In this document: positions 1 to 64,000 of the stretch, piece after piece | How positions within the stretch are numbered: the first letter of the stretch is position 1 | How the letters are laid out: the number at the start of each line of letters is the position of its first letter | Assembly (NCBI GenBank): GCA_040220855.1 | Contig: JAVJVZ010000076.1 | Span: 26,220 to 90,219, forward strand | DNA from: Gammaproteobacteria bacterium | GTDB taxonomy: Bacteria > Pseudomonadota > Gammaproteobacteria > Ga0077536 | Reading direction: 5' to 3' | DNA: 64,000 nt | Position numbers and translations under genes: made by a program | Notes under the pieces: model-generated | The model's input: the letters and a program-made list of their open reading frames with translations, nothing else | What the model was told of the DNA's origin: nothing | Databases searched by the model: none

Positions 1-852
1 CGCGACTGCCGGGCACCGACCTTCTTCCACGCGCGCCCCTTGTCGGACCCTTTCGGTGGTACCGATCTCGCCAACGGCCGTCACCCGAGCCGCATGTTCG
101 AACCCACGCCAGCCGCCGGCGCGCCGGCCGAGACGATGTACCTCTTCCTCGGTTCGCTGCAGTTCTCCGATGCCTGCCTGCGCCTCTACGGACATCCGCA
201 GCTGCTCGCCGTCGCTGCCGCGGTCAACGGCGCCGATTTCACGCCGTTCAACGAGGCGGTGTGGATCAAGCATCCCGGCCTCGGCGCCTCGGTCGCGTGG
301 CACCAGGACGGCGTCACCCACTGGGACAGTCCCGACCTCGATGCCGGTACGCACGGCTTCAATTTCATGGCCCAGCTCTACGGCTGCACGGCGTCCAACG
401 GCGTGTGGGTGGTACCGGGTTCGCACGCGCGCGGCAAGGTCGACATCGCCGCGCTGGTCGCGGCGGCCGGTTCCGAACGCCTGCCCGACGCCGTACCCAT
501 CCTGTGCGACCCCGGCGACGTCGCCATGTGCAACCGGCAGGTCGTGCACGGATCGTTCGCCAATGTCAGCCGCGATACCCGCGTGACCATCAACTTCGGT
601 TTCCATCGCCGCGCCTCGGTGCTCGATGTTACCGCGGGCGGGGTACACAACGAGCCGGCCATCTACGACGCCGCGCGCATCCGCCACCGCGCGCGGCTCA
701 TTGCCTACGCGATCGACGCCAGGCGCCAGCGCTTTCCCGACGAGACGCCTTACGAATACGCGCCGCTTGCCGCAGCCTGCGACGAGTGGCGCTGGAGCGA
801 GGCCGCGCGGGCCGATCTCCACGATTACAACCTGCATGACCTCAGCATCTGA
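1..852 (+). CDS. Phytanoyl-CoA dioxygenase (PhyH) family Fe(II)/2-oxoglutarate oxygenase, probably 5'-truncated by the window edge
   Basis: ORF 40..852 in frame 1 is open back to nt 1. It carries a WHQDG..H motif typical of PhyH-family oxygenases (double-stranded beta-helix fold), placed about 87 aa into the ORF, which suggests missing N-terminus. Confidence 0.65.
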   Translation, partial: RDCRAPTFFHARPLSDPFGGTDLANGRHPSRMFEPTPAAGAPAETMYLFLGSLQFSDACLRLYGHPQLLAVAAAVNGADFTPFNEAVWIKHPGLGASVAWHQDGVTHWDSPDLDAGTHGFNFMAQLYGCTASNGVWVVPGSHARGKVDIAALVAAAGSERLPDAVPILCDPGDVAMCNRQVVHGSFANVSRDTRVTINFGFHRRASVLDVTAGGVHNEPAIYDAARIRHRARLIAYAIDARRQRFPDETPYEYAPLAAACDEWRWSEAARADLHDYNLHDLSI

Positions 853-993
853 GCGGGGCGCGTTCCTGACCCGGCTCAGCATCGCTGCGCACGCGCCGGC
901 ATAGAGTGTGAACCAAGACCCGCGGCCCGTCGTAGCACGCGTCGAGCGCAACGTGCGCACATGGCGTCATGAAGGATACAGGGAGGTCTCAAG

Positions 994-1383
994 GTGTCTT
1001 ATCGTCTGAGCAGTACGCCCGATGCGCATCTTGTCCAGCTGACCTTCGAGCAGCAGTCGAATGCGGCCGAACGCCGCGAGGCCTACACCGCACTCGGAGC
1101 GCTGGTGGCCGAGGATGGTGCGACAAAGGCACTGATTGACGTCACGCACCTGCGCGCCACCTATGCCACCATGGTCTCTTACGACCACGCGGTTCAGCTC
1201 GCCGAGCGCATGCCGCCCGGCCTGCGTCTCGCCGTGTTGCTGTCAGCCGACCCGGCGCAACTCGGCGCAGCGAGTTTCGTGCGCGACGTCGCCAACAACC
1301 GCGGGCTCGCGATGGAGCTGTTCAGCACGCGCGATGATGCGCTCGACTGGCTGGGCGTGACGGCAGGTGCCGGCACGCTCTGA
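994..1383 (+). CDS. hypothetical protein (129 aa)
   Basis: Clean ORF with GTG start preceded by GGGAGG RBS. No family confidently recognised. Confidence 0.45.
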   Translation: MSYRLSSTPDAHLVQLTFEQQSNAAERREAYTALGALVAEDGATKALIDVTHLRATYATMVSYDHAVQLAERMPPGLRLAVLLSADPAQLGAASFVRDVANNRGLAMELFSTRDDALDWLGVTAGAGTL

Positions 1384-1427
1384 GCCGGCGCGCACGGGTT
1401 GCATCGCCGGCTGCCGGTGCGGCAGGC

Positions 1428-1772
1428 TCAGCGTGGCTGTTCGAGACGTTCCGCGCAGGCCACGCAGACCAGTGTCGTCGGATCGATGTCGAGGCGCTCC
1501 GTGGGGATCGCTTCCCCGCATTTGACGCAGAAGCCGAATTCGCCCTCGTCGAGGCGCGCGAGCGCGGAGCCGATGCGGGTCAGCTCGAGCCGGCGCCGCT
1601 CGGCGGTGGCGCGTGCCATGGCCTGGTCCTGCAGGGCATCCATGCGCGTGAGGCGGCCGAGGCGGGTCTGGTCGAGCTCGACGGTCGCGGCTGCGGCGGC
1701 GCCTTCCTCGGCGACGCCCTCGATCTCGGCGCGGCGCGCCAGCAGGCGCTGGCGGAAGTGGCTGCTGTTCAT
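1428..1772 (-). CDS. TraR/DksA family C4-type zinc-finger transcriptional regulator
   Basis: C-terminal CVKCGEAIP...CVAC four-cysteine zinc finger and DksA-like coiled-coil region. Internal Met (MNSSHF...) chosen as start with GGAGAA RBS; the longer N-terminal extension of the ORF looks spurious. Confidence 0.7.
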   Translation of the reverse strand: MNSSHFRQRLLARRAEIEGVAEEGAAAAATVELDQTRLGRLTRMDALQDQAMARATAERRRLELTRIGSALARLDEGEFGFCVKCGEAIPTERLDIDPTTLVCVACAERLEQPR

Positions 1773-1949
1773 GTTCTCCCCTTGCGGACGCGGATGGGCA
1801 GTGTCGCCGCGCGTTCGTCGTACACGCGGCACGCCCAGTGTGTGTCGTTCGAACCCTACGCCGATCGCGCGCCGATTACGAACCCCCGCGCCGGCCACGC
1901 TCTGCTATCTTGCCCGGCCGTTATTGCTTCTCAAGTGGGAGGTTCCGAC

Positions 1950-2810
1950 ATGACTGCCGTCACCGAGGTGCGCCCGCGCCGCAGCTTCCTGTTCGTGCCC
2001 GGCACCGGCACGCAGATGTTCGCCAAGGCGGTCGCGGCCGGTCCCGACATCGTCTGTGTCGATCTCGAGGATGCCGTGGCACCGCCGCACAAGACACAGG
2101 CGCGACGCGACACCCTCGCATTGTTTGCCGGCATGACGGCCCTGCCCGCATGCGAGACGCTCATTCGCGTCAACGGGCTGCGCAGCCGCGAGGGACTGGA
2201 GGATCTGCTCGCCATTCTAGACTGCGCGCACCCGCCCCACGGGTTGATGCTGCCCAAGGTCAAGCATGCGGAAGAGATCGCGCAGCTCGACGAGATTCTC
2301 ACTGCTGCCGGCAGCACGCTGCGCCTGCAGGTGATCATCGAGACCAACGAAGGGCTCGAACACGCGCACGCCATCGCGGGCGCGAGCCCGCGCATCGACG
2401 CGCTCCTGTTCGGCGCCATCGACATGGCGGCGGAACTCCGCGTCGAGCCGAGCTGGGACGCCTTGCTCTACGCGCGCTCACGGCTGGTCCATGCAGCCGC
2501 CGCGGCCGGTATCGACCTCATCGACGTGCCCTTCCTCGACCTCGAGGACGCCGTCGGCCTCGAACAGGCGGCAGCGCGCGCCTGCGCGCTCGGCATGACC
2601 GGGAAGGGCGCGATACACCCGAAACAGTTGCCGGTGATCACGCGCTGTTTCACCCCGGATGCGGCTGCCGTGGCTCATGCGCGCCGCATCATCGAGGCCT
2701 TCGAGGCCGCCGACGGCGGCCTCGTGGTGGTCGATGGCAAACTGATCGAGAAGCCGGTACTGCGCTCGATGGCGCGCGTCCTCGCCGTCGCTGCGCGCGG
2801 CAGCGCCTGA
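1950..2810 (+). CDS. HpcH/HpaI aldolase / citrate-lyase beta (CitE)-like acyl-CoA lyase family protein
   Basis: ~286 aa; pattern FVPG...VCVDLEDAV...LMLPKV...IETNEG is typical of the CitE/malyl-CoA lyase TIM-barrel. GGGAGG RBS 8 nt upstream of ATG. Confidence 0.75.
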   Translation: MTAVTEVRPRRSFLFVPGTGTQMFAKAVAAGPDIVCVDLEDAVAPPHKTQARRDTLALFAGMTALPACETLIRVNGLRSREGLEDLLAILDCAHPPHGLMLPKVKHAEEIAQLDEILTAAGSTLRLQVIIETNEGLEHAHAIAGASPRIDALLFGAIDMAAELRVEPSWDALLYARSRLVHAAAAAGIDLIDVPFLDLEDAVGLEQAAARACALGMTGKGAIHPKQLPVITRCFTPDAAAVAHARRIIEAFEAADGGLVVVDGKLIEKPVLRSMARVLAVAARGSA

Positions 2811-2827
2811 GCGCGGGCCGGCTCCGC

Positions 2828-3910
2828 TCAGCGGAACGCCGGCATCACGTGGGTGGCGAAGTCCTCCAGCACCTTGCGCTCGCAATCCATCGGCGGCCAC
2901 AGTGCGATCTCGCGGATGCCGCTCGCCTCGAGCTGCCTGACGTGCTCGATGATCGCATCGGGCTCACCGACCAGGCAGCCGTTGGCGATGGCAGCCGGGG
3001 TGACGTACTTGCGCTCCTCCGGCTGCAGGTAGACGAGGTGGCCGTCGTGGACCTGGCGGAAACGCGCATCCTCCGGCAGGCTCATTGCGTCGACGCGTGC
3101 CAGGTAATCCGGCCACACGTCGCGGAAGTGATCGGGAATGAGGGCATCGTCGCGGCCGTTGTCCTTCCATACCTCGTAATAGAAGTGCAGCTCGCAGCCG
3201 ACCCAGCTGCCGGTCTCGTCGATGACACGCGCGTCGGTGAGTCGTTCCCCCGGCGCCAGCACGCAGCTCGTGGTAATGAAGGCGGTGTGGAAGTCGGGCG
3301 GCAGCGCGCGTCCGGCCGCCTCGGCGCCGGCGCGGATCTGCGCGAGCTTCGGTTCGAACACGGCCGGCTCGCCGCCGACGGTGATGAAACCGTCGCCCAG
3401 TTCACCGGCGAGTGCGAGCGCGCGCGGACCGTTGGCGGCGACGTAGATGGGGATGCGTTCGTCGAGATTGAGAAAACGCCGCTCGCGGTGCAGGAACTGG
3501 ATTTCGCGCGTGCGACCTTCGTAGGTGTAGTCGACCGCTTCGCCATCGAGCAGCGCACGCACCACGCGCAGGTACTCGCCGAAGGCCTTTACCTTCATCG
3601 AGTTCTGGCCCATCACGCGCATCGCGGTATGCCCGGTGCCGAGGCCGAGGAAGGTGCGCCCCGGCGCCAGTGCGTTGATGGATGCGATCGAATGCGCGGT
3701 GACCGGGGCGATGCGCGTCCCGGTAATGGCGACGCCGGTACCGATCTCGATGCGTGAAGTGTGTTCTGCGGCGAGCGCGAGTACCGCGTAGCAGTCGGAC
3801 CAGATCATCTGCGAGTCGCCGACCCACGCGCGATCGTAGCCGAGCGTCTCCGCGAATTGGATGATCTCCCAGTTATTGATGTGCGCGCTGACGCCGATGC
3901 CGAATTGCAT
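2828..3910 (-). CDS. LLM-class (luciferase-like) flavin-dependent oxidoreductase
   Basis: 360 aa; bacterial luciferase-like TIM-barrel signatures (FGIGV..., ...LGLGTG...). Last gene of a minus-strand operon. Confidence 0.8.
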   Translation of the reverse strand: MQFGIGVSAHINNWEIIQFAETLGYDRAWVGDSQMIWSDCYAVLALAAEHTSRIEIGTGVAITGTRIAPVTAHSIASINALAPGRTFLGLGTGHTAMRVMGQNSMKVKAFGEYLRVVRALLDGEAVDYTYEGRTREIQFLHRERRFLNLDERIPIYVAANGPRALALAGELGDGFITVGGEPAVFEPKLAQIRAGAEAAGRALPPDFHTAFITTSCVLAPGERLTDARVIDETGSWVGCELHFYYEVWKDNGRDDALIPDHFRDVWPDYLARVDAMSLPEDARFRQVHDGHLVYLQPEERKYVTPAAIANGCLVGEPDAIIEHVRQLEASGIREIALWPPMDCERKVLEDFATHVMPAFR

Positions 3911-3976
3911 GTCGTGACCTCCCCTTGAACGTGGCTTGCGATTAGACCATGCCGCAACGCGAGGCGGCAGCGGGTA

Positions 3977-4999
3977 TCAGGCGCGCAAGGCCTCGATCAG
4001 GCGCCCGCAGCGTTCGATACCCGACGCCGTCCACGGGTGCGGCATGAGCGAGACGTGCTCGACGCCGAGCGCGGCGTAGGCGGCGAGCTGCTCGGCGATG
4101 GCGAGCGTGCCGCCGGCAAAGGGGCGGGCGCCGGGCACCGGGTAAGGGTCGCGGGTGAGGTTGACGCCGACAGTGGCGTGGCGCGCGAGCGTGGCCGGAT
4201 CGCGTCCGCGTGCGAGGCAGGCTGCCTCGATCGGTGCCCACGCGCGTTGCCAGGCGGCCGTCGAGGCATCGCCGAAGGCGAGCATGGTGTTCCACATCGC
4301 GGCGTGCTCGGCGACCAGGCGCGACATGCGTGGCCGGCCTTCGAGTGACCCGATCATGATCGGCGGCCCGCCAGCGCGTGCTGCTTTCGGCAGCAGCGCG
4401 GCTTGCTCGCAGCGGTGCCACGCGCCGTCGAAGCTGACCGTCTCACCGCGCAGCAGCGGCGCGATGATCGCGAGTGCCTCCTCGAAGCGCCCGACGCGGT
4501 GATCGAAGGGATAACCGAAGGCGCGGTGCTCGGTCGCGAAGTCGCCGGCGCCGAGACCGAGAATGAGGCGCCCATCGGCGAGATCGTCGACGGTGTCGGC
4601 CATGCGCGCGAGCAGCGCCGGGTTGCGGAAGCCCGTGTTGCACACGAGCGTACCGAGGCGGACGCGAGCGGTCGCCTGGGCGATCGCGGCGAGCATGGTC
4701 CAGCATTCCCACTGGCCGTTCTTGATGCCGGCAAAATCCGCCGGCAGCTCGACCCCGACGACGCGGAAGTCGTCGTAAGGTTCGTAGAAGAAATGATCGC
4801 TCATCCACACGCTGTCGAAGCCGACCTGTTCGGCAAGCCGGGCGAGCGTGACGACATCACCCGCGCGCGGCGTGACGCCGTCCATTGCCGCGGTCCAGCT
4901 CGGCAGCAGCAGGCCGAGTCGGAGATTGGCCGGTGCGACGGTGCCGGCGGTCGACCTGGCCATGGTGGGTGTCTCCTTGCGCGCTGCCGGCGCGCTCAC
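3977..4999 (-). CDS. LLM-class flavin-dependent oxidoreductase
   Basis: Luciferase-like monooxygenase motifs (LGLLLP..., LILGLGAGD). ATGA start/stop overlap with the upstream FAD monooxygenase gene at 4996-4999. An alternative start is Met13 at 4963. Confidence 0.75.
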   Translation of the reverse strand: MSAPAARKETPTMARSTAGTVAPANLRLGLLLPSWTAAMDGVTPRAGDVVTLARLAEQVGFDSVWMSDHFFYEPYDDFRVVGVELPADFAGIKNGQWECWTMLAAIAQATARVRLGTLVCNTGFRNPALLARMADTVDDLADGRLILGLGAGDFATEHRAFGYPFDHRVGRFEEALAIIAPLLRGETVSFDGAWHRCEQAALLPKAARAGGPPIMIGSLEGRPRMSRLVAEHAAMWNTMLAFGDASTAAWQRAWAPIEAACLARGRDPATLARHATVGVNLTRDPYPVPGARPFAGGTLAIAEQLAAYAALGVEHVSLMPHPWTASGIERCGRLIEALRA

Positions 5000-6213
5000 A
5001 ATGCGAGATACGTATGCGGGTCACTTGCCGCGGTCGCGCGCAGCAGGACTTCAGGCTGCCGGTAGTGCGCTGCCTTGGCGCGGGTCGCGGGGTCGTTGCC
5101 CTGCGCGCCGATGTAGCTGCCGAGGTCACGACCCCAGGCGACCACCGCACGGGCGTAGCGCAGCCGGGCACGCTCCCATTCGGCGAGGGCCGAACTGCTG
5201 CCGTCGGCGAGAGCCGCGGCGAACGTGGCGGCATCGTCGGCGGCCTTCGAGACGCCGAGGCCGACGTGCGGGCGCGCGGTCGCGGCAGCGTCCCCAAGCA
5301 GCACGACGCGGTCGTGCAGCAGGCGGTCGCTGCAGAAGTCGAACATGCCCTGCAGAAAGGGTTGACGTGTTGCCGCCACGATCGATTGCACCTGGGGCGC
5401 GAGGTATTCGCGCGCCTCGGCACGCATGGCGGCGATGAGTTCGGCACGGATGAGGTGATGCGGAATACCGCCAGCGTGGTAGTTTCCGTCGCCGTCGGTG
5501 AGGTGATCGGCAAGCACGGCGGCATCCGCCGCGCGGTACCAGCCCCAGTTGTACCAGCGGCTGCCGGGGGTGAGCGTGTCATCGGGGCCGGCCACCAGGT
5601 AGCCGAGCCAGTGACCGCCGGGCGCCATGCAGAAGGCCATGCGGTGGGCCACCTGCGCGAGTACCGCATCCGGCACCAGGGCTTCGTCGATCAACCCGCG
5701 CCAGCCGAAGTAGCCGACGTACTCGGCCTGCGTCTGCGGCGCGACGATGGCGCGTACCGTCGAGCGCGCGCCGTCGGCGCCGAGCAGCCAGTCGGCGTCG
5801 ATGCGGGTACCGTCTTCGAACACCGCCGTGACGCCGTCGCCACGGGGTTCGATCGCGCTCAGGGCCTGGCCACCGTGGTAGCTCGCATCCGGCACCTGCG
5901 CGCGCAGGAAACGGTAGATGAGCCCCCAGGAGGTCATGATCTGGTGCATTTCCTGGGTGTGCAGCACGCTGCCATCGCGGTCGAACATCACGCGACCCTG
6001 GGATGCCACGCCCATCTCGTCGCGCAGCTCGATGCCGGCAGCGCGGACCGCGGCGTAGAGCTCGTCGTGGGTGGCGATGCCGGCACCGCGGTTGGCGAGC
6101 GCTTCGCCGGCGCGCTCGTGAACGGACACGGCGAAGCCGCGCGCGCGCAGCGCGATGGCGGCAAACAGGCCCGCCATCGAGCCCCCGATGACGACCACGC
6201 GGGCTGTGCTCAC
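4996..6213 (-). CDS. FAD-dependent aromatic-ring / flavoprotein monooxygenase (UbiH / salicylate-hydroxylase-like)
   Basis: N-terminal VVVIGGSMAGL dinucleotide fold, GADGARSTVR (DG) and LLGDAAATARPHVGLGVSKAADDA (GD) motifs. Start overlaps the stop of the upstream esterase gene. Confidence 0.85.
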   Translation of the reverse strand: MSTARVVVIGGSMAGLFAAIALRARGFAVSVHERAGEALANRGAGIATHDELYAAVRAAGIELRDEMGVASQGRVMFDRDGSVLHTQEMHQIMTSWGLIYRFLRAQVPDASYHGGQALSAIEPRGDGVTAVFEDGTRIDADWLLGADGARSTVRAIVAPQTQAEYVGYFGWRGLIDEALVPDAVLAQVAHRMAFCMAPGGHWLGYLVAGPDDTLTPGSRWYNWGWYRAADAAVLADHLTDGDGNYHAGGIPHHLIRAELIAAMRAEAREYLAPQVQSIVAATRQPFLQGMFDFCSDRLLHDRVVLLGDAAATARPHVGLGVSKAADDAATFAAALADGSSSALAEWERARLRYARAVVAWGRDLGSYIGAQGNDPATRAKAAHYRQPEVLLRATAASDPHTYLAL

Positions 6214-7145
6214 GCGGCGAATGCCCGTCGCAGTGCCGCCGCCGCGCGGTCGAGCGCGACGATGCCGGTGTCGATGCGGCCGCCCATGCGGGCGAAGCCG
6301 TGGATCATGTCGGGATAGTGGTCGTGGGTCACCGTCACGCCTGCGGCAACGAGGCGTTCGGCGTAGGCGATGGCCTCGTCACGGAGGGGGTCGTAGCCCG
6401 CGGTCTGGATCAGCGCCGCGGCGGCGCCGGCAAGGTTGTCGGCGTGCATGGGCGAAGCGCGCCAGTCGGTGACGAGCGCGCGATCGCCGAGATACCAGTC
6501 GGTGAACTGCGCCATGGCGGCGCGTGTCAGCAGGTAGCCGCGCGCATTGTCCCTGAGCGACGCGTTGTCGGCGGCGAGATCGACGGCCGGGTAGATGAGG
6601 AGCTGCAGGGCCAGCGCGACCTCGCCGCGCAGCGCCAGGGCGCTCGCCGCGGCCAGGTTGCCACCGGCGGAATCACCGCCGACGGCGATACGTGCAGGGT
6701 CGACGCCGAGCTCGGCAGCGCCTCGTGCAACCCAGCGCACGCAGGCGACGGCATCATCGAAGGCGGCCGGGAACGGGTGCTCGGGGGCGAGGCGATAATC
6801 GAGCGCGACGATTGCGCAGTCCGCCGTGCCGGCGAGGTAGCGGCACAGGTGGTCGTGGGTGTCGAGACTGCCCACCACCCAGCCGCCGCCGTGGCAGTAC
6901 ACCAGCACCGGGGGCACGCCGTCCTGTGCCCCGCGCCGCGGATGGTACAGGCGCACGGCCAGGTCCGATGCCGGCCCGGGGAACACGAGATCCACGACGC
7001 TCTCCAGGGGCGGCCCGGCATGGCGGTACTGCGCCGTCGTCGCCGCGTAGCCCTTGCGCATCGCACGGTAATCGTCGGCCTCGAACGGTACGCCGGCCGC
7101 GTTGGCGGCATCGACGATGGCCTGTGCCTGCGGATGGAGAGACAT
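6210..7145 (-). CDS. alpha/beta-hydrolase fold esterase/lipase (HSL-like, HGGG + GDSAG)
   Basis: HGGGW oxyanion motif, GDSAGG nucleophile elbow and C-terminal DPLRDE/His. 311 aa from MSLHPQAQ. Confidence 0.8.
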   Translation of the reverse strand: MSLHPQAQAIVDAANAAGVPFEADDYRAMRKGYAATTAQYRHAGPPLESVVDLVFPGPASDLAVRLYHPRRGAQDGVPPVLVYCHGGGWVVGSLDTHDHLCRYLAGTADCAIVALDYRLAPEHPFPAAFDDAVACVRWVARGAAELGVDPARIAVGGDSAGGNLAAASALALRGEVALALQLLIYPAVDLAADNASLRDNARGYLLTRAAMAQFTDWYLGDRALVTDWRASPMHADNLAGAAAALIQTAGYDPLRDEAIAYAERLVAAGVTVTHDHYPDMIHGFARMGGRIDTGIVALDRAAAALRRAFAA

Positions 7146-7198
7146 GCGCCGAAGTATAGCGCCGCGTCCCGACGCGGCGCCGTGCGACTCGCCGAGGC

Positions 7199-7480
7199 CT
7201 ATTCGCCGCCGAGGACGAACACGCTGTCCATCGCCGCGAGGCGGGTGGGAATGATCGCCTGGTACTCCTCGGAGGCATACCAGTCCGCGGCCGCCTGGCG
7301 GGACGGAAACTCGAGTACCACCATGACCTGGTGGGGCGACTCGCCGGCAAGCACCTCGCTCGGGCCGCGGCTGACGACCTTGCCGCCGTGGCTGGTAACG
7401 GTCGGGCCGGCGGCAGCGCCGTATTCCTGCATCTTGTTCTGGTCGAGGACGGTAGCGTGGACGACGACGTAGGCGGTCAT
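7199..7480 (-). CDS. DUF1330 domain protein
   Basis: 93 aa from MTAYVVVHATVLDQ...; resembles the DUF1330 family. GGAGA RBS. Sits directly upstream of the esterase / FAD-MO / LLM operon. Confidence 0.55.
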   Translation of the reverse strand: MTAYVVVHATVLDQNKMQEYGAAAGPTVTSHGGKVVSRGPSEVLAGESPHQVMVVLEFPSRQAAADWYASEEYQAIIPTRLAAMDSVFVLGGE

Positions 7481-7778
7481 GGGTTTCTCCGTGTTGTTGA
7501 CGATACGAGCTGCGATGGGACCGGCGTGTTCGGCAGCCCAGGAGCGCTGTCGCGGAGCGCGCCGAGCTGCCGGCGACGCATTCGGCACCCAACGTGAGTC
7601 GCGGCGCGCGCGCCCGCGTCACCACCGGCTGCCGTGTCGCGTCCTCGCAGCGCCTTACGCGAGGGTGCCCGGCAGCATGTTAGCCGGCCGTGCGGATGGC
7701 GCACAGCCCGCCATGCCGTGGCTGCGGCCGGACGGGTAGTGCGCATTGCTTCACAGATCGACGGCCACCGAGCCCACC

Positions 7779-7816
7779 GTTAACACTCGTTGACAGCCGT
7801 TGACAGCGTGTAACAG
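7779..7816 (+). promoter_or_regulatory. Tandem GTT(G/A)ACA(G/C) repeat / TTGACAG-CGTGT-AACAG motif upstream of the PEP-CTERM gene
   Basis: Sequence seen directly: gttaacac-tc-gttgacag-cc-gttgacag-cgtgtaacag, about 90 nt upstream of the 7904 start. A near-identical motif occurs at 33288-33311. Confidence 0.45.
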
Positions 7817-7903
7817 CGCGTCGCCGTAGAGTCGCCCCATCACGCCGCTGCGGCCAGGCGACCGAGCCGGCAGCGCGACCGAATTCGAAACAGGAACCAA
7901 CCC

Positions 7904-8731
7904 ATGAATCCACGACTTTCCGCTCTGCTCGCTGCCTGCGGCATCGCTTACGGTGGACAGGCCGCGGCCTATCTGATCGACGACGGCGCCGGCGCGGCGG
8001 CGTCGCGCTACCACGGGGGCGACGGCCACGGCTATGGTGACGTCATCGGTGCACCGGCCAAGTTCGACATCCGCGGCGCCGACATCTCGCTCAACGGCAG
8101 CATGCTGACCGTCGACATCTACACCAACCTGGTCGGTAACGCCGGGGTGTTCGCGCCCTACACCGCGCACGGCAAGGGCATCGGCTACGGCGATCTCTTC
8201 CTCGCCAGCAGCTGGAACCCGTTCGGCGTGCCGAACTACGACCAGGACAATCACGCCAACGGCACGGTCTGGGAGTACGCGCTGTCGCTCGATGGCGATC
8301 GTTGGTCGAATGCCGACTACGCGAACTCGGCCACGCTCTACGCGCTCAGCGGCTCGAATGACGCCAGTGCACTGCTCTCCGAGGATCTCATGCAGGGCAA
8401 CGCGGTCTGGCGTGACGGCCAGGAAGTGCTCGTCGACCGCACCGCGCAGAGCATCTCGTCCGTCGGCAGCGGCAATTACAGCGTCTCGGCAGCCGACGAC
8501 CGCATCCGTTACGTCGTCGACATCAGCGGCACCGACCTGTGGTGGAAGCCCGGGCAGACCGAACTCACCATCGCCATGCACTGGGCGATGGACTGCGCCA
8601 ACGACGTCATCGAGGGCGCCGCGATCTTCTTCGACCCGCCGCCCAACACCAGCGTGCCGGAGCCGGCTTCGCTCGGCCTCGCGCTGCTCGGCATCGCGGG
8701 CATGGGGCGTGTGCGCCGCCGGCGCGGCTGA
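7904..8731 (+). CDS. PEP-CTERM sorting-domain secreted protein (exosortase substrate)
   Basis: N-terminal signal peptide. C-terminus ...VPEPASLGLALLGIAGMGRVRRRRG is the canonical PEP motif, then a TM helix, then an Arg cluster. Confidence 0.8.
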   Translation: MNPRLSALLAACGIAYGGQAAAYLIDDGAGAAASRYHGGDGHGYGDVIGAPAKFDIRGADISLNGSMLTVDIYTNLVGNAGVFAPYTAHGKGIGYGDLFLASSWNPFGVPNYDQDNHANGTVWEYALSLDGDRWSNADYANSATLYALSGSNDASALLSEDLMQGNAVWRDGQEVLVDRTAQSISSVGSGNYSVSAADDRIRYVVDISGTDLWWKPGQTELTIAMHWAMDCANDVIEGAAIFFDPPPNTSVPEPASLGLALLGIAGMGRVRRRRG

Positions 8732-8754
8732 GACGCCAGGCACATCACTACCCG

Positions 8755-8784
8755 GACGCCGGCACCCGCCGGCGTCTTCATTTG
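8755..8784 (+). terminator. candidate intrinsic terminator after the PEP-CTERM gene
   Basis: gacgccggc-accc-gccggcgtc hairpin (9-bp stem) followed by ttcatttg. Confidence 0.45.
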
Positions 8785-8848
8785 CAGCGCGCGCAGCGCG
8801 TGCCCATCTCGCGGGTATACTCCTGCGCTCACATGGGGAGGGGCAGGC

Positions 8849-9820
8849 GTGACGCAGGCGATCGTGTTGCACGCACATGGTGGACCGGAGCAGCTCCGCG
8901 CTGCGAGGGTGGAAGTCGGCGCACCGGGCGCGGGCGAAGTGCGCCTGCGCCACACCGGTATCGGCGTCAATTTCGTCGATACCTATTTTCGCCGCGGCCT
9001 CTACCCGGTCGAACTACCCGCCATCATCGGTGACCAGGCCTGCGGCGTGGTGGAGGCGGTCGGGCCCGGCGTGGACGGCCTCGCGGTCGGCGACGCTGTC
9101 GCCTATGCGTCGTGCCCGGGCGCCTATGCCGCCACGCGTATCGCCCCGGCAGCACAGCTGGTTCGCGTACCCGCCGGCGTCGACGCGATGCTGGTTGCAT
9201 CCAGCCTCACGCGCGGCATGACCGCCGAATACCTGCTGTTCCGTCTCCACGCACTCGCGCGCGGGGAGAGCTGCCTGGTCTACGCGGCGGCGGGCGGCAC
9301 CGGCCGCCTGCTCTGCCAATGGGCGCGGCATCTCGGTGCCACCGTCATTGCGGCGGTCGGCGCTGCCAACCGGGTTGCAACCGCGCACGAGGCCGGTGCC
9401 CACCACGTGCTGCTGAACGACGACGCCGACTTCGCCGCGCGCGTGCGCGCGTGGAGCGGCGGGCGCGGTGTCGATGTCGTCTACGACTCGGTCGGCCGCG
9501 ACACCTTCACCCAGTCGCTCGCCTGCCTGCGCCCGCGCGGCCTGATGGTCGCCTACGGCAATGCCTCGGGCGCGCCGGAGCCCTGCGAGGTACTCGCCCT
9601 GGCGCGCCACGGCTCGCTGTTCCTGACGCGTCCGCGCCTGCCCGACTACGTCGCCGATCGCAGCGAGCTGGAACACTGCGCGGGGCGATACTTCGATGCG
9701 CTCGCCGCGGGCGTCGTGCGCCCCAACGCGATTGAACGCTACGCGCTGGCCGACGCGGCGGCGGCACACCTGCACCTCGAGGATCGCGAACGGCTGACCA
9801 CGCCGGTGCTGGTACCCTGA
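8849..9820 (+). CDS. qor: NADPH:quinone oxidoreductase (Qor), zinc-free medium-chain dehydrogenase/reductase (MDR) family
   Basis: 323 aa, VYAAAGGTG Rossmann motif, zeta-crystallin-like. GTG start 5 nt after a GGGGAGGGG RBS. Confidence 0.8.
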   Translation: MTQAIVLHAHGGPEQLRAARVEVGAPGAGEVRLRHTGIGVNFVDTYFRRGLYPVELPAIIGDQACGVVEAVGPGVDGLAVGDAVAYASCPGAYAATRIAPAAQLVRVPAGVDAMLVASSLTRGMTAEYLLFRLHALARGESCLVYAAAGGTGRLLCQWARHLGATVIAAVGAANRVATAHEAGAHHVLLNDDADFAARVRAWSGGRGVDVVYDSVGRDTFTQSLACLRPRGLMVAYGNASGAPEPCEVLALARHGSLFLTRPRLPDYVADRSELEHCAGRYFDALAAGVVRPNAIERYALADAAAAHLHLEDRERLTTPVLVP

Positions 9821-9937
9821 GACGAACGGTGTGACGCGGCGGCGCGGTGCGGCCGCCAGCGCGCGGAGCGTGAGCACACGGCGGTCGGGGGCACACGCGG
9901 CGAGGCCATCAACGCGCCAGGGAGGGAAGGGAAGATC

Positions 9938-11029
9938 ATGAAGCTCAGCTATTTCACGATGCCGTTGCATCCGCCCGGGCGCGATTGGCGCGAGACCCTC
10001 GACGAGGACCGCGCGGCTGTCCTGCTCGCCGACCGCCTCGGCTACCACGAAGCCTTCGTCGGCGAGCACGTCACTGATCGCGCAGAGACCGTGACGTCGT
10101 GCCTGATGTTCCTCGCCAGCCTCGCCTACGAGACGGGAGCCATCCGTCTCGGCAGCGGCACCGTCAACCTGCCGAACAGCCACCCCGCGGCGGTTGCCGC
10201 CCAGGTCGCGATGCTCGACCACATGCTTGCCGGGCGCTTCGTGTTCGGCATCAGCCCGGGCGGGCTGCGTTCCGATGCCGAGGTGTTCGGCAACCTCGAT
10301 CGCGATCGCCGCGCGATGTTCGACGAGGCCATCGAGCAGGTGCTCGCGATCTGGAGTGGCGAGCCGCCCTACGAACTCGACGGCGAGTTCTGGACGGTGA
10401 GCACGCGGCGCACGCTCGATCTTGCGATCGGCCAGGGGGCGATTCTCGGCCCCTACCAGCGCCCGCACCCGCCGATCATGGTCGCCTGCATGTCGCCGTT
10501 CTCGGATTCGGTGGCCAACGCGGCGCAGCGCGGCTGGTCGATCGTGTCGGCCAACTTCCTGCAGCCGGTATGGGTGAAGAGCCATCGCGACAAGCTCGCG
10601 GAGGGCTGGGCGGACGGTGGACATACGCCGAATCCGGCCGACTGGCGCGTCGCGCGCAGCATCTTCGTCGCCGACGACGCGCACACCGCGCGCACTTATG
10701 CGATGGAACCCGATGGCGCGTATGGCAATTACTATCGCAGCCTGATGCACAAGCTCATCGGCAACGGGCGACCCGACCTGTTCAAGACCCGCCGTGACAT
10801 GGCCGACGCCGAGGTCACCCACGATTTCGTCATGCGCTCGCTGGTCATTCACGGCACACCGGCGCAGGTCGCCGAGCAGATCGTCGCACTGCGCGAGACC
10901 GTCGGCGAGTTTGGTACGCTGGTTTATGCTGGTCACGACTGGGTCGATGGCGCCCTCGCGCGGCGTTCGATGGAACTGATGGCGACCGAGGTGATGCCGG
11001 CGGTCAACCGCGCGCTCGGCGAGGCCTGA
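9938..11029 (+). CDS. LLM-class flavin-dependent oxidoreductase
   Basis: 363 aa luciferase-like monooxygenase. GGGAGGGAAGGGAAG RBS then ATG. Confidence 0.8.
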   Translation: MKLSYFTMPLHPPGRDWRETLDEDRAAVLLADRLGYHEAFVGEHVTDRAETVTSCLMFLASLAYETGAIRLGSGTVNLPNSHPAAVAAQVAMLDHMLAGRFVFGISPGGLRSDAEVFGNLDRDRRAMFDEAIEQVLAIWSGEPPYELDGEFWTVSTRRTLDLAIGQGAILGPYQRPHPPIMVACMSPFSDSVANAAQRGWSIVSANFLQPVWVKSHRDKLAEGWADGGHTPNPADWRVARSIFVADDAHTARTYAMEPDGAYGNYYRSLMHKLIGNGRPDLFKTRRDMADAEVTHDFVMRSLVIHGTPAQVAEQIVALRETVGEFGTLVYAGHDWVDGALARRSMELMATEVMPAVNRALGEA

Positions 11030-11060
11030 GCCGCGCAACGTACAGCGAGGAGGCTTTCCC

Positions 11061-11849
11061 ATGAGTATCGTCGAGACCCGCACCATCGCGCTGAATATCA
11101 CCGTCGAAGGCCCGGCTGACGCGCCGGCCATCGTCTTCTCCAACTCGCTCGGCGCGAATCTCTCCATGTGGGAGCCGCAGGCCGCGCACTTTCGCGAGCG
11201 TTTCCGCGTGGTTCGCTACGATCAGCGCGGGCACGGCCTGAGCGAGGTGCCGCAAGGTCCTTACAGCTTCACCGGGCTGGTCGAGGACGTGGTCGCGCTG
11301 GCTGATGCGCTGGGGCTCGAGCGCTTCCATTTCGTCGGTCTCTCGATGGGCGGCATGACTGCGCTCGGACTCGCGCTGACCTATCCGCAGCGCTTGTTGT
11401 CGGTGACGCCGGCGAATTGCGTGGCCGGCTTTGGCGCCGACGCACGGCGTAACTGGGAGGAGCGCATCGCGACCGTCACCCAGGGCGGCCTCGAGCCGCT
11501 GCTCGAATCCACCCTCGAGCGTTGGTTCACCGCGCCGACGCGCGCGGCGCGCCCGGCGCAGATGCAGGCAGTGCGCGAGATGGTCGCGGCGACGCCGGTG
11601 CAGGGTTATGTCGGCTGCTGCGGTGCGCTCGAAGGGCTCGACTATGACGGTCGCCTCGAAGCGATCACCACGCCGACGCTGTTCATCGCCGGCAGCGAGG
11701 ACCCGAGCACGACCGCCAGCGCGATGCGTGCGATGCACGCGCGCGTTGCCGGATCACGCTACGTCGAACTGCCCGCCGCGCACGTCTCCAACCTCGAGTG
11801 TCCGGACGCCTTCAACGACGCCCTCGACGACTTCTTCGCCACCCTGTGA
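11061..11849 (+). CDS. 3-oxoadipate enol-lactonase-like alpha/beta hydrolase
   Basis: 262 aa, GLSMGG nucleophile motif, PcaD-like length and layout. GAGGAGG RBS. Confidence 0.75.
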   Translation: MSIVETRTIALNITVEGPADAPAIVFSNSLGANLSMWEPQAAHFRERFRVVRYDQRGHGLSEVPQGPYSFTGLVEDVVALADALGLERFHFVGLSMGGMTALGLALTYPQRLLSVTPANCVAGFGADARRNWEERIATVTQGGLEPLLESTLERWFTAPTRAARPAQMQAVREMVAATPVQGYVGCCGALEGLDYDGRLEAITTPTLFIAGSEDPSTTASAMRAMHARVAGSRYVELPAAHVSNLECPDAFNDALDDFFATL

Positions 11850-11868
11850 GCGGCGCGGGTAGCGTGCC

Positions 11869-12822
11869 GTGAGCGCCGCCGCCGCGCACCCGCTGGTCCT
11901 GCATCACTACGATTTCTCCAACTACTCGGAGAAGGTGCGCCTGGTGCTCGGCCTGAAGGGGCTCGCGTGGCGCTCGGTGACGATCCCGGCATGGGCGCCG
12001 AAGCCATCCTATACGCCGCTGACGGCCGGATATCGGCGTACCCCGGCATTGCAGATCGGTGCCGATGTCTATTGCGACACGCAGCTCATCGTCGAGATGC
12101 TCGAGACGTTGGCGCCGGCGCCGACGCTGTGGCCGGGAGCGGACGTCGCGCAGGCGCGTGCGCTCAACGCCGCGCTCGTGTACTGGGCCGAGACGAGCCT
12201 GTGCCGGCCGCTTGCGCTGTACATCACCGGGCGCCACGCGGCGCGCTTCCCGCCCGCGTTCCATGCCGACCGCGCGCGCCTGCACGGCCGCCCCGAGCCG
12301 GGCTTGGCCCAGGTCGAAGCCTCTGCAGCCAAGTACGCGGCGCAGGTCGGCCCGCAGCTCGCGCAACTCGAAGCGCTGCTCGGCGACGGCCGCCCGTGGG
12401 TGTTCGGCGAAGCGCCCGCGCTGGCCGACTTCGCGCTCTACGAGGCGCCGTGGTTCCTGCGCACCATCGGCGGTGACGCGGCGTTGCCCGAGGGTCTGCC
12501 GCGCCTGCGCGCGTGGATGACACGTGTCGCCGCCTGCGGTCACGGTGACGTCTCCGCGTTCGATGCGGACGCGGCGCTCGCGCTGGCGCGTGCCGCGTCA
12601 CCACTGGCGTGCGCGCCGAGTACCGACTACGCCGCGCCCGAGGGCGTGCGCGCCGGCGACGTCGTGGTCGTACGCCCGCTCGACGAGGAGGCCCCGGCAC
12701 GGGGGCGCCTCGTCGCCATCGACGAGGCGCGCATCGTGATCGCCGCGAGCAGTGCTGCCGCCGGCGAAGTCCACGTGCACTTCCCGCGGCTAGGCTACCG
12801 CGTCGGCCACGTGCGCGCCTGA
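11869..12822 (+). CDS. glutathione S-transferase family protein
   Basis: N-terminal thioredoxin-like GST_N (LVLHHYDFSNYSEKVRL...) plus a C-terminal helical domain. GTG start. Last gene of the Qor/LLM/hydrolase operon. Confidence 0.6.
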   Translation: MSAAAAHPLVLHHYDFSNYSEKVRLVLGLKGLAWRSVTIPAWAPKPSYTPLTAGYRRTPALQIGADVYCDTQLIVEMLETLAPAPTLWPGADVAQARALNAALVYWAETSLCRPLALYITGRHAARFPPAFHADRARLHGRPEPGLAQVEASAAKYAAQVGPQLAQLEALLGDGRPWVFGEAPALADFALYEAPWFLRTIGGDAALPEGLPRLRAWMTRVAACGHGDVSAFDADAALALARAASPLACAPSTDYAAPEGVRAGDVVVVRPLDEEAPARGRLVAIDEARIVIAASSAAAGEVHVHFPRLGYRVGHVRA

Positions 12823-12834
12823 GCGCTGTCGCAC

Positions 12835-13470
12835 TCAACGCTTATCGAGGATTACGCGGTAGAACTTGGTGAAGACCATTTCCTCGGTAGCGTTGGCGGC
12901 GTGACAGGCGGCGCAAGCCTCTGCCGGTGCGGGGGCGGCCGTCTCGGCATAGGGCGGCGCATGGTGACCGAAGTTGAAGAAGCCCCAGCCGTTGGTTTCC
13001 GCAAAGCGCCGACTGTCCTTGACAGCGACGTCGATGCCGTTCGGATCGCCCGGGAAATAGCCTCGCCCGGAGGCTTCGACGGTAGAGCCGTCGCTGGCGT
13101 TACCGGGGCGCACCAGCTGCAGTTCCTTGAGCAACACGGTGCCCTCGGCGAACGAGCCGGTGTTGCGATACGCCTCGAGGGCGTGACGCTGGATGTACAC
13201 GTTGTGGAACTCCGGAAACCCGGCCGCGCCGCCGTTCAATGCATTCGGTGTGAGCGGGGCACCGAGAAAAACCCATTCGCGGTAGTTGCGCGGCAGCTCG
13301 AGGTGGCCTTCTGCTGTCCAACGTGGTGCGTCGTCGGGCTCTGCCGCGAAGACGGCTTGCGCTGGAGTGCAAAGTAGCGAGACGGCCAGGGTGGTCGCGC
13401 GGGCAACCGCCTGCGCGATGGCTGGGGCAGTCGCACGGACCGGTGGCAAATCGAGGGGAAGGCGAGGCAT
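12835..13470 (-). CDS. cytochrome P460 family protein (periplasmic, c-type heme)
   Basis: 211 aa with signal peptide. Single C-terminal CAACH heme-binding motif in the P460 position. AAGGAGA RBS. Confidence 0.7.
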   Translation of the reverse strand: MPRLPLDLPPVRATAPAIAQAVARATTLAVSLLCTPAQAVFAAEPDDAPRWTAEGHLELPRNYREWVFLGAPLTPNALNGGAAGFPEFHNVYIQRHALEAYRNTGSFAEGTVLLKELQLVRPGNASDGSTVEASGRGYFPGDPNGIDVAVKDSRRFAETNGWGFFNFGHHAPPYAETAAPAPAEACAACHAANATEEMVFTKFYRVILDKR

Positions 13471-13590
13471 GTCTGTTCTCCTTCTGGATGGAATAGTCGC
13501 CGCGGGTGATGCAAGGACAACAGCAGATTCGCACTTCTTGATAGACTTTATGCAACGATAAGTCGCATATATGGTGCAGAAGGTATCAGG

Positions 13591-14409
13591 ATGGACGATC
13601 GACTCGTGGCCTTGCTGCGTCGCTTCGAGCTGACCGCAGAGGTCTTGCAATGCGGCCCTCTGCGGCGCCCTGCGCGTCACAACGCCGTGGCGGTGTACGT
13701 GCATCTCGTGCGCACCGGGCGCGTCGCACTGCGTGGGCCGGGGCGCTATCGACGCCGTGTCGACGGTCCTTGCGTGGTGCTGCTGCCGCGCGGCGGACCA
13801 CACATGCTCGAAGCCACCGATGCCGCGCCCGCGATCGTCAGTATTGCGCTGGACTTCGGCTTGCGCGTGCGCAACCCACTGACAGTGGCTGTGCCTGCGT
13901 TGGTCGTCGTCCCCCTTGCGCTCGACGACAGTCTCGGCGTGGCCACCGAGCTGCTCTACCGTGAGGGTATTGAGCAGCACTGCGGACGCCAGGCCGTGAT
14001 TGATCGCCTCGGCGAGGTTGTCCTAGTGTTGCTGCTACGCCACCTGATGGATACCGGGCAGGTACGCACCGGGGTCCTTGCCGGGCTCGCCGATGCGCGC
14101 TTGATGAAGGCACTCAACGCGATGCACGAGGACCCGGCCGAGGATTGGTCGCTGGCGCGCCTGGCCGCCGTTGCCGGCATGTCGCGAGCACGCTTCGCCA
14201 GTCATTTTCGCGCGACCGTAGGACAGACTCCGGGCGCCTATCTCACCGATTGGCGTTTGAGCCTGGCGCAATCGCTGCTGCGTGCGGGGCAGCCGGTGAA
14301 CGTTGTGGCGGATGCGGTAGGGTACGAGGCGGCTTCGGCCTTCGCGCGTGTGTTCAGCCAGCGGATCGGCCTCGCGCCGACCGCGTGGCTACGCCAACAG
14401 CGCGCCTGA
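13591..14409 (+). CDS. AraC family transcriptional regulator
   Basis: C-terminal AraC-type double HTH (ARLAAVAGMSRARFASHFRATVGQTPGAYLTDWRL...). Divergent from the P460 gene. Confidence 0.8.
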   Translation: MDDRLVALLRRFELTAEVLQCGPLRRPARHNAVAVYVHLVRTGRVALRGPGRYRRRVDGPCVVLLPRGGPHMLEATDAAPAIVSIALDFGLRVRNPLTVAVPALVVVPLALDDSLGVATELLYREGIEQHCGRQAVIDRLGEVVLVLLLRHLMDTGQVRTGVLAGLADARLMKALNAMHEDPAEDWSLARLAAVAGMSRARFASHFRATVGQTPGAYLTDWRLSLAQSLLRAGQPVNVVADAVGYEAASAFARVFSQRIGLAPTAWLRQQRA

Positions 14410-14452
14410 GCGTCGTACCGCCACCACGTCGGTGGCGAGAGATAATGCAGTG

Positions 14453-16474
14453 ATGATGCGGGAGTTCGCCCCCACCGCCCTGCTTGCCGGCATTGCTGCA
14501 GTTGCGTTTGCGGCGGCCGCCGACATGCCCGGCGACGCCGCCGTGACGAGCAGTCGTATCGTTCGCGCGGGTTTCGTGTTCGAGGACGTCGCGCTGAGGT
14601 TCGACTGGACCGACATCACGCGCCCCGCGCTCGAACTGCGTGCTGCCCGTGTCGTGCTGCCCGGGCCGCTCGGCGAGCTGAACGCGCTCGAATTGCATTG
14701 CCCCGCACTCGTAATCAGCGCGCCGCGTCTACGCTGTGCTGCGGGCACGCTCGAAGCGCGCCACGCGGACGTTGGTGCAGTGAACGCGTCGATCACGTTC
14801 GAGTACACCCCCGATGGTGCGCTGCGCCTGACGGCATCGACCTCGGCTGTGGTCGGCGGCACCCTCGACGCCGAACTGCGCAGCGATGGCGACGGCATTC
14901 ATCTCGCCGTCCGTGGACGTGAGCTCGCGCTCGGCGGTGCGGTCGACGCGACACTGGCCAGTCTCGACGTCGACCTGCGCCAGCCGGCCGCGCCACATGC
15001 CGCGTGGCAGGCCGACGCGCGTTTCGCCGGCCTCGGCTTCAGCAATCCCAGTGGAACACTCGCCGGCGAGGCGCTCGATGGCAGGCTGACACTGACCGCG
15101 CGGGCGGCGCCGGATGGACACAGCTGGGCAGGCCGCGCGCGCATCGTGCTGACGCAGGGCGGTGCCTACGCCGAACCGGTCTACCTCGACCTCGCGCGCT
15201 TCCCGGTGACGGTGGTGAGCGACTATCGCTTCGCCGACCCACGGTTCGAACTCACGCAGCTCGATTTCGAGCAGCCGGGCGTGCTCGAGATCGCGGGCCA
15301 CGCGCTCGACTTCGTCGACGGTGCCCTGGTCACGGCCGATGTCGCGGTGGAGTCGATGCGTTTCCCCGCCGCCTACGATGCCTGGCTCGCCGGCTACCTC
15401 GTAGGCACGCCGTTCGCGCGACTGGACATTGCCGGCAGCCTGAGCGGGCGCGTGCGCATGGAGGCGGGTGCTCTGAGTGCGATCGACGTCGCGCTCGATG
15501 CGCTGGATCTCGAGGACCGTGACGGCCGTCTCGCACTGTACGGCCTCGACGGTGAAGTCCACTGGGCAGCAGACGGCACCGATCTCGCGGCCAGTGTGCT
15601 CGGGCTCGAGGGCGGCTTCTTCTATGGCGCCGGTTTCGATGCTACCGAGTTCGTGCTCGGCATCGCCGGTGCGGCCATCGACCTGCTCGAGCCGGCGCGC
15701 ATCCCGCTGCTCGGCGGCGCGCTGACCATCGAGCAGTTCTCGCTGCGCGACTACGGCAGCGACGAGCTCGCGCTCGGGCTCGAGGCGGCGCTCGAGCCGA
15801 TCGATCTCGGGCAGCTGACACTGGCGCTCGACTGGCCGGCCTTCGCCGGCACGCTGTCCGGCCGCCTGCCGTTGCTGAGCTACCGTGATGGCGTGGTCAC
15901 GCTCGGTGGTGATCTCGAGGCGCGCGCCTTCGACGGCGACATCACCATCGGTGGCCTGCGTATCGCACGTCCGCTCGGCCTGGTGCCGGAGATCGAGGCC
16001 GACATCCGCATGCGTAACCTCGATCTCGCGCAGATCACCGAGGTCGTCCCGTTTGGCCGCATCACCGGCCGGCTGGACGCCGACATCGACAACCTCCGCA
16101 TGCTCAAGGGCGAGCCGGTACGCTTCGACGCGCGCTTCCGCACGCCCGCCGACGACGATTCGCGCCACCTGCTCAGCCAACGCGCGGTCGATACCATCTC
16201 GCGCGTCGCCGGCGGTGGGGGCGCGGTGTTGTCGACGACCTTCCTGCGCGTGTTCGAGAACTTCGCCTACGAGCGGCTGGGCATATCCTGCCGGCTCGAG
16301 AACGACGTCTGCCACATGGATGGCATCGAGCCGGCCGACGACGGTTACTACATCGTCAAGGGGGCCTGGCTGCCGCGCGTGGACCTGATTGGCCGCGTCC
16401 ACCGCGTCCACTGGTCGCGCCTGATGGCGCAGCTCGAGCAGGCACTCGCCGAGGGCGAATTCAGGATCGAGTGA
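14453..16474 (+). CDS. YdbH / AsmA-like large envelope protein (N-terminal anchor, repetitive beta-rich region)
   Basis: 673 aa with an N-terminal hydrophobic segment and a long low-complexity body. The C-terminal region (…VDLIGRVHRVHWSRLMAQLEQ) resembles the YdbH family. Family call is from memory. Confidence 0.5.
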   Translation: MMREFAPTALLAGIAAVAFAAAADMPGDAAVTSSRIVRAGFVFEDVALRFDWTDITRPALELRAARVVLPGPLGELNALELHCPALVISAPRLRCAAGTLEARHADVGAVNASITFEYTPDGALRLTASTSAVVGGTLDAELRSDGDGIHLAVRGRELALGGAVDATLASLDVDLRQPAAPHAAWQADARFAGLGFSNPSGTLAGEALDGRLTLTARAAPDGHSWAGRARIVLTQGGAYAEPVYLDLARFPVTVVSDYRFADPRFELTQLDFEQPGVLEIAGHALDFVDGALVTADVAVESMRFPAAYDAWLAGYLVGTPFARLDIAGSLSGRVRMEAGALSAIDVALDALDLEDRDGRLALYGLDGEVHWAADGTDLAASVLGLEGGFFYGAGFDATEFVLGIAGAAIDLLEPARIPLLGGALTIEQFSLRDYGSDELALGLEAALEPIDLGQLTLALDWPAFAGTLSGRLPLLSYRDGVVTLGGDLEARAFDGDITIGGLRIARPLGLVPEIEADIRMRNLDLAQITEVVPFGRITGRLDADIDNLRMLKGEPVRFDARFRTPADDDSRHLLSQRAVDTISRVAGGGGAVLSTTFLRVFENFAYERLGISCRLENDVCHMDGIEPADDGYYIVKGAWLPRVDLIGRVHRVHWSRLMAQLEQALAEGEFRIE

Positions 16475-16526
16475 CGACTGCCGACACCGGCGCCGGCGCG
16501 CGCACCGTGTGCGGCCACGTCCTCGC

Positions 16527-17765
16527 TCAGCGCTGCGCGAGGCGGCGCGTGTGCATGGCGAGCACCCCTGTCAGGACGAGCGCGAGCAGGTTGAGCACGC
16601 TCGAGCCGACGAAGGCGAGGTGGTAGCCGCCGCTGGCGTCGTAGAGCCAGCCGGCAGCATACGGACCGAAGGCGGCGGGTGCGCCGGCGACAGCGAAGAT
16701 CACGCCGACGATACTGGCCATGTGGGTGCGACCGAAGAGGTCGCCGCACAGCGGCGGCAGCAGGGTCACCCCACCGCCGTAGGAGAACCCGAAGGCCAGC
16801 GCGGCGAGCCACAGCGGCGCCAGCGCAGTGACCTCGCCGAACGCGGCGAAGGCGGCGGCCTGCAGGGCAAACACGAAGACGAGCGCGGGGTAGCGTCCGA
16901 TGCGATCGGAGACGATGCCGGCGGAAAGGCGCCCGGCGACGCCGCCGAGCCCGATGGCGGCGAGCAGCGAGGCGGCGCTGGCAGCGTCGTGGCCGAGGTC
17001 GTGCGCATGCGCCGGCAGGTGCACGAATGGCATGAACACGACCAGCCAGGAGCAGAAGTAGATCGCGATCACGAGCACGAAGCGCGCGCTGCGGCGGATG
17101 TCGGCAAGCGCGGCATCCACCCGCGGGGCGAGCGTGGTGTCGAGCGGCGCGGCGTCGCCGTCGGGTGCGAGACCGAGTGTTTCCGGGTCGCGCACCATGA
17201 AGCGCGCGGCGATGAGCATGGCGAGCGCGCTCGTCACCGCGATCACGGCAAGGGCGATGCGCCAGCCGCAGGCGACCATCAGCAGGCCGGCGAGCGGCGG
17301 CACGACGAAGTTGCCGAGGCTGGCGCCGCTCGAGGCAATCGCGACGGCCGTTCCGCGCCGCCGCGTGAACCAGCGGGCTACGGTCGCGTTGCACGGCACC
17401 CAGGCCACGCTCATGCCGAGCGCGGCGACCACCCCGAGACTGAGCGCGAGCTGCCAGGGCGCACTCACCAGCGCGCTCGAACCCCAACCGAGCCCGAGCA
17501 GCACGGCACCCATCGTGATTACCTGGCGCGGACCGAAGCGATCGGTGGCGCGCCCGGTGGCGGCGCTCAGCGCACTGTAGGCGAACACGTAGAGCGAATA
17601 GGGCAACGCAGTCTCGGCGCGACCCCAGCCGAGTTCCACCGCCATGCCGGTGACGAAAACGCCGTAGCTGAATTGCAGGCCATAGGCGAGGAACAGCACG
17701 GCGAACGCGGCGGCGACCACGATCCAACCGTAGAAGGGCCGGTGGGCGGGCATCGCGACACTCAT
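16527..17765 (-). CDS. MFS transporter
   Basis: 412 aa with about 12 predicted TM helices and an MFS-like loop (TGRATDRFGPRQV). Confidence 0.85.
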   Translation of the reverse strand: MSVAMPAHRPFYGWIVVAAAFAVLFLAYGLQFSYGVFVTGMAVELGWGRAETALPYSLYVFAYSALSAATGRATDRFGPRQVITMGAVLLGLGWGSSALVSAPWQLALSLGVVAALGMSVAWVPCNATVARWFTRRRGTAVAIASSGASLGNFVVPPLAGLLMVACGWRIALAVIAVTSALAMLIAARFMVRDPETLGLAPDGDAAPLDTTLAPRVDAALADIRRSARFVLVIAIYFCSWLVVFMPFVHLPAHAHDLGHDAASAASLLAAIGLGGVAGRLSAGIVSDRIGRYPALVFVFALQAAAFAAFGEVTALAPLWLAALAFGFSYGGGVTLLPPLCGDLFGRTHMASIVGVIFAVAGAPAAFGPYAAGWLYDASGGYHLAFVGSSVLNLLALVLTGVLAMHTRRLAQR

Positions 17766-18051
17766 CGGCGCGGTGTGCCGGGGCTCACCGGGTAGGCGCA
17801 GGGAACGGACATCGACGGCAAGGGTCCATCCAGGGCGAGGGCGCCGCCGTGCACGTGGGCACGGCCGGAGCGGTTACTATTGAGCACGGCCGCCACGCCG
17901 GGGCCGCCGCGCGCGGCCGCGGTGAGGGGTGTTCGCATCGCTGCAGTCTAACCCGGGCGCGCAGCGTGGAACCCGACGGTGGCGGCACGGCCATGCATCC
18001 CGAGGTTACAGCACGGGCGCGAAGCTCGTGTGGCACGAGGACCGAAGCCAG

Positions 18052-18669
18052 ATGACCCTGAACCGTATCCTGTTCGCCGTCGCTGCCAGCGTGCTCGTCG
18101 GCTGCGTCACCATCAACATCTACTTCCCCGAAGCGGCCGCGCAACAGGCCGCCGATCGCATCATCGACGAAGTGCGCGGCCTCAACGGCGATGCCGCGCC
18201 GGCGCCCACCACGCCCAACGGCGAGCCGACCTCCGGGCGCGATTCGGCACTCACGCGGTCGCTCGTCGCGGTCGGTACCCGCGTGCTCGACTGGCTGGTG
18301 CCGGCGGCTGCGGCCGCACCCAATTTCGATGCCAGCTCGCCCGCCTCGCGCGCGCTGGAGCAATCGCTCAAGGCACGCTTTCCGCGCATCAAGCCCTACC
18401 TCGACTCCGGCGCGGTCGGGCTGACCAACGCCGGCCTGCTCGAGATCCGCGATCGCAACGCCATTCCTCTCGCCGAGCGCAACGCCGTCCGTCAACTCGT
18501 GACCGAGCAGAACACCGACTGGGAAGCGCTGTACAAGGAGATCGCGCGCATCAACGGTCACCCCGAGTGGGTCGACCAGATCCGCAAGGTATTCGCCGAG
18601 CGCTGGGTGGCGAAGGCGAGCCGTGGCTGGTTCTACCGTGCGCCGGGCGGCGGCTGGCAGCAGAAGTAG
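18052..18669 (+). CDS. YdbL-like (DUF1318) lipoprotein
   Basis: Lipobox LVGC after a signal peptide; ~205 aa matching DUF1318/YdbL. GAGGA RBS. Confidence 0.6.
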   Translation: MTLNRILFAVAASVLVGCVTINIYFPEAAAQQAADRIIDEVRGLNGDAAPAPTTPNGEPTSGRDSALTRSLVAVGTRVLDWLVPAAAAAPNFDASSPASRALEQSLKARFPRIKPYLDSGAVGLTNAGLLEIRDRNAIPLAERNAVRQLVTEQNTDWEALYKEIARINGHPEWVDQIRKVFAERWVAKASRGWFYRAPGGGWQQK

Positions 18670-18760
18670 CCGGCTGGCGCGGCGCCGACGCACCGTGACG
18701 CGCATTCGCGCCGGCTGAGTACCCATCGACGAGAGTGTCGAGATCGCGCTGACGCTCGCC

Positions 18761-19447
18761 GTGCTGGGCGCGGCGAGCACCGTCCACGCCAGTGTCGGCT
18801 TCGGCACTGCGCTCGTCGCGATGCCGTTGCTGGTGCCGTTGCTCGGCTTCGCCGTGGCGACACCGCTGGTCGGCCTGGCGGCCCTGTTCAGCGTGCTGAT
18901 GGTGCTGGGGCGCGAATGGCGCGCGCTCGCGCCGCGCGCAGCGGCACGCCTGCTCGTCGCCACGTTGCCCGGCATTCCGCTCGGCGCCGCGCTGGTCATG
19001 CTCGCGCCATCGAGCTGGTTGCGCGCCGGGCTCGGCGTGCTGCTCGTCGCCTACGGTGGGTGGAGCCTCGCGCGGCCGCGCCTGCCGCGCCTCGCCGAAG
19101 GTCGCAGCGTCTACGTATTCGGCTTCCTCGCCGGGCTGCTCGGCGGCGCGTACAACACCAATGCACCACCGCTGGTGCTGTACGGTGCGCTGGTGCGCTG
19201 GCCACCGGCACGCTTTCGCGCGACCTTGTCCGGCTATTTCCTCTTCGCCGCGGCTGCCATCTGCCTCGGCCATGCGCTGTCCGGCTTGTGGACGGCGCGC
19301 GTATTGACCCTGCTCGCGTACGCGGCCCCCGTGATCGTTGCCGGCAACCTGTCAGGCGCGTGGCTCGCGCGGCGCATCCCGCAGGCGCGCTTCACCGTCG
19401 TGCTGTACGCGTTGCTGGTCCTGCTCGGTGCATTGATGCTGGCGTGA
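18761..19447 (+). CDS. TauE/SafE (DUF81) family sulfite/anion exporter membrane protein; N-terminus uncertain
   Basis: Polytopic membrane protein with an internal repeat of the TauE type. The only canonical start (GTG 18761) cuts into what looks like the first TM helix; see findings. Confidence 0.65.
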   Translation: MLGAASTVHASVGFGTALVAMPLLVPLLGFAVATPLVGLAALFSVLMVLGREWRALAPRAAARLLVATLPGIPLGAALVMLAPSSWLRAGLGVLLVAYGGWSLARPRLPRLAEGRSVYVFGFLAGLLGGAYNTNAPPLVLYGALVRWPPARFRATLSGYFLFAAAAICLGHALSGLWTARVLTLLAYAAPVIVAGNLSGAWLARRIPQARFTVVLYALLVLLGALMLA

Positions 19448-19691
19448 ATCGCCGCGGTTGCGCCGCCGTGGTGCAAAAGCGCGCGGCGCGGCGGCGACCC
19501 GCGTGGAATTTCCTCGTCACCCTAACGGTCACGGCCCCAATTGGTGTAGATTCTTCGCGCGGCGGCCGCAGCGCACGCCGCTAAATCCATGAAATCAATG
19601 AGTTGCGCACCGGCGCATGCTGCGACGGCGGTTACACTCGCGGCGCCGCGCGACCATGAACGAACACGCAGCAGATGAGAGGCGTTCATTT

Positions 19692-21002
19692 ATGAGCAAA
19701 CCCGCAGACAGCGCGTCGACCGGCGCCGCCAGGCTGGACATCGCCACCCAGGCGACCGAGTATCCCGTGCGTTCCGGCACCGTCGGCCCGAGTGTGATCG
19801 ACATCTCGAAGCTCTACGCGCAGACCGGCCATTTCACCTACGACCCGGGCTTCACGTCGACCGCGAGCTGCGAGTCGAAGATCACCTACATCGATGGCGA
19901 CCAGGGCGTGCTGCTCTATCGTGGCTATCCCATCGATCAGCTCGCCGAGCAGAGCAACTTCGTCGAGGTCGCCTACCTGCTGCTGAACGGCGAGCTGCCG
20001 AATCGCTCCGCGTACGACGAGTTCGAGCACGCCATCACGCACCACACGATGGTGCACGAACAGCTCCATGATTTCTTTTCCGGTTTCCGCCGTGACGCGC
20101 ACCCGATGGCGATCATGTGCGGCGTGGTCGGCGCCTTGTCCGCCTTCTACCACGACTCCACCGACATCAACGATCCCTACCAGCGCCTGGTCGCCAGCCG
20201 GCGCCTGATCGCGAAGATGCCGACCATCGCCGCGATGGCGTTCAAGTACTCGATTGGCCAGCCCTTCGTGTATCCCTCCAACGAGCTCGACTACACCGCG
20301 AACTTCCTCAAGATGTGCTTCGCGGTGCCTGCCGCCGAGTACACGGTGAGCCCGACGCTCGCGCGCGCGATGGAACGCATCTTCATCCTGCATGCGGATC
20401 ACGAGCAGAACGCTTCGACCTCGACCGTACGCCTGGCGAGTTCCTCCGGCGCCAACCCGTTCGCCTGCATCGCTGCCGGCATCGCGTGCCTGTGGGGCCC
20501 GGCGCACGGTGGCGCCAACGAGGCGGCGCTCAACATGCTGGCCGAGATCGGCAGCGTCGAGCGGATTCCCGAGTACGTCGCCAAGGCCAAGGACAAGAAC
20601 GATCCGTTCCGCCTCATGGGCTTCGGTCACCGCGTGTACAAGAACTACGACCCGCGCGCCAAGGTCATGCAGCAGACCTGCCACGAAGTGCTCTCCGAGC
20701 TCGGCATCAAGGACGATCCGCTGCTGGAAGTGGCGATGGAGCTCGAGAAGATCGCACTCTCCGACGAGTACTTCATCGAGAAGAAGCTCTATCCCAACAT
20801 CGATTTCTATTCCGGCATCACGCTGAAGGCGATGGGCTTCCCCACCACCATGTTCACGGCGCTCTTCGCGCTCGCACGCACGGTCGGCTGGGTCGCGCAG
20901 TGGAACGAGATGATCGAGGATCCGAGCCAGCGCATCGGACGTCCGCGCCAGCTCTACACCGGTTACACGCAGCGCGACTACGTGCCGCTGGTGAAGCGCT
21001 GA
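19692..21002 (+). CDS. gltA: citrate synthase (type II, GltA)
   Basis: Collinear with E. coli GltA from the N-terminus (…VIDI…[23 protein letters not shown]…) through [14 protein letters not shown] to the C-terminus. GAGAGG RBS. Confidence 0.9.
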
Positions 21003-21022
21003 GCGGGGGCGACGTCGCGCGC

Positions 21023-21502
21023 ATGAGCGATTTCGCCACGGCGCGCGACGCGCGCTGGTTCGAGGACTACGTGCCGGGCGCGGTGCACGAATTCGGCCGC
21101 TACGTGGTGGGCGAGGACGAATTGCTCGACTTCGCCCGCCGCTACGATCCCCAGCCTTTCCATATCGACGAGGAGGCTGCCGCGCAGACCCAGTACGGCG
21201 GCCTCATCACCAGTGGCTGGCATACCTGCGCGATGATGATGCGCATGCTGGTCGATCACTACATTTCGAGCGTGGCGAGCCTCGGTTCGCCTGGCGTCGA
21301 CGAGGTGCGCTGGCTGCGCCCGGTGCGTCCAGGCGATGTCCTGCGCGTTCGCGTGAGCGTGCTGGACGCGCGCGTCTCGCGCTCCAAGCCCGATCGCGGG
21401 CTCGTGCATTCCGCCATCGAGGTGCTCGATCACGACGATAACGTCGTCATGACGATGAAGACCCTCGGATTCTTCCTGCGCAGGGAGACTGCGACGCCCT
21501 GA
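21023..21502 (+). CDS. MaoC-like (R)-specific enoyl-CoA hydratase / hotdog-fold dehydratase
   Basis: 159 aa single hotdog fold (…ITSGWHTCAMMMRMLVD…). 20 nt downstream of gltA. Confidence 0.75.
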   Translation: MSDFATARDARWFEDYVPGAVHEFGRYVVGEDELLDFARRYDPQPFHIDEEAAAQTQYGGLITSGWHTCAMMMRMLVDHYISSVASLGSPGVDEVRWLRPVRPGDVLRVRVSVLDARVSRSKPDRGLVHSAIEVLDHDDNVVMTMKTLGFFLRRETATP

Positions 21503-21596
21503 GCCGGGCTGCAGCGTGACGGCTTCCTGTCGCACGGCGCTTTCGCCGTCTACACTGTACAAGACGTTCCACTGCGCTCCCGCAAGGAGGCCGTCC

Positions 21597-22115
21597 ATGG
21601 ACCGTCGTCTCTATTTTGTGCTTCCCGATCTCGCTACAGCCCAGGCAGTCGAACGCGACCTGTTACTGGCCCGGGTCGAAGAACGGCGGATGCACTTCGT
21701 TGCCCGGCGCGGCACCGACCTCGCCGACCTGCCGGAAGCGACGCTCGGGCAGAAGTCCGACATCCGCCACGGTGTCTTCGTCGGCCTCGTCAGCGGCCTG
21801 CTGGTCGGTGGGGCGATCGGACTCTTGCTCTACCTGCGTCCCGAACTGGTCGGCATTGCCGTGCACCCGGGCCTCATCGTCGTGCTGGCCGCGTTCGGTG
21901 CCGTGTTCGGCATCGCCACCTCGGGTTTCCTGATCGGCTCGAGCACGCCGAACGTGCATCTGAAGGCGTTCGAGCGCGATTTCGCGCGCGGTCGCATCGT
22001 GCTGATGCTGGACCTGCCGCGCGAGCGGGTCGACGAGGTGCGCGAGCTCATTCACGCGCATTTCCCCGCTGCCGAGGACCATGGCATCGACGCGACGATG
22101 CCGGCCTTCCCCTGA
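21597..22115 (+). CDS. hypothetical membrane protein (two TM helices)
   Basis: CAAGGAGG RBS 7 nt before ATG. Central GLVSGLLVGGAIGLLLYL and IVVLAAFGAVFGIATSGFLIG helices. Confidence 0.5.
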   Translation: MDRRLYFVLPDLATAQAVERDLLLARVEERRMHFVARRGTDLADLPEATLGQKSDIRHGVFVGLVSGLLVGGAIGLLLYLRPELVGIAVHPGLIVVLAAFGAVFGIATSGFLIGSSTPNVHLKAFERDFARGRIVLMLDLPRERVDEVRELIHAHFPAAEDHGIDATMPAFP

Positions 22116-22121
22116 GCGGAG

Positions 22122-23171
22122 TCAGCGTGCGGGGCGGCCGTGCGCGCCGCCGACGCCGTGAATGCCGTGGCGCTCGAGCAAAGCCGACAGGGTGCGGTAG
22201 AGCTGGGCGAGGCGCGCGACGAAGTCGGCCGAGAAGCCCGCCGCGAGATCGGCCTGGCGCAGCGCGCCGAACTGGTGATCGAAAAAGATGGCGTCGCGGA
22301 AGCGGTGACAGAACACCGCCGGCGCGAGCGCGTTGACGTCGCCGCGCGAAGCCGCCACCTGAGCCAGGCGCGGCTCGAGGTCGAGCCACTCGCCGCGTAG
22401 TTGAGCGGCGATGTTCTCGACTGCCTCGGTGACGAGCAGGGTGGCGCGCAGGTCGATCGACTCGAGCAGCGACAAGCCGCCGCTGCTCGCGCCGCCGCCC
22501 GCGCCGCTCTCGTCGGCGCTGAGCGCGCTCGCCACGCTCGGCAGCGCCTCCGCGATGATCGCCTCGTGCAGGCGCGGGCGGGCGGCGGCGAGTTCGGCCT
22601 CGAAGGTGGCGAAGCGACGGTCCTCTGCATCGGATTGTGCCGCTGCGCGACGCCCGGCGAGGTGGGCGGCGAGTCCGTCGAGGTAGGCCTCGCCGACCGC
22701 CGGCAGCTGCTGGCGGATGCTCGCCAGGCACAGCGCCGCGATGGCGTCGGCGGTCATCTCCGGCGCGGCTGCGGCCGCTTTCGCAGACGGCGCCGCCGCA
22801 GGTGCCGCGGGGCTGCGTGCGAGGCTCGTCAGCGCGCTGCGGCTGTCCGCATCGAGTGCGACGAGACCGACCTCGATGCCGCGCGGGCCGCGCGCGCGCA
22901 GCCGTCCGAGCAGGCTCGTGCGGCGTGTGTTCTCGCCGTTGCCCGCCTTGAAGATGATCACCACCCCGGCGCCCTGCGTGGCCCAGCGCTCGTCGACCGC
23001 GCCGGACGGGCCGTCGAAAGCGAGCAGCAGTACGTCATCGCGCCATTCGCGCATGATCATCGGCATCACCGAGGGCGCCAGGCCGGCAACCAGGGCACGT
23101 GCGCGCAGCACCTGGCGGGCAGCGCTACCGGCATCACGGGACGGGTTCCTGGGCTTCGCTTCCTGCGTCAT
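22122..23171 (-). CDS. hypothetical protein (Ala-rich, 349 aa)
   Basis: Long ORF, divergent from the FAH gene. No family confidently recognised. Confidence 0.4.
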   Translation of the reverse strand: MTQEAKPRNPSRDAGSAARQVLRARALVAGLAPSVMPMIMREWRDDVLLLAFDGPSGAVDERWATQGAGVVIIFKAGNGENTRRTSLLGRLRARGPRGIEVGLVALDADSRSALTSLARSPAAPAAAPSAKAAAAAPEMTADAIAALCLASIRQQLPAVGEAYLDGLAAHLAGRRAAAQSDAEDRRFATFEAELAAARPRLHEAIIAEALPSVASALSADESGAGGGASSGGLSLLESIDLRATLLVTEAVENIAAQLRGEWLDLEPRLAQVAASRGDVNALAPAVFCHRFRDAIFFDHQFGALRQADLAAGFSADFVARLAQLYRTLSALLERHGIHGVGGAHGRPAR

Positions 23172-23339
23172 GATCGCTCACCGGGACCGGACCCGCGCAT
23201 GTTACGCCGCGCGGCGGCGGCCTGGCACCCTCCTCGTGCACGCGAAACGCGCCCGTCCGGCGTGGCCGGATACCGTCGGCGCTTGCAAAGCACGGCCGGA
23301 TCGGGTGTTCTGCGCGCGCCTGCCCCGAGGAAGCCGCGC

Positions 23340-24212
23340 ATGAAGATCGCCCGTTATGCCTATCGTGGTGCGACATTGGTCGGACGTGTCGACGTCGCCG
23401 CCCGCCAGGTCATTCCGCTCGACGTCGATCACGGCGCCACCGACGTCGTCATCGCTCTCGCCGAGCGTCTCGTCGCCGGTAGTACCGTGAACGACGCCGG
23501 TGCGGCCGTCGCCGTCGATGCGGTCACCTGGCTCGCTCCGATCATCAGGCCACGCAAGAACATCCTGTGCATCGGCAAGAACTATCGCGAACATGCGCTC
23601 GAGTTTGCGCGGAGCGGTTTCGACGCTGCCGCGGGTGGCGGTGATGCCGTGCCGAGCGCACCCATCGTCTTCACCAAGGCGCCCTGCACGGTGATCGGTG
23701 CGAGCGCCGACATCACGGTACCCTGGAACTTGACGCAGCAGGTCGATTACGAGGGCGAACTCGGCGTCGTCGTCGGCCGACCCGGGCGCGCCATCGACCC
23801 CGCCAACGCATGGGACCACGTGTTCGCCTACACCATCATCAACGATGTCACCGCGCGTGACCTGCAGGCGCGTCACCGGCAGTGGCATCTCGGCAAGTCT
23901 ATCGACACCTTCTGCCCGATGGGCCCTTGGCTGACCACCGCCGACGAGGTCGACCCGCTGGAGCTCGTGCTCGAAACGCACGTCAATGGCGAGCTTCGCC
24001 AGCAGGCCAGCACGCGCGACCTGATCTTCGACATTCCTACGCTGATCGCGACACTGTCGGCGAGCATGACGCTGGAGACCGGTGACGTCATCGCGACCGG
24101 CACGCCGGCCGGCGTCGGCGCCGGTTTCGATCCGCCGCGTTTTCTCGTCCCGGGCGATCGCGTCGAGGTCAGCATCAGCGGCCTGGGTCGCCTCGATAAC
24201 GGCGTGGTATGA
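23340..24212 (+). CDS. fumarylacetoacetate hydrolase (FAH) family protein
   Basis: 290 aa; FAH-fold signatures (NYREHA, DYEGELGVVVG, GDVIATGTPAGVG). GAGGAAG RBS. Confidence 0.85.
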   Translation: MKIARYAYRGATLVGRVDVAARQVIPLDVDHGATDVVIALAERLVAGSTVNDAGAAVAVDAVTWLAPIIRPRKNILCIGKNYREHALEFARSGFDAAAGGGDAVPSAPIVFTKAPCTVIGASADITVPWNLTQQVDYEGELGVVVGRPGRAIDPANAWDHVFAYTIINDVTARDLQARHRQWHLGKSIDTFCPMGPWLTTADEVDPLELVLETHVNGELRQQASTRDLIFDIPTLIATLSASMTLETGDVIATGTPAGVGAGFDPPRFLVPGDRVEVSISGLGRLDNGVV

Positions 24213-24331
24213 ATCGGCCGCGGTGTGCGCGCGGGCATGACGCAGCGCTGCACGACGTGCGAAGATCGCCACGCCGCCAGCGTCCACGGGCGCCGGCGAA
24301 GTTCCGTCAGTTTCGCAGGAGTATCCTTATC

Positions 24332-24904
24332 GTGAGCACGCATCGCGTCGTCGTTCTCCGTTTCCTGGTCTTGCTGTGCGCCTTGCATGCACTCGCCGGC
24401 TGCGCGCCGCTGACCGCCACGGGCGCCGCCATCTCCGGCGATCGCCGCACCACTGGAACGGTCATCGACGACGAGCAGATCGAGAGCAAGGCGAACAAGT
24501 TCTTTGCCGCCGATGCCGAGCTCGCGCAGTCGTGCCACATCAACGTGACGAGCTACAACCAGCAGGTGCTGCTGACCGGCGAGTGTCCGACCGAGCAGCT
24601 CCGCGCGAAGGCCGCCGATTACACCGGCCGAGTCGCCAAGGTGCGCCACATCTTCAACGAGATCGCGCTCGACGCGCCGAGCCCCCTGGGCTCGCGCACG
24701 AACGACGGCCTCATCACCACCCGCGTGCGCGCCAAGCTGCTGACCATTGCAGACCTTCCCGAATCGAACATCAAGGTCGTTACCGAGGCCGGGGTGGTCT
24801 ACTTGATGGGTTTGGTCGACGCACAGTCCGGTAACGTCGCTGCCGAGGCGGCCAGTACGATCGGGGGCGTCGCCAAGGTGGTCAAGCTGTTCGAGCATCC
24901 CTGA
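24332..24904 (+). CDS. BON-domain outer-membrane lipoprotein (DolP/YraP/OsmY-like)
   Basis: GTG start 9 nt after AGGAG. Lipobox LAGC. Two BON repeats (…VTSYNQQVLLTGEC…, …VVTEAGVVYLMGLV…). Confidence 0.7.
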   Translation: MSTHRVVVLRFLVLLCALHALAGCAPLTATGAAISGDRRTTGTVIDDEQIESKANKFFAADAELAQSCHINVTSYNQQVLLTGECPTEQLRAKAADYTGRVAKVRHIFNEIALDAPSPLGSRTNDGLITTRVRAKLLTIADLPESNIKVVTEAGVVYLMGLVDAQSGNVAAEAASTIGGVAKVVKLFEHP

Positions 24905-24921
24905 GGCCGGCTGCACTGCGG

Positions 24922-26115
24922 GTGCCGCACGAGACCGCTCGCATGCTGCGTGAAGAAATCGAGGCGCTCGAGCAGAACGGCATCACGCGCGTTGCCATGA
25001 GCCGCCTCGGTGATCCGGCGGTGATTCCCCTGTGGTTTGGCGAGGGCGACGCGGTCACGCCGGAATACATCCGCACCGCAGCCAAGCAGGCACTCGACGA
25101 CGGCTATACGTTCTACGGTCACATGCGCGGGCGCGCCGAACTGCGCGCTGCCATCAAGTTCTATCTCGATCGCCTCTACGGCATCGACCTCGATCCAGAC
25201 CGCCTCACCGTGCCGGGCTCGACCATGCTCGCGGTGACCATGGCGGTGCAGATGACGCAGACCAGCGGCATGCACGGCCTCATCGTGTCGCCTCACTGGC
25301 CGAACGTCGATCGCGCCTGGCAGGTCAGCGGGGCGCGTTTCGACACCGTGCGGCAACGGCCGACCGATGCCGGCTGGCGACTCGACCTCGATGACGTACG
25401 CGCAGCGCTCAGGCCCGACACGCGTGCCTTGTTCGTCAACAGCCCGTGCAACCCTACCGGCTGGGTCATGCGTGCCGACGAGCAGCGCGAACTGCTCGCA
25501 CTGGCGCGCGAGCACGGTTTCGTCATCATCGCCGACGAGGTCTATCACCGCACCGTGTTCGACGCCGAGGCCGCGCCGTCATTTCTCCAGATTGCAGCCG
25601 ACGACGATCCGTTGATCGTGGTCAACGGTTTTTCCAAGGCCTGGGCGATGACCGGCTGGCGTCTCGGCTGGATGGTGACGCCGCCGCGTTTCGCGACGCA
25701 GATGGCAGTGCTCTCGGAATGCTTCAACACCAGTGCACCGTCATTCGTGCAGCGGGCCGGCATTGCCGCACTGGAAGCGGGCGAAGCGACCATCGCCGAA
25801 CTGCGCGCCCAGTACCGCGCCGGCCGCGAATGCGTGCTGGCGCATCTCGGTGATCACCCGCTGGTCGACCTGCCGTACCCCGAAGGTGCGTTCTACGCGT
25901 TTCCGCGTGTGCGCGGGCTGCACTCGAGCCTCGCTTTCGTCGAAGGCGTACTCGCCGAGGAGAACGTCGGTCTTGCACCCGGCTATACCTTCGGCCCGGG
26001 CAACGAGGCGCACTTTCGCCTGTGTTACGCACAGTCGGTGGCGCGACTCGATACCGCCCTCGCGCGCATCGTGCGCTACCTCGAGCGTCACGCCGATGAA
26101 TTCGCCGCGAGTTGA
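24922..26115 (+). CDS. pyridoxal-phosphate-dependent aminotransferase (class I/II)
   Basis: 397 aa; NSPCNPTG and SKAW (PLP-Lys) motifs. Start could also be ATG 24943. Confidence 0.85.
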   Translation: MPHETARMLREEIEALEQNGITRVAMSRLGDPAVIPLWFGEGDAVTPEYIRTAAKQALDDGYTFYGHMRGRAELRAAIKFYLDRLYGIDLDPDRLTVPGSTMLAVTMAVQMTQTSGMHGLIVSPHWPNVDRAWQVSGARFDTVRQRPTDAGWRLDLDDVRAALRPDTRALFVNSPCNPTGWVMRADEQRELLALAREHGFVIIADEVYHRTVFDAEAAPSFLQIAADDDPLIVVNGFSKAWAMTGWRLGWMVTPPRFATQMAVLSECFNTSAPSFVQRAGIAALEAGEATIAELRAQYRAGRECVLAHLGDHPLVDLPYPEGAFYAFPRVRGLHSSLAFVEGVLAEENVGLAPGYTFGPGNEAHFRLCYAQSVARLDTALARIVRYLERHADEFAAS

Positions 26116-26263
26116 TGACGGCGGGAAGACCGACCGGCGGCGCCGCGGAAAACGCCCTGAATGGGCGATGAAAAACTCCCGCGTGGCGGTTGCCGCTTCC
26201 GTGCACCGCGGCGCAGCGCGAGAATGCCGGGAGACCGCACCGACCTTATTCACACGCGCCTGT

Positions 26264-26296
26264 GCGGCCGGCGAGCGCTTGCCGGCCGCAATTTTC
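26264..26296 (+). terminator. intrinsic terminator after the aminotransferase gene
   Basis: gcggccgg-(10 nt loop)-ccggccgc hairpin followed by aattttc. Confidence 0.55.
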
Positions 26297-26314
26297 TATC
26301 GCCCCGCGAGCATG

Positions 26315-27262
26315 CTAGAAGCTGATACGCCCGATGACGTCGAGGATATGCTCGCGGTCCTCGGCGAATTGCGGTGAGATCATGATTTCCTCGCCGATGC
26401 GCGCCGGGTCCTCGTCGACTGCCCAACCCTGCGGTTTGCTCACCGTCGCCTCGAACAGCGCCCCACCGGGCGTGCGCACGTAGACGGAATCGAAGTAGCC
26501 GCGATCCTTGACGTCGGAGACGTCGGTATAGCCGAGCCCCTCGACGTAGGCCTTGTACTCGCGTTGGAGTTCGAGGTCGGCGATGTCGAACGCACAGTGG
26601 TGCACGGTGCCTTCTGCGAAGGTCCAGGTGCCCTGGTGGCGATCGGGTTCAGCGGTGACGTCGATCAACGTACCGCTGCCGCCGCGGCCCATGGCGAAAC
26701 GCACGGTGGCGCCGTCGTCTTCGACGCGCCGGCAGCTCCACGCCTCGAGTACGAAATCGTCCATCACGTCGCGATCGCGCACGGCGACCTCGATACCGTG
26801 CATGCCATGGATGGCGGTCTCGCGCGGCACCCCGCCCTGGTCCCAGCCACGGCGGGGGTCGTCGGCAACCTCGACCAGCGCATACGGGATACCGCAGGGA
26901 TGCGCGAAAGCGAGGCGACGCTCACCCAGGCATTCGTATTCGCGATTGTCGATGCCCTGCGCCGCCAGGCGCTCGCGCCACCAGGTCAGCGAGCCGCTCG
27001 GCACGGCGAGCAGCAGGGTGGCGATCTGGTTGGCGCCGCGACGTCCCAGGCGACCGGTGTGGCGCATCGGGAAGGTGGTGACGATCGAACTCGGGGCGCC
27101 GTCGGCGTTGGCGTAGTAGAAATGGTAGATGGGCACCTTGCCGTCGTAGAGCAGTGTCTTCTTCACGCTGCGCAGACCGAGTGTCCGCGTGTGGAAGTCG
27201 TAATCCTCCTGTGCGTCGCCCGTGCACAGGGTGATGTGATGCAGGCAATTCAGCTCGTTCAT
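26315..27262 (-). CDS. two-domain VOC (glyoxalase/extradiol-dioxygenase fold) protein
   Basis: 315 aa with duplicated VOC modules (HHITLC… / …HHCAFD…). GGAGGAGG RBS. Confidence 0.7.
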   Translation of the reverse strand: MNELNCLHHITLCTGDAQEDYDFHTRTLGLRSVKKTLLYDGKVPIYHFYYANADGAPSSIVTTFPMRHTGRLGRRGANQIATLLLAVPSGSLTWWRERLAAQGIDNREYECLGERRLAFAHPCGIPYALVEVADDPRRGWDQGGVPRETAIHGMHGIEVAVRDRDVMDDFVLEAWSCRRVEDDGATVRFAMGRGGSGTLIDVTAEPDRHQGTWTFAEGTVHHCAFDIADLELQREYKAYVEGLGYTDVSDVKDRGYFDSVYVRTPGGALFEATVSKPQGWAVDEDPARIGEEIMISPQFAEDREHILDVIGRISF

Positions 27263-27352
27263 GGGACCTCCTCCGACCGGCACGGCACCGCGGCAGACTC
27301 GGCGCGGCGGGCGGTCCGCGCCATGGTAACCCTTCGCGCGCGGCGCGGCGCG

Positions 27353-28507
27353 TCAGGGGCGCGGCGACCACCCGCTGTCGATGGCGCGCGCGATGACGAG
27401 GTGCTGGATGTCGTTGGTGCCCTCGTAGATGCTCAGCACGCGGGCGTCGCGGTAGAGCTTCTCGACCGGGCAGTCGCGCAGGTAACCCTGCCCACCATGA
27501 ACCTGCAACGCCGCCGAGGTGACTGCCTCGGCCATCGCGCTGGCCTCGGCCTTGGCCATCGAGGCCTCCACCGCGGCGTCGGCACCGGCGTCGACGCGCG
27601 CCGCCGCGGCCAGGGTGAGGGCGCGCGCGGCGGCGAGCCGGCTGGCCATGCGGGCCAGGCGGAAACCGACCGCCTGGTGGCGCACGATCGGCTGGCCGAA
27701 GGTGGTGCGCTCGCGCGCATAGGCGATGGCGTGCTCGAGCGCGGCGCGCGCGACGCCGAGCGCCTGTGCGGCCACGCCGATGCGGCCGCCATTGAGATAG
27801 GAGAGGGCGATGCGCAAGCCTGCGCCGGGCGCGCCGAGGAGGTGTTCGTTGCCGACTTCGACGCCGTCCAGCGCGACCTCGCAGGTGTCGCAGTTGCGGT
27901 GACCGAGCTTGTCCTCGACGCGCAGCACGCGGTAGCCGGGCGTGTCCGTGGGAACCAGGAAGGCCGAGATGCCACGCTTGCCGGCGGCCGGGTCGCTCAC
28001 GGCGACGACCAGCGCGAGCTGCGCGCTGCGACCCGCGGTCACGAAGCGCTTGACGCCATCGAGGCGCCAGCCGCCGCTCGTGCGAACGGCGCGCGTGCGC
28101 ACAGCGGCGGCATCGGAGCCGGCCGCGGCTTCGGTCAGCATGAAGCAGCCGCGCAGGCGGCCGGCCGCGAGCGGGGCGAGCCAGTTTGTGTGCTGCGCCG
28201 GTGTCCCGTGCTCGACGAGCGCCGCGCACACCGGCGAATTGCTGACGTTGACGAGATTGGTCAGCCCGCAGTCGCCGGCGGCGAGTTCCTCGGTGACGCG
28301 TGCATAGGACGTCATGTCGAGGCCGCTGCCGCCGAGCGCGCGGGGTGTCAGCAGGCCGAAGTAACCCAGCGCAGCGAGACGCTCGAGCAGCGCCGTGGGT
28401 ACGCCCGTTCCGGTGGTTTCCCAGGTGCCGGCATGCGGCGCTATCTCGCGCGCGACGAAATCGCGCGTGGCGTCGATGAGCTGGCGCTGTTCGGTACTCG
28501 GAAGCAT
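27353..28507 (-). CDS. acyl-CoA dehydrogenase
   Basis: 384 aa; ACAD N-terminal, middle and C-terminal domains (…YEGTNDIQ… catalytic-base region near the C-terminus). Confidence 0.85.
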   Translation of the reverse strand: MLPSTEQRQLIDATRDFVAREIAPHAGTWETTGTGVPTALLERLAALGYFGLLTPRALGGSGLDMTSYARVTEELAAGDCGLTNLVNVSNSPVCAALVEHGTPAQHTNWLAPLAAGRLRGCFMLTEAAAGSDAAAVRTRAVRTSGGWRLDGVKRFVTAGRSAQLALVVAVSDPAAGKRGISAFLVPTDTPGYRVLRVEDKLGHRNCDTCEVALDGVEVGNEHLLGAPGAGLRIALSYLNGGRIGVAAQALGVARAALEHAIAYARERTTFGQPIVRHQAVGFRLARMASRLAAARALTLAAAARVDAGADAAVEASMAKAEASAMAEAVTSAALQVHGGQGYLRDCPVEKLYRDARVLSIYEGTNDIQHLVIARAIDSGWSPRP

Positions 28508-28596
28508 GCTGACGACCCCGAAAGGACGGCTGCACCGTGCTGGTGAACGAATCCCGGCGCAGCGGCCACGGAGCGCCGCCGCCGCGCGGCACCGGT

Positions 28597-29067
28597 TCAG
28601 CGCACGATGGTCACCGGGCAGGGGGCGTGGTTGACGACCGCGTTGCTCACGCTGCCGAGCAGGACGCGCTTGAGACCCGAGCGGCCGTGCGAGCCGATCA
28701 CGACGAGGTCGACCTGCTCGTCTTCCGCGAAGCGGCAGACCTCCTCGGCGGCGTGGCCCCAACGCTGGACCAGGGTCGGCGGCGCGGCCAGCTCGCCGAG
28801 AGCGGCGGCGGTTTCCGGCAGCTCCTTCTCGGCGGCGCGCGACTCGATCAGCTGGCGGATCTCGTCGACCGACATCGCGCCCCACGGTGACGCGGCGGGA
28901 TACTCGCCCGCTCCCCAGGCGTGGGGCATGATGAGTTCCTCGCTCTGCACCATGAGCACGCTGACGCGGGCGCCGAGCCCGCGAGCGAGCTCGCCGGCCA
29001 CGCCGGCCGCCTTGCGCGAACCTTCGGAGCCGTCGGTGGCGACGAGCACGTGCTTGATTCGGGTCAT
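28597..29067 (-). CDS. universal stress protein (UspA family)
   Basis: 156 aa; …VVIGSHGRSGLKRVLLGSVSNAVVNHAPCPVTIV ATP-binding C-terminus. GAGAGGA RBS. Confidence 0.8.
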   Translation of the reverse strand: MTRIKHVLVATDGSEGSRKAAGVAGELARGLGARVSVLMVQSEELIMPHAWGAGEYPAASPWGAMSVDEIRQLIESRAAEKELPETAAALGELAAPPTLVQRWGHAAEEVCRFAEDEQVDLVVIGSHGRSGLKRVLLGSVSNAVVNHAPCPVTIVR

Positions 29068-29165
29068 CGTTGTTCCTCTCGTGCGATGGGAGCAGGCGCC
29101 GTGTGTGCGCCTGCGTGGAGTATCGATTGTACGACCGGGGCGCGTCGCGGCGGTTCCGGCCCGGA

Positions 29166-30065
29166 TCAGCTCGAGGTGCGATCGAGGGGCAGCGCGGCGA
29201 GCGCAGCGGCGAACTGCATGTCGAGTGGTTGCTCCAGGGTGTCGGCGGACAGGGCGTCGAGCACTTCGCCGAGACGTCGTTCGAGCAGCAGTTGCAGGCG
29301 GTAGCGCGCGCGCGCGGCGAGCCGTCCGGCGCGGTCCGCGTGCTCGTCGAGCCAAGCCTGGTGGGCGTCGATGGCTGCCGAGAGCGCGCTGATGGAGTCG
29401 CCATCGTGGATCGAAGTCAGCACCACCGGGGCCTGCCAGCCGTCATGGGCGGCGCGCAGCGCCTGTACGCGACGGATTTCGGCGGCGAGCTGGGCGGCAC
29501 CGGCGAGCTCGCTCTTGTTGACGACGTAGATGTCGGCAAGCTCCATGGTGCCGGCCTTCATCGCCTGCACCGTATCGCCAGCGCCCGGCATCAGCACCAG
29601 GGCAAGGGTGTCGACCTGGCTGCGGACCGCGTGTTCGGCCTGGCCGACGCCGACCGTCTCGAGCAGCAGTTCCTCGAAGCCGGCCGCGGCCAGCGCTTCG
29701 AGCAGTTCGGGGAGATTGTCGGCGAGGCCGTCACTGTGTGCGCGCGAGGCGATCGAGCGCAGGTAGAGATTCTCGGCACCGGCGAGTTCGTCGAGGCGGA
29801 TGCGGTCGCCGAGGATGGCGCCGCCGGTGAGCGGGCTCGACGGGTCGACCGCCAGCATGCCGATGCGGTGGTGCGCCGCGCGCAGCAGCGCGAGGCGTCC
29901 GGCGAGACTGCTCTTGCCGACGCCGGGGGCGCCGGTGAGACCGATGCGCGGAACCGTCGCCGGCGTCGCCGGCGCCAATGCCAGCACGTCGGCGACGCTC
30001 GCATCGGCGAGCTGGCCGAGACGCCGGGCCAACGCGCGGCGGTCGAGCGTCGCATCGCCGGCCAT
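29166..30065 (-). CDS. meaB: methylmalonyl-CoA-mutase-associated G3E GTPase (MeaB/ArgK)
   Basis: P-loop GAPGVGKSS, then switch and NKxD (VVNKSEL) motifs. Confidence 0.85.
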   Translation of the reverse strand: MAGDATLDRRALARRLGQLADASVADVLALAPATPATVPRIGLTGAPGVGKSSLAGRLALLRAAHHRIGMLAVDPSSPLTGGAILGDRIRLDELAGAENLYLRSIASRAHSDGLADNLPELLEALAAAGFEELLLETVGVGQAEHAVRSQVDTLALVLMPGAGDTVQAMKAGTMELADIYVVNKSELAGAAQLAAEIRRVQALRAAHDGWQAPVVLTSIHDGDSISALSAAIDAHQAWLDEHADRAGRLAARARYRLQLLLERRLGEVLDALSADTLEQPLDMQFAAALAALPLDRTSS

Positions 30066-30068
30066 GAC

Positions 30069-30509
30069 TCAGGCGAGCGCGGCGCCGAGGGCGGCGACGA
30101 CGTCTGCGAGCGGCTGGTCGCTGGTGTAGATGCCGCGCACGCCGAGTGCGCTGAGCGCGGCATGGTCCTCCGCCGGCACGGTGCCGCCGACGAACAACGC
30201 GATGTCGTCGGCGTTCTCTGCACGCAGACACTCGACGACCTGTGCGACCAGCTCGCGATGGCTGCCGGAAAGGATCGACAGGCCGACGGCGTCGACGCCT
30301 TCGTCGATCGCGACGCGCGCGATCTGCTGCGGACTCTTGCGCAGGCCGGTGTAGATGACTTCAGCGCCGGCGTCGCGCAGCGCGAGCGCGACCACCTTGG
30401 CGCCGATGTCGTGGCCGTCGAGGCCCGGCTTGGCGACGAGAATGCGTTTGCCGCGCAGTGGCGCCGCACCGTTGCCGGCAGCGGCGTTCGAAGTCGTGGG
30501 GGTGCTCAT
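30069..30509 (-). CDS. acyl-CoA mutase small subunit, cobalamin-binding domain
   Basis: B12-binding DxHxxG (GLDGHDIGAKVV) Rossmann-like domain, 146 aa. ATGA overlap with the large-subunit stop. Confidence 0.85.
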   Translation of the reverse strand: MSTPTTSNAAAGNGAAPLRGKRILVAKPGLDGHDIGAKVVALALRDAGAEVIYTGLRKSPQQIARVAIDEGVDAVGLSILSGSHRELVAQVVECLRAENADDIALFVGGTVPAEDHAALSALGVRGIYTSDQPLADVVAALGAALA

Positions 30510-32110
30510 AGTCTCACCGGCTCCTGGAATTCGCCCCATTCGGCTTTCAGTTGCGTGACCATCTCGCCGACCGTGACGTAGGCGTGGCAGCAGTCGACCA
30601 GGTAGGGCATGAGGTTCTCGTCGTCGCGCGCGGCGGCACGGCCGAGCGCGGCGAGGCTGCGCTCGACCGCGGCAGCATCGCGGGTGTCGCGGATACGTTC
30701 GTATTTCTCGATCACGCGCGCGGCGGCATTCGGATCGACCTGGAACGTCTCGCCGATACCGCGGGTGGCGTCGTCACGCGCGAAGAAGTTCTGCCCGACG
30801 ATGACACTTTCACCGCGGTCAACCTTCTGCTTGCGCTCGAGCGCGCGCTCGGCGATGCGCATCTGCAGCCAGCCGTCCTCGATCGCTTTCTCGACGCCGC
30901 CGTAGTCGTCGATCTCGCGCATCACGGCGCCGATCGCGTCCTCGGTCTGGTTGGTCAGGTGCTCGACGAGATAGCTGCCACCGAGCGCGTCGACGCTGCG
31001 TGCGATGCCGCTCTCGTAGGCGAGAATCTGCTGCGTGCGCAGGGCGAGTTCGGCCGAGCTCTCGGTCGGGATCTGGAAGGCCTCGTCGTAGGCACAGGTG
31101 AAGATCGACTGGGCACCGCCGAAGACCGCTGCCATCGTCTCGACCGTGACGCGCACCACGTTGTTCATCGGTTGCGGTGCGACCAGCGAGGAACCGCCAC
31201 AGACCACGCCGAAGCGGAACATCAGCGCTTTCTCGTCCGTCACCCCGTAACGATCCTGCAGCAGCTTCGCCCACAGGCGGCGCCCGGCGCGGAACTTGGC
31301 GATCTCCTCGAAGAAATCCTGGTGCACGTAGAAGAAGAACGACAGGCGGCGCGCGAACCTGGCCACGTCACCGCCGCGCCGGCGCAGCTCGTCCACGTAG
31401 GCAAGGCCGTTGGCGAGCGTGTAGGCCATCTCCTCGACGGCGGTCGCGCCGGCATCGCGCACGTGGGCGCCGGCGATGCTGATCGGGTTGAAGCGCGGCG
31501 TGACCTCGTTGGCGTAGAGGATGGTGTCGGCAATGAGGCGCATCGAAGGGCGCACCGGGAAGATCCAGGTCCCGCGCGCGACGTACTCCTTGAGGATGTC
31601 GTTCTGGATGGTTCCGGTCAGCTTCTCACGCGGTACGCCGAGCTTGTCGGCAGTGGCGAGGTACATGGCGTAGATGATCGCCGCCGTGCCGTTGATCGTG
31701 AAGGAGGTCGAGATGGCGCCGAGATCGATGCCGTCGAAGAGGATCTCCATTTCGGCGAGGTTGGACAGCGACACGCCGACCTTGCCAACCTCGGGCCGCG
31801 CCATCGGATCGTCCGGGTCGTAGCCGCACTGGGTGGGCAGGTCGAGCGCCACCGAGAGGCCTGTCTGGCCCTGCTCGAGCAGGAAGCGGTAGCGCGCGTT
31901 GGTGTCCTCGGCGGTGCCGAAGCCGGAGTACTGGCGGATGGTCCACAGGCGGCCCTGGTAGCCGTCGGCAAAGATGCCGCGGGTGAATGGCGGGGCACCG
32001 GGCGTACCGATCCGATCGGGATCGAGGAGCTCGGGGCCGGCGGTGACCGGTATTTCGAGACCGGCCATGGTGCGTGTCCCGAGCGTCGGCCGGGGGCGGG
32101 TACTGCTCAT
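30506..32110 (-). CDS. methylmalonyl-CoA-mutase-family large (catalytic) subunit, split type
   Basis: 534 aa TIM-barrel substrate domain (…[40 protein letters not shown]…[16 protein letters not shown]…) without a fused B12 domain. Confidence 0.9.
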
Positions 32111-32198
32111 GCGAGACTCTCCTGCGCGCGTGCGCGTGGGGCCGGCGGCCGGGCCGCCGGGCGTTGACTGTGAGCGTCGATTGACTGCTGCGTCGCGC

Positions 32199-32960
32199 TC
32201 ATGTCGCGAGTGCCGCGCCGAGTTCCTCGATCGCGGTGGCGAGCGCGGTCACGTGTGCGGCGAGGGCATCCTGCATGCGCGGCAGCGGGCCGGCCACGGC
32301 GACGCCGAACAGGGCCTGGCCGAATGCGAGCGGGGCCGCCACGGCCATCACGTCGGCGACGTTCTCACCGCGCGTCAGGTAGTGACCACGGGCGCGCGAA
32401 CGCACGAGATCGGCGCAGAGGGTGTCGGCACTGGTGAGGGTCTGGTCGGTGACGGCCACCAGCGGGTGGGCGGCAAGCCAGGTGGCCAGTGCCGCATCGT
32501 CGAGCGCACCGAGCATGACCTTGCCGATGGCGCTCGAGTGCAGTGGTTTGCTGGCACCGGCGCGCGCCGAGTAGCGAATCGACCGGGCACTCTCGAGCAC
32601 CAGGAGGTACTGCACCACGTCGCGCTGGCGCGTGCCGAGAATGACCGTCTCGCCGGTCTCGTCGCGCAGTCGCGCGAGGCGTGGCTCGAGCCGCCGCGCG
32701 AGCGGGTCGTGGGCGCGAATGGTGTCGGCCAGATCGCCCAGCCGACGCGTCGGGTAGATGCCGCGACCCTCGAGCTGGCACAAGTAGCCTGCCTCTTCGA
32801 GCGTGCGCAGCGCGGCATGGCAGGTCGAGACGGGCAGACACGCGGCACGCGCGAGCTCGGACAGCGACAACGGTCGACGGTGCGTTTCGAAGGCTTCGAA
32901 GATGTCGAGCGCGCGGCGCGTCGAGCGCCCACGGGGCGTGCTGTCGATGGTGGTGCTCAT
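32199..32960 (-). CDS. IclR family transcriptional regulator
   Basis: N-terminal wHTH (LSLSELARAACLPVSTCHAALRTLEEAGY) plus a C-terminal IclR effector domain. Confidence 0.85.
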   Translation of the reverse strand: MSTTIDSTPRGRSTRRALDIFEAFETHRRPLSLSELARAACLPVSTCHAALRTLEEAGYLCQLEGRGIYPTRRLGDLADTIRAHDPLARRLEPRLARLRDETGETVILGTRQRDVVQYLLVLESARSIRYSARAGASKPLHSSAIGKVMLGALDDAALATWLAAHPLVAVTDQTLTSADTLCADLVRSRARGHYLTRGENVADVMAVAAPLAFGQALFGVAVAGPLPRMQDALAAHVTALATAIEELGAALAT

Positions 32961-33287
32961 GGTCGTTCGCGCGGCATTGGCTGATGTTCATGTTTCCAAA
33001 TATAGAAAATCATTTCTATCATGTGAAAGCGTCATCATGGAAGGCTACGCTCAAGCACCGCCCGGATGAGCGGCCGGCACCCACGTCGCCGTCGTGCTTG
33101 CACTCGTCGCAAACACCTGCGCCGACGACCTGTCGATCGGGCGGCCGGCGGTGACGCCGAGGCACGGCGTCTGCGTGTCAAGCCGACTGACAGTGGACCG
33201 CTGCGTGCGCAGTGCAGCAAAGCCATTGATTGCTTGGGGAAAACTGCGCGGCGAGGGAGAACTCGCAGGGCGCTGGTGTCAGCGGAT

Positions 33288-33311
33288 TTGACAGTCGTGT
33301 GACAGGTCGTG
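33288..33311 (+). promoter_or_regulatory. Tandem TTGACAGTCGTG / TGACAGGTCGTG repeat upstream of the VPLPA-CTERM gene
   Basis: Seen directly. Shares the TTGACAG-[T]CGTGT-[A/G]ACAG core with 7779-7816. Confidence 0.45.
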
Positions 33312-33477
33312 GCGGTGAGGAACTCGAAAACCGTTTATGTTCAATAGCCTGGATTCATGGCCTGGAATTTGCTGCGTTCATTCTGGGCAAGGACGCGGTC
33401 AGCGCCGCGACTGACGCCGGTGGAGCCGCAGGCGCATGCCTCGGCCAGCTTGACGTAACCGCAACAAAGGAATGGCC

Positions 33478-34053
33478 ATGATTTCACGCCAGCTCACCCT
33501 GCCGCTGCTCGGTGCGGCGCTGCTCGCGGCGTCGACGACGACGAGTTTCGCTGCAACCGAAGACCTGCTCAGCGACAACGGCTCACTCGCCACGGCGCAG
33601 AATGTCGACCCGTTCAGCAGCTTCGACGTCATCAACGTGTTCGGCTTTCGCGGCACCGTCCTCGACGGCGCGATCGTCGACAACGACGATGCCGACTTCT
33701 ACAGCTTCACCGTCGCCGACAACACGCGTATCACGCTCGCCGTGACCACGCCGGAAGGTCCGTTCTTCGACGATGACCCGGTCCTCGCCCTGTACGATGC
33801 CGGCGGCACGCAGGTCGCGGTCGATGACGACGGCGGCGAAGGCTACGATTCGCTGCTCAGCTTCAACGCCCTCATCGGCGGCGTCTACTTCGCCGCCGTG
33901 TCCGGTTTTTCCGATTTCGATTTCGAGGGCGGCGGTGACAGCGACTTCCTCTACCAGCTCAAGATCACCGCTGCGCCGGTACCGCTGCCGGCACCGCTGG
34001 TGCTGCTCGGCAGTGCCGTGGCGCTGTTCGCGGTACGTCGACGCGACGCCTGA
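33478..34053 (+). CDS. VPLPA-CTERM sorting-domain protein with a pre-peptidase C-terminal (PPC)-like domain
   Basis: Signal peptide. C-terminus …AAPVPLPAPLVLLGSAVALFAVRRRDA is a VPLPA variant of PEP-CTERM. Confidence 0.7.
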   Translation: MISRQLTLPLLGAALLAASTTTSFAATEDLLSDNGSLATAQNVDPFSSFDVINVFGFRGTVLDGAIVDNDDADFYSFTVADNTRITLAVTTPEGPFFDDDPVLALYDAGGTQVAVDDDGGEGYDSLLSFNALIGGVYFAAVSGFSDFDFEGGGDSDFLYQLKITAAPVPLPAPLVLLGSAVALFAVRRRDA

Positions 34054-34066
34054 CGCAGGACACGCC

Positions 34067-34093
34067 GCGCTGCCGCCGTCACGGCGGCAGCGC
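34067..34093. terminator. bidirectional GC hairpin between convergent genes (VPLPA-CTERM gene and dinB)
   Basis: gcgctgccgcc-gtcac-ggcggcagcgc perfect 11-bp stem. No U-tract. Confidence 0.4.
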
Positions 34094-34156
34094 GCGTAGC
34101 GTGAGGCCCGTCGCGTGGTTGCTTGCATACGCGAGCCCACGCCGGGCGGGGCGCGC

Positions 34157-35293
34157 TCATTCCTGGTCCTCTGACGCAGGTGACGGCTGCACCGGATCCG
34201 GCGCCTCGCAACTCTCGAACAGCCCCGGCTGCCGATCGCGCGTAGCGCGTGGAGTGAAATTGGCGAGCCCGGTGCCGACCAGGCGGTAGCGCGTCGCCGG
34301 CGCCAGTTCGACGCGCTCGAGCAGCATGCGTGAAATGCTCGCCAGCTCGGCGGCACTCGCCGGCGGTTGCGGCGGCGTGTGACTGCGCGTGATGATGCGA
34401 AAATCGCTCGTCTTCAATTTCACCACCACCGTGCGTGGCGCGTGGCGGCGCGTGTCGAGCGCCTTCCATACGCGCTCGGCGAGGGCATCGAGCGGTGCGG
34501 CGAGCTCGGCCAGGCTGCGATCGGTCTCGAAAGTCGTCTCCGCCGACAGTGACTTGCGTTGCTGGCGTGGTTGCACGGAGCGCGTATCGATGCCGCGCGC
34601 GAGGTCGTGGAGGCGTGCCCCGAAGCGGCCGAATCGCGCGGCCAGTTCAGCGAGTGGGCGGGCGCGCAGGTCGCCCACCGTGTGCACCCCGAGTGCGGCG
34701 AGCGCGGCTCCGGTGGCGCGCCCGACACCGGGCAGCTTCGCGACCGGCAGCGGGGTGAGGAAGTCGAGCACCTCGTGCGGCTGGATCACGAACAGGCCGT
34801 CCGGTTTGCGCCAGTCGGAGGCGATCTTGGCCAGGTACTTGGCCGGCGCCACGCCGGCCGAGGCGGTCAGACCGGTCTCCGCGCGGATGTCGGCACGGAT
34901 GGCACGTGCTACCTGCGTCGCCGTGGCGAGCCCGCGTTTGTTCGTGCTGACGTCGAGGTAGGCCTCGTCGAGCGACAACGGCTCGACGAGATCGGTATAG
35001 CGCGTGAAGATCGCGCGTACTTCGGCGGAGACCGCGCGGTAACGGGAGAAATCGGGCGGCACGAACACCGCGTCCGCGCACAGGCGTTCGGCGCGTGCGG
35101 CCGGCATGGCCGAGTGGATGCCGAACACGCGCGCTTCGTACGATGCCGCGCATACCACGCTACGGCGCCCGCGCCACGCCACCACCACGGGCCGTCCACG
35201 CAGCGACGGGTCGTCACGCTGCTCGACGGAGGCGTAGAAAGCGTCCATGTCGACGTGGACGATCTTGCGCGGCGCTGCCGGCGGGGTCGTCAT
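34157..35293 (-). CDS. dinB: DNA polymerase IV
   Basis: …KIVHVDMDAFYASVEQRDDPSLRGRPVVV… collinear with E. coli DinB. Start chosen at MTTPPAAPRK; the ORF extends 33 codons further upstream. Confidence 0.85.
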   Translation of the reverse strand: MTTPPAAPRKIVHVDMDAFYASVEQRDDPSLRGRPVVVAWRGRRSVVCAASYEARVFGIHSAMPAARAERLCADAVFVPPDFSRYRAVSAEVRAIFTRYTDLVEPLSLDEAYLDVSTNKRGLATATQVARAIRADIRAETGLTASAGVAPAKYLAKIASDWRKPDGLFVIQPHEVLDFLTPLPVAKLPGVGRATGAALAALGVHTVGDLRARPLAELAARFGRFGARLHDLARGIDTRSVQPRQQRKSLSAETTFETDRSLAELAAPLDALAERVWKALDTRRHAPRTVVVKLKTSDFRIITRSHTPPQPPASAAELASISRMLLERVELAPATRYRLVGTGLANFTPRATRDRQPGLFESCEAPDPVQPSPASEDQE

Positions 35294-35426
35294 CGGCGGC
35301 GCCGGCGATGGTCTGCCGGGCGGTCGGTTCGCAATGGCTTCGGGCCCGTTCGTCGCATGATTGCCACCGACAACGCCACCTCCTGGCGCCACGCATGGGC
35401 GCGAGCATAGCAGCAGGTGGCGACGC

Positions 35427-37562
35427 TCAGTTGCGGGTGAGATTGCGGATGGTGCTGGTGTGCAGGCCGCGCTCGCGTGCGAGCAGCGCCTCCGCGGACT
35501 CGGCTGGCAGCGGCTTGGAGAACCAGAAGCCCTGCGCCATGCAGCACTTCAGGTCGCGCAGGCTTTGTGCCTGTTCCTGCGTTTCGACGCCCTCGGCGAT
35601 GACGCTCATATCGAGGACGCGGCCGAGATTGACCAGTGCATCGATGATGCGGCGGTCGCGGTTGCCATCGCGCGCGGCGGCGATGAAGGAGCGGTCGATC
35701 TTCAGCGTATCGTAGGCGAACAGGTTGAGATAACTGAGCGAAGAGTAGCCGGTGCCGAAGTCATCGAGATGCAACTTGACGCCGTGTTTCTGCAGCGCGG
35801 AGAGCTCGCGCAGGGTCTCCGCTTCGTGTTCGAGCAGCGCGTTCTCGGTGATCTCGAGGTGCAGTGCCTCCGGCGCGAGATCGATCTCTGCGAGAATGGC
35901 GAGCGTGCGGCGAGCGAAGTCAGGGTCGGAAAACAGGCGACTCGACACGTTCACACTGACCGATAGCTCGGAGAACCCTGGCGCCGACTGCTGCCAGGTG
36001 CGCACCTGGCGGCACGCCTCACGCATGATCCACCAGGTCAGTGCGCCGATGGTGCCATTCTCTTCGGCCAGCGGAATGAAGTCGTCCGGCCCGATCAGGC
36101 CGCGCTTGGGGTGGAACCAGCGCATCAGCGCCTCGAAGCCGACCACGCGCATGTGTTCGAGCGACACGATCGGCTGGTAATAGACGGCGAGCTCGCCGCG
36201 ATTCACCGCCGAGCGCAGGTCGGTCTCGAGCTCGAGGCGCTGCAGTGCTGTCTCGTGCATGAAGCTGTCGAACACGGCATAGGAGCCGGCGCGGCGGCGC
36301 TTGGTGCGATACATCGCCAGGTCGGCGTCGCGCAGGAGGTCACCCGAGCGTTCGTACTTGACGTCACTGAGGGCGATACCGATGCTCGCCGAGCAGAAGA
36401 TCTCCTTGTCGGCGATGACGAACTTCTGCGACAGCAGCTCGTGCACGCGCTCGGCGACGCGCGTCGCTTCGCTGAGATTCGTGATATCGTTGAGCAGAAT
36501 GGCAAACTCGTCGCCACCGAGGCGGGCGACGGAGTCACCCGGTCGCAGGAACATGCCGAGGCGGCGCCCGAACTCGATCAACAGTTCGTCGCCGGCGGCG
36601 TGGCCGAGACTGTCGTTGATCGACTTGAAACGATCGAGATCGAGGAACAGGACGGCGAACTTGCGCTTGCGATCACGCCGGTGCTGACGCATCGCGAGAT
36701 CGAGCCGATCGAGGAAGAGGTTCCGATTGGGCAAGCCGGTCAGCGCGTCGTGCAGGGCCTCGTGCACGAGCATCGCCTCGGTCGACTTGCGGTCGCTGAT
36801 ATCGGAGAGCGAGCCCGCGATGCGCACGGCGCGGCCGTCGACGTCGCGCACGGCGAGCCCGCGCGCGAGCGTCCAGAGCTGCTTGCCAGCGGCGTCGCGC
36901 ATGCGGCATTCGGCTTCGAAGTGCGGCGTGTCACCGTCGAGGTGCGCCTGCAGCGCCTTGCGCACCGAGGTCTGGTCCTCGGCCTCGATGCCGTCCAACC
37001 ACGTCGCCGGCACTGGCGCCACCTGCGCCGGGTCGAGCCCGAGCAGTTCCATCCAGCGTGGCGAGTAGTAGACGTAGTCACGCTCGAGGTCCCAGTCCCA
37101 GATACCGTCGCGGGCGCCGGCGACGGCGAGCGCAAAGCGCTTCTCGCTCTCGCGCAGACGGACCTCGGCGCCGTTGCGCGCGATGGCATAGCGAATCGCC
37201 CGTGCCAGCAGGTCGGCGGTGATGTGCCGCTTGATCAGGTAATCCTGGGCGCCCTCGCTGACCAGCTCGGTCGCGGTGCGTTCGTCCTCGACGTTGGTGA
37301 GGATGATCACCGGCACCGTGTTGCAGGCGCCGGTGACGCGGGTGAGGTTGTCGACGCCGTGGCCATCGGGCAGGTTGAGATCGAGCAGCACGATATCGAA
37401 GTGCGCCTCGGCGAGCCGCGCGAGTGCGGGTGCAATGCGCTGGTGATGCTCAATCTCGGCCGCGGTGAAGGCCGACTGCGCGAGCTGCCTGCGGATCAGC
37501 TCGGCCTCGATGCGGTCGTCCTCGATCATCAGGATGCGAAGCGGCGTCGGCTGGCTCGGCAT
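35427..37562 (-). CDS. response-regulator receiver / PAS / GGDEF / EAL c-di-GMP turnover protein
   Basis: REC (ILMIEDD…DIVLLDLNLPDGHG), PAS, GGDEF (RLGGDEF) and EAL (EITE… ; DDFGTGYSS) domains are all present. Confidence 0.85.
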   Translation of the reverse strand: MPSQPTPLRILMIEDDRIEAELIRRQLAQSAFTAAEIEHHQRIAPALARLAEAHFDIVLLDLNLPDGHGVDNLTRVTGACNTVPVIILTNVEDERTATELVSEGAQDYLIKRHITADLLARAIRYAIARNGAEVRLRESEKRFALAVAGARDGIWDWDLERDYVYYSPRWMELLGLDPAQVAPVPATWLDGIEAEDQTSVRKALQAHLDGDTPHFEAECRMRDAAGKQLWTLARGLAVRDVDGRAVRIAGSLSDISDRKSTEAMLVHEALHDALTGLPNRNLFLDRLDLAMRQHRRDRKRKFAVLFLDLDRFKSINDSLGHAAGDELLIEFGRRLGMFLRPGDSVARLGGDEFAILLNDITNLSEATRVAERVHELLSQKFVIADKEIFCSASIGIALSDVKYERSGDLLRDADLAMYRTKRRRAGSYAVFDSFMHETALQRLELETDLRSAVNRGELAVYYQPIVSLEHMRVVGFEALMRWFHPKRGLIGPDDFIPLAEENGTIGALTWWIMREACRQVRTWQQSAPGFSELSVSVNVSSRLFSDPDFARRTLAILAEIDLAPEALHLEITENALLEHEAETLRELSALQKHGVKLHLDDFGTGYSSLSYLNLFAYDTLKIDRSFIAAARDGNRDRRIIDALVNLGRVLDMSVIAEGVETQEQAQSLRDLKCCMAQGFWFSKPLPAESAEALLARERGLHTSTIRNLTRN

Positions 37563-37581
37563 GGTGCTTCCCCGGTTCGTG

Positions 37582-38979
37582 TCAGGCTGGTCGCATACTG
37601 TGGTCACGGGTGCGTGGCAGGTCGATGACGACGACGCTGCCGGCCTCCGCGCCGCCTTCGATGCGGATCGTACCTCCATGTCGCTCGATGATGCGCCGGC
37701 ACAGGGCGAGGCCGATGCCGGTGCCAGGATATTCCTCGCGGGTGTGCAGGCGCTGGCCCATCTCGAACACGCGCTCGCGGTGCGGCGCCGGAATGCCGAT
37801 GCCGTTGTCGTGCACCTCGATGCGCCAGTGTCCCTCGGTTTCGTGGCACAGCACCCGGATCTCGGGTCGCGCGCGGCCGCGGAACTTGAGCGCGTTACCG
37901 ATCAGATTCTGCAGCAGGTGCACCAGCTGAATGGCGTCGCCGCGCACGTTCGGAAGCCGTTCGGCGTAGACCTGTGCCTCGTTCTCGTCGATGGTGGGGC
38001 GCAGGTTGTCGAGCGCCTCCGCCAGGCAGTCATTGAGATCGACGATGTCGGCCTGGGCGTCGCGCGTCGACAGCGCGAGGTATTCCAACATGCCGTCGAG
38101 CATGTTCCCGGCGCGCTCGGCGCAGGCACGCAGCTGCTCGAGGGTGCGCGCATCGGTGCGCTGGCCGGGCTGGTCGCTGTCGTCACTGAGCTGGCGCGCG
38201 AGGCGCGTGATCTGCTGCATGGGTTGGCGCAGATCGTGCGAGAAGACCAGCGCGATGTCCTGCATCTCGCGGCTGGCGCCGGCGTCATTGTCGGTGCCGC
38301 GCACGGGAGCGACGAGGCAGCCGAACAGGCTGCCGTCGGCGCCGCGGCGCAGCTGGAGCTGCCCGGCCCCGGCGCCGGCGCGGTCGCGCAGGGCCACGGC
38401 GCCGGTGCCCGCCCTGCCAGCGATGAAGCTGTGGCAGGCCGCCGCGTCGTCGCAGTGATCGGCGAGCACCGTGCCGGCAAGCTCGCCGGGCATGCAGCCG
38501 AGGGCCGCCTCGAGCGCCGCGTTGGCCGCCCCGATGCGGCCGTCGGCGTCGATGCGCGCGGCCGGCATGGGCATCAGTTCGAGCGCGGGAGGCGGCGCGG
38601 CAGCCGCTGCCAGTGCGCCGCGCAACAGCTCGCCCAGGGCGAGAAATCCGCCACTGCTCTTGCGTACGAGGCCCGCGCAGGCCCGTGCAGGACTCAGGCA
38701 GGTGGCGACGATGTCGCGCTCGTGGCCGAACAGCACCACCGCCGCGCGCGGCCAGCGCTCGCGCGCCAGTTCCTGGATCTTCCCGCTGTCCGCCCATCCC
38801 AGCTGTGGTGCCAGCACGAGTGCATCGACGCGTGCCGCACTGAGTGCTGTGGCGAGCGCGCTGGTATCAATCACGGTGACCAGTGTCGCGGTGGGAAATT
38901 CGGCGCCGATCAGGCGTGCTGCGAGCGCGATGTCGGCCGGGCTCTCGTCGATGAGGAGTATGCGTACGGACGCGCTCAT
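37582..38979 (-). CDS. sensor histidine kinase with N-terminal receiver-like domain and PAS domain
   Basis: N-terminal REC-like fold (ILLIDESPAD…VDALVLAP), H-box FSHDLRQP, then N, G1 and G2 boxes (HDNGIGIP…GTGIGLA). Immediately upstream of the GGDEF/EAL gene. Confidence 0.8.
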   Translation of the reverse strand: MSASVRILLIDESPADIALAARLIGAEFPTATLVTVIDTSALATALSAARVDALVLAPQLGWADSGKIQELARERWPRAAVVLFGHERDIVATCLSPARACAGLVRKSSGGFLALGELLRGALAAAAAPPPALELMPMPAARIDADGRIGAANAALEAALGCMPGELAGTVLADHCDDAAACHSFIAGRAGTGAVALRDRAGAGAGQLQLRRGADGSLFGCLVAPVRGTDNDAGASREMQDIALVFSHDLRQPMQQITRLARQLSDDSDQPGQRTDARTLEQLRACAERAGNMLDGMLEYLALSTRDAQADIVDLNDCLAEALDNLRPTIDENEAQVYAERLPNVRGDAIQLVHLLQNLIGNALKFRGRARPEIRVLCHETEGHWRIEVHDNGIGIPAPHRERVFEMGQRLHTREEYPGTGIGLALCRRIIERHGGTIRIEGGAEAGSVVVIDLPRTRDHSMRPA

Positions 38980-39350
38980 GCCGAGCCACCCGGCGTGCCG
39001 GCGACGTCGTGGCGGTCACACACGGGCAGCGCGATCGCCGGCGCTGATGCGCCGATGACGACCGCCGGGCGCACGGGCCCGCGCTGACCAGATGTCCGCA
39101 TACAATCCGCTCCTCGGGACGCGCGCCGGGCTTGCTCGAGTGCTCACGACGTTGCCGTCCAGCCTGGCACCGGCGTCCGGCTCGGAATCTCGCGGCAGCG
39201 TTCCGTGCGACACGCAATGTGGTGTTGGGCGGCGGCAGCCATTCGTAGTGTGACGGCGCGCACACACCGGGTATCCCCCAATTGGGGCAATTGTGGTTTG
39301 CGCTACTGGAAAGCACAAGCCGTTGCGGTGTTACAGAGTGTGGGGGACTG

Positions 39351-40904
39351 TCAACAAAGGTCGCCCTGGCGCAGGCGAAATCGCTGAATCTTACCGGTCG
39401 CGGTTTTCGGCAGGACATCGATGAACTCGATCCAGCGCGGGTACTTGTAGGGCGCGAGCCGGTTCTTCACGTGTTGCTTGAGGCTGTCGGCGAGCGTATC
39501 GCTGGCGTCGTGGCCGTCCTTGAGGACGACGAAGGCGCGCGGTTTGATCAGCCCGGCTTCGTCGGCGTGGCCGACCACGGCCGCTTCGAGCACCGCGTCG
39601 TGCCCGATCAGGGCAGCTTCGACCTCCGCCGGCGAGACGTAGATGCCGCCCACCTTGAGCATGTCGTCGCTGCGTCCGCAGTAGACGTAGTAGCCATCGT
39701 CGTCCTGGCGGTACTTGTCGCCGGTGCGCGTCCACGTGCCGGCGAAGGTGTGGCGGCTGCGCGCCCGGTTGTTCCAGTACATCGCCGCGGCGGTCGGGCC
39801 GGCCACCTGCAGCTCGCCGATGTCGCCGCTGGCGACAGGCTCGCCCGTATCGTCGACGATGCGCAGCGCGTAGCCGTCGACGGCGCGGCCGGTGGTGCCG
39901 TAGCGCACGTCGCCGGGGTGATTGGACAGGAAGATATGCAGCATCTCGGTCGAACCGATGCCGTCGAGGATGTCGACGCCGAATTGCGCATGCCAGCGCG
40001 CGCCGAGTTCCGCCGGCAGCGCTTCGCCCGCCGAGGTGCATACGCGCAGGGCGAGCGCCTCGCGCGACGGCAGCGCCGGGTGCGCGAGAAGGCCGGCGTA
40101 GAGCGTGGGAACGCCGTAGAAAATGGTCGCGCCGTGTTCCTGCAGGCGCGCGAATACCGCCTCCGGCGTCGGCCGCTCGGCCATCAGCACGGTGGTCGCG
40201 CCGACGCTGAGCGGGAACGACAGCGCATTGCCGAGGCCATAGGCGAAGAACAGCTTGGCGGCGGAGAAGACGACGTCGTCCGCGTTGATGCCGAGGATCG
40301 GGCGCGCATACAGTTCCGCGGTCAGCGCGAGCGAGGCATGCACGTGCACGGTGCCCTTGGGGCGTCCGGTCGAGCCCGACGAGTAGAGCCAGAAGCACGG
40401 CTCGTCGCTGCAGGTCGCGGCAACGCTGTCGTCACCGTCGGCGGCGGCGAGCAGGGCCGCGAGTGCGTCCTCCGAGCCGCCGCTGACGACGACACGCTCG
40501 AGTGTCGGCACGCTCGCTTGGAGGCCTTCGAACTGTGGCGCCAGCGGCGCCGACACCACGGTGACGCGGGCGCGGCTGTCGCTGAGCATGAAGGCGTAAT
40601 CGTCGCGGGTCAGCAGCGTGTTGACGAGCACCGGTACGATTCCGGCGCGGATTGCGCCGAGAAACAGCACCGGTAACGCGAACGTATCGTGCATGGCCAG
40701 CAGCACGCGCTGCTCCGGGGCGATACCGAGGGCACGCCACATCGCCGCGGCACGGCGCACCGCGGCGTCGAGCTCGGCATAGGTGTAACGCCCGTGGTCG
40801 TCGATGTAGGCGAGCTTGTCGCGGTAACCGGCGGCGAGGTTGCGCTCGACGAGGTCGGCCGCGGCGTTGTACGACCGCGGCGCCACGTCCAGGCCGGCGC
40901 CCAT
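39351..40904 (-). CDS. bclA: benzoate-CoA ligase family (AMP-forming)
   Basis: 517 aa; AMP-binding motifs YSSGSTGRPKG, GTTGRAVDGY and the C-terminal PKTATGKIQR lysine motif. Start ATG overlaps the ferredoxin stop (TGATG). Confidence 0.85.
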   Translation of the reverse strand: MGAGLDVAPRSYNAAADLVERNLAAGYRDKLAYIDDHGRYTYAELDAAVRRAAAMWRALGIAPEQRVLLAMHDTFALPVLFLGAIRAGIVPVLVNTLLTRDDYAFMLSDSRARVTVVSAPLAPQFEGLQASVPTLERVVVSGGSEDALAALLAAADGDDSVAATCSDEPCFWLYSSGSTGRPKGTVHVHASLALTAELYARPILGINADDVVFSAAKLFFAYGLGNALSFPLSVGATTVLMAERPTPEAVFARLQEHGATIFYGVPTLYAGLLAHPALPSREALALRVCTSAGEALPAELGARWHAQFGVDILDGIGSTEMLHIFLSNHPGDVRYGTTGRAVDGYALRIVDDTGEPVASGDIGELQVAGPTAAAMYWNNRARSRHTFAGTWTRTGDKYRQDDDGYYVYCGRSDDMLKVGGIYVSPAEVEAALIGHDAVLEAAVVGHADEAGLIKPRAFVVLKDGHDASDTLADSLKQHVKNRLAPYKYPRWIEFIDVLPKTATGKIQRFRLRQGDLC

Positions 40905-41223
40905 CAGAACTCGGGCGCGAGCGTCAGGCGGATGCCATCCAGCTCGTCGACGTACGGCACCTGGCAGGCGAGGCGGGACCTCTCCTCGAAATGCCCGGAG
41001 TCTTCCACCATCACCTGCTCGTCGGTCGCACGCGGCGCGAGTTTGCCGGTCCATTCTTCGTCGACGTACACGTGGCAGGTCGAACAGATGCACTGGCCGC
41101 CGCAGATGGCCTCGATGGGCAGCCCGCCGTCACGCAGGATCTCCATCAGCGTGTAGCCCGCGCGCGCTTCGAGCCGGTGCTCTGCGCCGTCGCGGTCGGT
41201 TGCGATCACGGTACCCATCGAGC

Positions 41224-41227
<4 letters not shown>
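40904..41227 (-). CDS. adrenodoxin/putidaredoxin-type [2Fe-2S] ferredoxin
   Basis: 107 aa; CGGQCICSTCH (C-x5-C-x2-C) plus a distal LACQV cysteine. GTG start overlaps the boxB stop (GTGA). Confidence 0.8.
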
Positions 41228-42642
<1,415 letters not shown>

Positions 42643-42660
42643 GTCGGGTTACCTCCGCCG

Positions 42661-44346
42661 CTACACGCGGCGCTTGTCGTATTGCGGGCGCTCGCCGGTG
42701 CCGTAGAGCACCAGTGCGCCCTGCTCGCCCACCGCATTGGGACGCTGGAAGATCCAGTTCTGCCATGCGGACAGGCGCGCGAAGATTTTCGATTCCATCG
42801 TCTCCGGGCCGGGGAAGCGGATGTTCGCTTCCATGCCGGTCAGCGCGTCGGGCGAGAAGCCCGCGCGAGCCTCGACCAGGATGCGCAGCTCGTCGTCCCA
42901 GTCGATGTCGTCGGGGATGAAGGTGACCAGGCCGAGCTGCTCGGCACGCGCGGCGTCGAGCGGCTCGGCACCGAGCGCGGACAGACGCGCGATGGCGTCG
43001 GGGTCGTCGAGGCTGCGTGCCTCGAGGCGCGTAAGACCGTTGACCATGCGCAGCCAGCCGAAATTCGCCGGCGACAGTACGACGCTCGCTGGGGGGCGTT
43101 CGTCGTCCTCGAAGCGGCCGTCGAGCATGAAGCTCTGGTCAGCGGCGAGCACCAGCTCGAGCAGCGTGCCGGCGAAGCATGAGCCGGGTTCGACGGCGGC
43201 GATCAGCGAGCGCGCGGAGACGTCGACGCGCTTGAGCACGCGCTGCGCGTAGAGTCGCACCTCGCGCACGAACCAGTCCTCGGCATGCGCGTCGAGCAGG
43301 GCATCGGCGGCGAGTACGCGGCCGGCATCTCCTGCGCTCTTGAACATCCACGTGCCAACGGCTTCCTCGTTGAAGCGCAGGTGCAGGATGGCATCATCGA
43401 GCGCACGCATCACGGCGAGTGGCCAGAAGGCCGCGCCAGCGGCGTGGATACCGGCGAGATCGCCCGGCAGCTCGTCGCTGGGTCCATGCACGACGAAGGT
43501 GGCGAGGCGTTGTGCGCGGTCGATGTGCACGTCGAGATGCGCGTAGCGCAGCGTGTCGCCCTGAACCTGCCGTGACAGCGGCGTGAGTGCGATTCCGCTG
43601 GTCGACGCCGGCCGATCGCTTCCGGCGGCGAGTTCGGCTGCGCGTGCACGCACGCTGTCCTCGAAAGCGGAGGCCGGCACGACGTGGTCGACCAGGCGCC
43701 AGTCGAGCGCTCGTTTGCCACGCACGCCCTCCTCGACGGTGCAGAAGAAGTCTGCGCGGTCGCGCCGCACGTGGCGCTTGTCGACCAGGCGCGTGAGGCC
43801 GCCCGTGCCGGGTAGCACCGCGAGCAATGGCAGCTCGGGCAGCGACACCGCGCTGGCACCGTCGTCGGCGAGGATAATCTCGTCGCAGGCGAGGGCAAGC
43901 TCGTAGCCGCCGCCGGCACAGGAGCCTCTGACCGCGGCGAGGTAGACCTGGTGCGAGTGATTCGTCGCATCTTCGATGCCGTTGCGCGTTTCGTTGGTGA
44001 ACTTGCAGAAGTTCACCTTGTGCGCATGCGTCGCGCGACCGAGCATCTTGATGTTGGCGCCGGCGCAGAACACGCGATCGTGCTTCGAATGGACGACCAC
44101 GCAGCCGACCTCCGGATGCTCGAAGCGCAGGCGCTGCACGGCGTCGTAGAGTTCGATGTCGACACCGAGATCGTAGGAATTGAGCTTCAGCTCGTAGCCA
44201 TCGCCGATGGTCGCCTGCTCGTCGACGGCGAGGCCGAGCCAGGCGACGTTGCCGTCGATCTCGAGCTGCCAGTGATGGTAGTGCTCCGGCGCGGTGCGGA
44301 AATCGATCACGCGGGCGGGACTCGTCGCGGGGGCGGCGGTGGGCAT
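42661..44346 (-). CDS. boxC: 2,3-epoxybenzoyl-CoA dihydrolase / benzoyl-CoA-dihydrodiol lyase
   Basis: 561 aa, two crotonase-like domains (…FCAGANIKMLG…, …SCAGGGYELALACD…). Start at MPTAAPAT…; the ORF extends upstream through low-complexity codons. Confidence 0.8.
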   Translation of the reverse strand: MPTAAPATSPARVIDFRTAPEHYHHWQLEIDGNVAWLGLAVDEQATIGDGYELKLNSYDLGVDIELYDAVQRLRFEHPEVGCVVVHSKHDRVFCAGANIKMLGRATHAHKVNFCKFTNETRNGIEDATNHSHQVYLAAVRGSCAGGGYELALACDEIILADDGASAVSLPELPLLAVLPGTGGLTRLVDKRHVRRDRADFFCTVEEGVRGKRALDWRLVDHVVPASAFEDSVRARAAELAAGSDRPASTSGIALTPLSRQVQGDTLRYAHLDVHIDRAQRLATFVVHGPSDELPGDLAGIHAAGAAFWPLAVMRALDDAILHLRFNEEAVGTWMFKSAGDAGRVLAADALLDAHAEDWFVREVRLYAQRVLKRVDVSARSLIAAVEPGSCFAGTLLELVLAADQSFMLDGRFEDDERPPASVVLSPANFGWLRMVNGLTRLEARSLDDPDAIARLSALGAEPLDAARAEQLGLVTFIPDDIDWDDELRILVEARAGFSPDALTGMEANIRFPGPETMESKIFARLSAWQNWIFQRPNAVGEQGALVLYGTGERPQYDKRRV

Positions 44347-44356
44347 CGGGTGCTCC

Positions 44357-45250
44357 TCAGTGGGCGGTGATGAGCTCGCGCACGGGCGGCAGTTCGAGCA
44401 GCGCCGTGAGCGCCTGCTCGACACCGTTGGCGGAGGTATCGATGGTGTAGTCGGCGCGGCCGTAGAGGCTCGCGCGCTCGTCGAGGATACGGCGCAGGTC
44501 GGCCATCGCGTTGCGGTGATCGGCCATCGGACGGTAATCGCCCTGCGCGATCACGCGCTCCATGTGCTCGCGCGGCGCGGCTTTCAACCAGACGGTACAG
44601 CACGACGCGAGCAGGAAATCGAAGGTGCGTGGCTCCGATACCAGGCTGCCGCCGCAGGCGATCACGGCATGCTCGAAGCGATCCAGCGAGGCAGCCAGCG
44701 CGGCGCGTTCGTGACGCCGGTAGGCGGTCTGCCCACCGCGCGCGAGAATCTCGCTCACCGCCATGCCGGCGTTGCGCTCGGTTTCCTGCACCAGTTCGAC
44801 GAACGGCACGCCCAGCCGCTTGGCGAGCGCCGCACCGAGGGTACTCTTGCCGGCGCCGCGCAGGCCCACCAGCGCGATGTGACGGGGAACGGGTGAGGGT
44901 CGCTCGCGAGTCGAGGCGAGCAGCGTGGCTAGGCGCGTCAGCTCGTCTTCGCCGGCGCCGCGCAGGCGCTCGCGCAGCAGCAGGTACTCGACGCTCTGCT
45001 CGACGCGCGCATCGACGAGATCGTCGAGCGCCACGTGCATGGCGGCAGCGATCGCGCGCAACACCAGTATCGAGGCGTTGCCCTTCCCCGCCTCGAGCTG
45101 GGCAAGGTAGCGTTCCGAGACGCCGGACGCGGCAGCAAGGATGCGCCGTGACATGCCGCGCCGCGCGCGCACGCGGCGCACGCGCGCGCCGAGCTGGGCC
45201 AGGTAGTGGCCACTCTCGCTGGCTGGGTCGGCGGACGCAGGGACACTCAT
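44357..45250 (-). CDS. boxR: BoxR/BzdR-type regulator (XRE HTH + shikimate-kinase-like domain)
   Basis: N-terminal XRE HTH (GMSRRILAAASGVSERYLAQLE), C-terminal P-loop GLRGAGKSTLG and shikimate-kinase fold. 10 nt upstream of boxC. Confidence 0.8.
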   Translation of the reverse strand: MSVPASADPASESGHYLAQLGARVRRVRARRGMSRRILAAASGVSERYLAQLEAGKGNASILVLRAIAAAMHVALDDLVDARVEQSVEYLLLRERLRGAGEDELTRLATLLASTRERPSPVPRHIALVGLRGAGKSTLGAALAKRLGVPFVELVQETERNAGMAVSEILARGGQTAYRRHERAALAASLDRFEHAVIACGGSLVSEPRTFDFLLASCCTVWLKAAPREHMERVIAQGDYRPMADHRNAMADLRRILDERASLYGRADYTIDTSANGVEQALTALLELPPVRELITAH

Positions 45251-45412
45251 GACTTGAAGAATAGTGCAGGAAGTCGAGGTGGGACATGAATTATAGTGCA
45301 GGAGAAGCCGATGTCCAGCCGTGCGCGCAGCCGTCGCCGTCGCTGCCCGCGGCTCTATAATCCGCTCCCGTTGCCCGCCCCGCGGGCCGCACGGCAGGGC
45401 CTGTAGACGCAC

Positions 45413-46840
45413 ATGGGCGAAGAAATCGCGACGACCACCTTCTGCGCGGCGGACTTCGAGCGTTTCGCTGCACGCCTCGACGACGAGACGGCCGCGCTGG
45501 CGGCGCTGTTCGAGGCCGGTACGCTGTCCGACAGCGGTTACACCTGGGGCTTCGAACTCGAGGCCTGGCTGCTCGACCACGGGCTGCACCCGACGCCGGT
45601 CAATGCCGCGCTGCTGGATGCCCTCGGGCGCGACGATGTCGTCCCGGAGCTGTCGCGCTTCAACGTCGAGCTCAATACCGCGGTACGCGATTTCGCCCCG
45701 CACACCTTCAGCGCCGCCGAGCGTGATCTCACCACGCAGTGGTCGGCGTGCAACGCGGTCGCACACGGGCTCGATGCCAACATGGTTGCCATCGGCTCCC
45801 TGCCGACCATTCGCGACGCCGATCTCTCGATCGACAACATCTCGCCACTCAAGCGCTATTACGCCCTCAACCACGAGCTGCTCGCGGCCAACCGCGGGCG
45901 CCCCCTGCAGATCCGTATCGAAGGGCGCGAGCGGCTGACGCTGAGCCATGCCGACGTCATGCTCGAAGCGGCGGCGACGTCCTTCCAGGTGCATCTGAAG
46001 ACCCCGTGGTCGCTCGCTCACCGCTACTACAACGCTTCGCTCGCGCTGTCGGCGCCAGTGCTCGCGGCGGCGGCCAATGCACCGTTGCTGTTCGACCGGC
46101 TGCTATGGGAAGAGACCCGCATACCGCTTTTCGAGCAGGCCATCGCCGGCGTCGCCGGGCCCGCCGCAGCGGTGCCACGGGTGACCTTCGGCAGCGGCTA
46201 CCTGGATCACACGCTGTTCGAATGCTTTGCGGAGAATCGCCGCGCGTTCCCGGTGCTGCTGCCGATCGGTTTCGACGAGTCGCCCGCCGCTTTGCGCCAC
46301 CTGCGCCTGCACAACGGCACCATCTGGCGCTGGAATCGCCCGCTGGTCGGCTTCGACGGCGACGGCGTCCACGTGCGCCTCGAGCACCGTGCGCTACCGG
46401 CCGGGCCGAGCCTGGCCGACATGATCGCCAATGCCGCACTCTATCTCGGCGCCACCCACGAATGGGTCATGCGCGACTGCGTGGCACGGGTCACCGCGAG
46501 CGATGCGCGGGCGAATTTCTACGCTGCCGCCCGCCACGGTCTCGACGCCACGCTGCGCCGCGACGGCGGAACCTGTGCGGCCCGCGCGTGGCTCCTCGAC
46601 GAAATCGTCGACGACGCTGACGCGGGTCTCGCGCGCCTCGGTATCGCCGCGGAGGAGCGTGCGCGCTACCTCGGCATCGTGCGTGCGCGTGTCGCCAGCG
46701 GGCAGACCGGCGCGGCCTGGCAGCGCGCCTGCTACCTCGCGCAGGGCCGCGATGCCTACGCGCTGATGGCGGCTTATTGCGAACTGCAGCGCAGTGGGGC
46801 GCCGGTGCACGAATGGCCGCGGCCGGGGGCCGCGCGATGA
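45413..46840 (+). CDS. glutamate-cysteine ligase family 2 (GCS2/YbdK-like) carboxylate-amine ligase
   Basis: 475 aa; YbdK-like ATP-dependent ligase. Family call from overall architecture and size; no single diagnostic motif verified. Confidence 0.7.
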   Translation: MGEEIATTTFCAADFERFAARLDDETAALAALFEAGTLSDSGYTWGFELEAWLLDHGLHPTPVNAALLDALGRDDVVPELSRFNVELNTAVRDFAPHTFSAAERDLTTQWSACNAVAHGLDANMVAIGSLPTIRDADLSIDNISPLKRYYALNHELLAANRGRPLQIRIEGRERLTLSHADVMLEAAATSFQVHLKTPWSLAHRYYNASLALSAPVLAAAANAPLLFDRLLWEETRIPLFEQAIAGVAGPAAAVPRVTFGSGYLDHTLFECFAENRRAFPVLLPIGFDESPAALRHLRLHNGTIWRWNRPLVGFDGDGVHVRLEHRALPAGPSLADMIANAALYLGATHEWVMRDCVARVTASDARANFYAAARHGLDATLRRDGGTCAARAWLLDEIVDDADAGLARLGIAAEERARYLGIVRARVASGQTGAAWQRACYLAQGRDAYALMAAYCELQRSGAPVHEWPRPGAAR

Positions 46841-46874
46841 TGGCGCCCGTCAGCTGCCGCCCGGGCGGTCCGCC

Positions 46875-47912
46875 ATGAGCGGGCTGCGCGTCTTCGACCA
46901 CCTGCCGCACGGCCTGCTAGCGGCACGGCCGCAGGACCTCGCACGGCTGCTCGGCGGCCCGACGCTATTCGACCTGCCCGCGCGTGCGCACGCGGCCGCC
47001 GCGGCGCCCCTGTTCCTCTCCACGCTTCTGCACGGCAACGAGGACACCGGCTTCGAGGCCGCCAAGCGGGTGCTCGCCCGGCACGGGGTGGACGGCCTGC
47101 CGCGACCGCTGTTGCTCTTTCTCGGCAATGTCGAGGCGGCGGCGGCGCAGCGGCGCACGCTGCCCGGTCAGCACGATTTCAACCGCGTGTGGCCGGGCTC
47201 GCCATTGCCGGAGTCATGCGAGCGGGCGCTCATCGCCGAGGTGTTCGACTACGTCCGCACCCGTGCGCCTTTCGCGAGCATCGACATCCACAACAATACG
47301 GGGCTCAATCCGCACTACGGTTGCATCAACCGTCTCGACGAACGCTGGTTCCACCTCGCCCGCCTGTTCAGCCGTACCGTGGTCTATTTCACCGAGCCGA
47401 CCGGGGTCCAGTCCGCAGCCATGGCGACGCTGTGTCCGGCGGTGACGGTCGAGTGCGGCAAGGCGGGTGTCGCCGCCAATATCGTTCATGCCGAGGCGTT
47501 CATCGAGGCCTGCCTGCACCTTGCCGAGCTGCCCCACGCCCCGTTACCCGCGCACGACCTCGATCTCATGCGCACGGGTTGGATCGTGCGCGTGCCGGCC
47601 GGCGCGAGCCTGTCGTTCGACGACAGCCCGGCCGACTTCATGTTCCGCCGCGATCTCGATCACCTGAATTTCAGCGAGTTGCCGACCGGCACCTCGTTCG
47701 GCCGGCTCGGCGGCGCGCACGGCGAGCGCCTGGCGGTAGTCGACGGCGGCGGTGGTGCGATCGACGCGGTATTCGACTACCGCGACGGGTGCATCCGCCT
47801 GGCGCGGCCGGCAGTGCCCGCGATGCTGACCTTGGACGCCGAGGCGGTGCGCCTGGACTGCCTGTGTTACCTCATGCAGCGCATCGACCGCCGCGGGCAG
47901 GCGCTGCCGTGA
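46875..47912 (+). CDS. succinylglutamate desuccinylase / aspartoacylase (AstE/AspA) family zinc deacylase
   Basis: 345 aa; …LLHGNEDTGFEA… and …IDIHNNTG… His/Glu zinc ligands characteristic of the M14-like AstE/AspA fold. Confidence 0.65.
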   Translation: MSGLRVFDHLPHGLLAARPQDLARLLGGPTLFDLPARAHAAAAAPLFLSTLLHGNEDTGFEAAKRVLARHGVDGLPRPLLLFLGNVEAAAAQRRTLPGQHDFNRVWPGSPLPESCERALIAEVFDYVRTRAPFASIDIHNNTGLNPHYGCINRLDERWFHLARLFSRTVVYFTEPTGVQSAAMATLCPAVTVECGKAGVAANIVHAEAFIEACLHLAELPHAPLPAHDLDLMRTGWIVRVPAGASLSFDDSPADFMFRRDLDHLNFSELPTGTSFGRLGGAHGERLAVVDGGGGAIDAVFDYRDGCIRLARPAVPAMLTLDAEAVRLDCLCYLMQRIDRRGQALP

Positions 47913-48685
47913 GCCTGCTCGCCGCCGACGAGCCGGCACCCTTCGTGGTCGAGCGCGCCGCCGGCACGGCGCCGTTCTTTCTGACCTGCGACCATGCCGG
48001 CACGCGCATCCCGCGTGCCCTCGGCGACCTCGGTCTCGCGCCGGGCGCCCTCGAGACGCACGTCGGCTGGGACATCGGTGCGCTCGACGTCGCGCGGGAC
48101 CTCGCTGCCCGCCTCGATGCCACGCTCGTCTGGCAGCCCTACTCGCGTCTCGTGGTCGATTGCAACCGTCCGGTGTCGAGTCGTCAGCTGGTCCCCGCGC
48201 GCTCCGAGCGGACCGCGATTCCGGGGAATCTCCGCGTCGATGCCGCCGCGCGCGCGCAGCGCCTCGCTGCCATTCATGCGCCCTACCATGCCGCCATCAC
48301 GCGCCTGCTCGATGCGCGTGCCGCGCGTGGCCAGGCCAGCGTCTACGTTGCCGTGCACAGCTTTACGCCCGTCTACGACGGCCAGCCGCGCCCGTGGCAG
48401 CTGGCGGTGCTCTACGGCGCGGATGCGCGCCTCGCACGGCCGCTCATCGACCTCGCGCGGGCGGACGCTGCGCTCGTCGTCGGTGACAACGAACCCTACC
48501 GTATCGACGAGGAAGATTACGGCGTCCCGGTGCACGCGCTGGGACGTGGCCTGCCCAATGCGCTGCTGGAGCTTCGCCAGGACGAGCTCGTGGCGCCCGC
48601 TGCTGCCGCACGCTGGTCGGAACGCCTCGCCAGCCTGCTCGTCGCGGCGCTGGAAACGCTGCAAAACAGCGCCGATCCGGCCTGA
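47909..48685 (+). CDS. N-formylglutamate amidohydrolase (FGase) family protein
   Basis: 258 aa; …FFLTCDHAGTRIP…VAVHSFTP… matches the FGase/HutG-like family. GTG start overlaps the preceding stop (GTGA). Confidence 0.7.
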   Translation: MSLLAADEPAPFVVERAAGTAPFFLTCDHAGTRIPRALGDLGLAPGALETHVGWDIGALDVARDLAARLDATLVWQPYSRLVVDCNRPVSSRQLVPARSERTAIPGNLRVDAAARAQRLAAIHAPYHAAITRLLDARAARGQASVYVAVHSFTPVYDGQPRPWQLAVLYGADARLARPLIDLARADAALVVGDNEPYRIDEEDYGVPVHALGRGLPNALLELRQDELVAPAAAARWSERLASLLVAALETLQNSADPA

Positions 48686-48899
48686 ATTGCGCGGCCAAAA
48701 ATAACACTTGCATTCTGCGCCGAGATCTATACCCTGCGCGTCCTCCGTGAGTGACTGGCGGCGTAATTCAAGACCGAAGGAGGTGAACCAAGCCGTTTCA
48801 TAGCCTCGGCCGGGTTCGGTATCAAGCCCGAACCGACTGGGCGCAGAGCCTTGAACGGCACTGCGATTTCAAAGACCTTGCTGGGTGGGGGTAATACCG

Positions 48900-49298
48900 A
48901 TGTCTGAACATCAACCTATCTGGGGGCAACACCTCATCATCGACCTCGCGGGCTGCCCGCGGGACCGTCTCACCGACGCCGACCACCTGCGCTCGTGGGT
49001 CAAGGATCTCGTCGACACCATCAAGATGAAAGCGTACGGCGAGCCTCAGCTCGAGCACTTCGCCACGCATTCGTATGATGCGGCCGGTTTCACTCTGCTA
49101 CAGCTGATAGAGACCTCGAACATCTGCGCGCACTTCGCGGAGAACCTGGGGCAGGTCTATATCGACATCTTCTCCTGCAAGTCCTTCGACAACGACCTGG
49201 CGGTGGCCTGCTGCAGGAAGTACTTCGAACCCGAAGTCGTTGAACTGCACCTGATCGAACGCGGTAAGTTCCAAGCCTCGCTGCAAAAGGCGAGTTGA
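48900..49298 (+). CDS. S-adenosylmethionine decarboxylase-related small pyruvoyl-enzyme proenzyme (SpeD class 1, paralog 1)
   Basis: 132 aa; …GQHLIIDLAGC…FTLLQLIETSNICAHF… corresponds to the HLxxDLxGC…LAESHISIHTWPE family, with ETS in place of ESH at the cleavage motif. Confidence 0.65.
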   Translation: MSEHQPIWGQHLIIDLAGCPRDRLTDADHLRSWVKDLVDTIKMKAYGEPQLEHFATHSYDAAGFTLLQLIETSNICAHFAENLGQVYIDIFSCKSFDNDLAVACCRKYFEPEVVELHLIERGKFQASLQKAS

Positions 49299-49301
49299 GG
49301 G

Positions 49302-50168
49302 ATGGCCGGTCAGTTCGTCGAAAGCCTGTACACGGGACAGGCTTTCCAGGGCTTTTTCTACGACAAGCTGCTGTTCGAGGCTGACACCGAATACCAGTCG
49401 ATCCGGATCTACGACGTGCCCTGGCTGGGGCGCGTCCTGGTCCTCGACGGTATCGTGCAGACCACCGAGGCCGACGAGTTCATCTACCACGAGATGCTGG
49501 CGCACGTACCGCTGATGTCGGTGGCGGCGCCGCAGCGCGTGATGATCGTCGGCGGCGGTGACGGCGGCACGTTGCGGGAAGTGCTCAAGCACCCGGTCGA
49601 GAAGGTCGACCTCGTCGAAATCGACGAGGTCGTGATCTCGAGCGCGCGCGAGTTCCTGCCGACGCTCAACGACGACGGGCGGGCGTTCGATGATCCGCGG
49701 GTCGAAATCGTGGTGCGGGATGCCTTTCAATACATGAAGGAGCATACCGGCGAGTACGATGCGATCCTGATCGATTCGACCGATCCGGTCGGCATGGCCG
49801 AGGCGTTGTACTCCGACGAGTTCTACCGCCTGTGTCGGGATGCCCTGTCGCCGCAAGGCGCGCTCAGCGCCCAGGACGGCGTGGTGTTCTTCCAGCGCGA
49901 CGAGGCGGCGCGCACGGTCGCCGCGCTGCGGCGCCTCGGTCTCAGCGCGGGTGCCTACATTGCGGCCGTGCCGACCTATTATGGGGGCTCGATGACCTTC
50001 GGCGTCGCTGGACGCGATGCCGCCGTGCTGACGCCCGATGTCGATACCCTGGCGGCACGCTTTGCTGCGCTGACGGGCACCACCCGGCACTACTCGCCGG
50101 CCGTGCACCAGGCGAGTTTCGTGCTGCCACGCTGGATCGAGGAAGCGGTGGAGGGGAAAAAACAATGA
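49302..50168 (+). CDS. speE: spermidine synthase (polyamine aminopropyltransferase)
   Basis: 288 aa; VLVLDG…, GGGDGG and DSTDP motifs. Confidence 0.85.
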   Translation: MAGQFVESLYTGQAFQGFFYDKLLFEADTEYQSIRIYDVPWLGRVLVLDGIVQTTEADEFIYHEMLAHVPLMSVAAPQRVMIVGGGDGGTLREVLKHPVEKVDLVEIDEVVISSAREFLPTLNDDGRAFDDPRVEIVVRDAFQYMKEHTGEYDAILIDSTDPVGMAEALYSDEFYRLCRDALSPQGALSAQDGVVFFQRDEAARTVAALRRLGLSAGAYIAAVPTYYGGSMTFGVAGRDAAVLTPDVDTLAARFAALTGTTRHYSPAVHQASFVLPRWIEEAVEGKKQ

Positions 50169-50575
50169 AAGAACTGCCCGATCACTTCAAGAAGGATGCC
50201 CGTGGCAATGCCTATGCGGGCGATCACCTGCTGGTCGAACTGTGGGACGCCTGCAACCTGACCGATGCCGCCCACATCGAGCAGACGCTCGACCAGGCGG
50301 CCCATGCGGCCGGGGCGACGGTGCTGCACGCCTATTACCACCCCTTCGGTGAAGGCCAGGGCGTGAGTGGCGTCACGGTGCTGGCGGAGAGCCACATCAG
50401 CATCCACACCTGGCCGGAGCGCGGCTACGCTGCCATCGACGTCTTCATGTGCGGTGACTGCGATCCGAATCTCACCGTTCCCATCCTCACCGAGGCGTTC
50501 CGTCCGGGGCGCATCGAGACCCGCCTGTTCAAGCGCGGCTGCGAGCCGGCCAGCGCGATGCAGAGCGTGGCCTGA
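50165..50575 (+). CDS. speD: S-adenosylmethionine decarboxylase proenzyme (class 1b)
   Basis: 136 aa; GDHLLVELWDC…VLAESHISIHTWPERGYAAIDVFMCG, a canonical ES-cleavage pyruvoyl motif. ATGA overlap with the speE stop. Confidence 0.8.
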   Translation: MKELPDHFKKDARGNAYAGDHLLVELWDACNLTDAAHIEQTLDQAAHAAGATVLHAYYHPFGEGQGVSGVTVLAESHISIHTWPERGYAAIDVFMCGDCDPNLTVPILTEAFRPGRIETRLFKRGCEPASAMQSVA

Positions 50576-50730
50576 GCGGAGCGCGCCCGGCGTTCCCCCG
50601 CCCGGCGTACCGGCAGCGCGCGACGCCTGCTGGTACGCCGCCATCTTCCGGCGTGCACTGCGCCCCGTCAGCGGCGTCGGCGCACGCCTGTTAAGATCGG
50701 CGCCCCGTTCACCCAGCACGCCGGCCTGCC

Positions 50731-51669
50731 GTGACCGCAATCCCCGTCAAACTGAATCCGCCCGTCCGCCGCGGCGACCCGCGCAAGCAGCGCGTCGATG
50801 CCGGGCGGCTGCAGCAGCGCCTGCGCCGACTGGCCGGCAAGGCGATCGGCGACTACGCCATGATCGGTGCCGGCGATCGCGTCATGGTCTGCCTGTCGGG
50901 CGGCAAGGACTCCTACACGCTGCTCGACCTGCTGCTCAGCCTGCGCGAGCGTGCGCCAGTCGATTTCGAACTCGTCGCGGTGCATCTCGACCAGAAACAA
51001 CCGGGCTACCCGCCGGCGGTGATGCGCGACTACCTGGCCGGTCTCGGCATCGAGCACCATGTCATCGAGCAGGATACCTACTCGGTGGTCAAGCGCGTGG
51101 TCCCCGAGGGACGCACGATGTGCGGACTTTGCTCACGCCTGCGCCGTGGCATCCTGTATCGCTTCGCCACCGAGCATGGCATCACCCGTATCGCGCTCGG
51201 ACACCACCGCGACGACATCGTCGAGACGGTGTTCCTCAACATGTTCTTCGGCTCGAAACTGAAGGGCATGCCGCCGAAACTGCTCAGCGACGATGGCCGC
51301 CACGTCGTCATCCGCCCGCTCGCCTACTGCCGCGAGACTGACATTGCGCGCTATGCCGAGTCGCGCGGTTTCCCGATCATCCCGTGCAACCTGTGTGGCA
51401 GCCAGGACGGTCTGCAACGGGCCCGCGTGAAAGCGATGCTCGCCGAGTGGGAGCGCGAGCAGCCGGGGCGGGTGGAGAACGTGTTCCGCGCGTTGCAGAA
51501 CGTGGTGCCGTCACATCTCGCCGACACCGGGCTGTTCGATTTCGCGGCGCTCGGCGACGCTGGCGCTGCGCAGCGTCATGCGGCACGCGACTGGCTGGTC
51601 GGTGATGGCGGCTTGTCGGCGCCGGAGGGTGCGGACGGCATCGATGACGAGGACGGCGACCGCCGCTGA
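50731..51669 (+). CDS. ttcA: tRNA 2-thiocytidine(32) synthetase
   Basis: Collinear with E. coli TtcA (…[12 protein letters not shown]…[10 protein letters not shown]…IPCNLCGSQ…). GTG start. Confidence 0.85.
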
Positions 51670-51686
51670 GGTCGCCGGTGGATGAA

Positions 51687-51718
51687 GCTCCCCGCGCCGC
51701 GTGCGGCGCGGGGAGCTG
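51687..51718. terminator. bidirectional hairpin between convergent ttcA and the BVMO gene
   Basis: agctccccgcgcc-gcgtgc-ggcgcggggagct perfect 13-bp stem. Confidence 0.5.
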
Positions 51719-51745
51719 GCGGCAGCGTGACTGCCGGTCGTCGGC

Positions 51746-53377
51746 TCAGGCGATGGTGAAGCCGGCGTAGCCGCTCGCCTTGACGTCGTCGCAGATCTGA
51801 CGGTAGTTGCCGACGCCGCCGATGTAGGACAGCAGCCGCCGCGGCTTGCCCTCGATGTTGGCGCCGGTGTACCAGGAGTTGGTGCGCATCAGCAGCGTCG
51901 CGTTGGCGATCTCGTCGTGGTGCGAGACCCACTCATCCTGCTTTTCCACCGTGGGTTCGATCGAACTGGCATCCCGATCGCGCAGATAGGCAATGCAGTC
52001 GGTGACCCAGTCGACCTGCTGCTGCAGGCAGGTGGTCATGTTGCAGAAGGCGGTCGACGGCGCGAGCGGCCCGGCCACGGTGAACAGGTTGGGGAAACCG
52101 CTGACCTGCAGGCCGAGTGTCGAGCGGATGTCCTTGTGCCACTCCTCGGACAGCGACAGGCCGTCGCGACCGCGGATGTTCATCTGCGTGAGCGAACCGG
52201 TGCCGGCGTCGAAGCCGGTCGCCAGGATCACCACGTCGAGCGCGTACTCCTCGCCAGAGGCGAGGCGGATGCCGGTCTCCGTGAAGCACTCGATGGGGTT
52301 GTCCTTGACCTCGACCAACTCGACGTTGTCGCGGTTGTAGGCGTCGTAGTAGCCGTTCTCGAGCGGTACGCGGTAGGTGCCGAAGGTGTAGTGATAGGGC
52401 ACCAGCTTCTCGGCCACTTCCGGGTCGTCGATGCGCGCGCGGATCTTCTCGCGCACCCATTCGGATACCTCGGCACCGACCTTCTCGTCGGTGAGCAGTT
52501 CGGCGAAGCTGCCGACCCAGAAGCTCAGCGAACCGTCGGCCCAGATCTCCTCGAGCTTGGCGAGGCGCTGCTCGGCGGTGAGGTCGTACCAAGACACCGG
52601 CTGCACGTCGAAGTCGAAGCCGGCAAAGGTGTGGTTGACGCGCTCCTCGAGCTCGTGGGCGTGGGCCTTGTACTCGGCGCGATCGGCGTCGCTGAACTTG
52701 GGGTTGCGCATCGGCACGGCGTACTGCGGGGTGCGCTGGAAGACCTTCAGTTCGCCGACTTCTGCGGCGATGGTCTGGATGACCTGGATGCCGGTCGCGC
52801 CGGTGCCGACGACGCCGACCCGCTTGCCCTTCATGTCGATACCTTCGCGCGGGTAGCGCGCGGTATGGGCGATGATGCCCTTGAACTTCTCGTGTCCGGG
52901 GAAGGGCGGCACCTTGGGCGCGGAAAGCATGCCGGTGCAGCTGACCAGGAACTGTGTCGTGAAAGAGTCACCCTGGTCGGTACGTACCACCCAGTGCGCG
53001 TTGGCCTGGTCCCACTCGGCGCCGGTGACACGGGTGCCGAAGCGGATGTCCTTGCGCAGGTCGAGCTTGTCGGCGACGAAATTCAGGTAGCGCTCGGTCT
53101 CGGGCTGGCCCGGAAAGCGTTCGCTCCAGTTCCATTCCCGGATCAGCTCCTCCGAGAACCAGTACTGGTAGATGTAGGACTGCGAGTCGACGCGTGCGCC
53201 CGGATAGCAGTTCCAGTACCAGGTACCGCCGACGTCGGTGCCGGCGTCGATCGATTGCACCTTGAGGCCCATCTCGCGCAGGCGGTGCAGCTGGTAGAGA
53301 CCGGCCACGCCGGCGCCCACCACGATCGCATCAAAATCCGTTCCGGCGCGGGCGCCGTTGCCATTCGTTCCAGTCAT
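51746..53377 (-). CDS. type I Baeyer-Villiger / flavin-containing monooxygenase (cyclohexanone-monooxygenase family)
   Basis: 543 aa; two Rossmann motifs (VVGAGVAG, VGVVGTGATG) and a BVMO-like fingerprint FKGIIAHTARYP. Confidence 0.8.
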   Translation of the reverse strand: MTGTNGNGARAGTDFDAIVVGAGVAGLYQLHRLREMGLKVQSIDAGTDVGGTWYWNCYPGARVDSQSYIYQYWFSEELIREWNWSERFPGQPETERYLNFVADKLDLRKDIRFGTRVTGAEWDQANAHWVVRTDQGDSFTTQFLVSCTGMLSAPKVPPFPGHEKFKGIIAHTARYPREGIDMKGKRVGVVGTGATGIQVIQTIAAEVGELKVFQRTPQYAVPMRNPKFSDADRAEYKAHAHELEERVNHTFAGFDFDVQPVSWYDLTAEQRLAKLEEIWADGSLSFWVGSFAELLTDEKVGAEVSEWVREKIRARIDDPEVAEKLVPYHYTFGTYRVPLENGYYDAYNRDNVELVEVKDNPIECFTETGIRLASGEEYALDVVILATGFDAGTGSLTQMNIRGRDGLSLSEEWHKDIRSTLGLQVSGFPNLFTVAGPLAPSTAFCNMTTCLQQQVDWVTDCIAYLRDRDASSIEPTVEKQDEWVSHHDEIANATLLMRTNSWYTGANIEGKPRRLLSYIGGVGNYRQICDDVKASGYAGFTIA

Positions 53378-53738
53378 TCGCTTGAACCTCCACTCGTGGA
53401 ATCGGGAATCTCGTGTTCGGGGGACCCGGCGGACGCGGCGGCGCGTTGCCGTTCGCGGGTCCGGACGCGCGCCGCGCGGGCGGTGATGCCGGTGGCAGTG
53501 TGCATTCGCCGTCCGGCGCCGTCTTGCACGTCACGCGCGCGCGTTTTGCACGATCGCGGCAGTTCCGCGCTCGGCCGCGGCCGCCGGATCCTGCCGGGCG
53601 CCGGCACCGCGCGGCAAGGCACGGGACGCTGCAATCGCCGATCACTTGACCTGGCTCAGCGAATTGCCAAGCGCCGGCGCTGTCGCCTAAGCTGCCGGAC
53701 CCGGGCTCGCGCCCGGCCTGCCACGAGGACCGTGCCCC

Positions 53739-54626
53739 ATGTCAGACCTGATCACGCCGGAAGAGTTGCCGCGCTGGGTGCCGGGCGAGATCACGGCCCG
53801 CAGCGACGGGCTCGGCTGGCGCGGCGTGACCCTGCGCGGCTACCGCTATCGCGGCCAGGACGTCTACATCCCGCCGATGCGCGATTATATGGTGGTTTGC
53901 TACCGGCAGGGAGCCACCCCGATGGAGCGGCGCTTCGACGGTTCCTGGACGCAGACGCGCTGCGCTCCCGGCAGCATCTCGCTGCTGACCCGCGCACAGC
54001 GCTCGGACTGGAACTGGTCGCAGAACGTCGAAGTCTGTCACGTATACCTCAGCGGCGAACTGCTCGCCCGCCTCGCCAGCGAGGCGCTCGAGCGCAGCAT
54101 TGCCGATGTCCACCTGCGCGACCTGCTCAACATCGACGACCCGGTGATCACCGCTACTGTCGACGCCATTCGCGCCGAGGCCTCCCAGCAGGCGGTCGGT
54201 GGCGCGCTCTACGTCGACGCGCTGGGCACCCAGCTCGGCCTGCACCTGCTGCGGCGCTATTCGTCGGTGACCTTCCGCGAACGCTCCGACAACGGCGCAC
54301 TCGCTGCCGCCCAGCGGAAGCGCGTGGTCGATTACATCGAGGCCGAGCTCTCCCGGCCGCTCGATCTCGAGCAGCTCGCCGCGGTGACCGGTCTCGGCGT
54401 GTGCAGCTTCACGCGGCGTTTCCGCAAGAGTTTCGGCTGTGCGCCCTATGCCTATGTCATCGAACGCCGACTGCAGCGCGCGCGGCTGCTGATCGAGGCC
54501 GGCGAACTGCCGCTCAAGCAGGTCGCGCCGGCCTGTGGTTTCACCGACCAGGCGCACATGACGCGGCTGTTCCGCAGCCGTCTCGGCGTTACCCCCGGGG
54601 CCTTGCGGCGCACATCCGGGCCCTGA
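53739..54626 (+). CDS. AraC family transcriptional regulator
   Basis: C-terminal AraC HTH (…LEQLAAVTGLGVCSFTRRFRKSFGCAPYAYVIERRL…). Divergent from the BVMO gene. Confidence 0.8.
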   Translation: MSDLITPEELPRWVPGEITARSDGLGWRGVTLRGYRYRGQDVYIPPMRDYMVVCYRQGATPMERRFDGSWTQTRCAPGSISLLTRAQRSDWNWSQNVEVCHVYLSGELLARLASEALERSIADVHLRDLLNIDDPVITATVDAIRAEASQQAVGGALYVDALGTQLGLHLLRRYSSVTFRERSDNGALAAAQRKRVVDYIEAELSRPLDLEQLAAVTGLGVCSFTRRFRKSFGCAPYAYVIERRLQRARLLIEAGELPLKQVAPACGFTDQAHMTRLFRSRLGVTPGALRRTSGP

Positions 54627-54710
54627 GCCCGCGGACCGTGCGATGGCCTGCAGCGGCCGTGCAGGTGCACGGCACGGTGGCGCCGACCATGATGCGCCCG
54701 GCCGATACGC

Positions 54711-56396
54711 TCACGGTTCCTCGCCGTAGCGCTCGCGCAGAGCGCGGCGCAGGATCTTGCCGACCGGGGTCTTGGGCAGCGCCTGGGCGAACACGACCGA
54801 GCGCGGCATCTTGTAACCGGTGAGGCGCTCGCGGCACCAGGCGAGCAGCGTGGCAGCTTCGAGGTCCGCCACGGCGGGCACCACGATCAGGCGCACCGCC
54901 TCGCCTGAGCGCTCGTCCGCGACACCGATCGCGGCGACCTCGCGCACGTCGGGGTGGGCGGCGACGACGTCCTCGATCTCGTTCGGGTAGACGTTGAAGC
55001 CCGAGACCAGGATGACGTCCTTCTTGCGGTCGACGAGATAGAGATAGCCATCGGCCTCGATGCGTGCGATGTCACCCGTGTGCAGCCAGCCGTCGGCGTC
55101 GAGGACCGCGGCGGTTTCCTCGGGATTCTCCCAGTAGCCGCGCATCACCTGGGGGCCGCGCACGCACAGCTCGCCGGGTTCACCGATGGCGGCATCGACC
55201 TCCGGCGTGGCCTTGATGCGAATCGCGGTCGATGGCACCGGCAGGCCGATCGAGCCGGTGAAGGTCTCGACGTCGAAGCGGTTGATGGTCACCACCGGCG
55301 ACGCCTCGGTGAGACCGTAGCCTTCGGCGAGCACGCTGCCTGTGACTGCCTGCCAGCGCTCGGCGACGACGCGCTGGACTGCCATGCCGCCGCCGCTGGT
55401 GAACTTCAGGCGGCTGAAATCGAGCTGCGCGAAGTCGGGATGCTCGAGCAGCGCCGCGAACAGCGTGTTGACGCCGGTCATCGAGGTGAACGGTACGCGC
55501 GCCAGCGTACGCACGAAGGTGTCGAGGTCGCGCGGATCGGTGATGAGACAGTTGAGACCGCCGACCACCATCGTGCTGAGGCAATTCGAGGTGAGCGCAT
55601 AGACGTGGTAGAGCGGGAGTGCGGTGATCATGACTTCGGCGCCGCGCACGGTTTCAGCGGCGAGCCACGCGGTAACCTGCAGCACGTTGGCGACGATGTT
55701 GCGATGGGTGAGCATTGCGCCCTTGGCGCGACCGGTCGTGCCGCCGGTGTACTGCAGGAAGGCAAGGTCGTCGAGATCGAGTGTCGGCAGGGCGGTCGTG
55801 CTCTTCGCACCGCTGCGCAGTGCCGCGCGCAATGCAACGGTGCCCGGGACCGTTGTGGCGCGGCGGCCGCTGCGGCGACGCGCGACGAAATCGACGACCA
55901 GCCCTTTCAGTCGAGGCATGAAGTCGCCGAGCCCGACTTCGAGCAGGCGCTCCACCGGCAGCGCGGCATGGGCGGTCGCGACAGTATCGCGGACGCCATC
56001 CCAGGCCACCAGCACGCGCGCGCCGGCATCGGTGAGCTGATGAGTCAGCTCGTGTGCCGTGTAGAGCGGGTTCACGTTGACCACCACCCCACCGGCGCGC
56101 AGCACGCCGAGCAGCGTCACCGGGTAGGCGAGCATGTTGGGCATCATCAGCGCCACGCGATCGCCGCGGCGCAGGCCACAGACGTCGACCAGGTAGCGGG
56201 CGAACGCCGTGGCATGGCGATCGAGCGCCGCATACGTGAGCGTTGCGCCGTGGTTCTCGAATGCGGCGTGGTCAGCGAACTCGCTGCAGGCGTCGTCGAG
56301 CAGCGCGACCAGCGAGGCATGCTGGTCGGGGTCGATCGAGCGCGGGACGCCCGGCGGATAGGAAGCGAACCAGATCTCGTCCACGCGTCGCGTCAT
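54711..56396 (-). CDS. fadD: long-chain-fatty-acid-CoA ligase
   Basis: 561 aa; YTGGTTGRAKGAM, GYGLTEASP and …PKTPVGKILRR… motifs. Confidence 0.85.
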   Translation of the reverse strand: MTRRVDEIWFASYPPGVPRSIDPDQHASLVALLDDACSEFADHAAFENHGATLTYAALDRHATAFARYLVDVCGLRRGDRVALMMPNMLAYPVTLLGVLRAGGVVVNVNPLYTAHELTHQLTDAGARVLVAWDGVRDTVATAHAALPVERLLEVGLGDFMPRLKGLVVDFVARRRSGRRATTVPGTVALRAALRSGAKSTTALPTLDLDDLAFLQYTGGTTGRAKGAMLTHRNIVANVLQVTAWLAAETVRGAEVMITALPLYHVYALTSNCLSTMVVGGLNCLITDPRDLDTFVRTLARVPFTSMTGVNTLFAALLEHPDFAQLDFSRLKFTSGGGMAVQRVVAERWQAVTGSVLAEGYGLTEASPVVTINRFDVETFTGSIGLPVPSTAIRIKATPEVDAAIGEPGELCVRGPQVMRGYWENPEETAAVLDADGWLHTGDIARIEADGYLYLVDRKKDVILVSGFNVYPNEIEDVVAAHPDVREVAAIGVADERSGEAVRLIVVPAVADLEAATLLAWCRERLTGYKMPRSVVFAQALPKTPVGKILRRALRERYGEEP

Positions 56397-56592
56397 GTCG
56401 TTGAGTCGGCAGTCATGGCGGCCGCTGGCGGCGCGACCGCGCCTGACACTACACGGCCGCCGCACGGGTGTCGACGGTGCTGCAGCGCATTGTGGACGGG
56501 GGCGCACAAAAAAGGCCCGCTCCGGGGAGCGGGCCGCAAGCCACGTCAGGAAGGGAACGTTGGCGTGGACAGGGTGAACGGTGGTTGCGCGT

Positions 56593-56850
56593 TCAGGCTG
56601 CTGCCTCGAACGTGCCGAGCAGACCGTCGATATGCTCGAGGTGCTGCCGGTAGAGGCGTGCCAGTCCGCTGAAGTCGTGGGGATCGCGCTGCGTGGCGTC
56701 GGCCAGCCGGGCGCTGAACTCGGCGCGGTCGGCGAGCAGCGCCGTGCGGCGCTCGGCCAGCTCGCTCGCATAGGCGTCGACCAGGTGGGCGAGCCCCTGT
56801 TCGCGCTCGTCACGATGGCGCAAGCGGCTGAGTTCGAGCGGCGTCGGCAT
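56593..56850 (-). CDS. hypothetical small protein (85 aa)
   Basis: GAGGAG RBS 6 nt before ATG. No family recognised. Confidence 0.35.
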   Translation of the reverse strand: MPTPLELSRLRHRDEREQGLAHLVDAYASELAERRTALLADRAEFSARLADATQRDPHDFSGLARLYRQHLEHIDGLLGTFEAAA

Positions 56851-56949
56851 GTTGGATCTCCTCGGCGGGCGGGACAGTGATGGACGTGCGATTGCCGTTT
56901 GCAGTATGCATGCCAGTCGCGCTGGGATGCCCGGATGAGATATTAACTG

Positions 56950-56968
56950 ATTGATTTATATTGATTTA
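56950..56968. repeat. 9-bp direct repeat ATTGATTTA-T-ATTGATTTA inside an AT-rich island
   Basis: Seen directly; lies within 56,880-57,000, a roughly 45-55% GC stretch in an otherwise ~70% GC window, upstream of the small ORF and fadD. Confidence 0.5.
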
Positions 56969-57053
56969 GTTCAGGCGTGACCAGAATCTGCCCGAGCATC
57001 CCAGGTGACGCGCAGCGGCACATGTCGCCGTGCGGTGACGCTCTGCGCGGCGC

Positions 57054-59171
57054 TCAGGAATTGAGCAGCCGCTTGAGCTGGTCGAGTGTGCCGCGGCCGG
57101 TCTCGCGATTGGCCGCGGCGTCGGTGACGTGGCCGTCCCAGGCCAGCTCGTCGGCCGGCAGTTCGGCGAGAAAGCGGCTCGGCTCGCAGCTCTCGAGTTG
57201 GCCGTAGCGCTTGCGCGTGCGACAGAAGGTGAGGGTCAGCGTGCGCTTGGCACGGGTGATACCGACGTAGGCGAGGCGGCGTTCTTCCTCGATGGTGTCC
57301 TGCTCGATGCTCGAGCGATGGGGCAGCAGGTTCTCTTCGAAACCTGCCAGGTAGACGTGCGGGTACTCGAGGCCCTTGGCGGCGTGCAGCGTGGTCAGCG
57401 CGACGCCGTCATAGTCGCTATCGCTGTCCTTGCGTTCTGCAATGTCGAACAGGGTCAGCGCGGCGACGATGTCGGCCGTGGTGCGCGTTTCGTCGCGGGC
57501 GTGGATGCGCTCGATCCAGCGCGACAGCTCGGCCACGTTGTCCTTGCGCCGTTCGGCGGCCTTCTCGTTCTCGGCGTTCTGCTCGAGCCAGTCGTCGTAG
57601 CCGATGTCGGCGAGCAGGGTGGCGAATGCCGCCGGTGGCGATGATGCCTCGTGCTCGCGCTGGAAGCGTGTCAGCCAGGTGGCGAACTCGCCCACGCGGC
57701 GCCCGACCTGGGGCGAGACCTGCAGGCGAAAGCGTTCATCGAGGGCGGTCTCCAACAAGGACAGGCCGCTCGCCGCGGCGACGTCGACCAGCGTCTTCAC
57801 GGTCTGCGTGCCGATTGCCCGCCGCGGCGTGTTGATGATGCGCAGGAGCGCGTTGTTGTCATCGGGGTTGGCCAGCAGACGCAGGTAGCACACGCAGTCC
57901 TTGACCTCGGCGTAGTCGAAGAACGAGCGGCCGCCGGACAGCACGTAGGGGATGTCGCGCTCGCGAAATGCGCGTTCGAACAGTCGCGCCTGGAAGTTGG
58001 AGCGCAGCAGTACCGCGAAATCGGCGTAACCGCCGCCGTGCATGAGTTTGCGGTGCAGGATGTCGTTGGCAATGCGCTCGGTCTCGTCGTGTTCGGAGTT
58101 CACGGCGACGACGCGAATCTTGTCGCCGAAGCCGTGCTCCGACCACAGCTTCTTTTCAAACACGTGCGGGTTGTTCGCAATCAGCGTATTGGCGGCCTTC
58201 AGAATGATGCCGCTCGAGCGATAGTTCTGCTCGAGCTTGACCACTTTCAGGCGCGGAAAGTCCTGTGCCAGCTGGGCGATGTTCTCGGGCCGCGCGCCGC
58301 GCCAGGCATAGATCGACTGGTCGTCGTCGCCGACCGCGGTGAGACGTTGATGCTCGCCGACCAGCAGCCGCACCAGTTCGTACTGCGACAGATTGGTGTC
58401 CTGGTACTCGTCAACGAGCATGAAATCGATGCGCGCGCGCCAGCGTGCGAGCGCTTCCGGATCGTTGCTGAGCAGGCGCACCGGCCCCATGATGAGATCG
58501 TCGAAGTCGACCGCGTTGAAGGTCATCAGCGCTTCGCAGTAGGGGCCGTAGCAGCGTGCGGCGAGTGCTTCGGCCGGTGTCGGCGCGTCGAGCACGACCG
58601 CCTCGGGCGCCACCATGGCGTACTTCCATGCCGAGATCGCCTGCTGTACGACGGGCACCGCGACGTCCGTACCCGGACTGTCCCGACGCATCAGGTCGGC
58701 GAGCAGCCCGGCGCAGTCGCCGGCGTCGAGGATGCTGAAGCCCCCCCGATAACCGAGCGCTGCGTGCTCTTCGCGCAGGATGCGCAGGCCGAGGGTGTGA
58801 AAGGTCGAGATCCAGGGCTTGACGGCGCGCTTGCCGAACAGCGTGCGCACGCGCTCGCGCATCTCGCGCGCAGCCTTGTTGGTAAAGGTGATGGCCGCAA
58901 TCTGTCCCGGTTCGGCGCCGCAGGCATCGATCAGGTGGACAATCTTGTGCGCAATGACGCCGGTCTTGCCGCTACCGGCCCCGGCGAGCACGAGGAGGGG
59001 GCCGTCGCTGTAGCGGACGGCTTCGCGTTGTCGCTGATTGAGCTTGTGCAAGAGTCGATGGTTCGGCGCTGGGAGGATGCCGGTGCGTGTGAGGCGCTGA
59101 CAGGCGCCGCCGCGCTCGCAAAACGGGCAGGCCGGCAGCGCCCCCGTTCGGACCGCGGCGATTGTAGGCAA
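57054..59171 (-). CDS. rep: ATP-dependent DNA helicase Rep (UvrD/Rep family)
   Basis: Collinear with E. coli Rep (…LVLAGAGSGKT…TFTNKAAREM…VDEYQDTN…VGDDDQSIYAWRGA…YVGITRA…). Homology starts at an in-frame TTG at 59051 (M/LHKLNQRQREAV), so the upstream 40 codons (to 59171) may not be translated. Confidence 0.85.
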   Translation of the reverse strand: MPTIAAVRTGALPACPFCERGGACQRLTRTGILPAPNHRLLHKLNQRQREAVRYSDGPLLVLAGAGSGKTGVIAHKIVHLIDACGAEPGQIAAITFTNKAAREMRERVRTLFGKRAVKPWISTFHTLGLRILREEHAALGYRGGFSILDAGDCAGLLADLMRRDSPGTDVAVPVVQQAISAWKYAMVAPEAVVLDAPTPAEALAARCYGPYCEALMTFNAVDFDDLIMGPVRLLSNDPEALARWRARIDFMLVDEYQDTNLSQYELVRLLVGEHQRLTAVGDDDQSIYAWRGARPENIAQLAQDFPRLKVVKLEQNYRSSGIILKAANTLIANNPHVFEKKLWSEHGFGDKIRVVAVNSEHDETERIANDILHRKLMHGGGYADFAVLLRSNFQARLFERAFRERDIPYVLSGGRSFFDYAEVKDCVCYLRLLANPDDNNALLRIINTPRRAIGTQTVKTLVDVAAASGLSLLETALDERFRLQVSPQVGRRVGEFATWLTRFQREHEASSPPAAFATLLADIGYDDWLEQNAENEKAAERRKDNVAELSRWIERIHARDETRTTADIVAALTLFDIAERKDSDSDYDGVALTTLHAAKGLEYPHVYLAGFEENLLPHRSSIEQDTIEEERRLAYVGITRAKRTLTLTFCRTRKRYGQLESCEPSRFLAELPADELAWDGHVTDAAANRETGRGTLDQLKRLLNS

Positions 59172-59225
59172 GCGCGTGGCGCTTGCACAGAATTGACAAG
59201 CGGCGGTGTTGCTGCCGTCTCCGGT

Positions 59226-59564
59226 TCAGCGCCGCCAGCCGCGGCGCCAGCGATGATCGCGATGCTGGTGATGGTGGCGGTGCGCCCAGCGCCGGTGGTC
59301 GTGGCGGTCGAAATGCCGCCAGTGGCGCGGCGGGCGTGGCGCGTAGTACCCGAAATTGCCATACGCGTGCGGGGCGGGCGCAAAGCTGCCCCAGCCGGGC
59401 CGGTAATGGTAGCCGTGGTGATGGATCGCGGGCGTGGTGATGCTGAAGCCGAACCAGGTGCGCGGCGGGCCGTGGTAGACCGCGCCGCTCCAGGCCTGCG
59501 CCGCGCCGGCGGCGGCGAGCAGCAGGAGGGCGAACAGGGGACGAATGGCTCTCGGCGACGACAT
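59226..59564 (-). CDS. small secreted His/Arg/Trp-rich protein (112 aa)
   Basis: Signal peptide MSSPRAIRPLFALLLLAAAGAAQA. The mature part has HHH, HxH and RxW repeats (…RHWRHFDRHDHRRWAHRHHHQHRDHRWRRGWRR). GAGGAG RBS. Confidence 0.5.
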   Translation of the reverse strand: MSSPRAIRPLFALLLLAAAGAAQAWSGAVYHGPPRTWFGFSITTPAIHHHGYHYRPGWGSFAPAPHAYGNFGYYAPRPPRHWRHFDRHDHRRWAHRHHHQHRDHRWRRGWRR

Positions 59565-59723
59565 GGCGGTTTCTCCTCGGTCGATGCTTGCCCCGACGGT
59601 AGCGCTGCGGCCCTGAATCGGTGCTGAATGCCGGCGTCGATTCCCGCCGCGGCACCACCGCGCGTACAATGAGCGCCGGCGTGACGGGACGGCGTGCGCC
59701 GTGACCGAACGAGGAGTGTCCGA

Positions 59724-60227
59724 TTGCCGAAGCGCGCTGTCAGCGGCGCCGTGCTGCTCACCGCCGGCCTCGTGATCGGCTGGATGGGTGGTACCTGGTC
59801 GGCGGCACGTACGTTGCTGCCACCGGTGACGCAGGTGGTCGTCGCCGAAGCGGGCATGGCATTCGATGCCCGTCTCGATACAGGTGCCACGGTGTCCTCG
59901 ATTCACGCTGAAGACATCGTGGTCGCCGGCGGAAGAACGTCGCCGGGGCGCGATGATGTCGGGCGCACGGTGCATTTCGTGCTCGTCAACGCGGCCGGCG
60001 AACGGCGCGCCTTGCAGGCGCCGATAGCACTCGTGCGCGGCATCCGCATGGCCGATTGCCGCGAGGTGCGTTACCACGTGTGGCTCACCATCGTGCATCG
60101 CGGGCGCGCGCTGCGCGTGCTCGCCAACCTCAATGATCGCAGCGGCGCGGCCGACAAGCTGCTGCTGGGACGCAACTGGCTGCGCCACGGTTATGCCGTG
60201 GCAGCGCCCGAAGAAGCCGAAATATGA
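59724..60227 (+). CDS. retropepsin-like aspartic protease (DUF785 / COG4067 'putative ATP-dependent zinc protease')
   Basis: LDTGATVSSIHA is a D-T/S-G-A aspartyl-protease motif. TTG start 7 nt after GAGGAG; the ORF track allows an upstream GTG at 59694. Confidence 0.65.
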   Translation: MPKRAVSGAVLLTAGLVIGWMGGTWSAARTLLPPVTQVVVAEAGMAFDARLDTGATVSSIHAEDIVVAGGRTSPGRDDVGRTVHFVLVNAAGERRALQAPIALVRGIRMADCREVRYHVWLTIVHRGRALRVLANLNDRSGAADKLLLGRNWLRHGYAVAAPEEAEI

Positions 60228-61420
60228 GCACCATTTCCGAGCAACCCCACGTCGACCTCACGGTCGGAACCACCGAGCTGCGCCTGCTCGGCACCGCCCA
60301 CGTGTCGCGAGCGAGCGCCGAGGCAGTGAGCGCCGAGATCGAGTCACGCCGCTACGACGCCGTTGCCATCGAACTCTGCGAGAACCGTCATCGCGGCATG
60401 GTCGACCCGGACGCCCTCGGCCGCATGGACCTGTTCGAGGTGATCCGCGGCGGCAAGGCGCCGATGGTCACTGCGATGCTCGCCATGGGTGCCTTCCAGC
60501 AGCGCATCGCCGAGCAGTTCGGCATCGAACCGGGCGCCGAGATGCGTGCGGCCATCAACGGCACCCAGGCGTACACGCTGCCGCTGCATCTCATCGATCG
60601 CGACATCGGCACGACCCTGCGGCGCATCTATGCCAACGTCCCCTGGTACAAGCGCATGTACCTGTTCAGCGGACTGTTCGCGAGCGTGGTGGTGAACGAC
60701 GACATCCCCGAAGAAGACATCGAGGCTCTCAAGCAGGGTGATCTCCTGGAAAGCACGTTCGCCCAGTTTGCCGATGCCGCCGGTCCCATCTACGAGCCGC
60801 TCATCGACGAGCGCGACCAGTACATGGCTGCGCGCCTGCTCGGCGTGATCGAGGACGAGCAGCCCGAACGCCTGCTCGCGGTGGTGGGTGCCGGCCACCT
60901 CAAGGGTATCGCGCACTGGCTGGGCGAGGGCATCGACGATCGCGCCGCGCGGCTGGCTGAGCTCGACAGCACCCCGCCACGTCGGCGGTGGCTGCGATTC
61001 CTGCCGTGGCTGGTGGTGGCCCTGGTACTGGTCGGCTTCGTACTCGGCTTTCTGCGCAGCCCCGAGCTCGGCCTGCGCCTGGTTGTCGAGTGGATCCTGA
61101 TCAACGGCACACTGGCTGCGCTTGGCTGCCTCATCGCCGGCGGCCACGCGCTGACCGTGGTGACGGGGTTCGTCGCCGCACCGCTGACGTCGCTCAACCC
61201 GACCGTCGGCGCCGGGATGGTCACGGCGCTGGTCGAGGCCTGGGTGCGCAAGCCCACCGTGGCCGATTTCGCGCGCCTGCGTCAGGACACCACGAGCCTG
61301 GCCGGCTGGCGGCACAATCGCGTCGCGCGGACCTTCCTGGTCTTCTTCCTCAGCACGCTCGGCTCGGCTATCGGCACCTACGTGGCGGGATTCAGGATTT
61401 TCGACCACCTGGTCGGCTGA
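60224..61420 (+). CDS. TraB/GumN family protein
   Basis: 398 aa; N-terminal …LLGTAHVS… and …VVGAGHLKG… TraB/GumN motifs plus a C-terminal membrane domain. ATGA overlap with the protease gene. Confidence 0.75.
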   Translation: MSTISEQPHVDLTVGTTELRLLGTAHVSRASAEAVSAEIESRRYDAVAIELCENRHRGMVDPDALGRMDLFEVIRGGKAPMVTAMLAMGAFQQRIAEQFGIEPGAEMRAAINGTQAYTLPLHLIDRDIGTTLRRIYANVPWYKRMYLFSGLFASVVVNDDIPEEDIEALKQGDLLESTFAQFADAAGPIYEPLIDERDQYMAARLLGVIEDEQPERLLAVVGAGHLKGIAHWLGEGIDDRAARLAELDSTPPRRRWLRFLPWLVVALVLVGFVLGFLRSPELGLRLVVEWILINGTLAALGCLIAGGHALTVVTGFVAAPLTSLNPTVGAGMVTALVEAWVRKPTVADFARLRQDTTSLAGWRHNRVARTFLVFFLSTLGSAIGTYVAGFRIFDHLVG

Positions 61421-62729
61421 GCGGCGCCATCACGCGCCGCCAGGCGATGGTGGCGAGCACCACCGCACTGGCGGCGTGCACGGCGAGGATGACGCACGCC
61501 GCGAGCGGCGCGTCGTACAGTGGTGGACGGATCAGCGTGGCCAGCCCCTCGAGACCGAGCAAATCCAGGGCGGCGGGCACGACGCGGTTGAGCAGCGCGA
61601 TGCAGACGATGGTAGCGATCTCCGCGCGGCGCGTGACACGGCCGTAACTGAACGCGGCAAGCAGCGCGAGGTCGCGCAGCGCGAACAGCGCGAACGCGAG
61701 TGCGACGCCGCCGAGATTGTCCGCCCGTTCGTTGCTGAGCGCGGCATCGGCGCCGCCCAGCGTCGCGATGAGCCCGAAGGCGAGCGCGATGGCGAGCGAA
61801 CTGGCTGCCAGCGGCAGCGCTTCGAGTGCGCGGCGCGCGTCTCCGTCGGCGAGTGCGTGCAACACGCGGCGTACCTGTACCGGGTCGCGGGCGAAGGCGA
61901 AACCGGCAACGTAGGCGAGCAGCGCGGCGAACAAGGCTGCGGCCGAACACAGTGCCGGTATCAGCGCAGGCTGCGGCGGCGGCGCGAGGCCGGCGAGGAG
62001 CAGGGCAAGAAACAGCACGAAAGCGAGCCAGGCCCATGGCGTGGTGCGGATGTCGAGCTCGATGCACATGGCGCGGTAGGCACCGAGCACCGCCCATGCC
62101 GCGAGCAATGCGAGCAGGGTGAGCATGAAGGTGGTCGTTGCCACCGCGTGGCCGAACCACGTGACCGCGGCGACCGGTAGCAGGCTGCCGGGCGGCACGA
62201 CCAGGGCGAAGGTCGGCGGCAGCACCAGTGCGAGCAGCAAGAGGGCGAGCGCAATCGACAGGCGCGCGCGCTGGTCGCGCACACGATGCGCGGTCACGAT
62301 GGCCGACGTCAGCGCCAGGGCCTGAGCGAGGAGCGCGGCGAGCACCAGCGCGAGCGCCGTGATCGCGAACTCGCCGAGATCGCGTTCTCCGCGCCAGCCG
62401 AACAGGATGCCGAGCCAGATGGCTCCGGCGTACCAGGGCATCAGCGTGGCGCCGAGCAACTTGCCCCAGGTCATCGACCATGCCGACAGCGCCGCCATGC
62501 GCTGAATGTCCCAGGTGTGTTCGCGGACCTCGTCGAGCACGGCGTTGCGCGCCTGGCTGGCGCCCCACAGGATGGTCGTGGCGACGAAGCCGAGCATGGC
62601 GCCGCCCGGTACGAGCGCCGGCACGGCGCGGCCGAGCACGAAGCTCGTGCCGATCAACGCGAGCGGGATCAGCCACAGGCGCTGCGCCGTCGCTTCCAGC
62701 CAGAGCAGGCGACGCAGTTCAGGGTTCAT
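61392..62729 (-). CDS. ABC-2 type transporter permease (polytopic membrane protein)
   Basis: 445 aa highly hydrophobic ORF. Start overlaps the ATPase gene stop by 11 nt. Confidence 0.55.
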   Translation of the reverse strand: MNPELRRLLWLEATAQRLWLIPLALIGTSFVLGRAVPALVPGGAMLGFVATTILWGASQARNAVLDEVREHTWDIQRMAALSAWSMTWGKLLGATLMPWYAGAIWLGILFGWRGERDLGEFAITALALVLAALLAQALALTSAIVTAHRVRDQRARLSIALALLLLALVLPPTFALVVPPGSLLPVAAVTWFGHAVATTTFMLTLLALLAAWAVLGAYRAMCIELDIRTTPWAWLAFVLFLALLLAGLAPPPQPALIPALCSAAALFAALLAYVAGFAFARDPVQVRRVLHALADGDARRALEALPLAASSLAIALAFGLIATLGGADAALSNERADNLGGVALAFALFALRDLALLAAFSYGRVTRRAEIATIVCIALLNRVVPAALDLLGLEGLATLIRPPLYDAPLAACVILAVHAASAVVLATIAWRRVMAPLSRPGGRKS

Positions 62730-63687
62730 CACGAAATGCCTCGTCCGCGGCGCGTGCCAGCGAGCGTAGGTAGGATTGTTGCAGGTCTTCGCGCAGCAAC
62801 GCGAAGTGCGCCACGCCAATGTCGGCATTGACGAGCGCGGCCAGCACGCCGGCGCGCTCGGCGGCGCCACCGCGCACGGCGCAGCGCAAGCGGCCTGGGT
62901 AGGCGGCATCGACCTCGATCGCGCTCACCGCAGGCTGGGCCGCGAGGACGGCGTGCGCGGACTCGGCGGCACCTGTCACCTCGAGCTCCACACGCGCCAG
63001 CGGCGCCCGTGCGACGCCGAGCGCGCGATGTTCGACCACGCGTCCGTCGCGCAGGATCAGCAGCGCGCTCGAATAGGATTCGAGCTCGGCGAGGATATGC
63101 GAGGAGACGATCAGCGTCATGCCACGGTCGCGCAAGGCCATGATCAGTTCGCCGAGCTGGTAGCGCGCCTCCGGGTCGAGCCCCGCGGCGGGCTCGTCGA
63201 GCAGAATCACGCGCGGTGCGTGAATGACCGCCTGTGCGATCGCGAGGCGCTGGCGCAGGCCGCGCGAGAGTTCGCCAGCGCGCTGGTCGAGGCGTTCGGC
63301 GAGACCGAGTTCGGCCGCCGTCTGCGCGACGAGTGCGGCCCGCGTGTCGCGGTCGACGCCGTTCGCGGCGGCGACGTAATCGAGGCAGCGGCGCACGCTG
63401 AGTTCGGCGTAGAGACCGAAGAAGTCCGCCAGGTAGCCGACCGCGCGGTGGCTGCGCCGGGGCTCGGCTACGACGTCGATGCCCGCAACGCGTATGCGGC
63501 CGGCGAGCGGGCGGTCCATGCCGGCCAGGCAGCGCAGCAGGCTGGTCTTGCCGGCACCGTTCGGCCCCACCAGTGCAGTCACGCTGCCGGCTTCGATGGT
63601 GAAGCCGACGTCGTCGAGCGCACGCAAGCCGGGGTACTCGTAGACGAGATGCTCGACTTCGATGATCGCTGGGTTGGTCGTTTGCAT
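62719..63687 (-). CDS. ABC transporter ATP-binding protein
   Basis: Walker A GPNGAGKTS, signature LSRGLRQRL, Walker B ILLDEP. Confidence 0.85.
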   Translation of the reverse strand: MQTTNPAIIEVEHLVYEYPGLRALDDVGFTIEAGSVTALVGPNGAGKTSLLRCLAGMDRPLAGRIRVAGIDVVAEPRRSHRAVGYLADFFGLYAELSVRRCLDYVAAANGVDRDTRAALVAQTAAELGLAERLDQRAGELSRGLRQRLAIAQAVIHAPRVILLDEPAAGLDPEARYQLGELIMALRDRGMTLIVSSHILAELESYSSALLILRDGRVVEHRALGVARAPLARVELEVTGAAESAHAVLAAQPAVSAIEVDAAYPGRLRCAVRGGAAERAGVLAALVNADIGVAHFALLREDLQQSYLRSLARAADEAFRDEP

Positions 63688-63810
63688 GATGGCGCGCCAC
63701 CCGGGGCGCACGGCTGGCTGCGTGGCGACCGCGAGTGTCGGCGCATCCTACCATCGCCACACGCGGGCGACGTCCGGCGACGACCATCGCGGGGTGTAGA
63801 CTCGACGACC

Positions 63811-64000
63811 ATGAGCGAACCCCACGTGCCCGACGACGTCACCGAGCAGGCCTGGCGCGAAGCGCTGGTGCTCGCCACGCGCGCCAGCGTGGTGCGACGT
63901 GCGCTGCGGGTCGCCGTCGTCGTCGGCAGCGTGCTGGTCGCCATCAATTACGGCGATCGCCTTCTCGCCGGCGAGCTCGATGCGCGCGACGGAATTCGCA
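63811..64000 (+). CDS. small membrane protein, 3'-truncated by the window edge (possibly NrtS-like)
   Basis: ATG at 63811 with an open frame to the end; …RALRVAVVVGSVLVAINYGD… is a TM segment. Family guess is from memory only. Confidence 0.3.
   Translation, partial: MSEPHVPDDVTEQAWREALVLATRASVVRRALRVAVVVGSVLVAINYGDRLLAGELDARDGIR

Follow-up and report, generated by a model that had tools for sequence, protein, structure and literature searches.

Two exosortase-substrate genes of a gammaproteobacterial contig share a short repeat motif that probably belongs to two different promoter designs

The analyzed window, a 64-kb stretch of DNA from a member of the Gammaproteobacteria, contains two genes, both on the + strand, whose predicted products end in exosortase-type sorting signals. 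The product of gene 1 (7904..8731), a PEP-CTERM protein of 275 aa, has a signal peptide as well as a VPEP...RRRRG tail and matches the PEP-CTERM model TIGR02595 (20.7 bits; cut-off 16). An identical protein (P0001) is recorded in a Gammaproteobacteria MAG as a "PEP-CTERM sorting domain-containing protein". Gene 2 (33478..34053) encodes a DVUA0089-family protein of 191 aa (model NF038127; 35.4 bits, cut-off 29), whose C-terminus, ...APVPLPAPLVLLGSAVALFAVRRRDA, forms a VPLPA...RRR tail. Its start is fixed by AAGGAAT-N-ATG, which is conserved in the orthologues. The profile search reported no match of gene 2 to the VPLPA-CTERM model. A regex scan of the window revealed no further exosortase-type tail, and no genes for PrsR, PrsK, PrsT, an exosortase or an OmpR-type regulator lie within it; because of the lack of a PrsR gene in these 64 kb, it is an assumption that this genome encodes PrsR. 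Downstream of gene 1, a hairpin read directly from the sequence, GACGCCGGC-accc-GCCGGCGTC followed by TTCATTTG (8755..8784, + strand), is tentatively regarded as a likely terminator, in which case gene 1 would be transcribed on its own; the terminator scan made no call at this position.

Both genes are preceded by copies of a motif, TTGACAG-CGTGT-RACAG, which had been proposed as a common cis-regulatory element. Their sequences were confirmed at exact coordinates on the + strand, i.e. TTGACAGCGTGTAACAG at 7800-7816 (site 1) and TTGACAGTCGTGTGACAG at 33288-33305 (site 2), and the additional tandem GTTNACA copies reported with the motif are real (7779-7805). Both sites are placed in the promoter regions of single exosortase-substrate genes, and neither is part of a dispersed, REP-like repeat family. 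The two copies have 7 + 5 + 4 exact bases in common, interrupted by one indel and one mismatch. The pattern occurs twice in the window (0 expected), a count that is circular, since the pattern was derived from these very sites. Aligned locally, the regions upstream of the two genes gave no clear advantage over dinucleotide shuffles: the observed score was reached by 167/500, 219/1000, 733/1000 and 44/1000 of them under four scoring schemes, as well as by 106 of 416 real 300-nt windows. The direct repeat TGACA-N5-6-TGACA is found within the window only at sites 1 and 2, on the strand of the genes (approximately 0.05 expected; two or more in 0/100 shuffles), and its presence at both is non-random. 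This confinement is a hint that chance does not account for the additional half-site of site 2, and it leaves some probability for a factor common to both sites. The periods of the tandem repeats detected with TRF differ, with 3.1 copies of 10 bp at site 1 (7777-7807) and 2.0 copies of 12 bp at site 2 (33289-33311).

The beginning of the motif at site 2 is part of a longer element. A weight matrix of the PEP-CTERM upstream motif 1 was rebuilt from 47 sites at gene 1 homologue loci (consensus TGTCG-N6-TTTACA). Of the 128,000 positions in the window, it ranked 2nd (33276-33294, + strand; 13.2 bits) the position of the 17-nt sequence TGTCAGCGGATTTGACA (33277..33293), a predicted PrsR site conserved in two orthologues (TGTCAGGCGGCTTTACA in L004 and TGTCCATGGAATTGACA in L005). 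The shared motif begins with the last 6 nt of this proximal copy, so the part in common is the 3′ TTGACA. Ranked 3rd (33175-33193, − strand; 10.5 bits) is a distal 17-nt copy, TGTCAGTCGGCTTGACA (− strand sequence; 33176..33192), a perfect TGTCA-N7-TGACA palindrome of which the orthologue L004 preserves only part. The sequence TGGCCTGGAATTTGC (33358..33372, + strand) is a perfect sigma-54 −24/−12 box and the sole perfect intergenic TGGC-N7-TTGC in the window. From the proximal motif 1 to this box there are 64 nt, and from the box to the gene 2 ATG 105 nt; its counterparts are TGGCGCGGATTTTGC in L004 and TGGCCTTGCACTTGC in L005. These two syntenic orthologues have kept the enhancer and the sigma-54 box together with the length of the spacer (63, 63 and 64 nt across the three genomes). 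The second half of the shared motif originates from the tandem unit TGACAGTCGTG / TGACAGGTCGTG (33289..33311, + strand), which is specific to the present MAG. The segment GTCGTGTGACAG (33294-33305) is missing from both orthologous promoters, and an extra TNACA at +10 or +11 was found in 0 of 39 other motif-1 sites; the half of the motif on which the resemblance of site 2 to site 1 depends is not conserved.

[quoted passage not shown] They contain motif 1, a 17-nt sequence with TTTACA at its end that sometimes occurs more than once, and a spacer of 62.8 ± 10.6 nt separates it from a sigma-54 motif 2, which is located on average 71 nt (range 23-221) from the start codon. This arrangement was tied to PrsR/PrsK/PrsT in Proteobacteria (PMC1569441), and RpoN dependence of one PEP-CTERM gene has been shown in Aquincola (PMC9850573). 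Like these regions, site 2 has (i) the 17-nt motif in two copies with a T(T/G)ACA 3′ end, (ii) a 64-nt spacer and a box with −24 GG and −12 GC, 105 nt from the start codon, and (iii) a location in long non-coding DNA before a single exosortase-substrate gene. It differs from the consensus in carrying the high-G+C variant TGTCA...TTGACA instead of TGTCG...TTTACA, and gene 2 has a VPLPA-type rather than a PEP tail. Both substitutions of the variant (TGTCA-N6-TTGACA; general form TGTC(G/A)-N6-TT(T/G)ACA) are also present in other members (L048, L050, L060 and L088).

Site 2 is, as predicted from its sequence, the PEP-CTERM regulon design published in 2006, i.e. a PrsR enhancer combined with a sigma-54 promoter. 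The NtrC-type activator PrsR is predicted to bind the two 17-nt enhancer sites and would activate, by DNA looping, the sigma-54 promoter of gene 2, approximately 64 nt downstream of the proximal one. The motif as initially delimited would thus comprise the 3′ end of the proximal enhancer and the adjoining 11-12-nt tandem copy peculiar to this genome. The statement that no such element was known has to be corrected, as the PEP-CTERM upstream element is already contained in the 2006 study (PMC1569441). The suggested relevance of PrsK/PrsR is supported at site 2 by motif 1 and the sigma-54 design, but not at site 1, which has neither.

Site 1 consists of four T(G/A)ACA direct half-sites (7779..7816, + strand; starts at 7781, 7791, 7801 and 7811), read directly and detected by TRF, with the layout GTTAACA ctc GTTGACA gcc GTTGACA gcgt GTAACAG and an exact 10-bp period. 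We propose that this array may be the operator of a direct-repeat-binding activator. The hexamer TAGAGT (7827..7832, + strand), which follows the proximal TTGACA after 21 nt and precedes the gene 1 ATG by 71 nt, is kept in related promoters and is, on conservation alone, a candidate −10 of gene 1. There is no GG-N10-GC (sigma-54) box between the repeats and the ATG, motif 1 is absent (the 17-mers of site 1 score negatively and rank below 860th among the 128,000 window positions), and the promoter scan found no canonical sigma-70 promoter whose hexamers are 16-18 nt apart. Site 1 therefore falls outside the class of PEP-CTERM upstream regions altogether and is, judging from its sequence, a lineage-specific 10-bp direct-repeat array within a sigma-70-type promoter.

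Ten related promoters, aligned by anchoring on the −10-like hexamer, retain two to four T-N-ACA repeats in phase at the 10-bp period. In nine of them, TA(G/A)nnT (TAGAGT, TAGATT, TAGGCT, TAGTCT or TAAGCT) follows the proximal half-site after 21-22 nt, the exception being L014 with a spacer of 32 nt. The composite pattern of repeats and hexamer occurs 12 times in the 906 kb scanned, in every case upstream of a gene 1-type gene. The ACA core and the 10-bp phase are kept even where the repeat hexamer has diverged (TCACA and ACACA in L209 and L212). In both of these loci the upstream gene is co-directional, and the repeats therefore cannot serve a divergent gene. The array is in phase across approximately five independent lineages, in intergenic DNA that is otherwise unalignable and with differing spacer bases. 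Among the gene 1 homologues from other genomes (80 loci, 79 usable), a good sigma-54 box precedes the ATG by 48-176 nt in 62 of 79, and 47 of these 62 carry TGTCG-N6-TTTACA upstream of the box (modal spacer 63 nt). Gene 1 and its nearest relatives thus appear to represent a clade-specific swap away from the enhancer/sigma-54 design used by most homologues, a design that the site 1 promoter would have lost. The system at site 2 is already known; the promoter swap at site 1 would be lineage-specific, confined to this clade.

The operators of OmpR/PhoB-family regulators are direct repeats with a 10-11-bp period, adjoining promoters without a −35 element. Examples include the (G/T)nnACA half-sites of the OmpR F/C boxes, the RstA box (TACA-N6-TACA), the CpxR box (GTAAA-N5-GTAAA), the four decameric boxes of TorR and the TT(A/T/C)ACA repeats of Bacillus PhoP. 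Compared with these consensus sequences, site 1 is similar in its two to four head-to-tail ACA-core half-sites of 10-bp period oriented toward the gene, its repeats being placed where a −35 is expected and its −10 being recognizable. It is dissimilar in that 21-22 nt, and not 10-12 nt, lie between the end of its proximal conserved half-site and the −10; at the 10-nt position, another copy is present only in this genome and L003. If the hexamer is taken as the −10, with the transcription start placed accordingly, the repeats would span approximately −60 to −24 in this genome (approximately −50 to −34 in two-copy relatives). For a −35 hexamer, the TTGACA copies are placed 4-5 bp too far upstream, and we therefore infer a direct-repeat-binding activator. 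This hypothetical protein, for which a winged-helix response regulator of the OmpR/PhoB class is the most plausible candidate, would bind head-to-tail on one helix face and recruit sigma-70 RNA polymerase to a promoter lacking a −35 element.

It is probable that the two occurrences reflect two different promoter designs sharing the half-site T(T/G)ACA by chance. That they form one cis-regulatory site, through which the same factor (PrsR or another) co-regulates both genes, is unlikely. This possibility would account for the confinement of TGACA-N5-6-TGACA to the two sites and for the agreement of the spacer bases CGTG; moreover, the distance between motif 1 and the sigma-54 box of site 2 has kept its length, and the extra half-site therefore arose there without net insertion. 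However, a period of 10 bp is opposed to one of 11-12 bp, neither orthologue nor any of the 39 other motif-1 sites has the second half-site of site 2, and site 2 has no TA(G/A)nnT 20-23 nt downstream, so that the composite pattern fails. Site 1, in turn, lacks a sigma-54 box and scores negatively with the motif-1 matrix, and alignment of the two regions does not clearly exceed shuffles. A single common element fits poorly with an enhancer and sigma-54 box at one site and 10-bp repeats with a sigma-70-type −10 at the other. It is also doubtful that the TTGACA copies of site 1 are ordinary sigma-70 −35 hexamers of tandem or alternative promoters, requiring no dedicated transcription factor. They do match the −35 consensus, and GTTGACA-N3-GTTGACA repeats followed by TAGNNT at 20-23 nt occur in many unrelated metagenome contigs, mostly of low G+C content, among the matches listed. 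The sole conserved −10-like hexamer, however, is 21-22 nt from the nearest TTGACA, beyond the usual 16-18 nt for which the scan found no promoter, and the phase and ACA core outlast divergence of the hexamer in L209 and L212.

The Pho box of E. coli, bound by PhoB, is CTGTCAT-N4-CTGTCAT and shares the pentamer TGTCA/TGACA with these sites. Read on the complementary strand, site 2 (CTGTCACACGACTGTCAA) has an 11-bp period and agrees with the Pho box consensus at 12 of its 14 conserved positions. Nevertheless, it is very improbable that the repeats are Pho boxes on the other strand (CTGTCA-N4/5-CTGTCA), through which PhoB would bring both genes into the phosphate regulon: their orientation is opposite to that of the downstream genes, the period is strictly 10 bp at site 1 and in all its relatives, the spacers are G+C-rich instead of A+T-rich, and the copy at site 2 is unconserved and lacks a −10 hexamer at a distance of 10 bp. 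There is similarly little probability that the tandem copies are functionless, neutral products of replication slippage. Short tandem repeats are indeed present at both sites, but the site 1 array is in phase across the independent lineages despite its differing spacer bases. Slippage is plausible only for the extra unit of site 2, a lineage-specific copy.

Two genes in the window encode proteins with exosortase-type tails, and a regular-expression scan of all reading frames revealed no others. The product of gene 1 (7904-8731, + strand) scores 20.7 bits (cut-off 16) on TIGR02595, the model of the C-terminal PEP-CTERM signal, in which a PEP motif is combined with a transmembrane helix and a basic cluster. 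The product of gene 2 (33478-34053, + strand) reaches the DVUA0089-family model; a match to the VPLPA-CTERM model TIGR03370 (cut-off 25.35 bits) was not reported for it even at E ≤ 10. The C terminus of this protein contains VPLPA followed by a hydrophobic stretch and RRR, and this tail is kept in its homologs.

The initial annotation had suggested one shared cis-regulatory site, TTGACAG(N0-1)CGTGT(A/G)ACAG, upstream of both genes. In a pattern search of the 64 kb, this core was found only at site 1 (bases 7780-7816, ttaacactcg ttgacagccg ttgacagcgt gtaacag) and at site 2 (bases 33288-33311, ttgacagtcgtgtgacaggtcgtg). The two copies are real, but the count of two versus none is circular, because the pattern was derived from these same two sites. 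Between them, 7 + 5 + 4 bases are identical, interrupted by one indel and one mismatch, and an unbiased local alignment of the upstream regions of genes 1 and 2 was not clearly above dinucleotide shuffles or other 300-nt pieces of the window. The statistical strength originally ascribed to the motif is, accordingly, overstated. According to Tandem Repeats Finder, both sites are short tandem repeats, and their periods differ (10 bp for site 1, 12 bp for site 2). The simpler pattern TGACA-N5-6-TGACA is present in the window at these two sites alone (0.05 expected) and is therefore non-random. A REP-like repeat, dispersed in many copies among unrelated genes, is ruled out by the presence of only two copies in 64 kb; none was found in 906 kb of related loci beyond the gene-1 promoter. 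Overall, the observation is confirmed in part and its interpretation as a shared site has partial support; a known system, together with a clade-specific promoter variant, accounts for most of the finding.

The known system is that of the PEP-CTERM genes of Proteobacteria, most of which are transcribed singly and preceded by a long non-coding stretch. Within this stretch lies a 17-nt enhancer (motif 1; 3′ end TTTACA), at times repeated, which is followed after a spacer of 62.8 ± 10.6 nt by a sigma-54 -24/-12 box (motif 2) at a mean distance of 71 nt to the start codon; motif 1 is found in genomes together with PrsR (an activator of the NtrC type), PrsK and PrsT (Haft et al. 2006, PMC1569441). 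RpoN dependence of a PEP-CTERM gene of this type has been shown in Aquincola (PMC9850573). We rebuilt motif 1 from 80 loci obtained by a genome scan with alignment of gene-1 homologs, of which 79 were usable after start codons had been called. A good sigma-54 box is present 48-176 nt upstream of the ATG in 62 of the 79 loci, and 47 of these 62 contain TGTCG-N6-TTTACA upstream of the box (modal spacer 63 nt). Judging from these sequences, sigma-54 dependence appears to be the rule in most of the gene-1 PEP-CTERM family. The spacers in loci L015-L088 fall into classes approximately one helical turn apart (50-53, 61-64, 73-75, 86 and 94-97 nt; mode 63), which fits a face-of-helix constraint on enhancer-promoter looping. 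In many of the sigma-54-type promoters of the same loci, the -24 element is also preceded, at a distance of about 15-35 nt, by an A+T-rich box (e.g. aACTGAAAAata, aTTGAAAAtaa and cACTGTTTctaaaca), whose counterpart in the window is CTCGAAAACCGTTTATGTTCAATAG (33322-33346); this box is a possible site of IHF binding or DNA bending.

Site 2 contains every testable defining feature of such a region. A proximal motif 1 (33277-33293, + strand; matrix match 33276-33294) scores 13.2 bits, ranking 2 of 128,000 positions, and a distal copy (33176-33192, - strand; matrix match 33175-33193) scores 10.5 bits (rank 3 of 128,000). The sigma-54 box TGGCCTGGAATTTGC (33358-33372, + strand), a perfect TGGC-N7-TTGC, lies 64 nt downstream of the proximal motif 1 and 105 nt upstream of the gene-2 ATG. 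Both distances fall within the limits that define the published class, in which motif 2 follows motif 1 by 32-92 nt and precedes the start codon by 23-221 nt. The top matrix score in the window (14.0 bits) belongs to TCGTCGAAAGCCTGTACAC at 49315-49333 (+ strand), inside a spermidine-synthase gene (49302-50168) and with no sigma-54 box nearby; we take this match as due to chance and as an indication of the false-positive level of the matrix. The anatomy of site 2 is conserved in two orthologs of gene 2 (L004 and L005), which are syntenic with the window (an IclR-family gene upstream and dinB downstream): both retain the enhancer (TGTCAGGCGGCTTTACA and TGTCCATGGAATTGACA) and the sigma-54 box, separated by 63 nt. 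More distant gene-2 homologs (L006, L216 and L217) have no clear motif 1 plus sigma-54 box at the correct spacing, and the assignment of gene 2 to this regulon is thus based on the present genome and its two close orthologs.

If the published model holds here, the two enhancer copies of site 2 (101 bp apart, centre to centre) would each be occupied by PrsR dimers, and DNA looping would allow PrsR to activate the sigma-54 holoenzyme at 33358-33372; the predicted transcription start of gene 2 is at about 33383-33386. PrsR binding at this site is presumed by analogy; no EMSA or footprint of PrsR was found in the literature searched. The proposed relevance of PrsK/PrsR stands for site 2, which has both motif 1 and the sigma-54 box, but not for site 1, where both are missing.

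The motif noted at site 2 consists of the last six bases of the enhancer and of an adjoining tandem unit that is peculiar to the present genome, since bases 33294-33305, which form its second half, are kept in neither L004 nor L005, and all of the 39 motif-1 sites of good match from other genomes lack a further TNACA at a distance of 10-11 nt downstream. It is this additional TGACAG unit beside the gene-2 enhancer that makes the two sites look alike, and it does so in this genome only. The unit may have arisen by chance or slippage (the chance reading has a rough estimate of ~1%, given the TGACA already there), or it may be a real second input.

Site 1 has a different promoter, and we do not retain the view that sites 1 and 2 are one common element. 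No GG-N10-GC box is present between the repeats and the gene-1 ATG (7817-7903), nor in the nearest relatives (L009-L014). On the motif-1 matrix, negative scores were obtained for the 17-mers with a 3′-terminal TTGACA at 7795 (-3.9 bits) and at 7805 (-9.2 bits), both ranking below 860th, and TGTCG, the left half of motif 1, is missing. Instead, site 1 is composed of four head-to-tail half-sites (TAACA, TGACA, TGACA and TAACA, + strand) starting at 7781, 7791, 7801 and 7811, i.e. with the 10-bp period that Tandem Repeats Finder reported. Alignment with three syntenic orthologs (75-80% protein identity) revealed that four copies of the repeat are kept in L003 and two in L001 and L002 (TGACAaatgtTGACA), and that GCCGTAGAGT or GCCGTAGATT is kept in all three. 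When the set was extended with homologs of approximately 50% identity (L012, L013, L014, L214, L212 and L209) to ten promoters from about five lineages, TNACA-N5-TNACA was present in all ten. In nine, the proximal half-site is followed at 21-22 nt by a TA(G/A)nnT hexamer, which in turn precedes the ATG by 48-75 nt. The composite of repeats and -10-like hexamer has 12 matches in the 906 kb scanned, all at the promoter of the gene-1 family, and none at site 2. L209 and L212 have a co-directional gene upstream, which leaves the repeats no divergent gene to serve. In the window, the long ORF preceding gene 1 (6210-7625, with 7199-7588; - strand) corresponds to two genes in the orthologs, encoding a lipase/esterase (~311 aa) and a DUF1330 protein (93 aa). 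It probably comprises two genes here as well, which would give a non-coding region of ~315-420 nt before gene 1, depending on the DUF1330 start codon.

Head-to-tail half-sites with an ACA core and a 10-bp period, adjoining a promoter that has a -10 hexamer and lacks a -35 element, are the hallmark of OmpR/PhoB-family response regulators; examples are the OmpR, RstA, CpxR and TorR boxes and the TT(A/T/C)ACA repeats of Bacillus PhoP. Site 1 shares with such operators the phased head-to-tail repeats. The conserved TA(G/A)nnT 21-22 nt downstream is a candidate -10 hexamer, and no canonical promoter was detected. On the basis of this likeness we propose that an OmpR/PhoB-type activator would bind the direct repeats, beside a putative promoter without a -35 element. 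If TAGAGT is the -10 hexamer, the repeats would span approximately -60 to -24 here and -50 to -34 in the two-copy relatives; the predicted transcription start of gene 1 is at about 7838-7841. A repressor acting at the same repeats is less likely than an activator. The same holds for the reading of the repeats as plain tandem -35 hexamers: a standard sigma-70 scan detected no promoter with a 16-18 nt spacer at site 1, and TTGACA is therefore probably not acting as an ordinary -35 hexamer.

Several other candidates were rejected. A Pho box (CTGTCAT on the coding strand at an 11-bp period, with A+T-rich spacers, 10 bp before the -10) fails in orientation, period and conservation: the repeats of site 1 face the opposite way and recur every 10 bp, while site 2 agrees in its 11-bp period but is oppositely oriented, lacks a -10 partner and is not conserved. 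A possible sigma-54 box upstream of site 1 (CGGGTAGTGCGCATTGC, ~7733-7749) has N11 instead of N10, contains an indel relative to the orthologs and is not conserved. By visual comparison, the consensus sequences of sigma-28, sigma-32, ECF sigma factors and HrpL do not fit the conserved positions or spacings of site 1. For a long-spacer promoter of the MerR type, 21-22 nt is too long and the spacer contains no inverted repeat. No Rfam family matched anywhere in the window, and a known RNA element was therefore rejected.

A metagenome scan for GTTGACA-N3-GTTGACA-N20-23-TAGNNT gave at least 120 matches. Those listed are mostly of low G+C content and unrelated, and none of them is followed by an exosortase-type gene, which is not evidence that the site-1 design is absent elsewhere. 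In four unrelated metagenome contigs (L130, L132, L136 and L188), the unit GTTGACA-NNN is repeated exactly in tandem, three to five times (e.g. GTTGACAGAG x4 and GTTGACATAT x4); phased TTGACA arrays thus exist in quite different organisms.

Regulation of PEP-CTERM/exosortase substrates, which matters for floc and biofilm formation, has so far been known as PrsK/PrsR with sigma-54 alone. Sites 1 and 2 do not amount to a novel type of system, and the advance is a modest one: in one clade, the sigma-54 design has given way to direct repeats with a putative -10 hexamer of the sigma-70 type. The upstream regions of many PEP-CTERM genes fall outside the motif-1 class, and further motif classes have been expected (PMC1569441). 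The gene-1 locus provides a concrete, conserved example of a second promoter class, and of promoter replacement within one gene family. Both classes can be searched for, the enhancer class as TGTCG-N6-TTTACA, ~63 nt, TGGC-N7-TTGC, and the direct-repeat class as TNACA-N5-TNACA, 21-22 nt, TA(G/A)nnT.

More speculatively, some exosortase substrates might receive a second input, free of PrsR and sigma-54. One gammaproteobacterial clade would have exchanged the enhancer/sigma-54 promoter of a PEP-CTERM gene for a 10-bp-phased T-N-ACA operator, and a copy of the repeat would also have arisen against the PrsR enhancer of the second substrate gene in this genome, so that a single direct-repeat-binding regulator would activate gene 1 and, at gene 2, either compete or cooperate with PrsR. 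We consider this scenario improbable as a whole. No genes for PrsK, PrsR, PrsT, an exosortase or an OmpR-type protein are located within the 64-kb window or beside the orthologs, and no regulator gene is linked to the gene-1 locus in any relative.

Other features of the window were also recorded. Three long ORFs with coding-type G+C content at third codon positions, 14348-16474 (+), 45413-46840 (+) and 61392-62909 (-), encode 708, 475 and 505 aa, respectively, and have no Pfam match. Downstream of gene 2, just past dinB (34157-35392), a gene for a PAS-GGDEF-EAL protein (35427-37679, -) adjoins a histidine kinase gene (37582-38979, -); no link between this pair and the motif was found. The same neighbors are present in L004, where the PAS-GGDEF-EAL ortholog also has a receiver domain. 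An A+T-rich inverted repeat (TTTCCAAATATAGAAA / TTTCTATCATGTGAAA, 32993-33028) precedes the divergent IclR-family gene (32199-32960, -) and overlaps a sigma-70-like promoter, TTCACA-17-TATATT (- strand, 33027 to 32999). Since its core is kept in L004 and L005, this repeat is probably the operator of the IclR regulator itself.

Follow-up and report, generated by a model that had tools for sequence, protein, structure and literature searches.

A boxR-ttcA slot in a gammaproteobacterial genome probably holds a lineage-specific stack of three separable gene modules, one of them a SpeDC-SpeE-SpeD operon

Do six neighboring genes encoding a ligase, two amidohydrolases and three polyamine enzymes form one pathway, or are they separable units that share a location? 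The question arises from a 64,000-nucleotide stretch of gammaproteobacterial DNA (hereafter, the window), for which an earlier note proposed that the ligase and amidohydrolases, together with the spermidine genes downstream, conjugate (by gamma-glutamylation or acylation) and de-conjugate polyamines or a polyamine precursor. Inspection of the sequence confirmed the layout on which this proposal was built. All six open reading frames lie on the plus strand between 45413 and 50575 (Table 1), the stop of the AstE-like gene and the start of the FGase gene overlap in GTGA (47909-47912), and the gap before the polyamine genes, given as about 200 nt, measures 214 nt from the FGase end to the speDC start. 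In addition, 34 nt separate the ligase from the AstE-like gene, and an ATGA overlap (50165-50168) links speE and speD. Since the gaps between the window genes are very short and the FGase-speDC gap lacks a terminator-like site, co-transcription of all six genes is possible, and the common strand, the 34-nt gap, the GTGA overlap and the missing terminator all favor a single pathway. Our comparisons with other genomes nevertheless lead to a different reading, to which we assign a probability of about 0.7: the locus brings together three functionally separable modules, stacked in one lineage only, in a variable slot that extends from the divergent boxR gene to ttcA. The six genes do not resemble a single new pathway for polyamine conjugation.

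Table 1. Features of the locus, in window coordinates.
Feature	Position	Strand	Details
boxR-like regulator (XRE HTH + shikimate-kinase-like domain)	44357..45250	-	left anchor of slot; PRK08154
Ligase, module A gene 1	45413..46840	+	475 aa; GCL/YbdK (GCS2) fold
AstE-like zinc amidohydrolase, module A gene 2	46875..47912	+	PF24827, 47.3 bits
FGase-family amidohydrolase, module B remnant	47909..48685	+	PF05013, E 1.5e-43
TTGCAT box, 16 nt, TACCCT	48708..48735	+	putative promoter of spermidine operon
Conserved speDC leader, about 160-165 nt	48741..48899	+	candidate cis-regulatory RNA
SpeDC ("speD-like"), module C gene 1	48900..49298	+	132 aa; PF02675, E 7e-23
SpeE aminopropyltransferase (spermidine synthase), module C gene 2	49302..50168	+	NF002010, TIGR00417
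SpeD, class 1b AdoMetDC, module C gene 3	50165..50575	+	TIGR03330
ttcA (tRNA 2-thiocytidine synthetase)	50731..51669	+	right anchor of slot; NF007972

The "speD-like" gene, which starts at ATG 48900, encodes a protein that scores 46.5 bits as an AdoMetDC, below the AdoMetDC equivalog cutoff of 75.65. Its residues include Q68, T72, S73, H78, F79, Y87 and C93, and it thus carries the Gln/Thr/Phe/Tyr signature that is diagnostic according to Li et al. 2023 (PMC10407285); Q/T/(F or L)/Y was present in 87 of 89 SpeDC family matches. It is 32% identical (E 9e-18) to the SpeDC domain of the Omnitrophica SpeD-SpeDC fusion, a protein that has been assayed with L-ornithine (PMC10407285), and the motif QLIETS..HF..YIDIFSC is common to both. 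By these sequence features the protein is identified as a predicted SpeDC, a pyruvoyl-dependent L-ornithine decarboxylase derived from AdoMetDC. Its two neighbors pass the cutoffs for their families: SpeE reaches 307.7 bits with NF002010 (cutoff 260) and 278 bits with TIGR00417 (cutoff 249.55), and SpeD reaches 124 bits with TIGR03330 (cutoff 75.65) and carries the AESHISIHTWPE motif, including the AdoMetDC-specific Pro. Module C would accordingly run the complete route from ornithine through putrescine to spermidine. With a SpeDC-type ornithine decarboxylase the polyamine cluster would be self-sufficient, a point that weighs against the single pathway, as no extra enzyme would be needed.

Module C is, moreover, an already published operon type. 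The same gene content (speDC, speE and class 1b speD) has been described for Atribacteria, Anaerolinea thermophila and Sumerlaeota (PMC10407285; Li, Liang, Phillips & Michael, J Biol Chem 2023), and there, as in the window, an AdoMetDC homolog with the Gln/Thr/Phe/Tyr ornithine decarboxylase signature adjoins speE and a bona fide class 1b speD. The window differs in belonging to a high-GC gammaproteobacterial lineage unlisted in PMC10407285, with its ornithine decarboxylase activity being predicted, in the conserved leader of about 160 nt that precedes speDC, and in the FGase gene found upstream in the window lineage. A SpeDC-centered scan showed the trio to be conserved down to 58% identity (L089-L102) and to stand alone in many other contexts; among the loci that reach that far, FGase was absent within 6 kb upstream of speDC in L089, L092, L093, L095, L096, L099 and L102.

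The trio is also preceded by conserved sequence of its own. A TTGCAT-16 nt-TACCCT block, kept in 10 of 10 aligned loci, is a putative promoter of the spermidine operon, although a sigma-70 consensus scan did not flag it. The leader that follows has a mean column identity of 80% over 10 loci, and its covariance model returned 19 matches, 13 of them distinct. Helices 3 and 4 show compensatory changes while helices 1 and 2 are invariant, and in the predicted outer helix a 5' CCUCC pairs with the speDC Shine-Dalgarno sequence GGGGG. The leader gave no Rfam match at E<=1 and its MFE z-score is -0.17; we regard it as a candidate cis-regulatory RNA. This upstream block and leader were counted in favor of separate control of module C.

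The enzyme families that the note had assigned to the upstream genes are essentially right, except that "YbdK-type" holds for the ligase at the level of the modeled fold only. The ligase, which is identical to an NCBI-called protein from a gammaproteobacterial MAG, had no Pfam match at E<=10 (its homolog P0116 matches GCS2 at 27.5 bits, cutoff 21), and hhalign against E. coli YbdK gave a probability of 5.5%. In contrast, its AlphaFold (AF2) model (pLDDT 83.8, pTM 0.90) retrieved YbdK (1R8G/1TT4) as the top Foldseek match, with E 1e-11 and a target-normalized TM of 0.78-0.82; glutamate-cysteine ligases (GCLs) from plants, E. coli and yeast ranked next. While sharing this fold (TM about 0.8) with YbdK/GCS2 ligases and GCLs, the window ligase exceeds YbdK in length by about 100 residues, has 13-17% identity with it and is nearly always paired, sometimes fused, with an AstE-like hydrolase, which YbdK is not in its E. 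coli context. The residues invariant in the family (E48, E50, E86, H194, E324 and R326) would map to the metal and ATP sites of the GS/GCL fold. With more than 6,800 homologs, the ligase belongs to a distinct, very large family of ATP-dependent carboxylate-amine ligases with the GCL/YbdK (GCS2) fold, and would catalyze ATP-dependent amide formation, most likely placing a gamma-glutamyl or other acyl group on an amino acid. That it is simply the organism's GCL, serving glutathione synthesis beside incidental neighbors, is suggested by the Foldseek matches to GCLs, by the NCBI label glutamate--cysteine ligase on one homolog and by a weak NCBIfam match to PRK13517 (E 0.003). We consider this very unlikely, given that the ligase reaches the threshold of no GCL equivalog model, that a PDB search with a 30-sequence ligase profile found no sequences, plant GCL, GshA and YbdK included, that no gshB-like gene occurs among its conserved neighbors, and that it is near-obligately paired, and in places fused, with a zinc hydrolase.

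This hydrolase, whose gene starts at ATG 46875 rather than at 46794 of the longer ORF, is by its motifs an AstE/AspA-family (M14-like) zinc amidohydrolase with an intact active site. Its family profile matches AstE (1YW4) at E 7e-5, and the HGNE, R, DYNR, DxHNNTG and ECG motifs are invariant in 23 AstE-like sequences. As in AstE and AspA, the zinc ligands (HxxE...H), the catalytic Glu and the Arg and Asn-Arg residues that bind carboxylate are conserved. The hydrolase's scores with the AstE equivalog models nevertheless fall far short of the cutoffs (18.9 bits for a cutoff of 170, 12.6 for one of 305), and, unlike AstE, it lies outside any ast or arginine-catabolic context and has a ligase as its partner. 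In AspA and M14 enzymes the Asn-Arg clamp holds the alpha-carboxylate of an amino-acid leaving group, a group that a polyamine does not have. The retention of this clamp therefore argues against acyl-polyamines as substrates, and the hydrolase would rather cleave an N-acyl amino acid. A precedent for opposed activities on a polyamine conjugate does exist in the bifunctional glutathionylspermidine synthetase/amidase (Gss), in which, as in module A, an ATP-dependent amide synthetase is coupled to, or in some cases fused with, a hydrolase of the opposite type. The Gss folds (ATP-grasp and CHAP) are unrelated, though, and the window hydrolase seems built for an amino-acid leaving group.

In a ligase-centered scan of 80 retrieved loci, 78 of which could be evaluated for an AstE-like neighbor, this gene lay directly downstream of the ligase in 74 (median gap 25 nt), and in L051 and L070 the two are fused into a single ORF. 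Of the 80 loci, 76 have the pair but none of FGase, speD and speE out to 7-10 kb; the other four, L001-L004, which have these genes and speDC nearby, are those of the closest relatives, with ligases sharing 68-79% identity with that of the window. Module A is thus an obligate two-enzyme unit that is not specifically tied to polyamines. Making and then removing an amide remains a fair description of the pair, which may produce and turn over one small amide metabolite or process it in sequence. The only further conserved neighbors in the scan were amgK and murU upstream: in 33 of 70 loci the gene immediately before the ligase, in the same orientation, encodes MurU (299 bits, cutoff 250), 28 of these lying no more than 200 nt away, and an AmgK-like kinase precedes it in 23. 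MpaA is, like AstE, an M14-type enzyme, and module A could by analogy belong to cell-wall (MurNAc/peptide) recycling, pairing an MpaA-like amidase with a ligase that re-uses a glutamate-containing fragment. We find this improbable: the MurU/AmgK association does not extend beyond one broad gammaproteobacterial group, where it could be inherited synteny, and is absent from the window and from beta- and alphaproteobacterial loci.

The product of the FGase gene matches PDB 2ODF at E 7.5e-49 and is, by sequence, an Atu2144-like amidohydrolase of the FGase family; an assignment as the HutG ortholog was ruled out by a TIGR02017 score of 44 bits (cutoff 278.75). Elsewhere (L085, L088, L003, L165, L166 and L172-L177) the gene follows those of a GS-like (PuuA-like) ligase and a PNPOx-like protein, with 4-nt overlaps. 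Neither partner has a homolog in the 64-kb window, and the window FGase is a remnant of this module B from which both have been lost; the genome may hold a GS-like partner, or canonical ODC/ADC genes, outside the window. The top NCBIfam match of the relatives' GS-like ligase is gamma-glutamylputrescine synthetase (237-247 bits, cutoff 650), and the trio would be an amine-processing pathway of the gamma-glutamylation type in which FGase frees glutamate. There is a precedent: the predicted partner of the GS-like GlnA4, a gamma-glutamylglycine amidohydrolase, also comes from the FGase family (PMC6529630; PMC9397018). In coming after a GS-like ligase, the relatives' FGase resembles the gamma-glutamylation pathways (the Puu pathway and the GlnA4-SCO1615 ethanolamine pathway) that combine such a ligase with a terminal amidohydrolase. 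The differences are that the middle gene is PNPOx-like and not PuuB/PuuC-type, that the function of the trio is predicted, and that the window has no GS-like ligase.

How the modules combine is best seen in the slot itself. On its left, the boxR-like gene (benzoate catabolism regulator, 370 bits, cutoff 204), with box benzoyl-CoA genes further upstream on the minus strand, also flanks the slot in L081, L083, L088, L170 and L172-L178; on its right, ttcA (454 bits, cutoff 272) follows speD in all relatives save L166, where it comes directly after FGase. Between these anchors the content varies among relatives: B only, B+C, FGase+C, A+FGase+C or A+B+C. The window arrangement (A+FGase+C) is kept in L001, L002, L004 and L170, L003 stacks all three modules, L166 has GS-PNPOx-FGase-ttcA and no spermidine genes, and L081, L083 and L178 run from boxR to FGase-speDC-speE-speD-ttcA with no ligase/AstE pair. 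On one 4.74-Mb contig the GS-like/PNPOx/FGase trio (2.74 Mb) and speDC-speE-speD (1.62 Mb) lie more than 1 Mb apart.

The neighborhood comparison resolves the locus into three modules, each with a distribution of its own, and the three upstream genes of the note largely fail to co-occur with polyamine genes as one set in related genomes. The single pathway gains from the kept window arrangement and from the second, non-orthologous glutamate-amine-type ligase at the equivalent position in sister genomes, whereas FGase and spermidine genes without the ligase/AstE pair, and the presence of both ligases in L003, where neither has replaced the other, count against it; taken with the 76 pairs that have no such neighbors, we judge it unlikely. 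The two ligases raise a further alternative, in which the GCS2-fold ligase with AstE displaced a lost GS-like ligase with PNPOx upstream of FGase. Both hold the identical position, both folds perform ATP-dependent glutamate-amine ligation, and in both settings the FGase start is overlapped by the stop of the preceding gene, AstE here and PNPOx elsewhere. The tandem sets in L003, the loci that keep FGase with neither set (L081, L083 and L178), the self-contained ligase/AstE pair in more than 70 other genomes and the hydrolase being no functional analog of a PNPOx-type flavoprotein make such a displacement quite unlikely.

The stack of separable modules thus remains our preferred reading, with one qualification: all loci in which modules touch belong to one syntenic lineage, and shared history is hence not fully separable from selection for adjacency. 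Within this lineage, either of two different glutamate-amine-type ligases, GCS2-fold or GS-fold, fills the slot upstream of FGase-speDC, a pattern that might stem from a functional requirement for this kind of ligase and not from coincidence. Since a PuuA-like gamma-glutamyl-amine ligase and FGase stand immediately before the spermidine genes in sister genomes, the FGase module, unlike the GCS2-type ligase, may yet be connected to polyamines through a gamma-glutamyl group, which would preserve that part of the conjugation and de-conjugation proposal. FGase has been kept beside speDC in no fewer than three sub-lineages that lost the GS-like and PNPOx genes, which suggests that it is still useful there.

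The single polyamine-conjugation pathway that the earlier note had proposed for the six genes mostly dissolves, its polyamine part being a cluster type already published in 2023. The descriptive claims were borne out: six genes lie on the forward strand and the GTGA stop/start overlap before the FGase gene was confirmed in the sequence. The GC content of the window is high (~69%), and its ligase is 100% identical to P0001, a protein encoded in a gammaproteobacterial MAG. Pfam and NCBIfam models clearly placed five of the six genes, the ligase being the exception. Homologous genome and metagenome loci (L001-L178) were compared in terms of module A (GCL/YbdK-fold ligase and AstE-like zinc hydrolase), module B (GS-like ligase, PNPOx-like protein and FGase) and module C (speDC, the speD-like gene, with speE and speD). 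The slot is the variable region between a boxR-like regulator gene (-) and ttcA (+).

Features of the window and of homologous loci, with the contents of the boxR-ttcA slot
Feature	Locus	Position	Strand	Remark
Ligase	window	45413-46840	+	GCL/YbdK fold by model
AstE-like hydrolase	window	46875-47912	+	called start ATG 46875; PF24827
FGase	window	47909-48685	+	PF05013
Putative promoter (TTGCAT/TAnnnT) and ~160-nt leader	window	48708-48899	+	conservation
speDC (speD-like)	window	48900-49298	+	conserved ATG gives 132 aa, same length as called in relatives
speE	window	49302-50168	+	Pfam/NCBIfam assignment
speD	window	50165-50575	+	ATGA overlap with speE; TIGR03330
Leader in relatives	L001	13303-13478		
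Leader in relatives	L004	13279-13454		
Leader in relatives	L081	6862-7036		
Leader in relatives	L172	6830-7006		
Leader in relatives	L178	6830-7006		
Leader of a distant speDC operon	L092	5822-6010		
Ligase/AstE-like fusion	L051	8972-11467		831 aa
Ligase/AstE-like fusion	L070	10001-12463		820 aa
murU and amgK-like genes	e.g. L025, L032, L036, L041, L046, L049, L061, L076	upstream of position 10001 or equivalent		upstream of ligase/AstE-like pair
GS-PNPOx-FGase trio	L003	12464-15300		
GS-PNPOx-FGase trio	L165	3918-6780		
GS-PNPOx-FGase trio	L166	3934-6765		
GS-PNPOx-FGase trio	L172	3992-6787		
GS-PNPOx-FGase trio	L088	2791-5802		
Slot content: B only	L166			
Slot content: B + C	L085, L088, L172-L177			
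Slot content: FGase + C	L081, L083, L178			
Slot content: A + FGase + C	window, L001, L002, L004, L170			
Slot content: A + B + C	L003			

AdoMetDC homologs have repeatedly been turned into pyruvoyl arginine (SpeDA) or ornithine (SpeDC) decarboxylases; speDC is found clustered with speE and a genuine speD, and Gln, Thr, Phe and Tyr at four diagnostic positions identify SpeDC (Li et al. 2023, PMC10407285, Fig. 8). In the window's speD-like protein, whose motif reads GFTLLQLIETSNICAHFAENLGQVYIDIFSC, all four are present (Q68, T72, F79 and Y87), and the processing and catalytic residues S73, H78 and C93 are kept (ETSNICAHF...DIFSC). The motif recurs in the SpeDC domains of two SpeD-SpeDC fusion proteins, from Omnitrophica and D. 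phosphitoxidans, which were assayed with L-ornithine (PMC10407285); as reconstructed from the garbled machine-read Fig. S5, the two domains read ..QLIETSLVSGHFAN....AYIDIFSC and ..QLIETSLISGHFAN....VYLDVFSC. By BLASTP, the speD-like protein is 32% identical to the Omnitrophica SpeDC domain (E 9e-18) versus 27% to the window's own SpeD, and Q/T/(F or L)/Y recurs in 87 of 89 family members from the retrieved loci. By this signature, the speD-like protein is SpeDC, a predicted pyruvoyl L-ornithine decarboxylase derived from AdoMetDC. Its assignment as a class 1b AdoMetDC was rejected, as it scores 46.5 bits with TIGR03330, below the 75.65 cutoff, and the conserved Pro is absent; the downstream SpeD reaches 124.3 bits against the same cutoff, and its motif AESHISIHTWPE includes the AdoMetDC-specific Pro of the TWPE motif. 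Module C is therefore, as predicted from its sequences, an ornithine decarboxylase, a spermidine synthase and an AdoMetDC, a complete ornithine-to-spermidine route that would need no extra enzyme: on family knowledge and signature, SpeDC would convert ornithine to putrescine, SpeD would make decarboxylated AdoMet, and SpeE would transfer the aminopropyl group. The window's polyamine cluster is a fresh instance of the published SpeDC-SpeE-SpeD kind. For the ligase/AstE-like pair, our literature search found no describing paper.

In a SpeDC-centred set of 80 metagenome loci, the speDC-speE-speD trio was kept down to 58% SpeDC identity, while FGase adjoined speDC only where SpeDC was at least 83% identical, that is, in the lineage carrying the boxR-ttcA slot. 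No FGase was present within 6 kb upstream of speDC in L089, L092, L093, L095, L096, L099 and L102, and the contexts of distant singleton SpeDC homologs were uninformative.

The 214-nt gap between FGase and speDC is far better conserved than the flanking proteins, with 80% mean column identity and long invariant blocks (10, later 19 loci). Such conservation marks the gap as more than a neutral spacer. It starts with a conserved TTGCAT box, followed after 16 nt by a TAnnnT box and then by the leader. The two boxes constitute a putative promoter, and a consensus promoter scan did not flag the block. The conserved block and leader together argue for a control region belonging to module C itself. 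In the RNAalifold prediction, an outer helix pairs a 5' CCUCC with the Shine-Dalgarno sequence of speDC, an alternative GGAGG partner lies in an internal loop, and there are three hairpins besides. Compensatory changes were found in hairpins 3 and 4 only (two of the five helices; five pairs), a count reached in 0 of 500 shuffles, and the other helices never vary; the minimum free energy of the leader is not unusual (z -0.17). An Rfam 15 search with the leader returned nothing at E<=1, and a covariance model did not find it at more distant speDC loci, which confines it to the box...ttcA lineage. A leader peptide was also considered and rejected, as the window and L001 both have ATA in place of the sole candidate ATG. 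We regard the leader as a candidate new cis-regulatory RNA of the spermidine operon, whose predicted fold would sequester the speDC Shine-Dalgarno sequence. To our knowledge, there is no established polyamine-responsive riboswitch; if it binds a ligand, a leader RNA before a pyruvoyl-ODC spermidine operon would be of real interest. The distant speDC operons have another conserved leader, ~190 nt upstream, in L089, L090, L092, L094 and L099, where a TTGCAA box is followed by GCGCGCTCCGCAA..CCGGAGGCTTTGTGAGTTGTTC.... Together, these alignments suggest that long leaders may be a general feature of speDC-speE-speD operons.

Regarding module A, the window ligase did not reach the gathering score of PF04107 (GCS2) in a Pfam search and gave no match even at E<=10, as was likewise the case for its homologs P0004 and P0030. 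A homolog 54% identical to it (P0116) scored 27.5 bits against the cutoff of 21, and PF04107 is listed for many members of the family in the database's precomputed table. Searches of PDB sequences (phmmer and a 30-sequence profile) found no match, and hhalign against E. coli YbdK gave a probability of just 5.5%. Since these sequence-level methods provided nothing or a marginal signal, the placement of the ligase rests on a fold search. Its AF2 model (pLDDT 83.8, pTM 0.90) matched YbdK best in Foldseek (1R8G/1TT4, E 1e-11, target-normalised TM 0.78-0.82), followed by the plant, yeast and E. coli glutamate-cysteine ligases 2GWC, 3IG5 and 1V4G. The modeled ligase thus has the three-dimensional GCL/YbdK fold, and the label "YbdK-type" applies to its fold and not, by Pfam, PDB and hhalign, to its sequence family. 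Residues E48, E50, E86, H194, E324 and R326 are invariant among 32 ligase homologs, and the E-x-R strand was aligned to the VEVR of YbdK in the 5.5%-probability hhalign alignment. The invariant Glu, His and Arg residues may be of the type that binds metal and ATP in this fold.

The AstE-like protein matches the PF24827 catalytic-domain model (47.3 bits, cutoff 25), and the N-terminal half is alignable to AstE 1YW4. Across 23 sequences, HGNE, R95, N104-R105, DxH140NNTG and E194-C-G (A3 numbering) are invariant, so that the HxxE...H zinc ligands are kept, together with the catalytic Glu and the carboxylate-binding Arg and Asn-Arg. Orthology to AstE (succinylglutamate desuccinylase) was rejected on scores of 12.6 bits against 305.65 (TIGR03242) and 18.9 against 170 (NF003706). 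In aspartoacylase and the M14 carboxypeptidases, the Asn-Arg and Arg residues bind the alpha-carboxylate of the released amino acid. Since these binders are retained, the substrate would, by analogy, be an N-acyl or gamma-glutamyl amino acid rather than an acyl-polyamine. The FGase shows a strong family-level PF05013 match, with the uncharacterised Atu2144 (2ODF) as its closest structure; an identity as HutG was rejected (TIGR02017, 44.4 bits against 278.75; no hut genes adjacent). The superfamilies of the ligase, the AstE-like protein and the FGase are known, but the subfamilies into which they fall are uncharacterised.

The neighbourhood of the ligase was examined in 80 genome loci whose ligases are 43-79% identical to that of the window. 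An AstE-like gene lies immediately 3' of the ligase in 74 of the 78 evaluable loci, at a median gap of 25 nt; among the remaining loci, the sequence stops at the ligase in two, the AstE-like copy is partial in one, and three have none. In L051 and L070, the two are fused into one ORF. These near-obligate adjacencies and the two fusions argue that the ligase and the AstE-like protein act together. One small amide metabolite is probably both formed and turned over by the pair, or else processed by its two enzymes in sequence. Both fusions come from gammaproteobacterial MAGs, and their junction sequences are alike. The unit is widespread, and hundreds of relatives are found among sulfur-oxidising, nitrifying and methanotrophic Proteobacteria. 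FGase, speDC, speE, speD and ttcA occur near the ligase in only four of the 80 loci, the closest relatives L001-L004, which leaves the membership of a GCS2-type ligase in an integrated polyamine conjugation pathway unsupported. All-against-all ORF clustering of the 80 loci found no third conserved partner beyond amgK/murU in one group. There, MurU (NCBIfam, 299 bits against 250) lies directly upstream of the ligase on the same strand in 33 of 70 loci, ending at most 200 nt from the ligase start in 28 of the 33 (gaps often 0-5 nt), and an AmgK-like kinase precedes MurU in 23 loci. This association may be a lead towards an operon link to MurNAc/cell-wall recycling, or inherited synteny. As partners, lipA, lipB, argA and argE were rejected; each was present in just 6-13 loci and looks like local synteny.

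FGase homologs of 58-62% identity revealed an arrangement in which boxR(-) is followed by FGase-speDC-speE-speD-ttcA and the ligase/AstE-like pair is missing (L081, L083, L178). In L003, L085, L088, L165, L166 and L172-L177, FGase is encoded with a GS-like and a PNPOx-like protein, and the PNPOx-like stop overlaps the FGase start in L085, L088 and L172-L177. The GS-like protein matches Gln-synt_C at about E 1e-80, and its best NCBIfam models, gamma-glutamylputrescine synthetase and type III GS, are both far under threshold. The GS-like proteins are 70-77% identical to one another across contexts, the PNPOx/F420-class protein has ~180 aa, and the trio overlaps by 4 nt (stop/start). The trio occurs independently of the spermidine genes: in L166, boxC(-) is followed by GS-PNPOx-FGase-ttcA and no spermidine genes, and in L165 it lies in an unrelated context with speDC-speE-speD 1.1 Mb away on the same 4.74-Mb contig. 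The FGase homologs of L084 and L167 lie in other catabolic contexts. FGase-family proteins acting after the GS-like GlnA4 are predicted gamma-glutamylglycine amidohydrolases (PMC6529630, PMC9397018). By analogy, the trio would be a gamma-glutamylation pathway that ligates, oxidises or modifies, and releases glutamate. Polyamines are one candidate amine substrate, since the best match is PuuA-like and some genomes have the trio next to module C. Our literature searches found nothing describing the trio, which looks like a compact gamma-glutamylation pathway not previously described, and no FGase linked to polyamine biosynthesis genes. A tblastn search with the L003 GS-like and PNPOx-like proteins gave no match anywhere in the 64-kb window, where the amidohydrolase is encoded without the GS-like gamma-glutamyl-amine ligase of a Puu/GlnA4-like module. 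For the FGase side, we consider a link to polyamine conjugation improbable.

The slot contents range from module B alone to all three modules, with L003 carrying ligase, AstE, GS-like, PNPOx, FGase, speDC, speE, speD and ttcA in tandem, and each of A, B and C is found alone outside the box...ttcA lineage. The simplest account is that the three modules are separable and that the FGase of the window is what is left of module B. An alternative would be that two ligase folds (GCS2 + AstE, and GS + PNPOx) were recruited upstream of FGase-speDC-speE-speD as a gamma-glutamyl conjugation/de-conjugation valve that, with FGase, acts on ornithine, putrescine or spermidine and tunes pyruvoyl-ODC spermidine flux, with the leader as an additional control on this pathway, a new RNA sensing a polyamine-pathway metabolite. 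We consider this unlikely, at roughly one chance in ten. Recent horizontal transfer of one module was also considered and rejected; GC3 is uniformly 0.79-0.90 across the modules, and composition gives no signal for it. In the three-module account, the genes upstream of the spe operon are neighbours by history and not demonstrable partners.

On the reverse strand of the window, 39351-45250 holds a box-type aerobic benzoyl-CoA cluster. Its genes encode a benzoate-CoA ligase, a Fer2 protein of 104 aa, a PaaA/PaaC-family protein resembling BoxB, an enoyl-CoA hydratase-family protein resembling BoxC, and a regulator that combines an XRE HTH with a shikimate-kinase-like domain. The small ferredoxin takes the place of the larger BoxA reductase expected in such a cluster. 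In L081, and in this relative only, a 215-aa methyltransferase (Methyltransf_23; 8800-9447) lies between speD and ttcA. In the window, 51746-54626 holds, from translations only, genes for a flavin monooxygenase-like protein of 543 aa (-) and for an AraC-type regulator-like protein of 295 aa (+). They sit between ttcA and an acyl-CoA ligase gene that directly follows ttcA in relatives, a difference that is a further sign of gene gain and loss in this neighbourhood.

Follow-up and report, generated by a model that had tools for sequence, protein, structure and literature searches.

What does the odd member of a pair of AdoMetDC-type genes do when its canonical partner lies in the same operon? 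The question is raised by three adjacent genes on the forward strand of a 64-kb stretch of gammaproteobacterial DNA (the window, meaning the whole stretch that was analysed). An earlier note had proposed that two AdoMetDC paralogs flank speE here and that the upstream one, with its altered self-cleavage motif, is either a decarboxylase that has changed its substrate or a regulatory prozyme. Sequence comparison and structural modelling point to the odd copy most likely being a self-cleaving SpeDC-type ornithine decarboxylase, an enzyme class known by that name since 2023 (Li et al., PMC10407285). If the upstream copy is an ornithine decarboxylase, then the three genes together would lead from ornithine to spermidine, and we consider it probable that the coupled speDC-like/speE/speD operon converts L-ornithine and S-adenosylmethionine to spermidine.

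Layout of the three-gene unit

The first gene (48900..49298, + strand) opens with ATG and encodes a protein of 132 aa, the same length as its homologues. It matches the Pfam family PF02675 (AdoMet_dc) with E=6e-23 and is listed here, from this match, a SpeDC profile and an AlphaFold (AF2) model, as a speDC-like gene for a predicted pyruvoyl-dependent L-ornithine decarboxylase, made as a class 1b AdoMetDC-fold proenzyme. Its TGA stop codon occupies 49296-49298, and the ATG of speE lies 3 nt further on. The speE product (49302..50168, +) is a spermidine synthase (aminopropyltransferase), scoring 307.7 bits on NF002010 (cut-off 260), 278 bits on TIGR00417 (cut-off 249.6) and E=1.5e-55 on PF01564. 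The third gene, speD (50165..50575, +), encodes a canonical class 1b AdoMetDC proenzyme with cleavage at Glu75-Ser76, His81, Cys96 and the HTWPE motif; it reaches 124.3 bits on the AdoMetDC equivalog model TIGR03330 (cut-off 75.65) and E=5e-35 on PF02675. The sequence ATGA at 50165-50168 contains the speE stop codon overlapping the speD start. The three genes are arranged as a translationally coupled unit. The earlier description of two AdoMetDC-type genes flanking speE is borne out by both PF02675 matches at these coordinates, and the Glu-Ser motif of speD and its overlap with speE are likewise present in the sequence as had been stated.

The upstream paralog scores only 46.7 bits on TIGR03330, under the AdoMetDC cut-off. 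A PDB sequence search with it returned a marginal AdoMetDC match only (2III, E=0.3). Its AF2 model (pLDDT 90.4), however, superposes on Thermotoga maritima AdoMetDC 1TLU with TM scores of 0.79/0.88 and an rmsd of 1.6 Å at 20% identity in the structural alignment, and so the earlier claim that the upstream copy has the same size and fold as SpeD is correct.

Catalytic site and SpeDC signature of the upstream paralog

BLASTP and MAFFT both placed E71-T72-S73-N74 of the paralog opposite A74-E75-S76-H77 of SpeD. The cleavage site had previously been read as ETS in place of ESH, which is off by one residue: the serine is kept, and a threonine replaces the glutamate before it. The predicted self-cleavage site is therefore Thr72-Ser73 (codons at 49113..49118, +), with Ser73 as the putative source of the pyruvoyl group. 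The alignments set Ser73 opposite SpeD Ser76 and opposite the IETS serine of two SpeDC domains, those of D. phosphitoxidans and Omnitrophica, and the S229A substitution of this serine in an assayed SpeDC abolished ornithine decarboxylase activity (Li et al., 2023, PMC10407285). The AF2 model has residues 71-72 in a turn joining strands 63-70 and 73-80, and the chains predicted after cleavage are β (residues 1-72) and α (residues 73-132).

The processing and catalytic residues defined by Li et al. (PMC10407285) are a serine, a histidine and a cysteine. In the paralog these are Ser73, His78 and Cys93, whose spacing (S-5-H-15-C) is exactly that of S63, H68 and C83 in T. maritima. All three were invariant in 53/53 aligned members of the paralog family and classical SpeDC, and the S-x4-H-x14-C block was kept in all 120 classical SpeDC relatives retrieved. 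The paralog thus shares with class 1b AdoMetDCs (SpeD/SpeH; T. maritima 1TLU/1VR7, Aquifex 2III) the fold, the processing serine, the His and Cys and their spacing, but differs from them in having Thr-Ser rather than Glu-Ser, in falling below the TIGR03330 cut-off and in carrying HFAEN rather than HTWPE. As noted earlier, HTWPE is indeed absent: its Trp, Pro and Glu are gone, including the Pro that is conserved in bona fide AdoMetDCs (E81 in the paralog).

SpeDC is a pyruvoyl-dependent L-ornithine decarboxylase that arose from SpeD/class 1b AdoMetDC (Li, Liang, Phillips and Michael, 2023, J Biol Chem 299:105005, PMC10407285). The class is recognised by the class 1b fold in about 120-140 aa, by activity on L-ornithine and none on AdoMet, arginine or lysine, and by genomes without a canonical PLP-dependent ODC/ADC or enzymes that turn agmatine into putrescine. 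It has been assayed from Atribacteria, Anaerolinea thermophila, Sumerlaeota and Methanomicrobia, and as D. phosphitoxidans and Omnitrophica OLB16 fusions, and four residues (Gln, Thr, Phe and Tyr) tell SpeDC ornithine decarboxylases from AdoMetDC and SpeDA (PMC10407285, Fig. 8). All four are found in the paralog, as Q68, T72, F79 and Y87 within QLIETS..HFA..YIDIFSCK, their alignment positions being inferred by way of Fig. S5 of that paper, which shows assayed sequences. The same block recurs in the SpeDC domains of the D. phosphitoxidans and Omnitrophica OLB16 fusions, both assayed, and in 120 of their relatives.

Overall similarity gave the same picture. With BLASTP, the paralog was 33% identical (E=1e-18) to the Omnitrophica OLB16 SpeDC domain, the one complete domain used as comparator among the assayed SpeDCs, versus 27% (E=8e-10) to its co-resident SpeD. 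It scored 104.3 bits on a classical SpeDC HMM versus 33.6 bits on an HMM of co-resident SpeDs. Classical SpeDC conserves 35 positions with residues that are rare in SpeD; the paralog has the SpeDC residue at 17 of them and the SpeD one at 2. Neighbour-joining grouped the paralog family with classical SpeDC (82% bootstrap) and split the two from SpeD (100%). Within this group the paralog family is sister to classical SpeDC (99% bootstrap alone) and not nested in it; monophyly of the paralog's own family had 57% bootstrap. The paralog is under strong purifying selection, with dN/dS of 0.04-0.16 and a dN below that of speE or speD.

Gene context adds to this. The speDC/speE/speD gene set was characterised by Li et al. 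(PMC10407285), and in Atribacteria, Anaerolinea and Sumerlaeota, where speD and speE cluster with a second homologue of speD, experiments showed the two homologues to be an AdoMetDC and an ornithine decarboxylase. In a phmmer search with E. coli SpeA, SpeB and SpeC as queries, run without a positive control, neither the 64-kb window nor the ±6-kb flanks of 90 loci yielded a homologue of any of the three. Taken with the signature, the profile scores and the phylogeny, this context favours the decarboxylase half of the earlier proposal, and the choice it had left between arginine and ornithine falls towards ornithine.

The proposed pathway is as follows. The paralog would be synthesised as a 132-aa proenzyme and would cleave itself between Thr72 and Ser73, aided by His78 and Cys93, leaving Ser73 as an N-terminal pyruvoyl group. 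The processed enzyme, which we expect to lack AdoMetDC activity, would decarboxylate L-ornithine to putrescine. Canonical SpeD, cut at Glu75-Ser76, would yield decarboxylated AdoMet, and SpeE would combine this with putrescine to give spermidine.

A proteobacterial subfamily and other possible activities

By its sequence, the paralog belongs to a subfamily, so far uncharacterised, in uncultured Gamma- and Alphaproteobacteria, with relatives in 392 species-level genomes. Among the 80 best genome loci, 57 keep the order decarboxylase-speE-speD, 4 have the decarboxylase fused to SpeE, a rare arrangement, and in 14/80 the gene stands alone, with neither speD nor speE nearby. These stand-alone copies adjoin housekeeping genes (thrS, uvrB, hemB and others), which are uninformative.

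The subfamily resembles SpeDC in fold, size, Ser/His/Cys triad, QLIETS...HFA...YIDIFSCK block and the speDC, speE and speD gene set. However, it sits on a sister branch outside the phyla reported by Li et al. (PMC10407285), is 30-40% identical to classical members and departs from the assayed SpeDCs at 18/35 signature positions, where the replacements are themselves conserved. Beside the pyruvoyl serine it has Asn74 where classical SpeDC has Leu or Met; E81-N82 replaces the classical N-x (AEN-x-G against AN-x-x-N); and A55, H57, S58 and Y59 (A-T-H-S-Y) stand in place of the conserved acidic G-x-E-D-E loop. Because about half of the signature differs in this way, we infer ornithine as the substrate and state it no more strongly than that. 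Function has also varied in the broad lineage, which includes an AdoMetDC (the homologue of Sinorhizobium phage phiN3) and, in the SpeDC clade, an arginine decarboxylase (pelagiphage HTVC201P).

The phiN3 case bears on the possibility that the operon has two bona fide AdoMetDCs, the paralog being redundant or an isozyme under different regulation. The phiN3 homologue (YP_009212407) is the best phage match to the paralog (33.6% identity), has the Gln, Phe, Tyr and FSCK in common with it and, like it, lacks HTWPE; yet it is an AdoMetDC, since it complements an E. coli speD deletion despite grouping with homologues of the ornithine decarboxylase type. Pelagibacter has AdoMetDC-aminopropyltransferase fusions with a working AdoMetDC domain, and for this reason fusion to SpeE does not separate the two activities. 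We asked whether that Pelagibacter domain is of the paralog's type by searching with one of the fusion proteins (L062), which gave only about 13 clusters of fusions, with no named Pelagibacter protein among them, a suggestive outcome that is not decisive. Against a second AdoMetDC, phiN3 retains an AdoMetDC-like Asp-Ser-His (Q-D-S-H) at its cleavage site where the serine of the paralog is flanked by Thr (-1) and Asn (+1), scores 57 bits on the SpeDC profile versus 104 for the paralog, and falls outside the group formed by the paralog family and the SpeDC clade (82% bootstrap). The paralog's TIGR03330 score is sub-threshold, and a further AdoMetDC would be redundant because a canonical SpeD is encoded in the same operon. 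We therefore regard this reading as unlikely.

Equally, the subfamily might act on another amino acid, such as lysine or 2,4-diaminobutyrate, with SpeE then making aminopropylcadaverine or norspermidine. The exchange of half of the classical signature for subfamily-specific conserved residues, at the acidic loop and just after the pyruvoyl serine among other places, speaks for such a shift. However, the core QLIETS/HFA/YIDIFSCK block is the same as in the ornithine decarboxylases, SpeE resembles an ordinary spermidine synthase, and no SpeD homologue assayed to date acts on lysine. This alternative, too, has a low probability in our judgement.

An arginine decarboxylase of the SpeDA type is quite improbable. 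In that scheme agmatine would be the substrate that SpeE aminopropylates, with spermidine completed by an unlinked ureohydrolase. Arginine decarboxylases have been derived from SpeD at least three times, that of HTVC201P lying in the SpeDC clade itself (PMC10407285), and the active-site surroundings of the paralog family are unlike those of the assayed ornithine decarboxylases. SpeDA and the crenarchaeal (Sulfolobus) enzyme share with the paralog a history of SpeD duplication followed by a substrate shift. SpeDA, however, stays near AdoMetDC in sequence, with a central region that is AdoMetDC-like apart from the missing Pro, whereas the central region of the paralog is SpeDC-like and holds all four residues diagnostic of ornithine decarboxylases. 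Most characterised speDA genes are clustered with speB or aguA/aguB, and with speY; neither such clustering nor closeness to AdoMetDC is seen for the paralog, and the phmmer search described above (E. coli SpeB query, no positive control) found no agmatinase/SpeB homologue in the window or the 90 loci. The SpeE scores above the spermidine-synthase equivalog cut-offs also count against this reading.

The T. brucei prozyme is a catalytically dead AdoMetDC-type protein that has lost its catalytic residues. That the paralog is a comparable inactive subunit activating SpeD in a heteromer, as the earlier note had also suggested, is very improbable: it shares an operon with SpeD, trypanosomatids offer the precedent of a paralog encoded alongside the enzyme, and the T. 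brucei heterodimer structures 5TVM/5TVF are weak fold matches to its model, but the prozyme is dead and unprocessed, whereas the pyruvoyl serine, processing His and catalytic Cys of the paralog are invariant in the 53 aligned members (unlike the degenerate Victivallis C-terminal domain, which lost them), its dN is below SpeD's own, and the gene occurs without speD or speE at the 14 stand-alone loci.

The 5′ leader, and implications for polyamine synthesis

The SpeDC-type ornithine decarboxylase that we favour is preceded by a conserved 158-nt 5′ leader (48742..48899, +), a candidate cis-regulatory RNA that lies beyond the coordinates given in the earlier note. It comprises an invariant core (48742-48799, +), two hairpins supported by covariation (48805-48841 and 48842-48865, +) and the Shine-Dalgarno sequence GGGUGGGGG (48883-48891, +), which is predicted to pair with a 5′ CCUCC at 48742-48746. 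Twenty-four copies were found, every one directly upstream of the operon. Seven base pairs of the leader show compensatory changes, versus 2.5 in shuffles, with 0/500 of these reaching 7, and its conservation exceeds that of 4-fold degenerate sites in the adjacent gene. The single-sequence fold energy, on the other hand, is no better than that of shuffles (z=-0.01). Just upstream, at 48708..48735 (+), we read a promoter-like block conserved in the alignments (TTGCAT, 16 nt, TACCCT; the second hexamer is TAAAGT in relatives), at which a consensus promoter scan made no call. The operon is apparently transcribed from this block through the partly structured leader, which may govern translation by masking the ribosome-binding site.

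No match to Rfam 15 (SAM-I and speF included) was found at E<=1 in 48300-51000; the leader alone drew only chance miRNA matches at E<=10, and five related loci drew none. Our covariance model of the leader (R1) misses the leaders of more distant operons, and a sister lineage (L026-L040) has a leader of different sequence that is likewise supported by covariation. A pattern scan of metagenomes gave 22 matches, of which 7 were genuine leaders lying upstream of the operon, while 15 were not; 12 of the 22 had no R1 match at all and look like chance. A reading of the leader as a small ORF was rejected, as neither stop codons nor reading frame are conserved. A gene upstream with HTH and shikimate-kinase domains was also weighed as a possible operon regulator and set aside; it is more likely part of the adjacent benzoyl-CoA (box-type) cluster.

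Within the literature searched there is one validated class of polyamine riboswitch, a rare SAM-I variant of Bacillota that senses spermidine and works by transcription termination (Salvail et al., 2023, PMC10853860). The present leader resembles it in being a structured leader before speD/speE-type polyamine genes, but lacks a SAM-I match, has another architecture in another host phylum and, in place of termination, has only the predicted helix with the Shine-Dalgarno sequence. It is possible, although we lean against it, that at least one of two things is true: that the leader is an undescribed metabolite-sensing RNA, or that ornithine is not the substrate of the proteobacterial ETSN/AHFAEN subfamily. 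In the former case the ligand would be ornithine, putrescine, spermidine or a SAM derivative, and pairing of the 5′ CCUCC with the ribosome-binding site would control translation of the operon. The leader is a concrete candidate for the regulation of polyamine synthesis in Gram-negative bacteria.

If the SpeDC assignment is right, the whole route from ornithine to spermidine is held in one three-gene unit at 57 of the 80 best loci, and the name 'S-adenosylmethionine decarboxylase', under which the subfamily proteins appear in their sources, is a functionally misleading annotation. The conserved active-site neighbours peculiar to the subfamily would make it a useful test of what determines ornithine specificity. 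SpeDC would be extended to phyla without an earlier report, ordinary for the enzyme type but new for proteobacteria, and in many uncultured Gamma- and Alphaproteobacteria putrescine would come from a small pyruvoyl enzyme that processes itself, in place of a PLP-dependent decarboxylase.

The speDC-like gene and its predicted cleavage site

The operon consists of three tightly coupled ORFs. The first gene, the speDC-like paralog (48900–49298, 132 aa), matches Pfam PF02675 (AdoMet_dc) with E=6e-23, and its stop codon lies 3 nt from the ATG of speE (49302–50168), whose spermidine synthase product scores over the cut-off of two NCBIfam equivalogs. An ATGA overlap joins speE to speD (50165–50575, 136 aa; PF02675, E=5e-35). 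The AdoMetDC equivalog TIGR03330 (cut-off 75.65 bits) is passed by speD with 124 bits but failed by the paralog with 46.7 bits, and the two proteins are 27% identical. The paralog's AlphaFold model (pLDDT 90.4) can be overlaid on 1TLU, the AdoMetDC of T. maritima, at TM 0.79/0.88 and an rmsd of 1.6 Å. The two AdoMetDC-fold paralogs around speE, their common fold and the speD–speE coupling are thus as the earlier note had described them.

In BLASTP and MAFFT alignments, E71-T72-S73-N74 of the paralog stands opposite A74-E75-S76-H77 of SpeD, indicating that the pyruvoyl-forming serine is kept. The changes flank this serine, with Glu replaced by Thr before it and His by Asn after it. The altered cleavage motif claimed previously is real as regards the surrounding residues, but its register (ETS for ESH) was one residue off. 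His78 and Cys93 lie at +5 and +20 from Ser73, exactly the spacing of T. maritima S63/H68/C83, which are needed for processing and catalysis (PMC10407285). The T72–S73 bond lies in a turn between two strands of the predicted model.

Relationship to SpeDC and the likely substrate

In many bacteria and archaea, SpeD duplicates act as pyruvoyl-dependent decarboxylases of L-ornithine (SpeDC) or L-arginine (SpeDA), as shown by Li et al. 2023 (PMC10407285). According to that study, four residues (Gln, Thr, Phe and Tyr) are diagnostic of SpeDC, and speDC clusters with speD/speE. Two fusion proteins, from D. phosphitoxidans and Omnitrophica OLB16, have their SpeDC domains aligned in its Fig. S5; the pyruvoyl serine lies in Q-L-I-E-T-S there, and the S229A mutation abolished ODC activity (PMC10407285). 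The motif block reads LQLIETSNICAHFAENLGQVYIDIFSCK in the paralog and VQLIETSLVSGHFANCSNGAYIDIFSCN in the OLB16 domain. This domain matches the paralog with 33% identity (E=1e-18), but the window SpeD only with E=0.002. A search with it found 906 proteins, and among the matches listed Q[LF]I[ED]TS...HFAN...FSC[KQR] was present in 120 of 120. The paralog scored 104.3 bits on a profile of classical SpeDC (the assayed type and its relatives), made from 111 of these 120 proteins, against 33.6 bits on a profile of 61 SpeDs from the same operons. In a neighbour-joining tree (500 bootstraps), the paralog family and classical SpeDC form a clade with 82% support, split from SpeD with 100%.

We infer that the paralog is probably an ornithine decarboxylase. 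It would self-process at T72|S73 to give a pyruvoyl enzyme that would convert ornithine to putrescine, while SpeD would supply decarboxylated AdoMet and SpeE would make spermidine. Fold, catalytic residues, motif signature, clade placement, gene context and selection are observed here; the processing step and the substrate are predictions.

Several features limit this substrate assignment. The paralog family is a sister branch to the assayed SpeDCs and is not nested inside them, and of 35 positions that classical SpeDC conserves but SpeD rarely shows, the paralog shares 17. At most of the remaining signature positions the family keeps its own conserved residue (N74, A77, E81), and A55/H57/S58 stand where classical SpeDC has a G-x-E-D-E loop. 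The best phage match to the paralog (33.6% identity), from Sinorhizobium phage phiN3, is an AdoMetDC by experiment, while the pelagiphage HTVC201P enzyme falls within the SpeDC clade, yet is an arginine decarboxylase (PMC10407285); the wider lineage is thus mixed in function. The paralog could instead be a second AdoMetDC or act on arginine or another substrate, readings that together take up most of the probability not given to ornithine.

Related loci, selection and neighbouring genes

The paralog family has 329 detectable members, typically of 132 aa, in which IETSNI[CSA]AHFAEN is near-invariant down to 59% identity. Relatives are encoded in 392 genomes (GTDB, one genome per species), and the best 80 are almost all from uncultured Gamma- and Alphaproteobacteria. 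The order decarboxylase–speE–speD occurs in 57 of these best 80 loci, the decarboxylase gene stands alone in 14 and is fused in frame to speE in four (Alphaproteobacterial MAGs); the other five are incomplete or sit at the end of a contig. No homologues of E. coli SpeA, SpeB or SpeC were found in the window or the flanks of the relatives' loci, and no polyamine genes elsewhere in the 64-kb window.

The paralog is under strong purifying selection (dN/dS 0.04–0.16), which rules out a pseudogene. When the window is compared with related loci L011–L025, the paralog evolves more slowly than both other genes of the operon: its dN is always below the values for speE and speD, and about half of them in most comparisons; its dS is also lower at short distances (0.27–0.33 against 0.5–0.6). 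A regulatory prozyme is the least likely reading, given the invariant catalytic residues, the occurrence of the gene alone and its slower evolution than SpeD. The earlier suggestion of a neofunctionalised decarboxylase or a prozyme was half right.

The SpeE fusions (L062:5995–7239; also L075, L077, L081; proteins P0241–P0252) combine a window-type decarboxylase domain, MIETSNIAAHFAEN, with a SpeE domain in about 402–438 aa (414 aa in L062). They are rare (only about 13 protein clusters among 5.8 billion proteins), and no description of a window-type fusion was found in the literature searched. Fusion to SpeE does not discriminate between substrates, as functional AdoMetDC–aminopropyltransferase fusions exist in Pelagibacter. 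Canonical speD and a second speE lie 5′ of the fusion, and a 414-aa ORF after it in L062 resembles, by eye, a flavin amine oxidase. In three contigs of two lineages, the next gene after a stand-alone decarboxylase (AENRG variant) is a small one of the PF26604 (CBU_0592-like) family (L005:6001–6664, L006:5417–6080, L007:6001–6686; same protein in L005 and L006). Six MAG records are of doubtful taxonomic label or binning: L023 and L035 ('Klebsiella pneumoniae'), L026 ('Klebsiella sp.'), L040 ('Hydrogenophaga intermedia'), L024 ('Chthoniobacteraceae') and L083 ('Pirellula sp.') carry decarboxylases 71–84% identical to those of Gammaproteobacteria MAG operons.

Upstream of the operon, 45413–48685 holds three co-directional genes, for a GCS2-type carboxylate-amine ligase (from Pfam of the identical gene in L001), an AstE/AspA-like deacylase and an N-formylglutamate-amidohydrolase-family protein. 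The last adjoins the operon in every relative with the window type of leader; the other two are absent from L004, the only relative examined on this point. A link to ornithine supply is speculation. The region 39351–45250 (AMP-binding CoA ligase, PaaA/PaaC-like oxygenase, enoyl-CoA hydratase-family protein and a divergent HTH and shikimate-kinase-domain regulator) resembles a gene cluster for the box-type benzoyl-CoA pathway, including a BoxR/BzdR-like regulator, and is unrelated to the operon. Ordinary content at 29166–32110 includes a split methylmalonyl-CoA-mutase-type enzyme (large and separate B12-binding subunits), a MeaB GTPase and, next to them, an IclR regulator.

The conserved 5′ leader

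The 214-nt spacer 5′ of the paralog is conserved block-wise across related genomes. A conserved promoter-like block (48708–48735) precedes a 158-nt leader (48742–48899) directly upstream of the operon, comprising an invariant core (48742–48799), hairpins at 48805–48841 and 48842–48865, and a Shine-Dalgarno sequence (48883–48891) for which pairing with a 5′ CCUCC is predicted. A covariance model made from 16 copies brought the count to 24 with the window, 17 in genomes (L011–L025, L042 and the window) and seven in metagenome contigs, all directly upstream of the operon; within the window it detected just the one copy.

Structure and constraint find mixed support. Compensatory changes occur at seven base pairs, compared with 2.5 in shuffles (0/500 as high), and nearly all of these pairs belong to the two hairpins; the core is invariant, and the count does not bear on its pairing. 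The leader exceeds the neighbouring gene's 4-fold degenerate sites in conservation (0.69–0.96 against 0.45–0.86). The leader has no conserved reading frame and no Rfam match, and its single-sequence fold energy is unremarkable. The spermidine riboswitch of Bacillota is a SAM-I variant (Salvail et al. 2023, PMC10853860), which this leader is not. The leader is a credible candidate cis-regulatory RNA.

Operons of a sister lineage (L026–L040) have a differently sequenced conserved leader in the roughly 180 nt 5′ of the decarboxylase gene (e.g. L026:5823–6006). In it, GGCUUUGUGAGUUGUUCC is invariant and a covarying helix abuts a GAGGG ribosome-binding site (nine compensatory pairs, 0/500 shuffles). 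In a third type (L060, L063–L080; marine Alphaproteobacteria single-cell genomes), a long conserved region in the roughly 250 nt 5′ of the decarboxylase gene reads GGUUAUGCAACGGCGUAAAUG...GGGGCGGG-hairpin-CCCAUCCGCC, and the hairpin seems to keep its pairing despite sequence changes.

The paralog is probably a member, on an uncharacterised branch of proteobacteria, of an enzyme class first reported in 2023, and its unusual active-site neighbourhood and the leader are the parts worth experiment.
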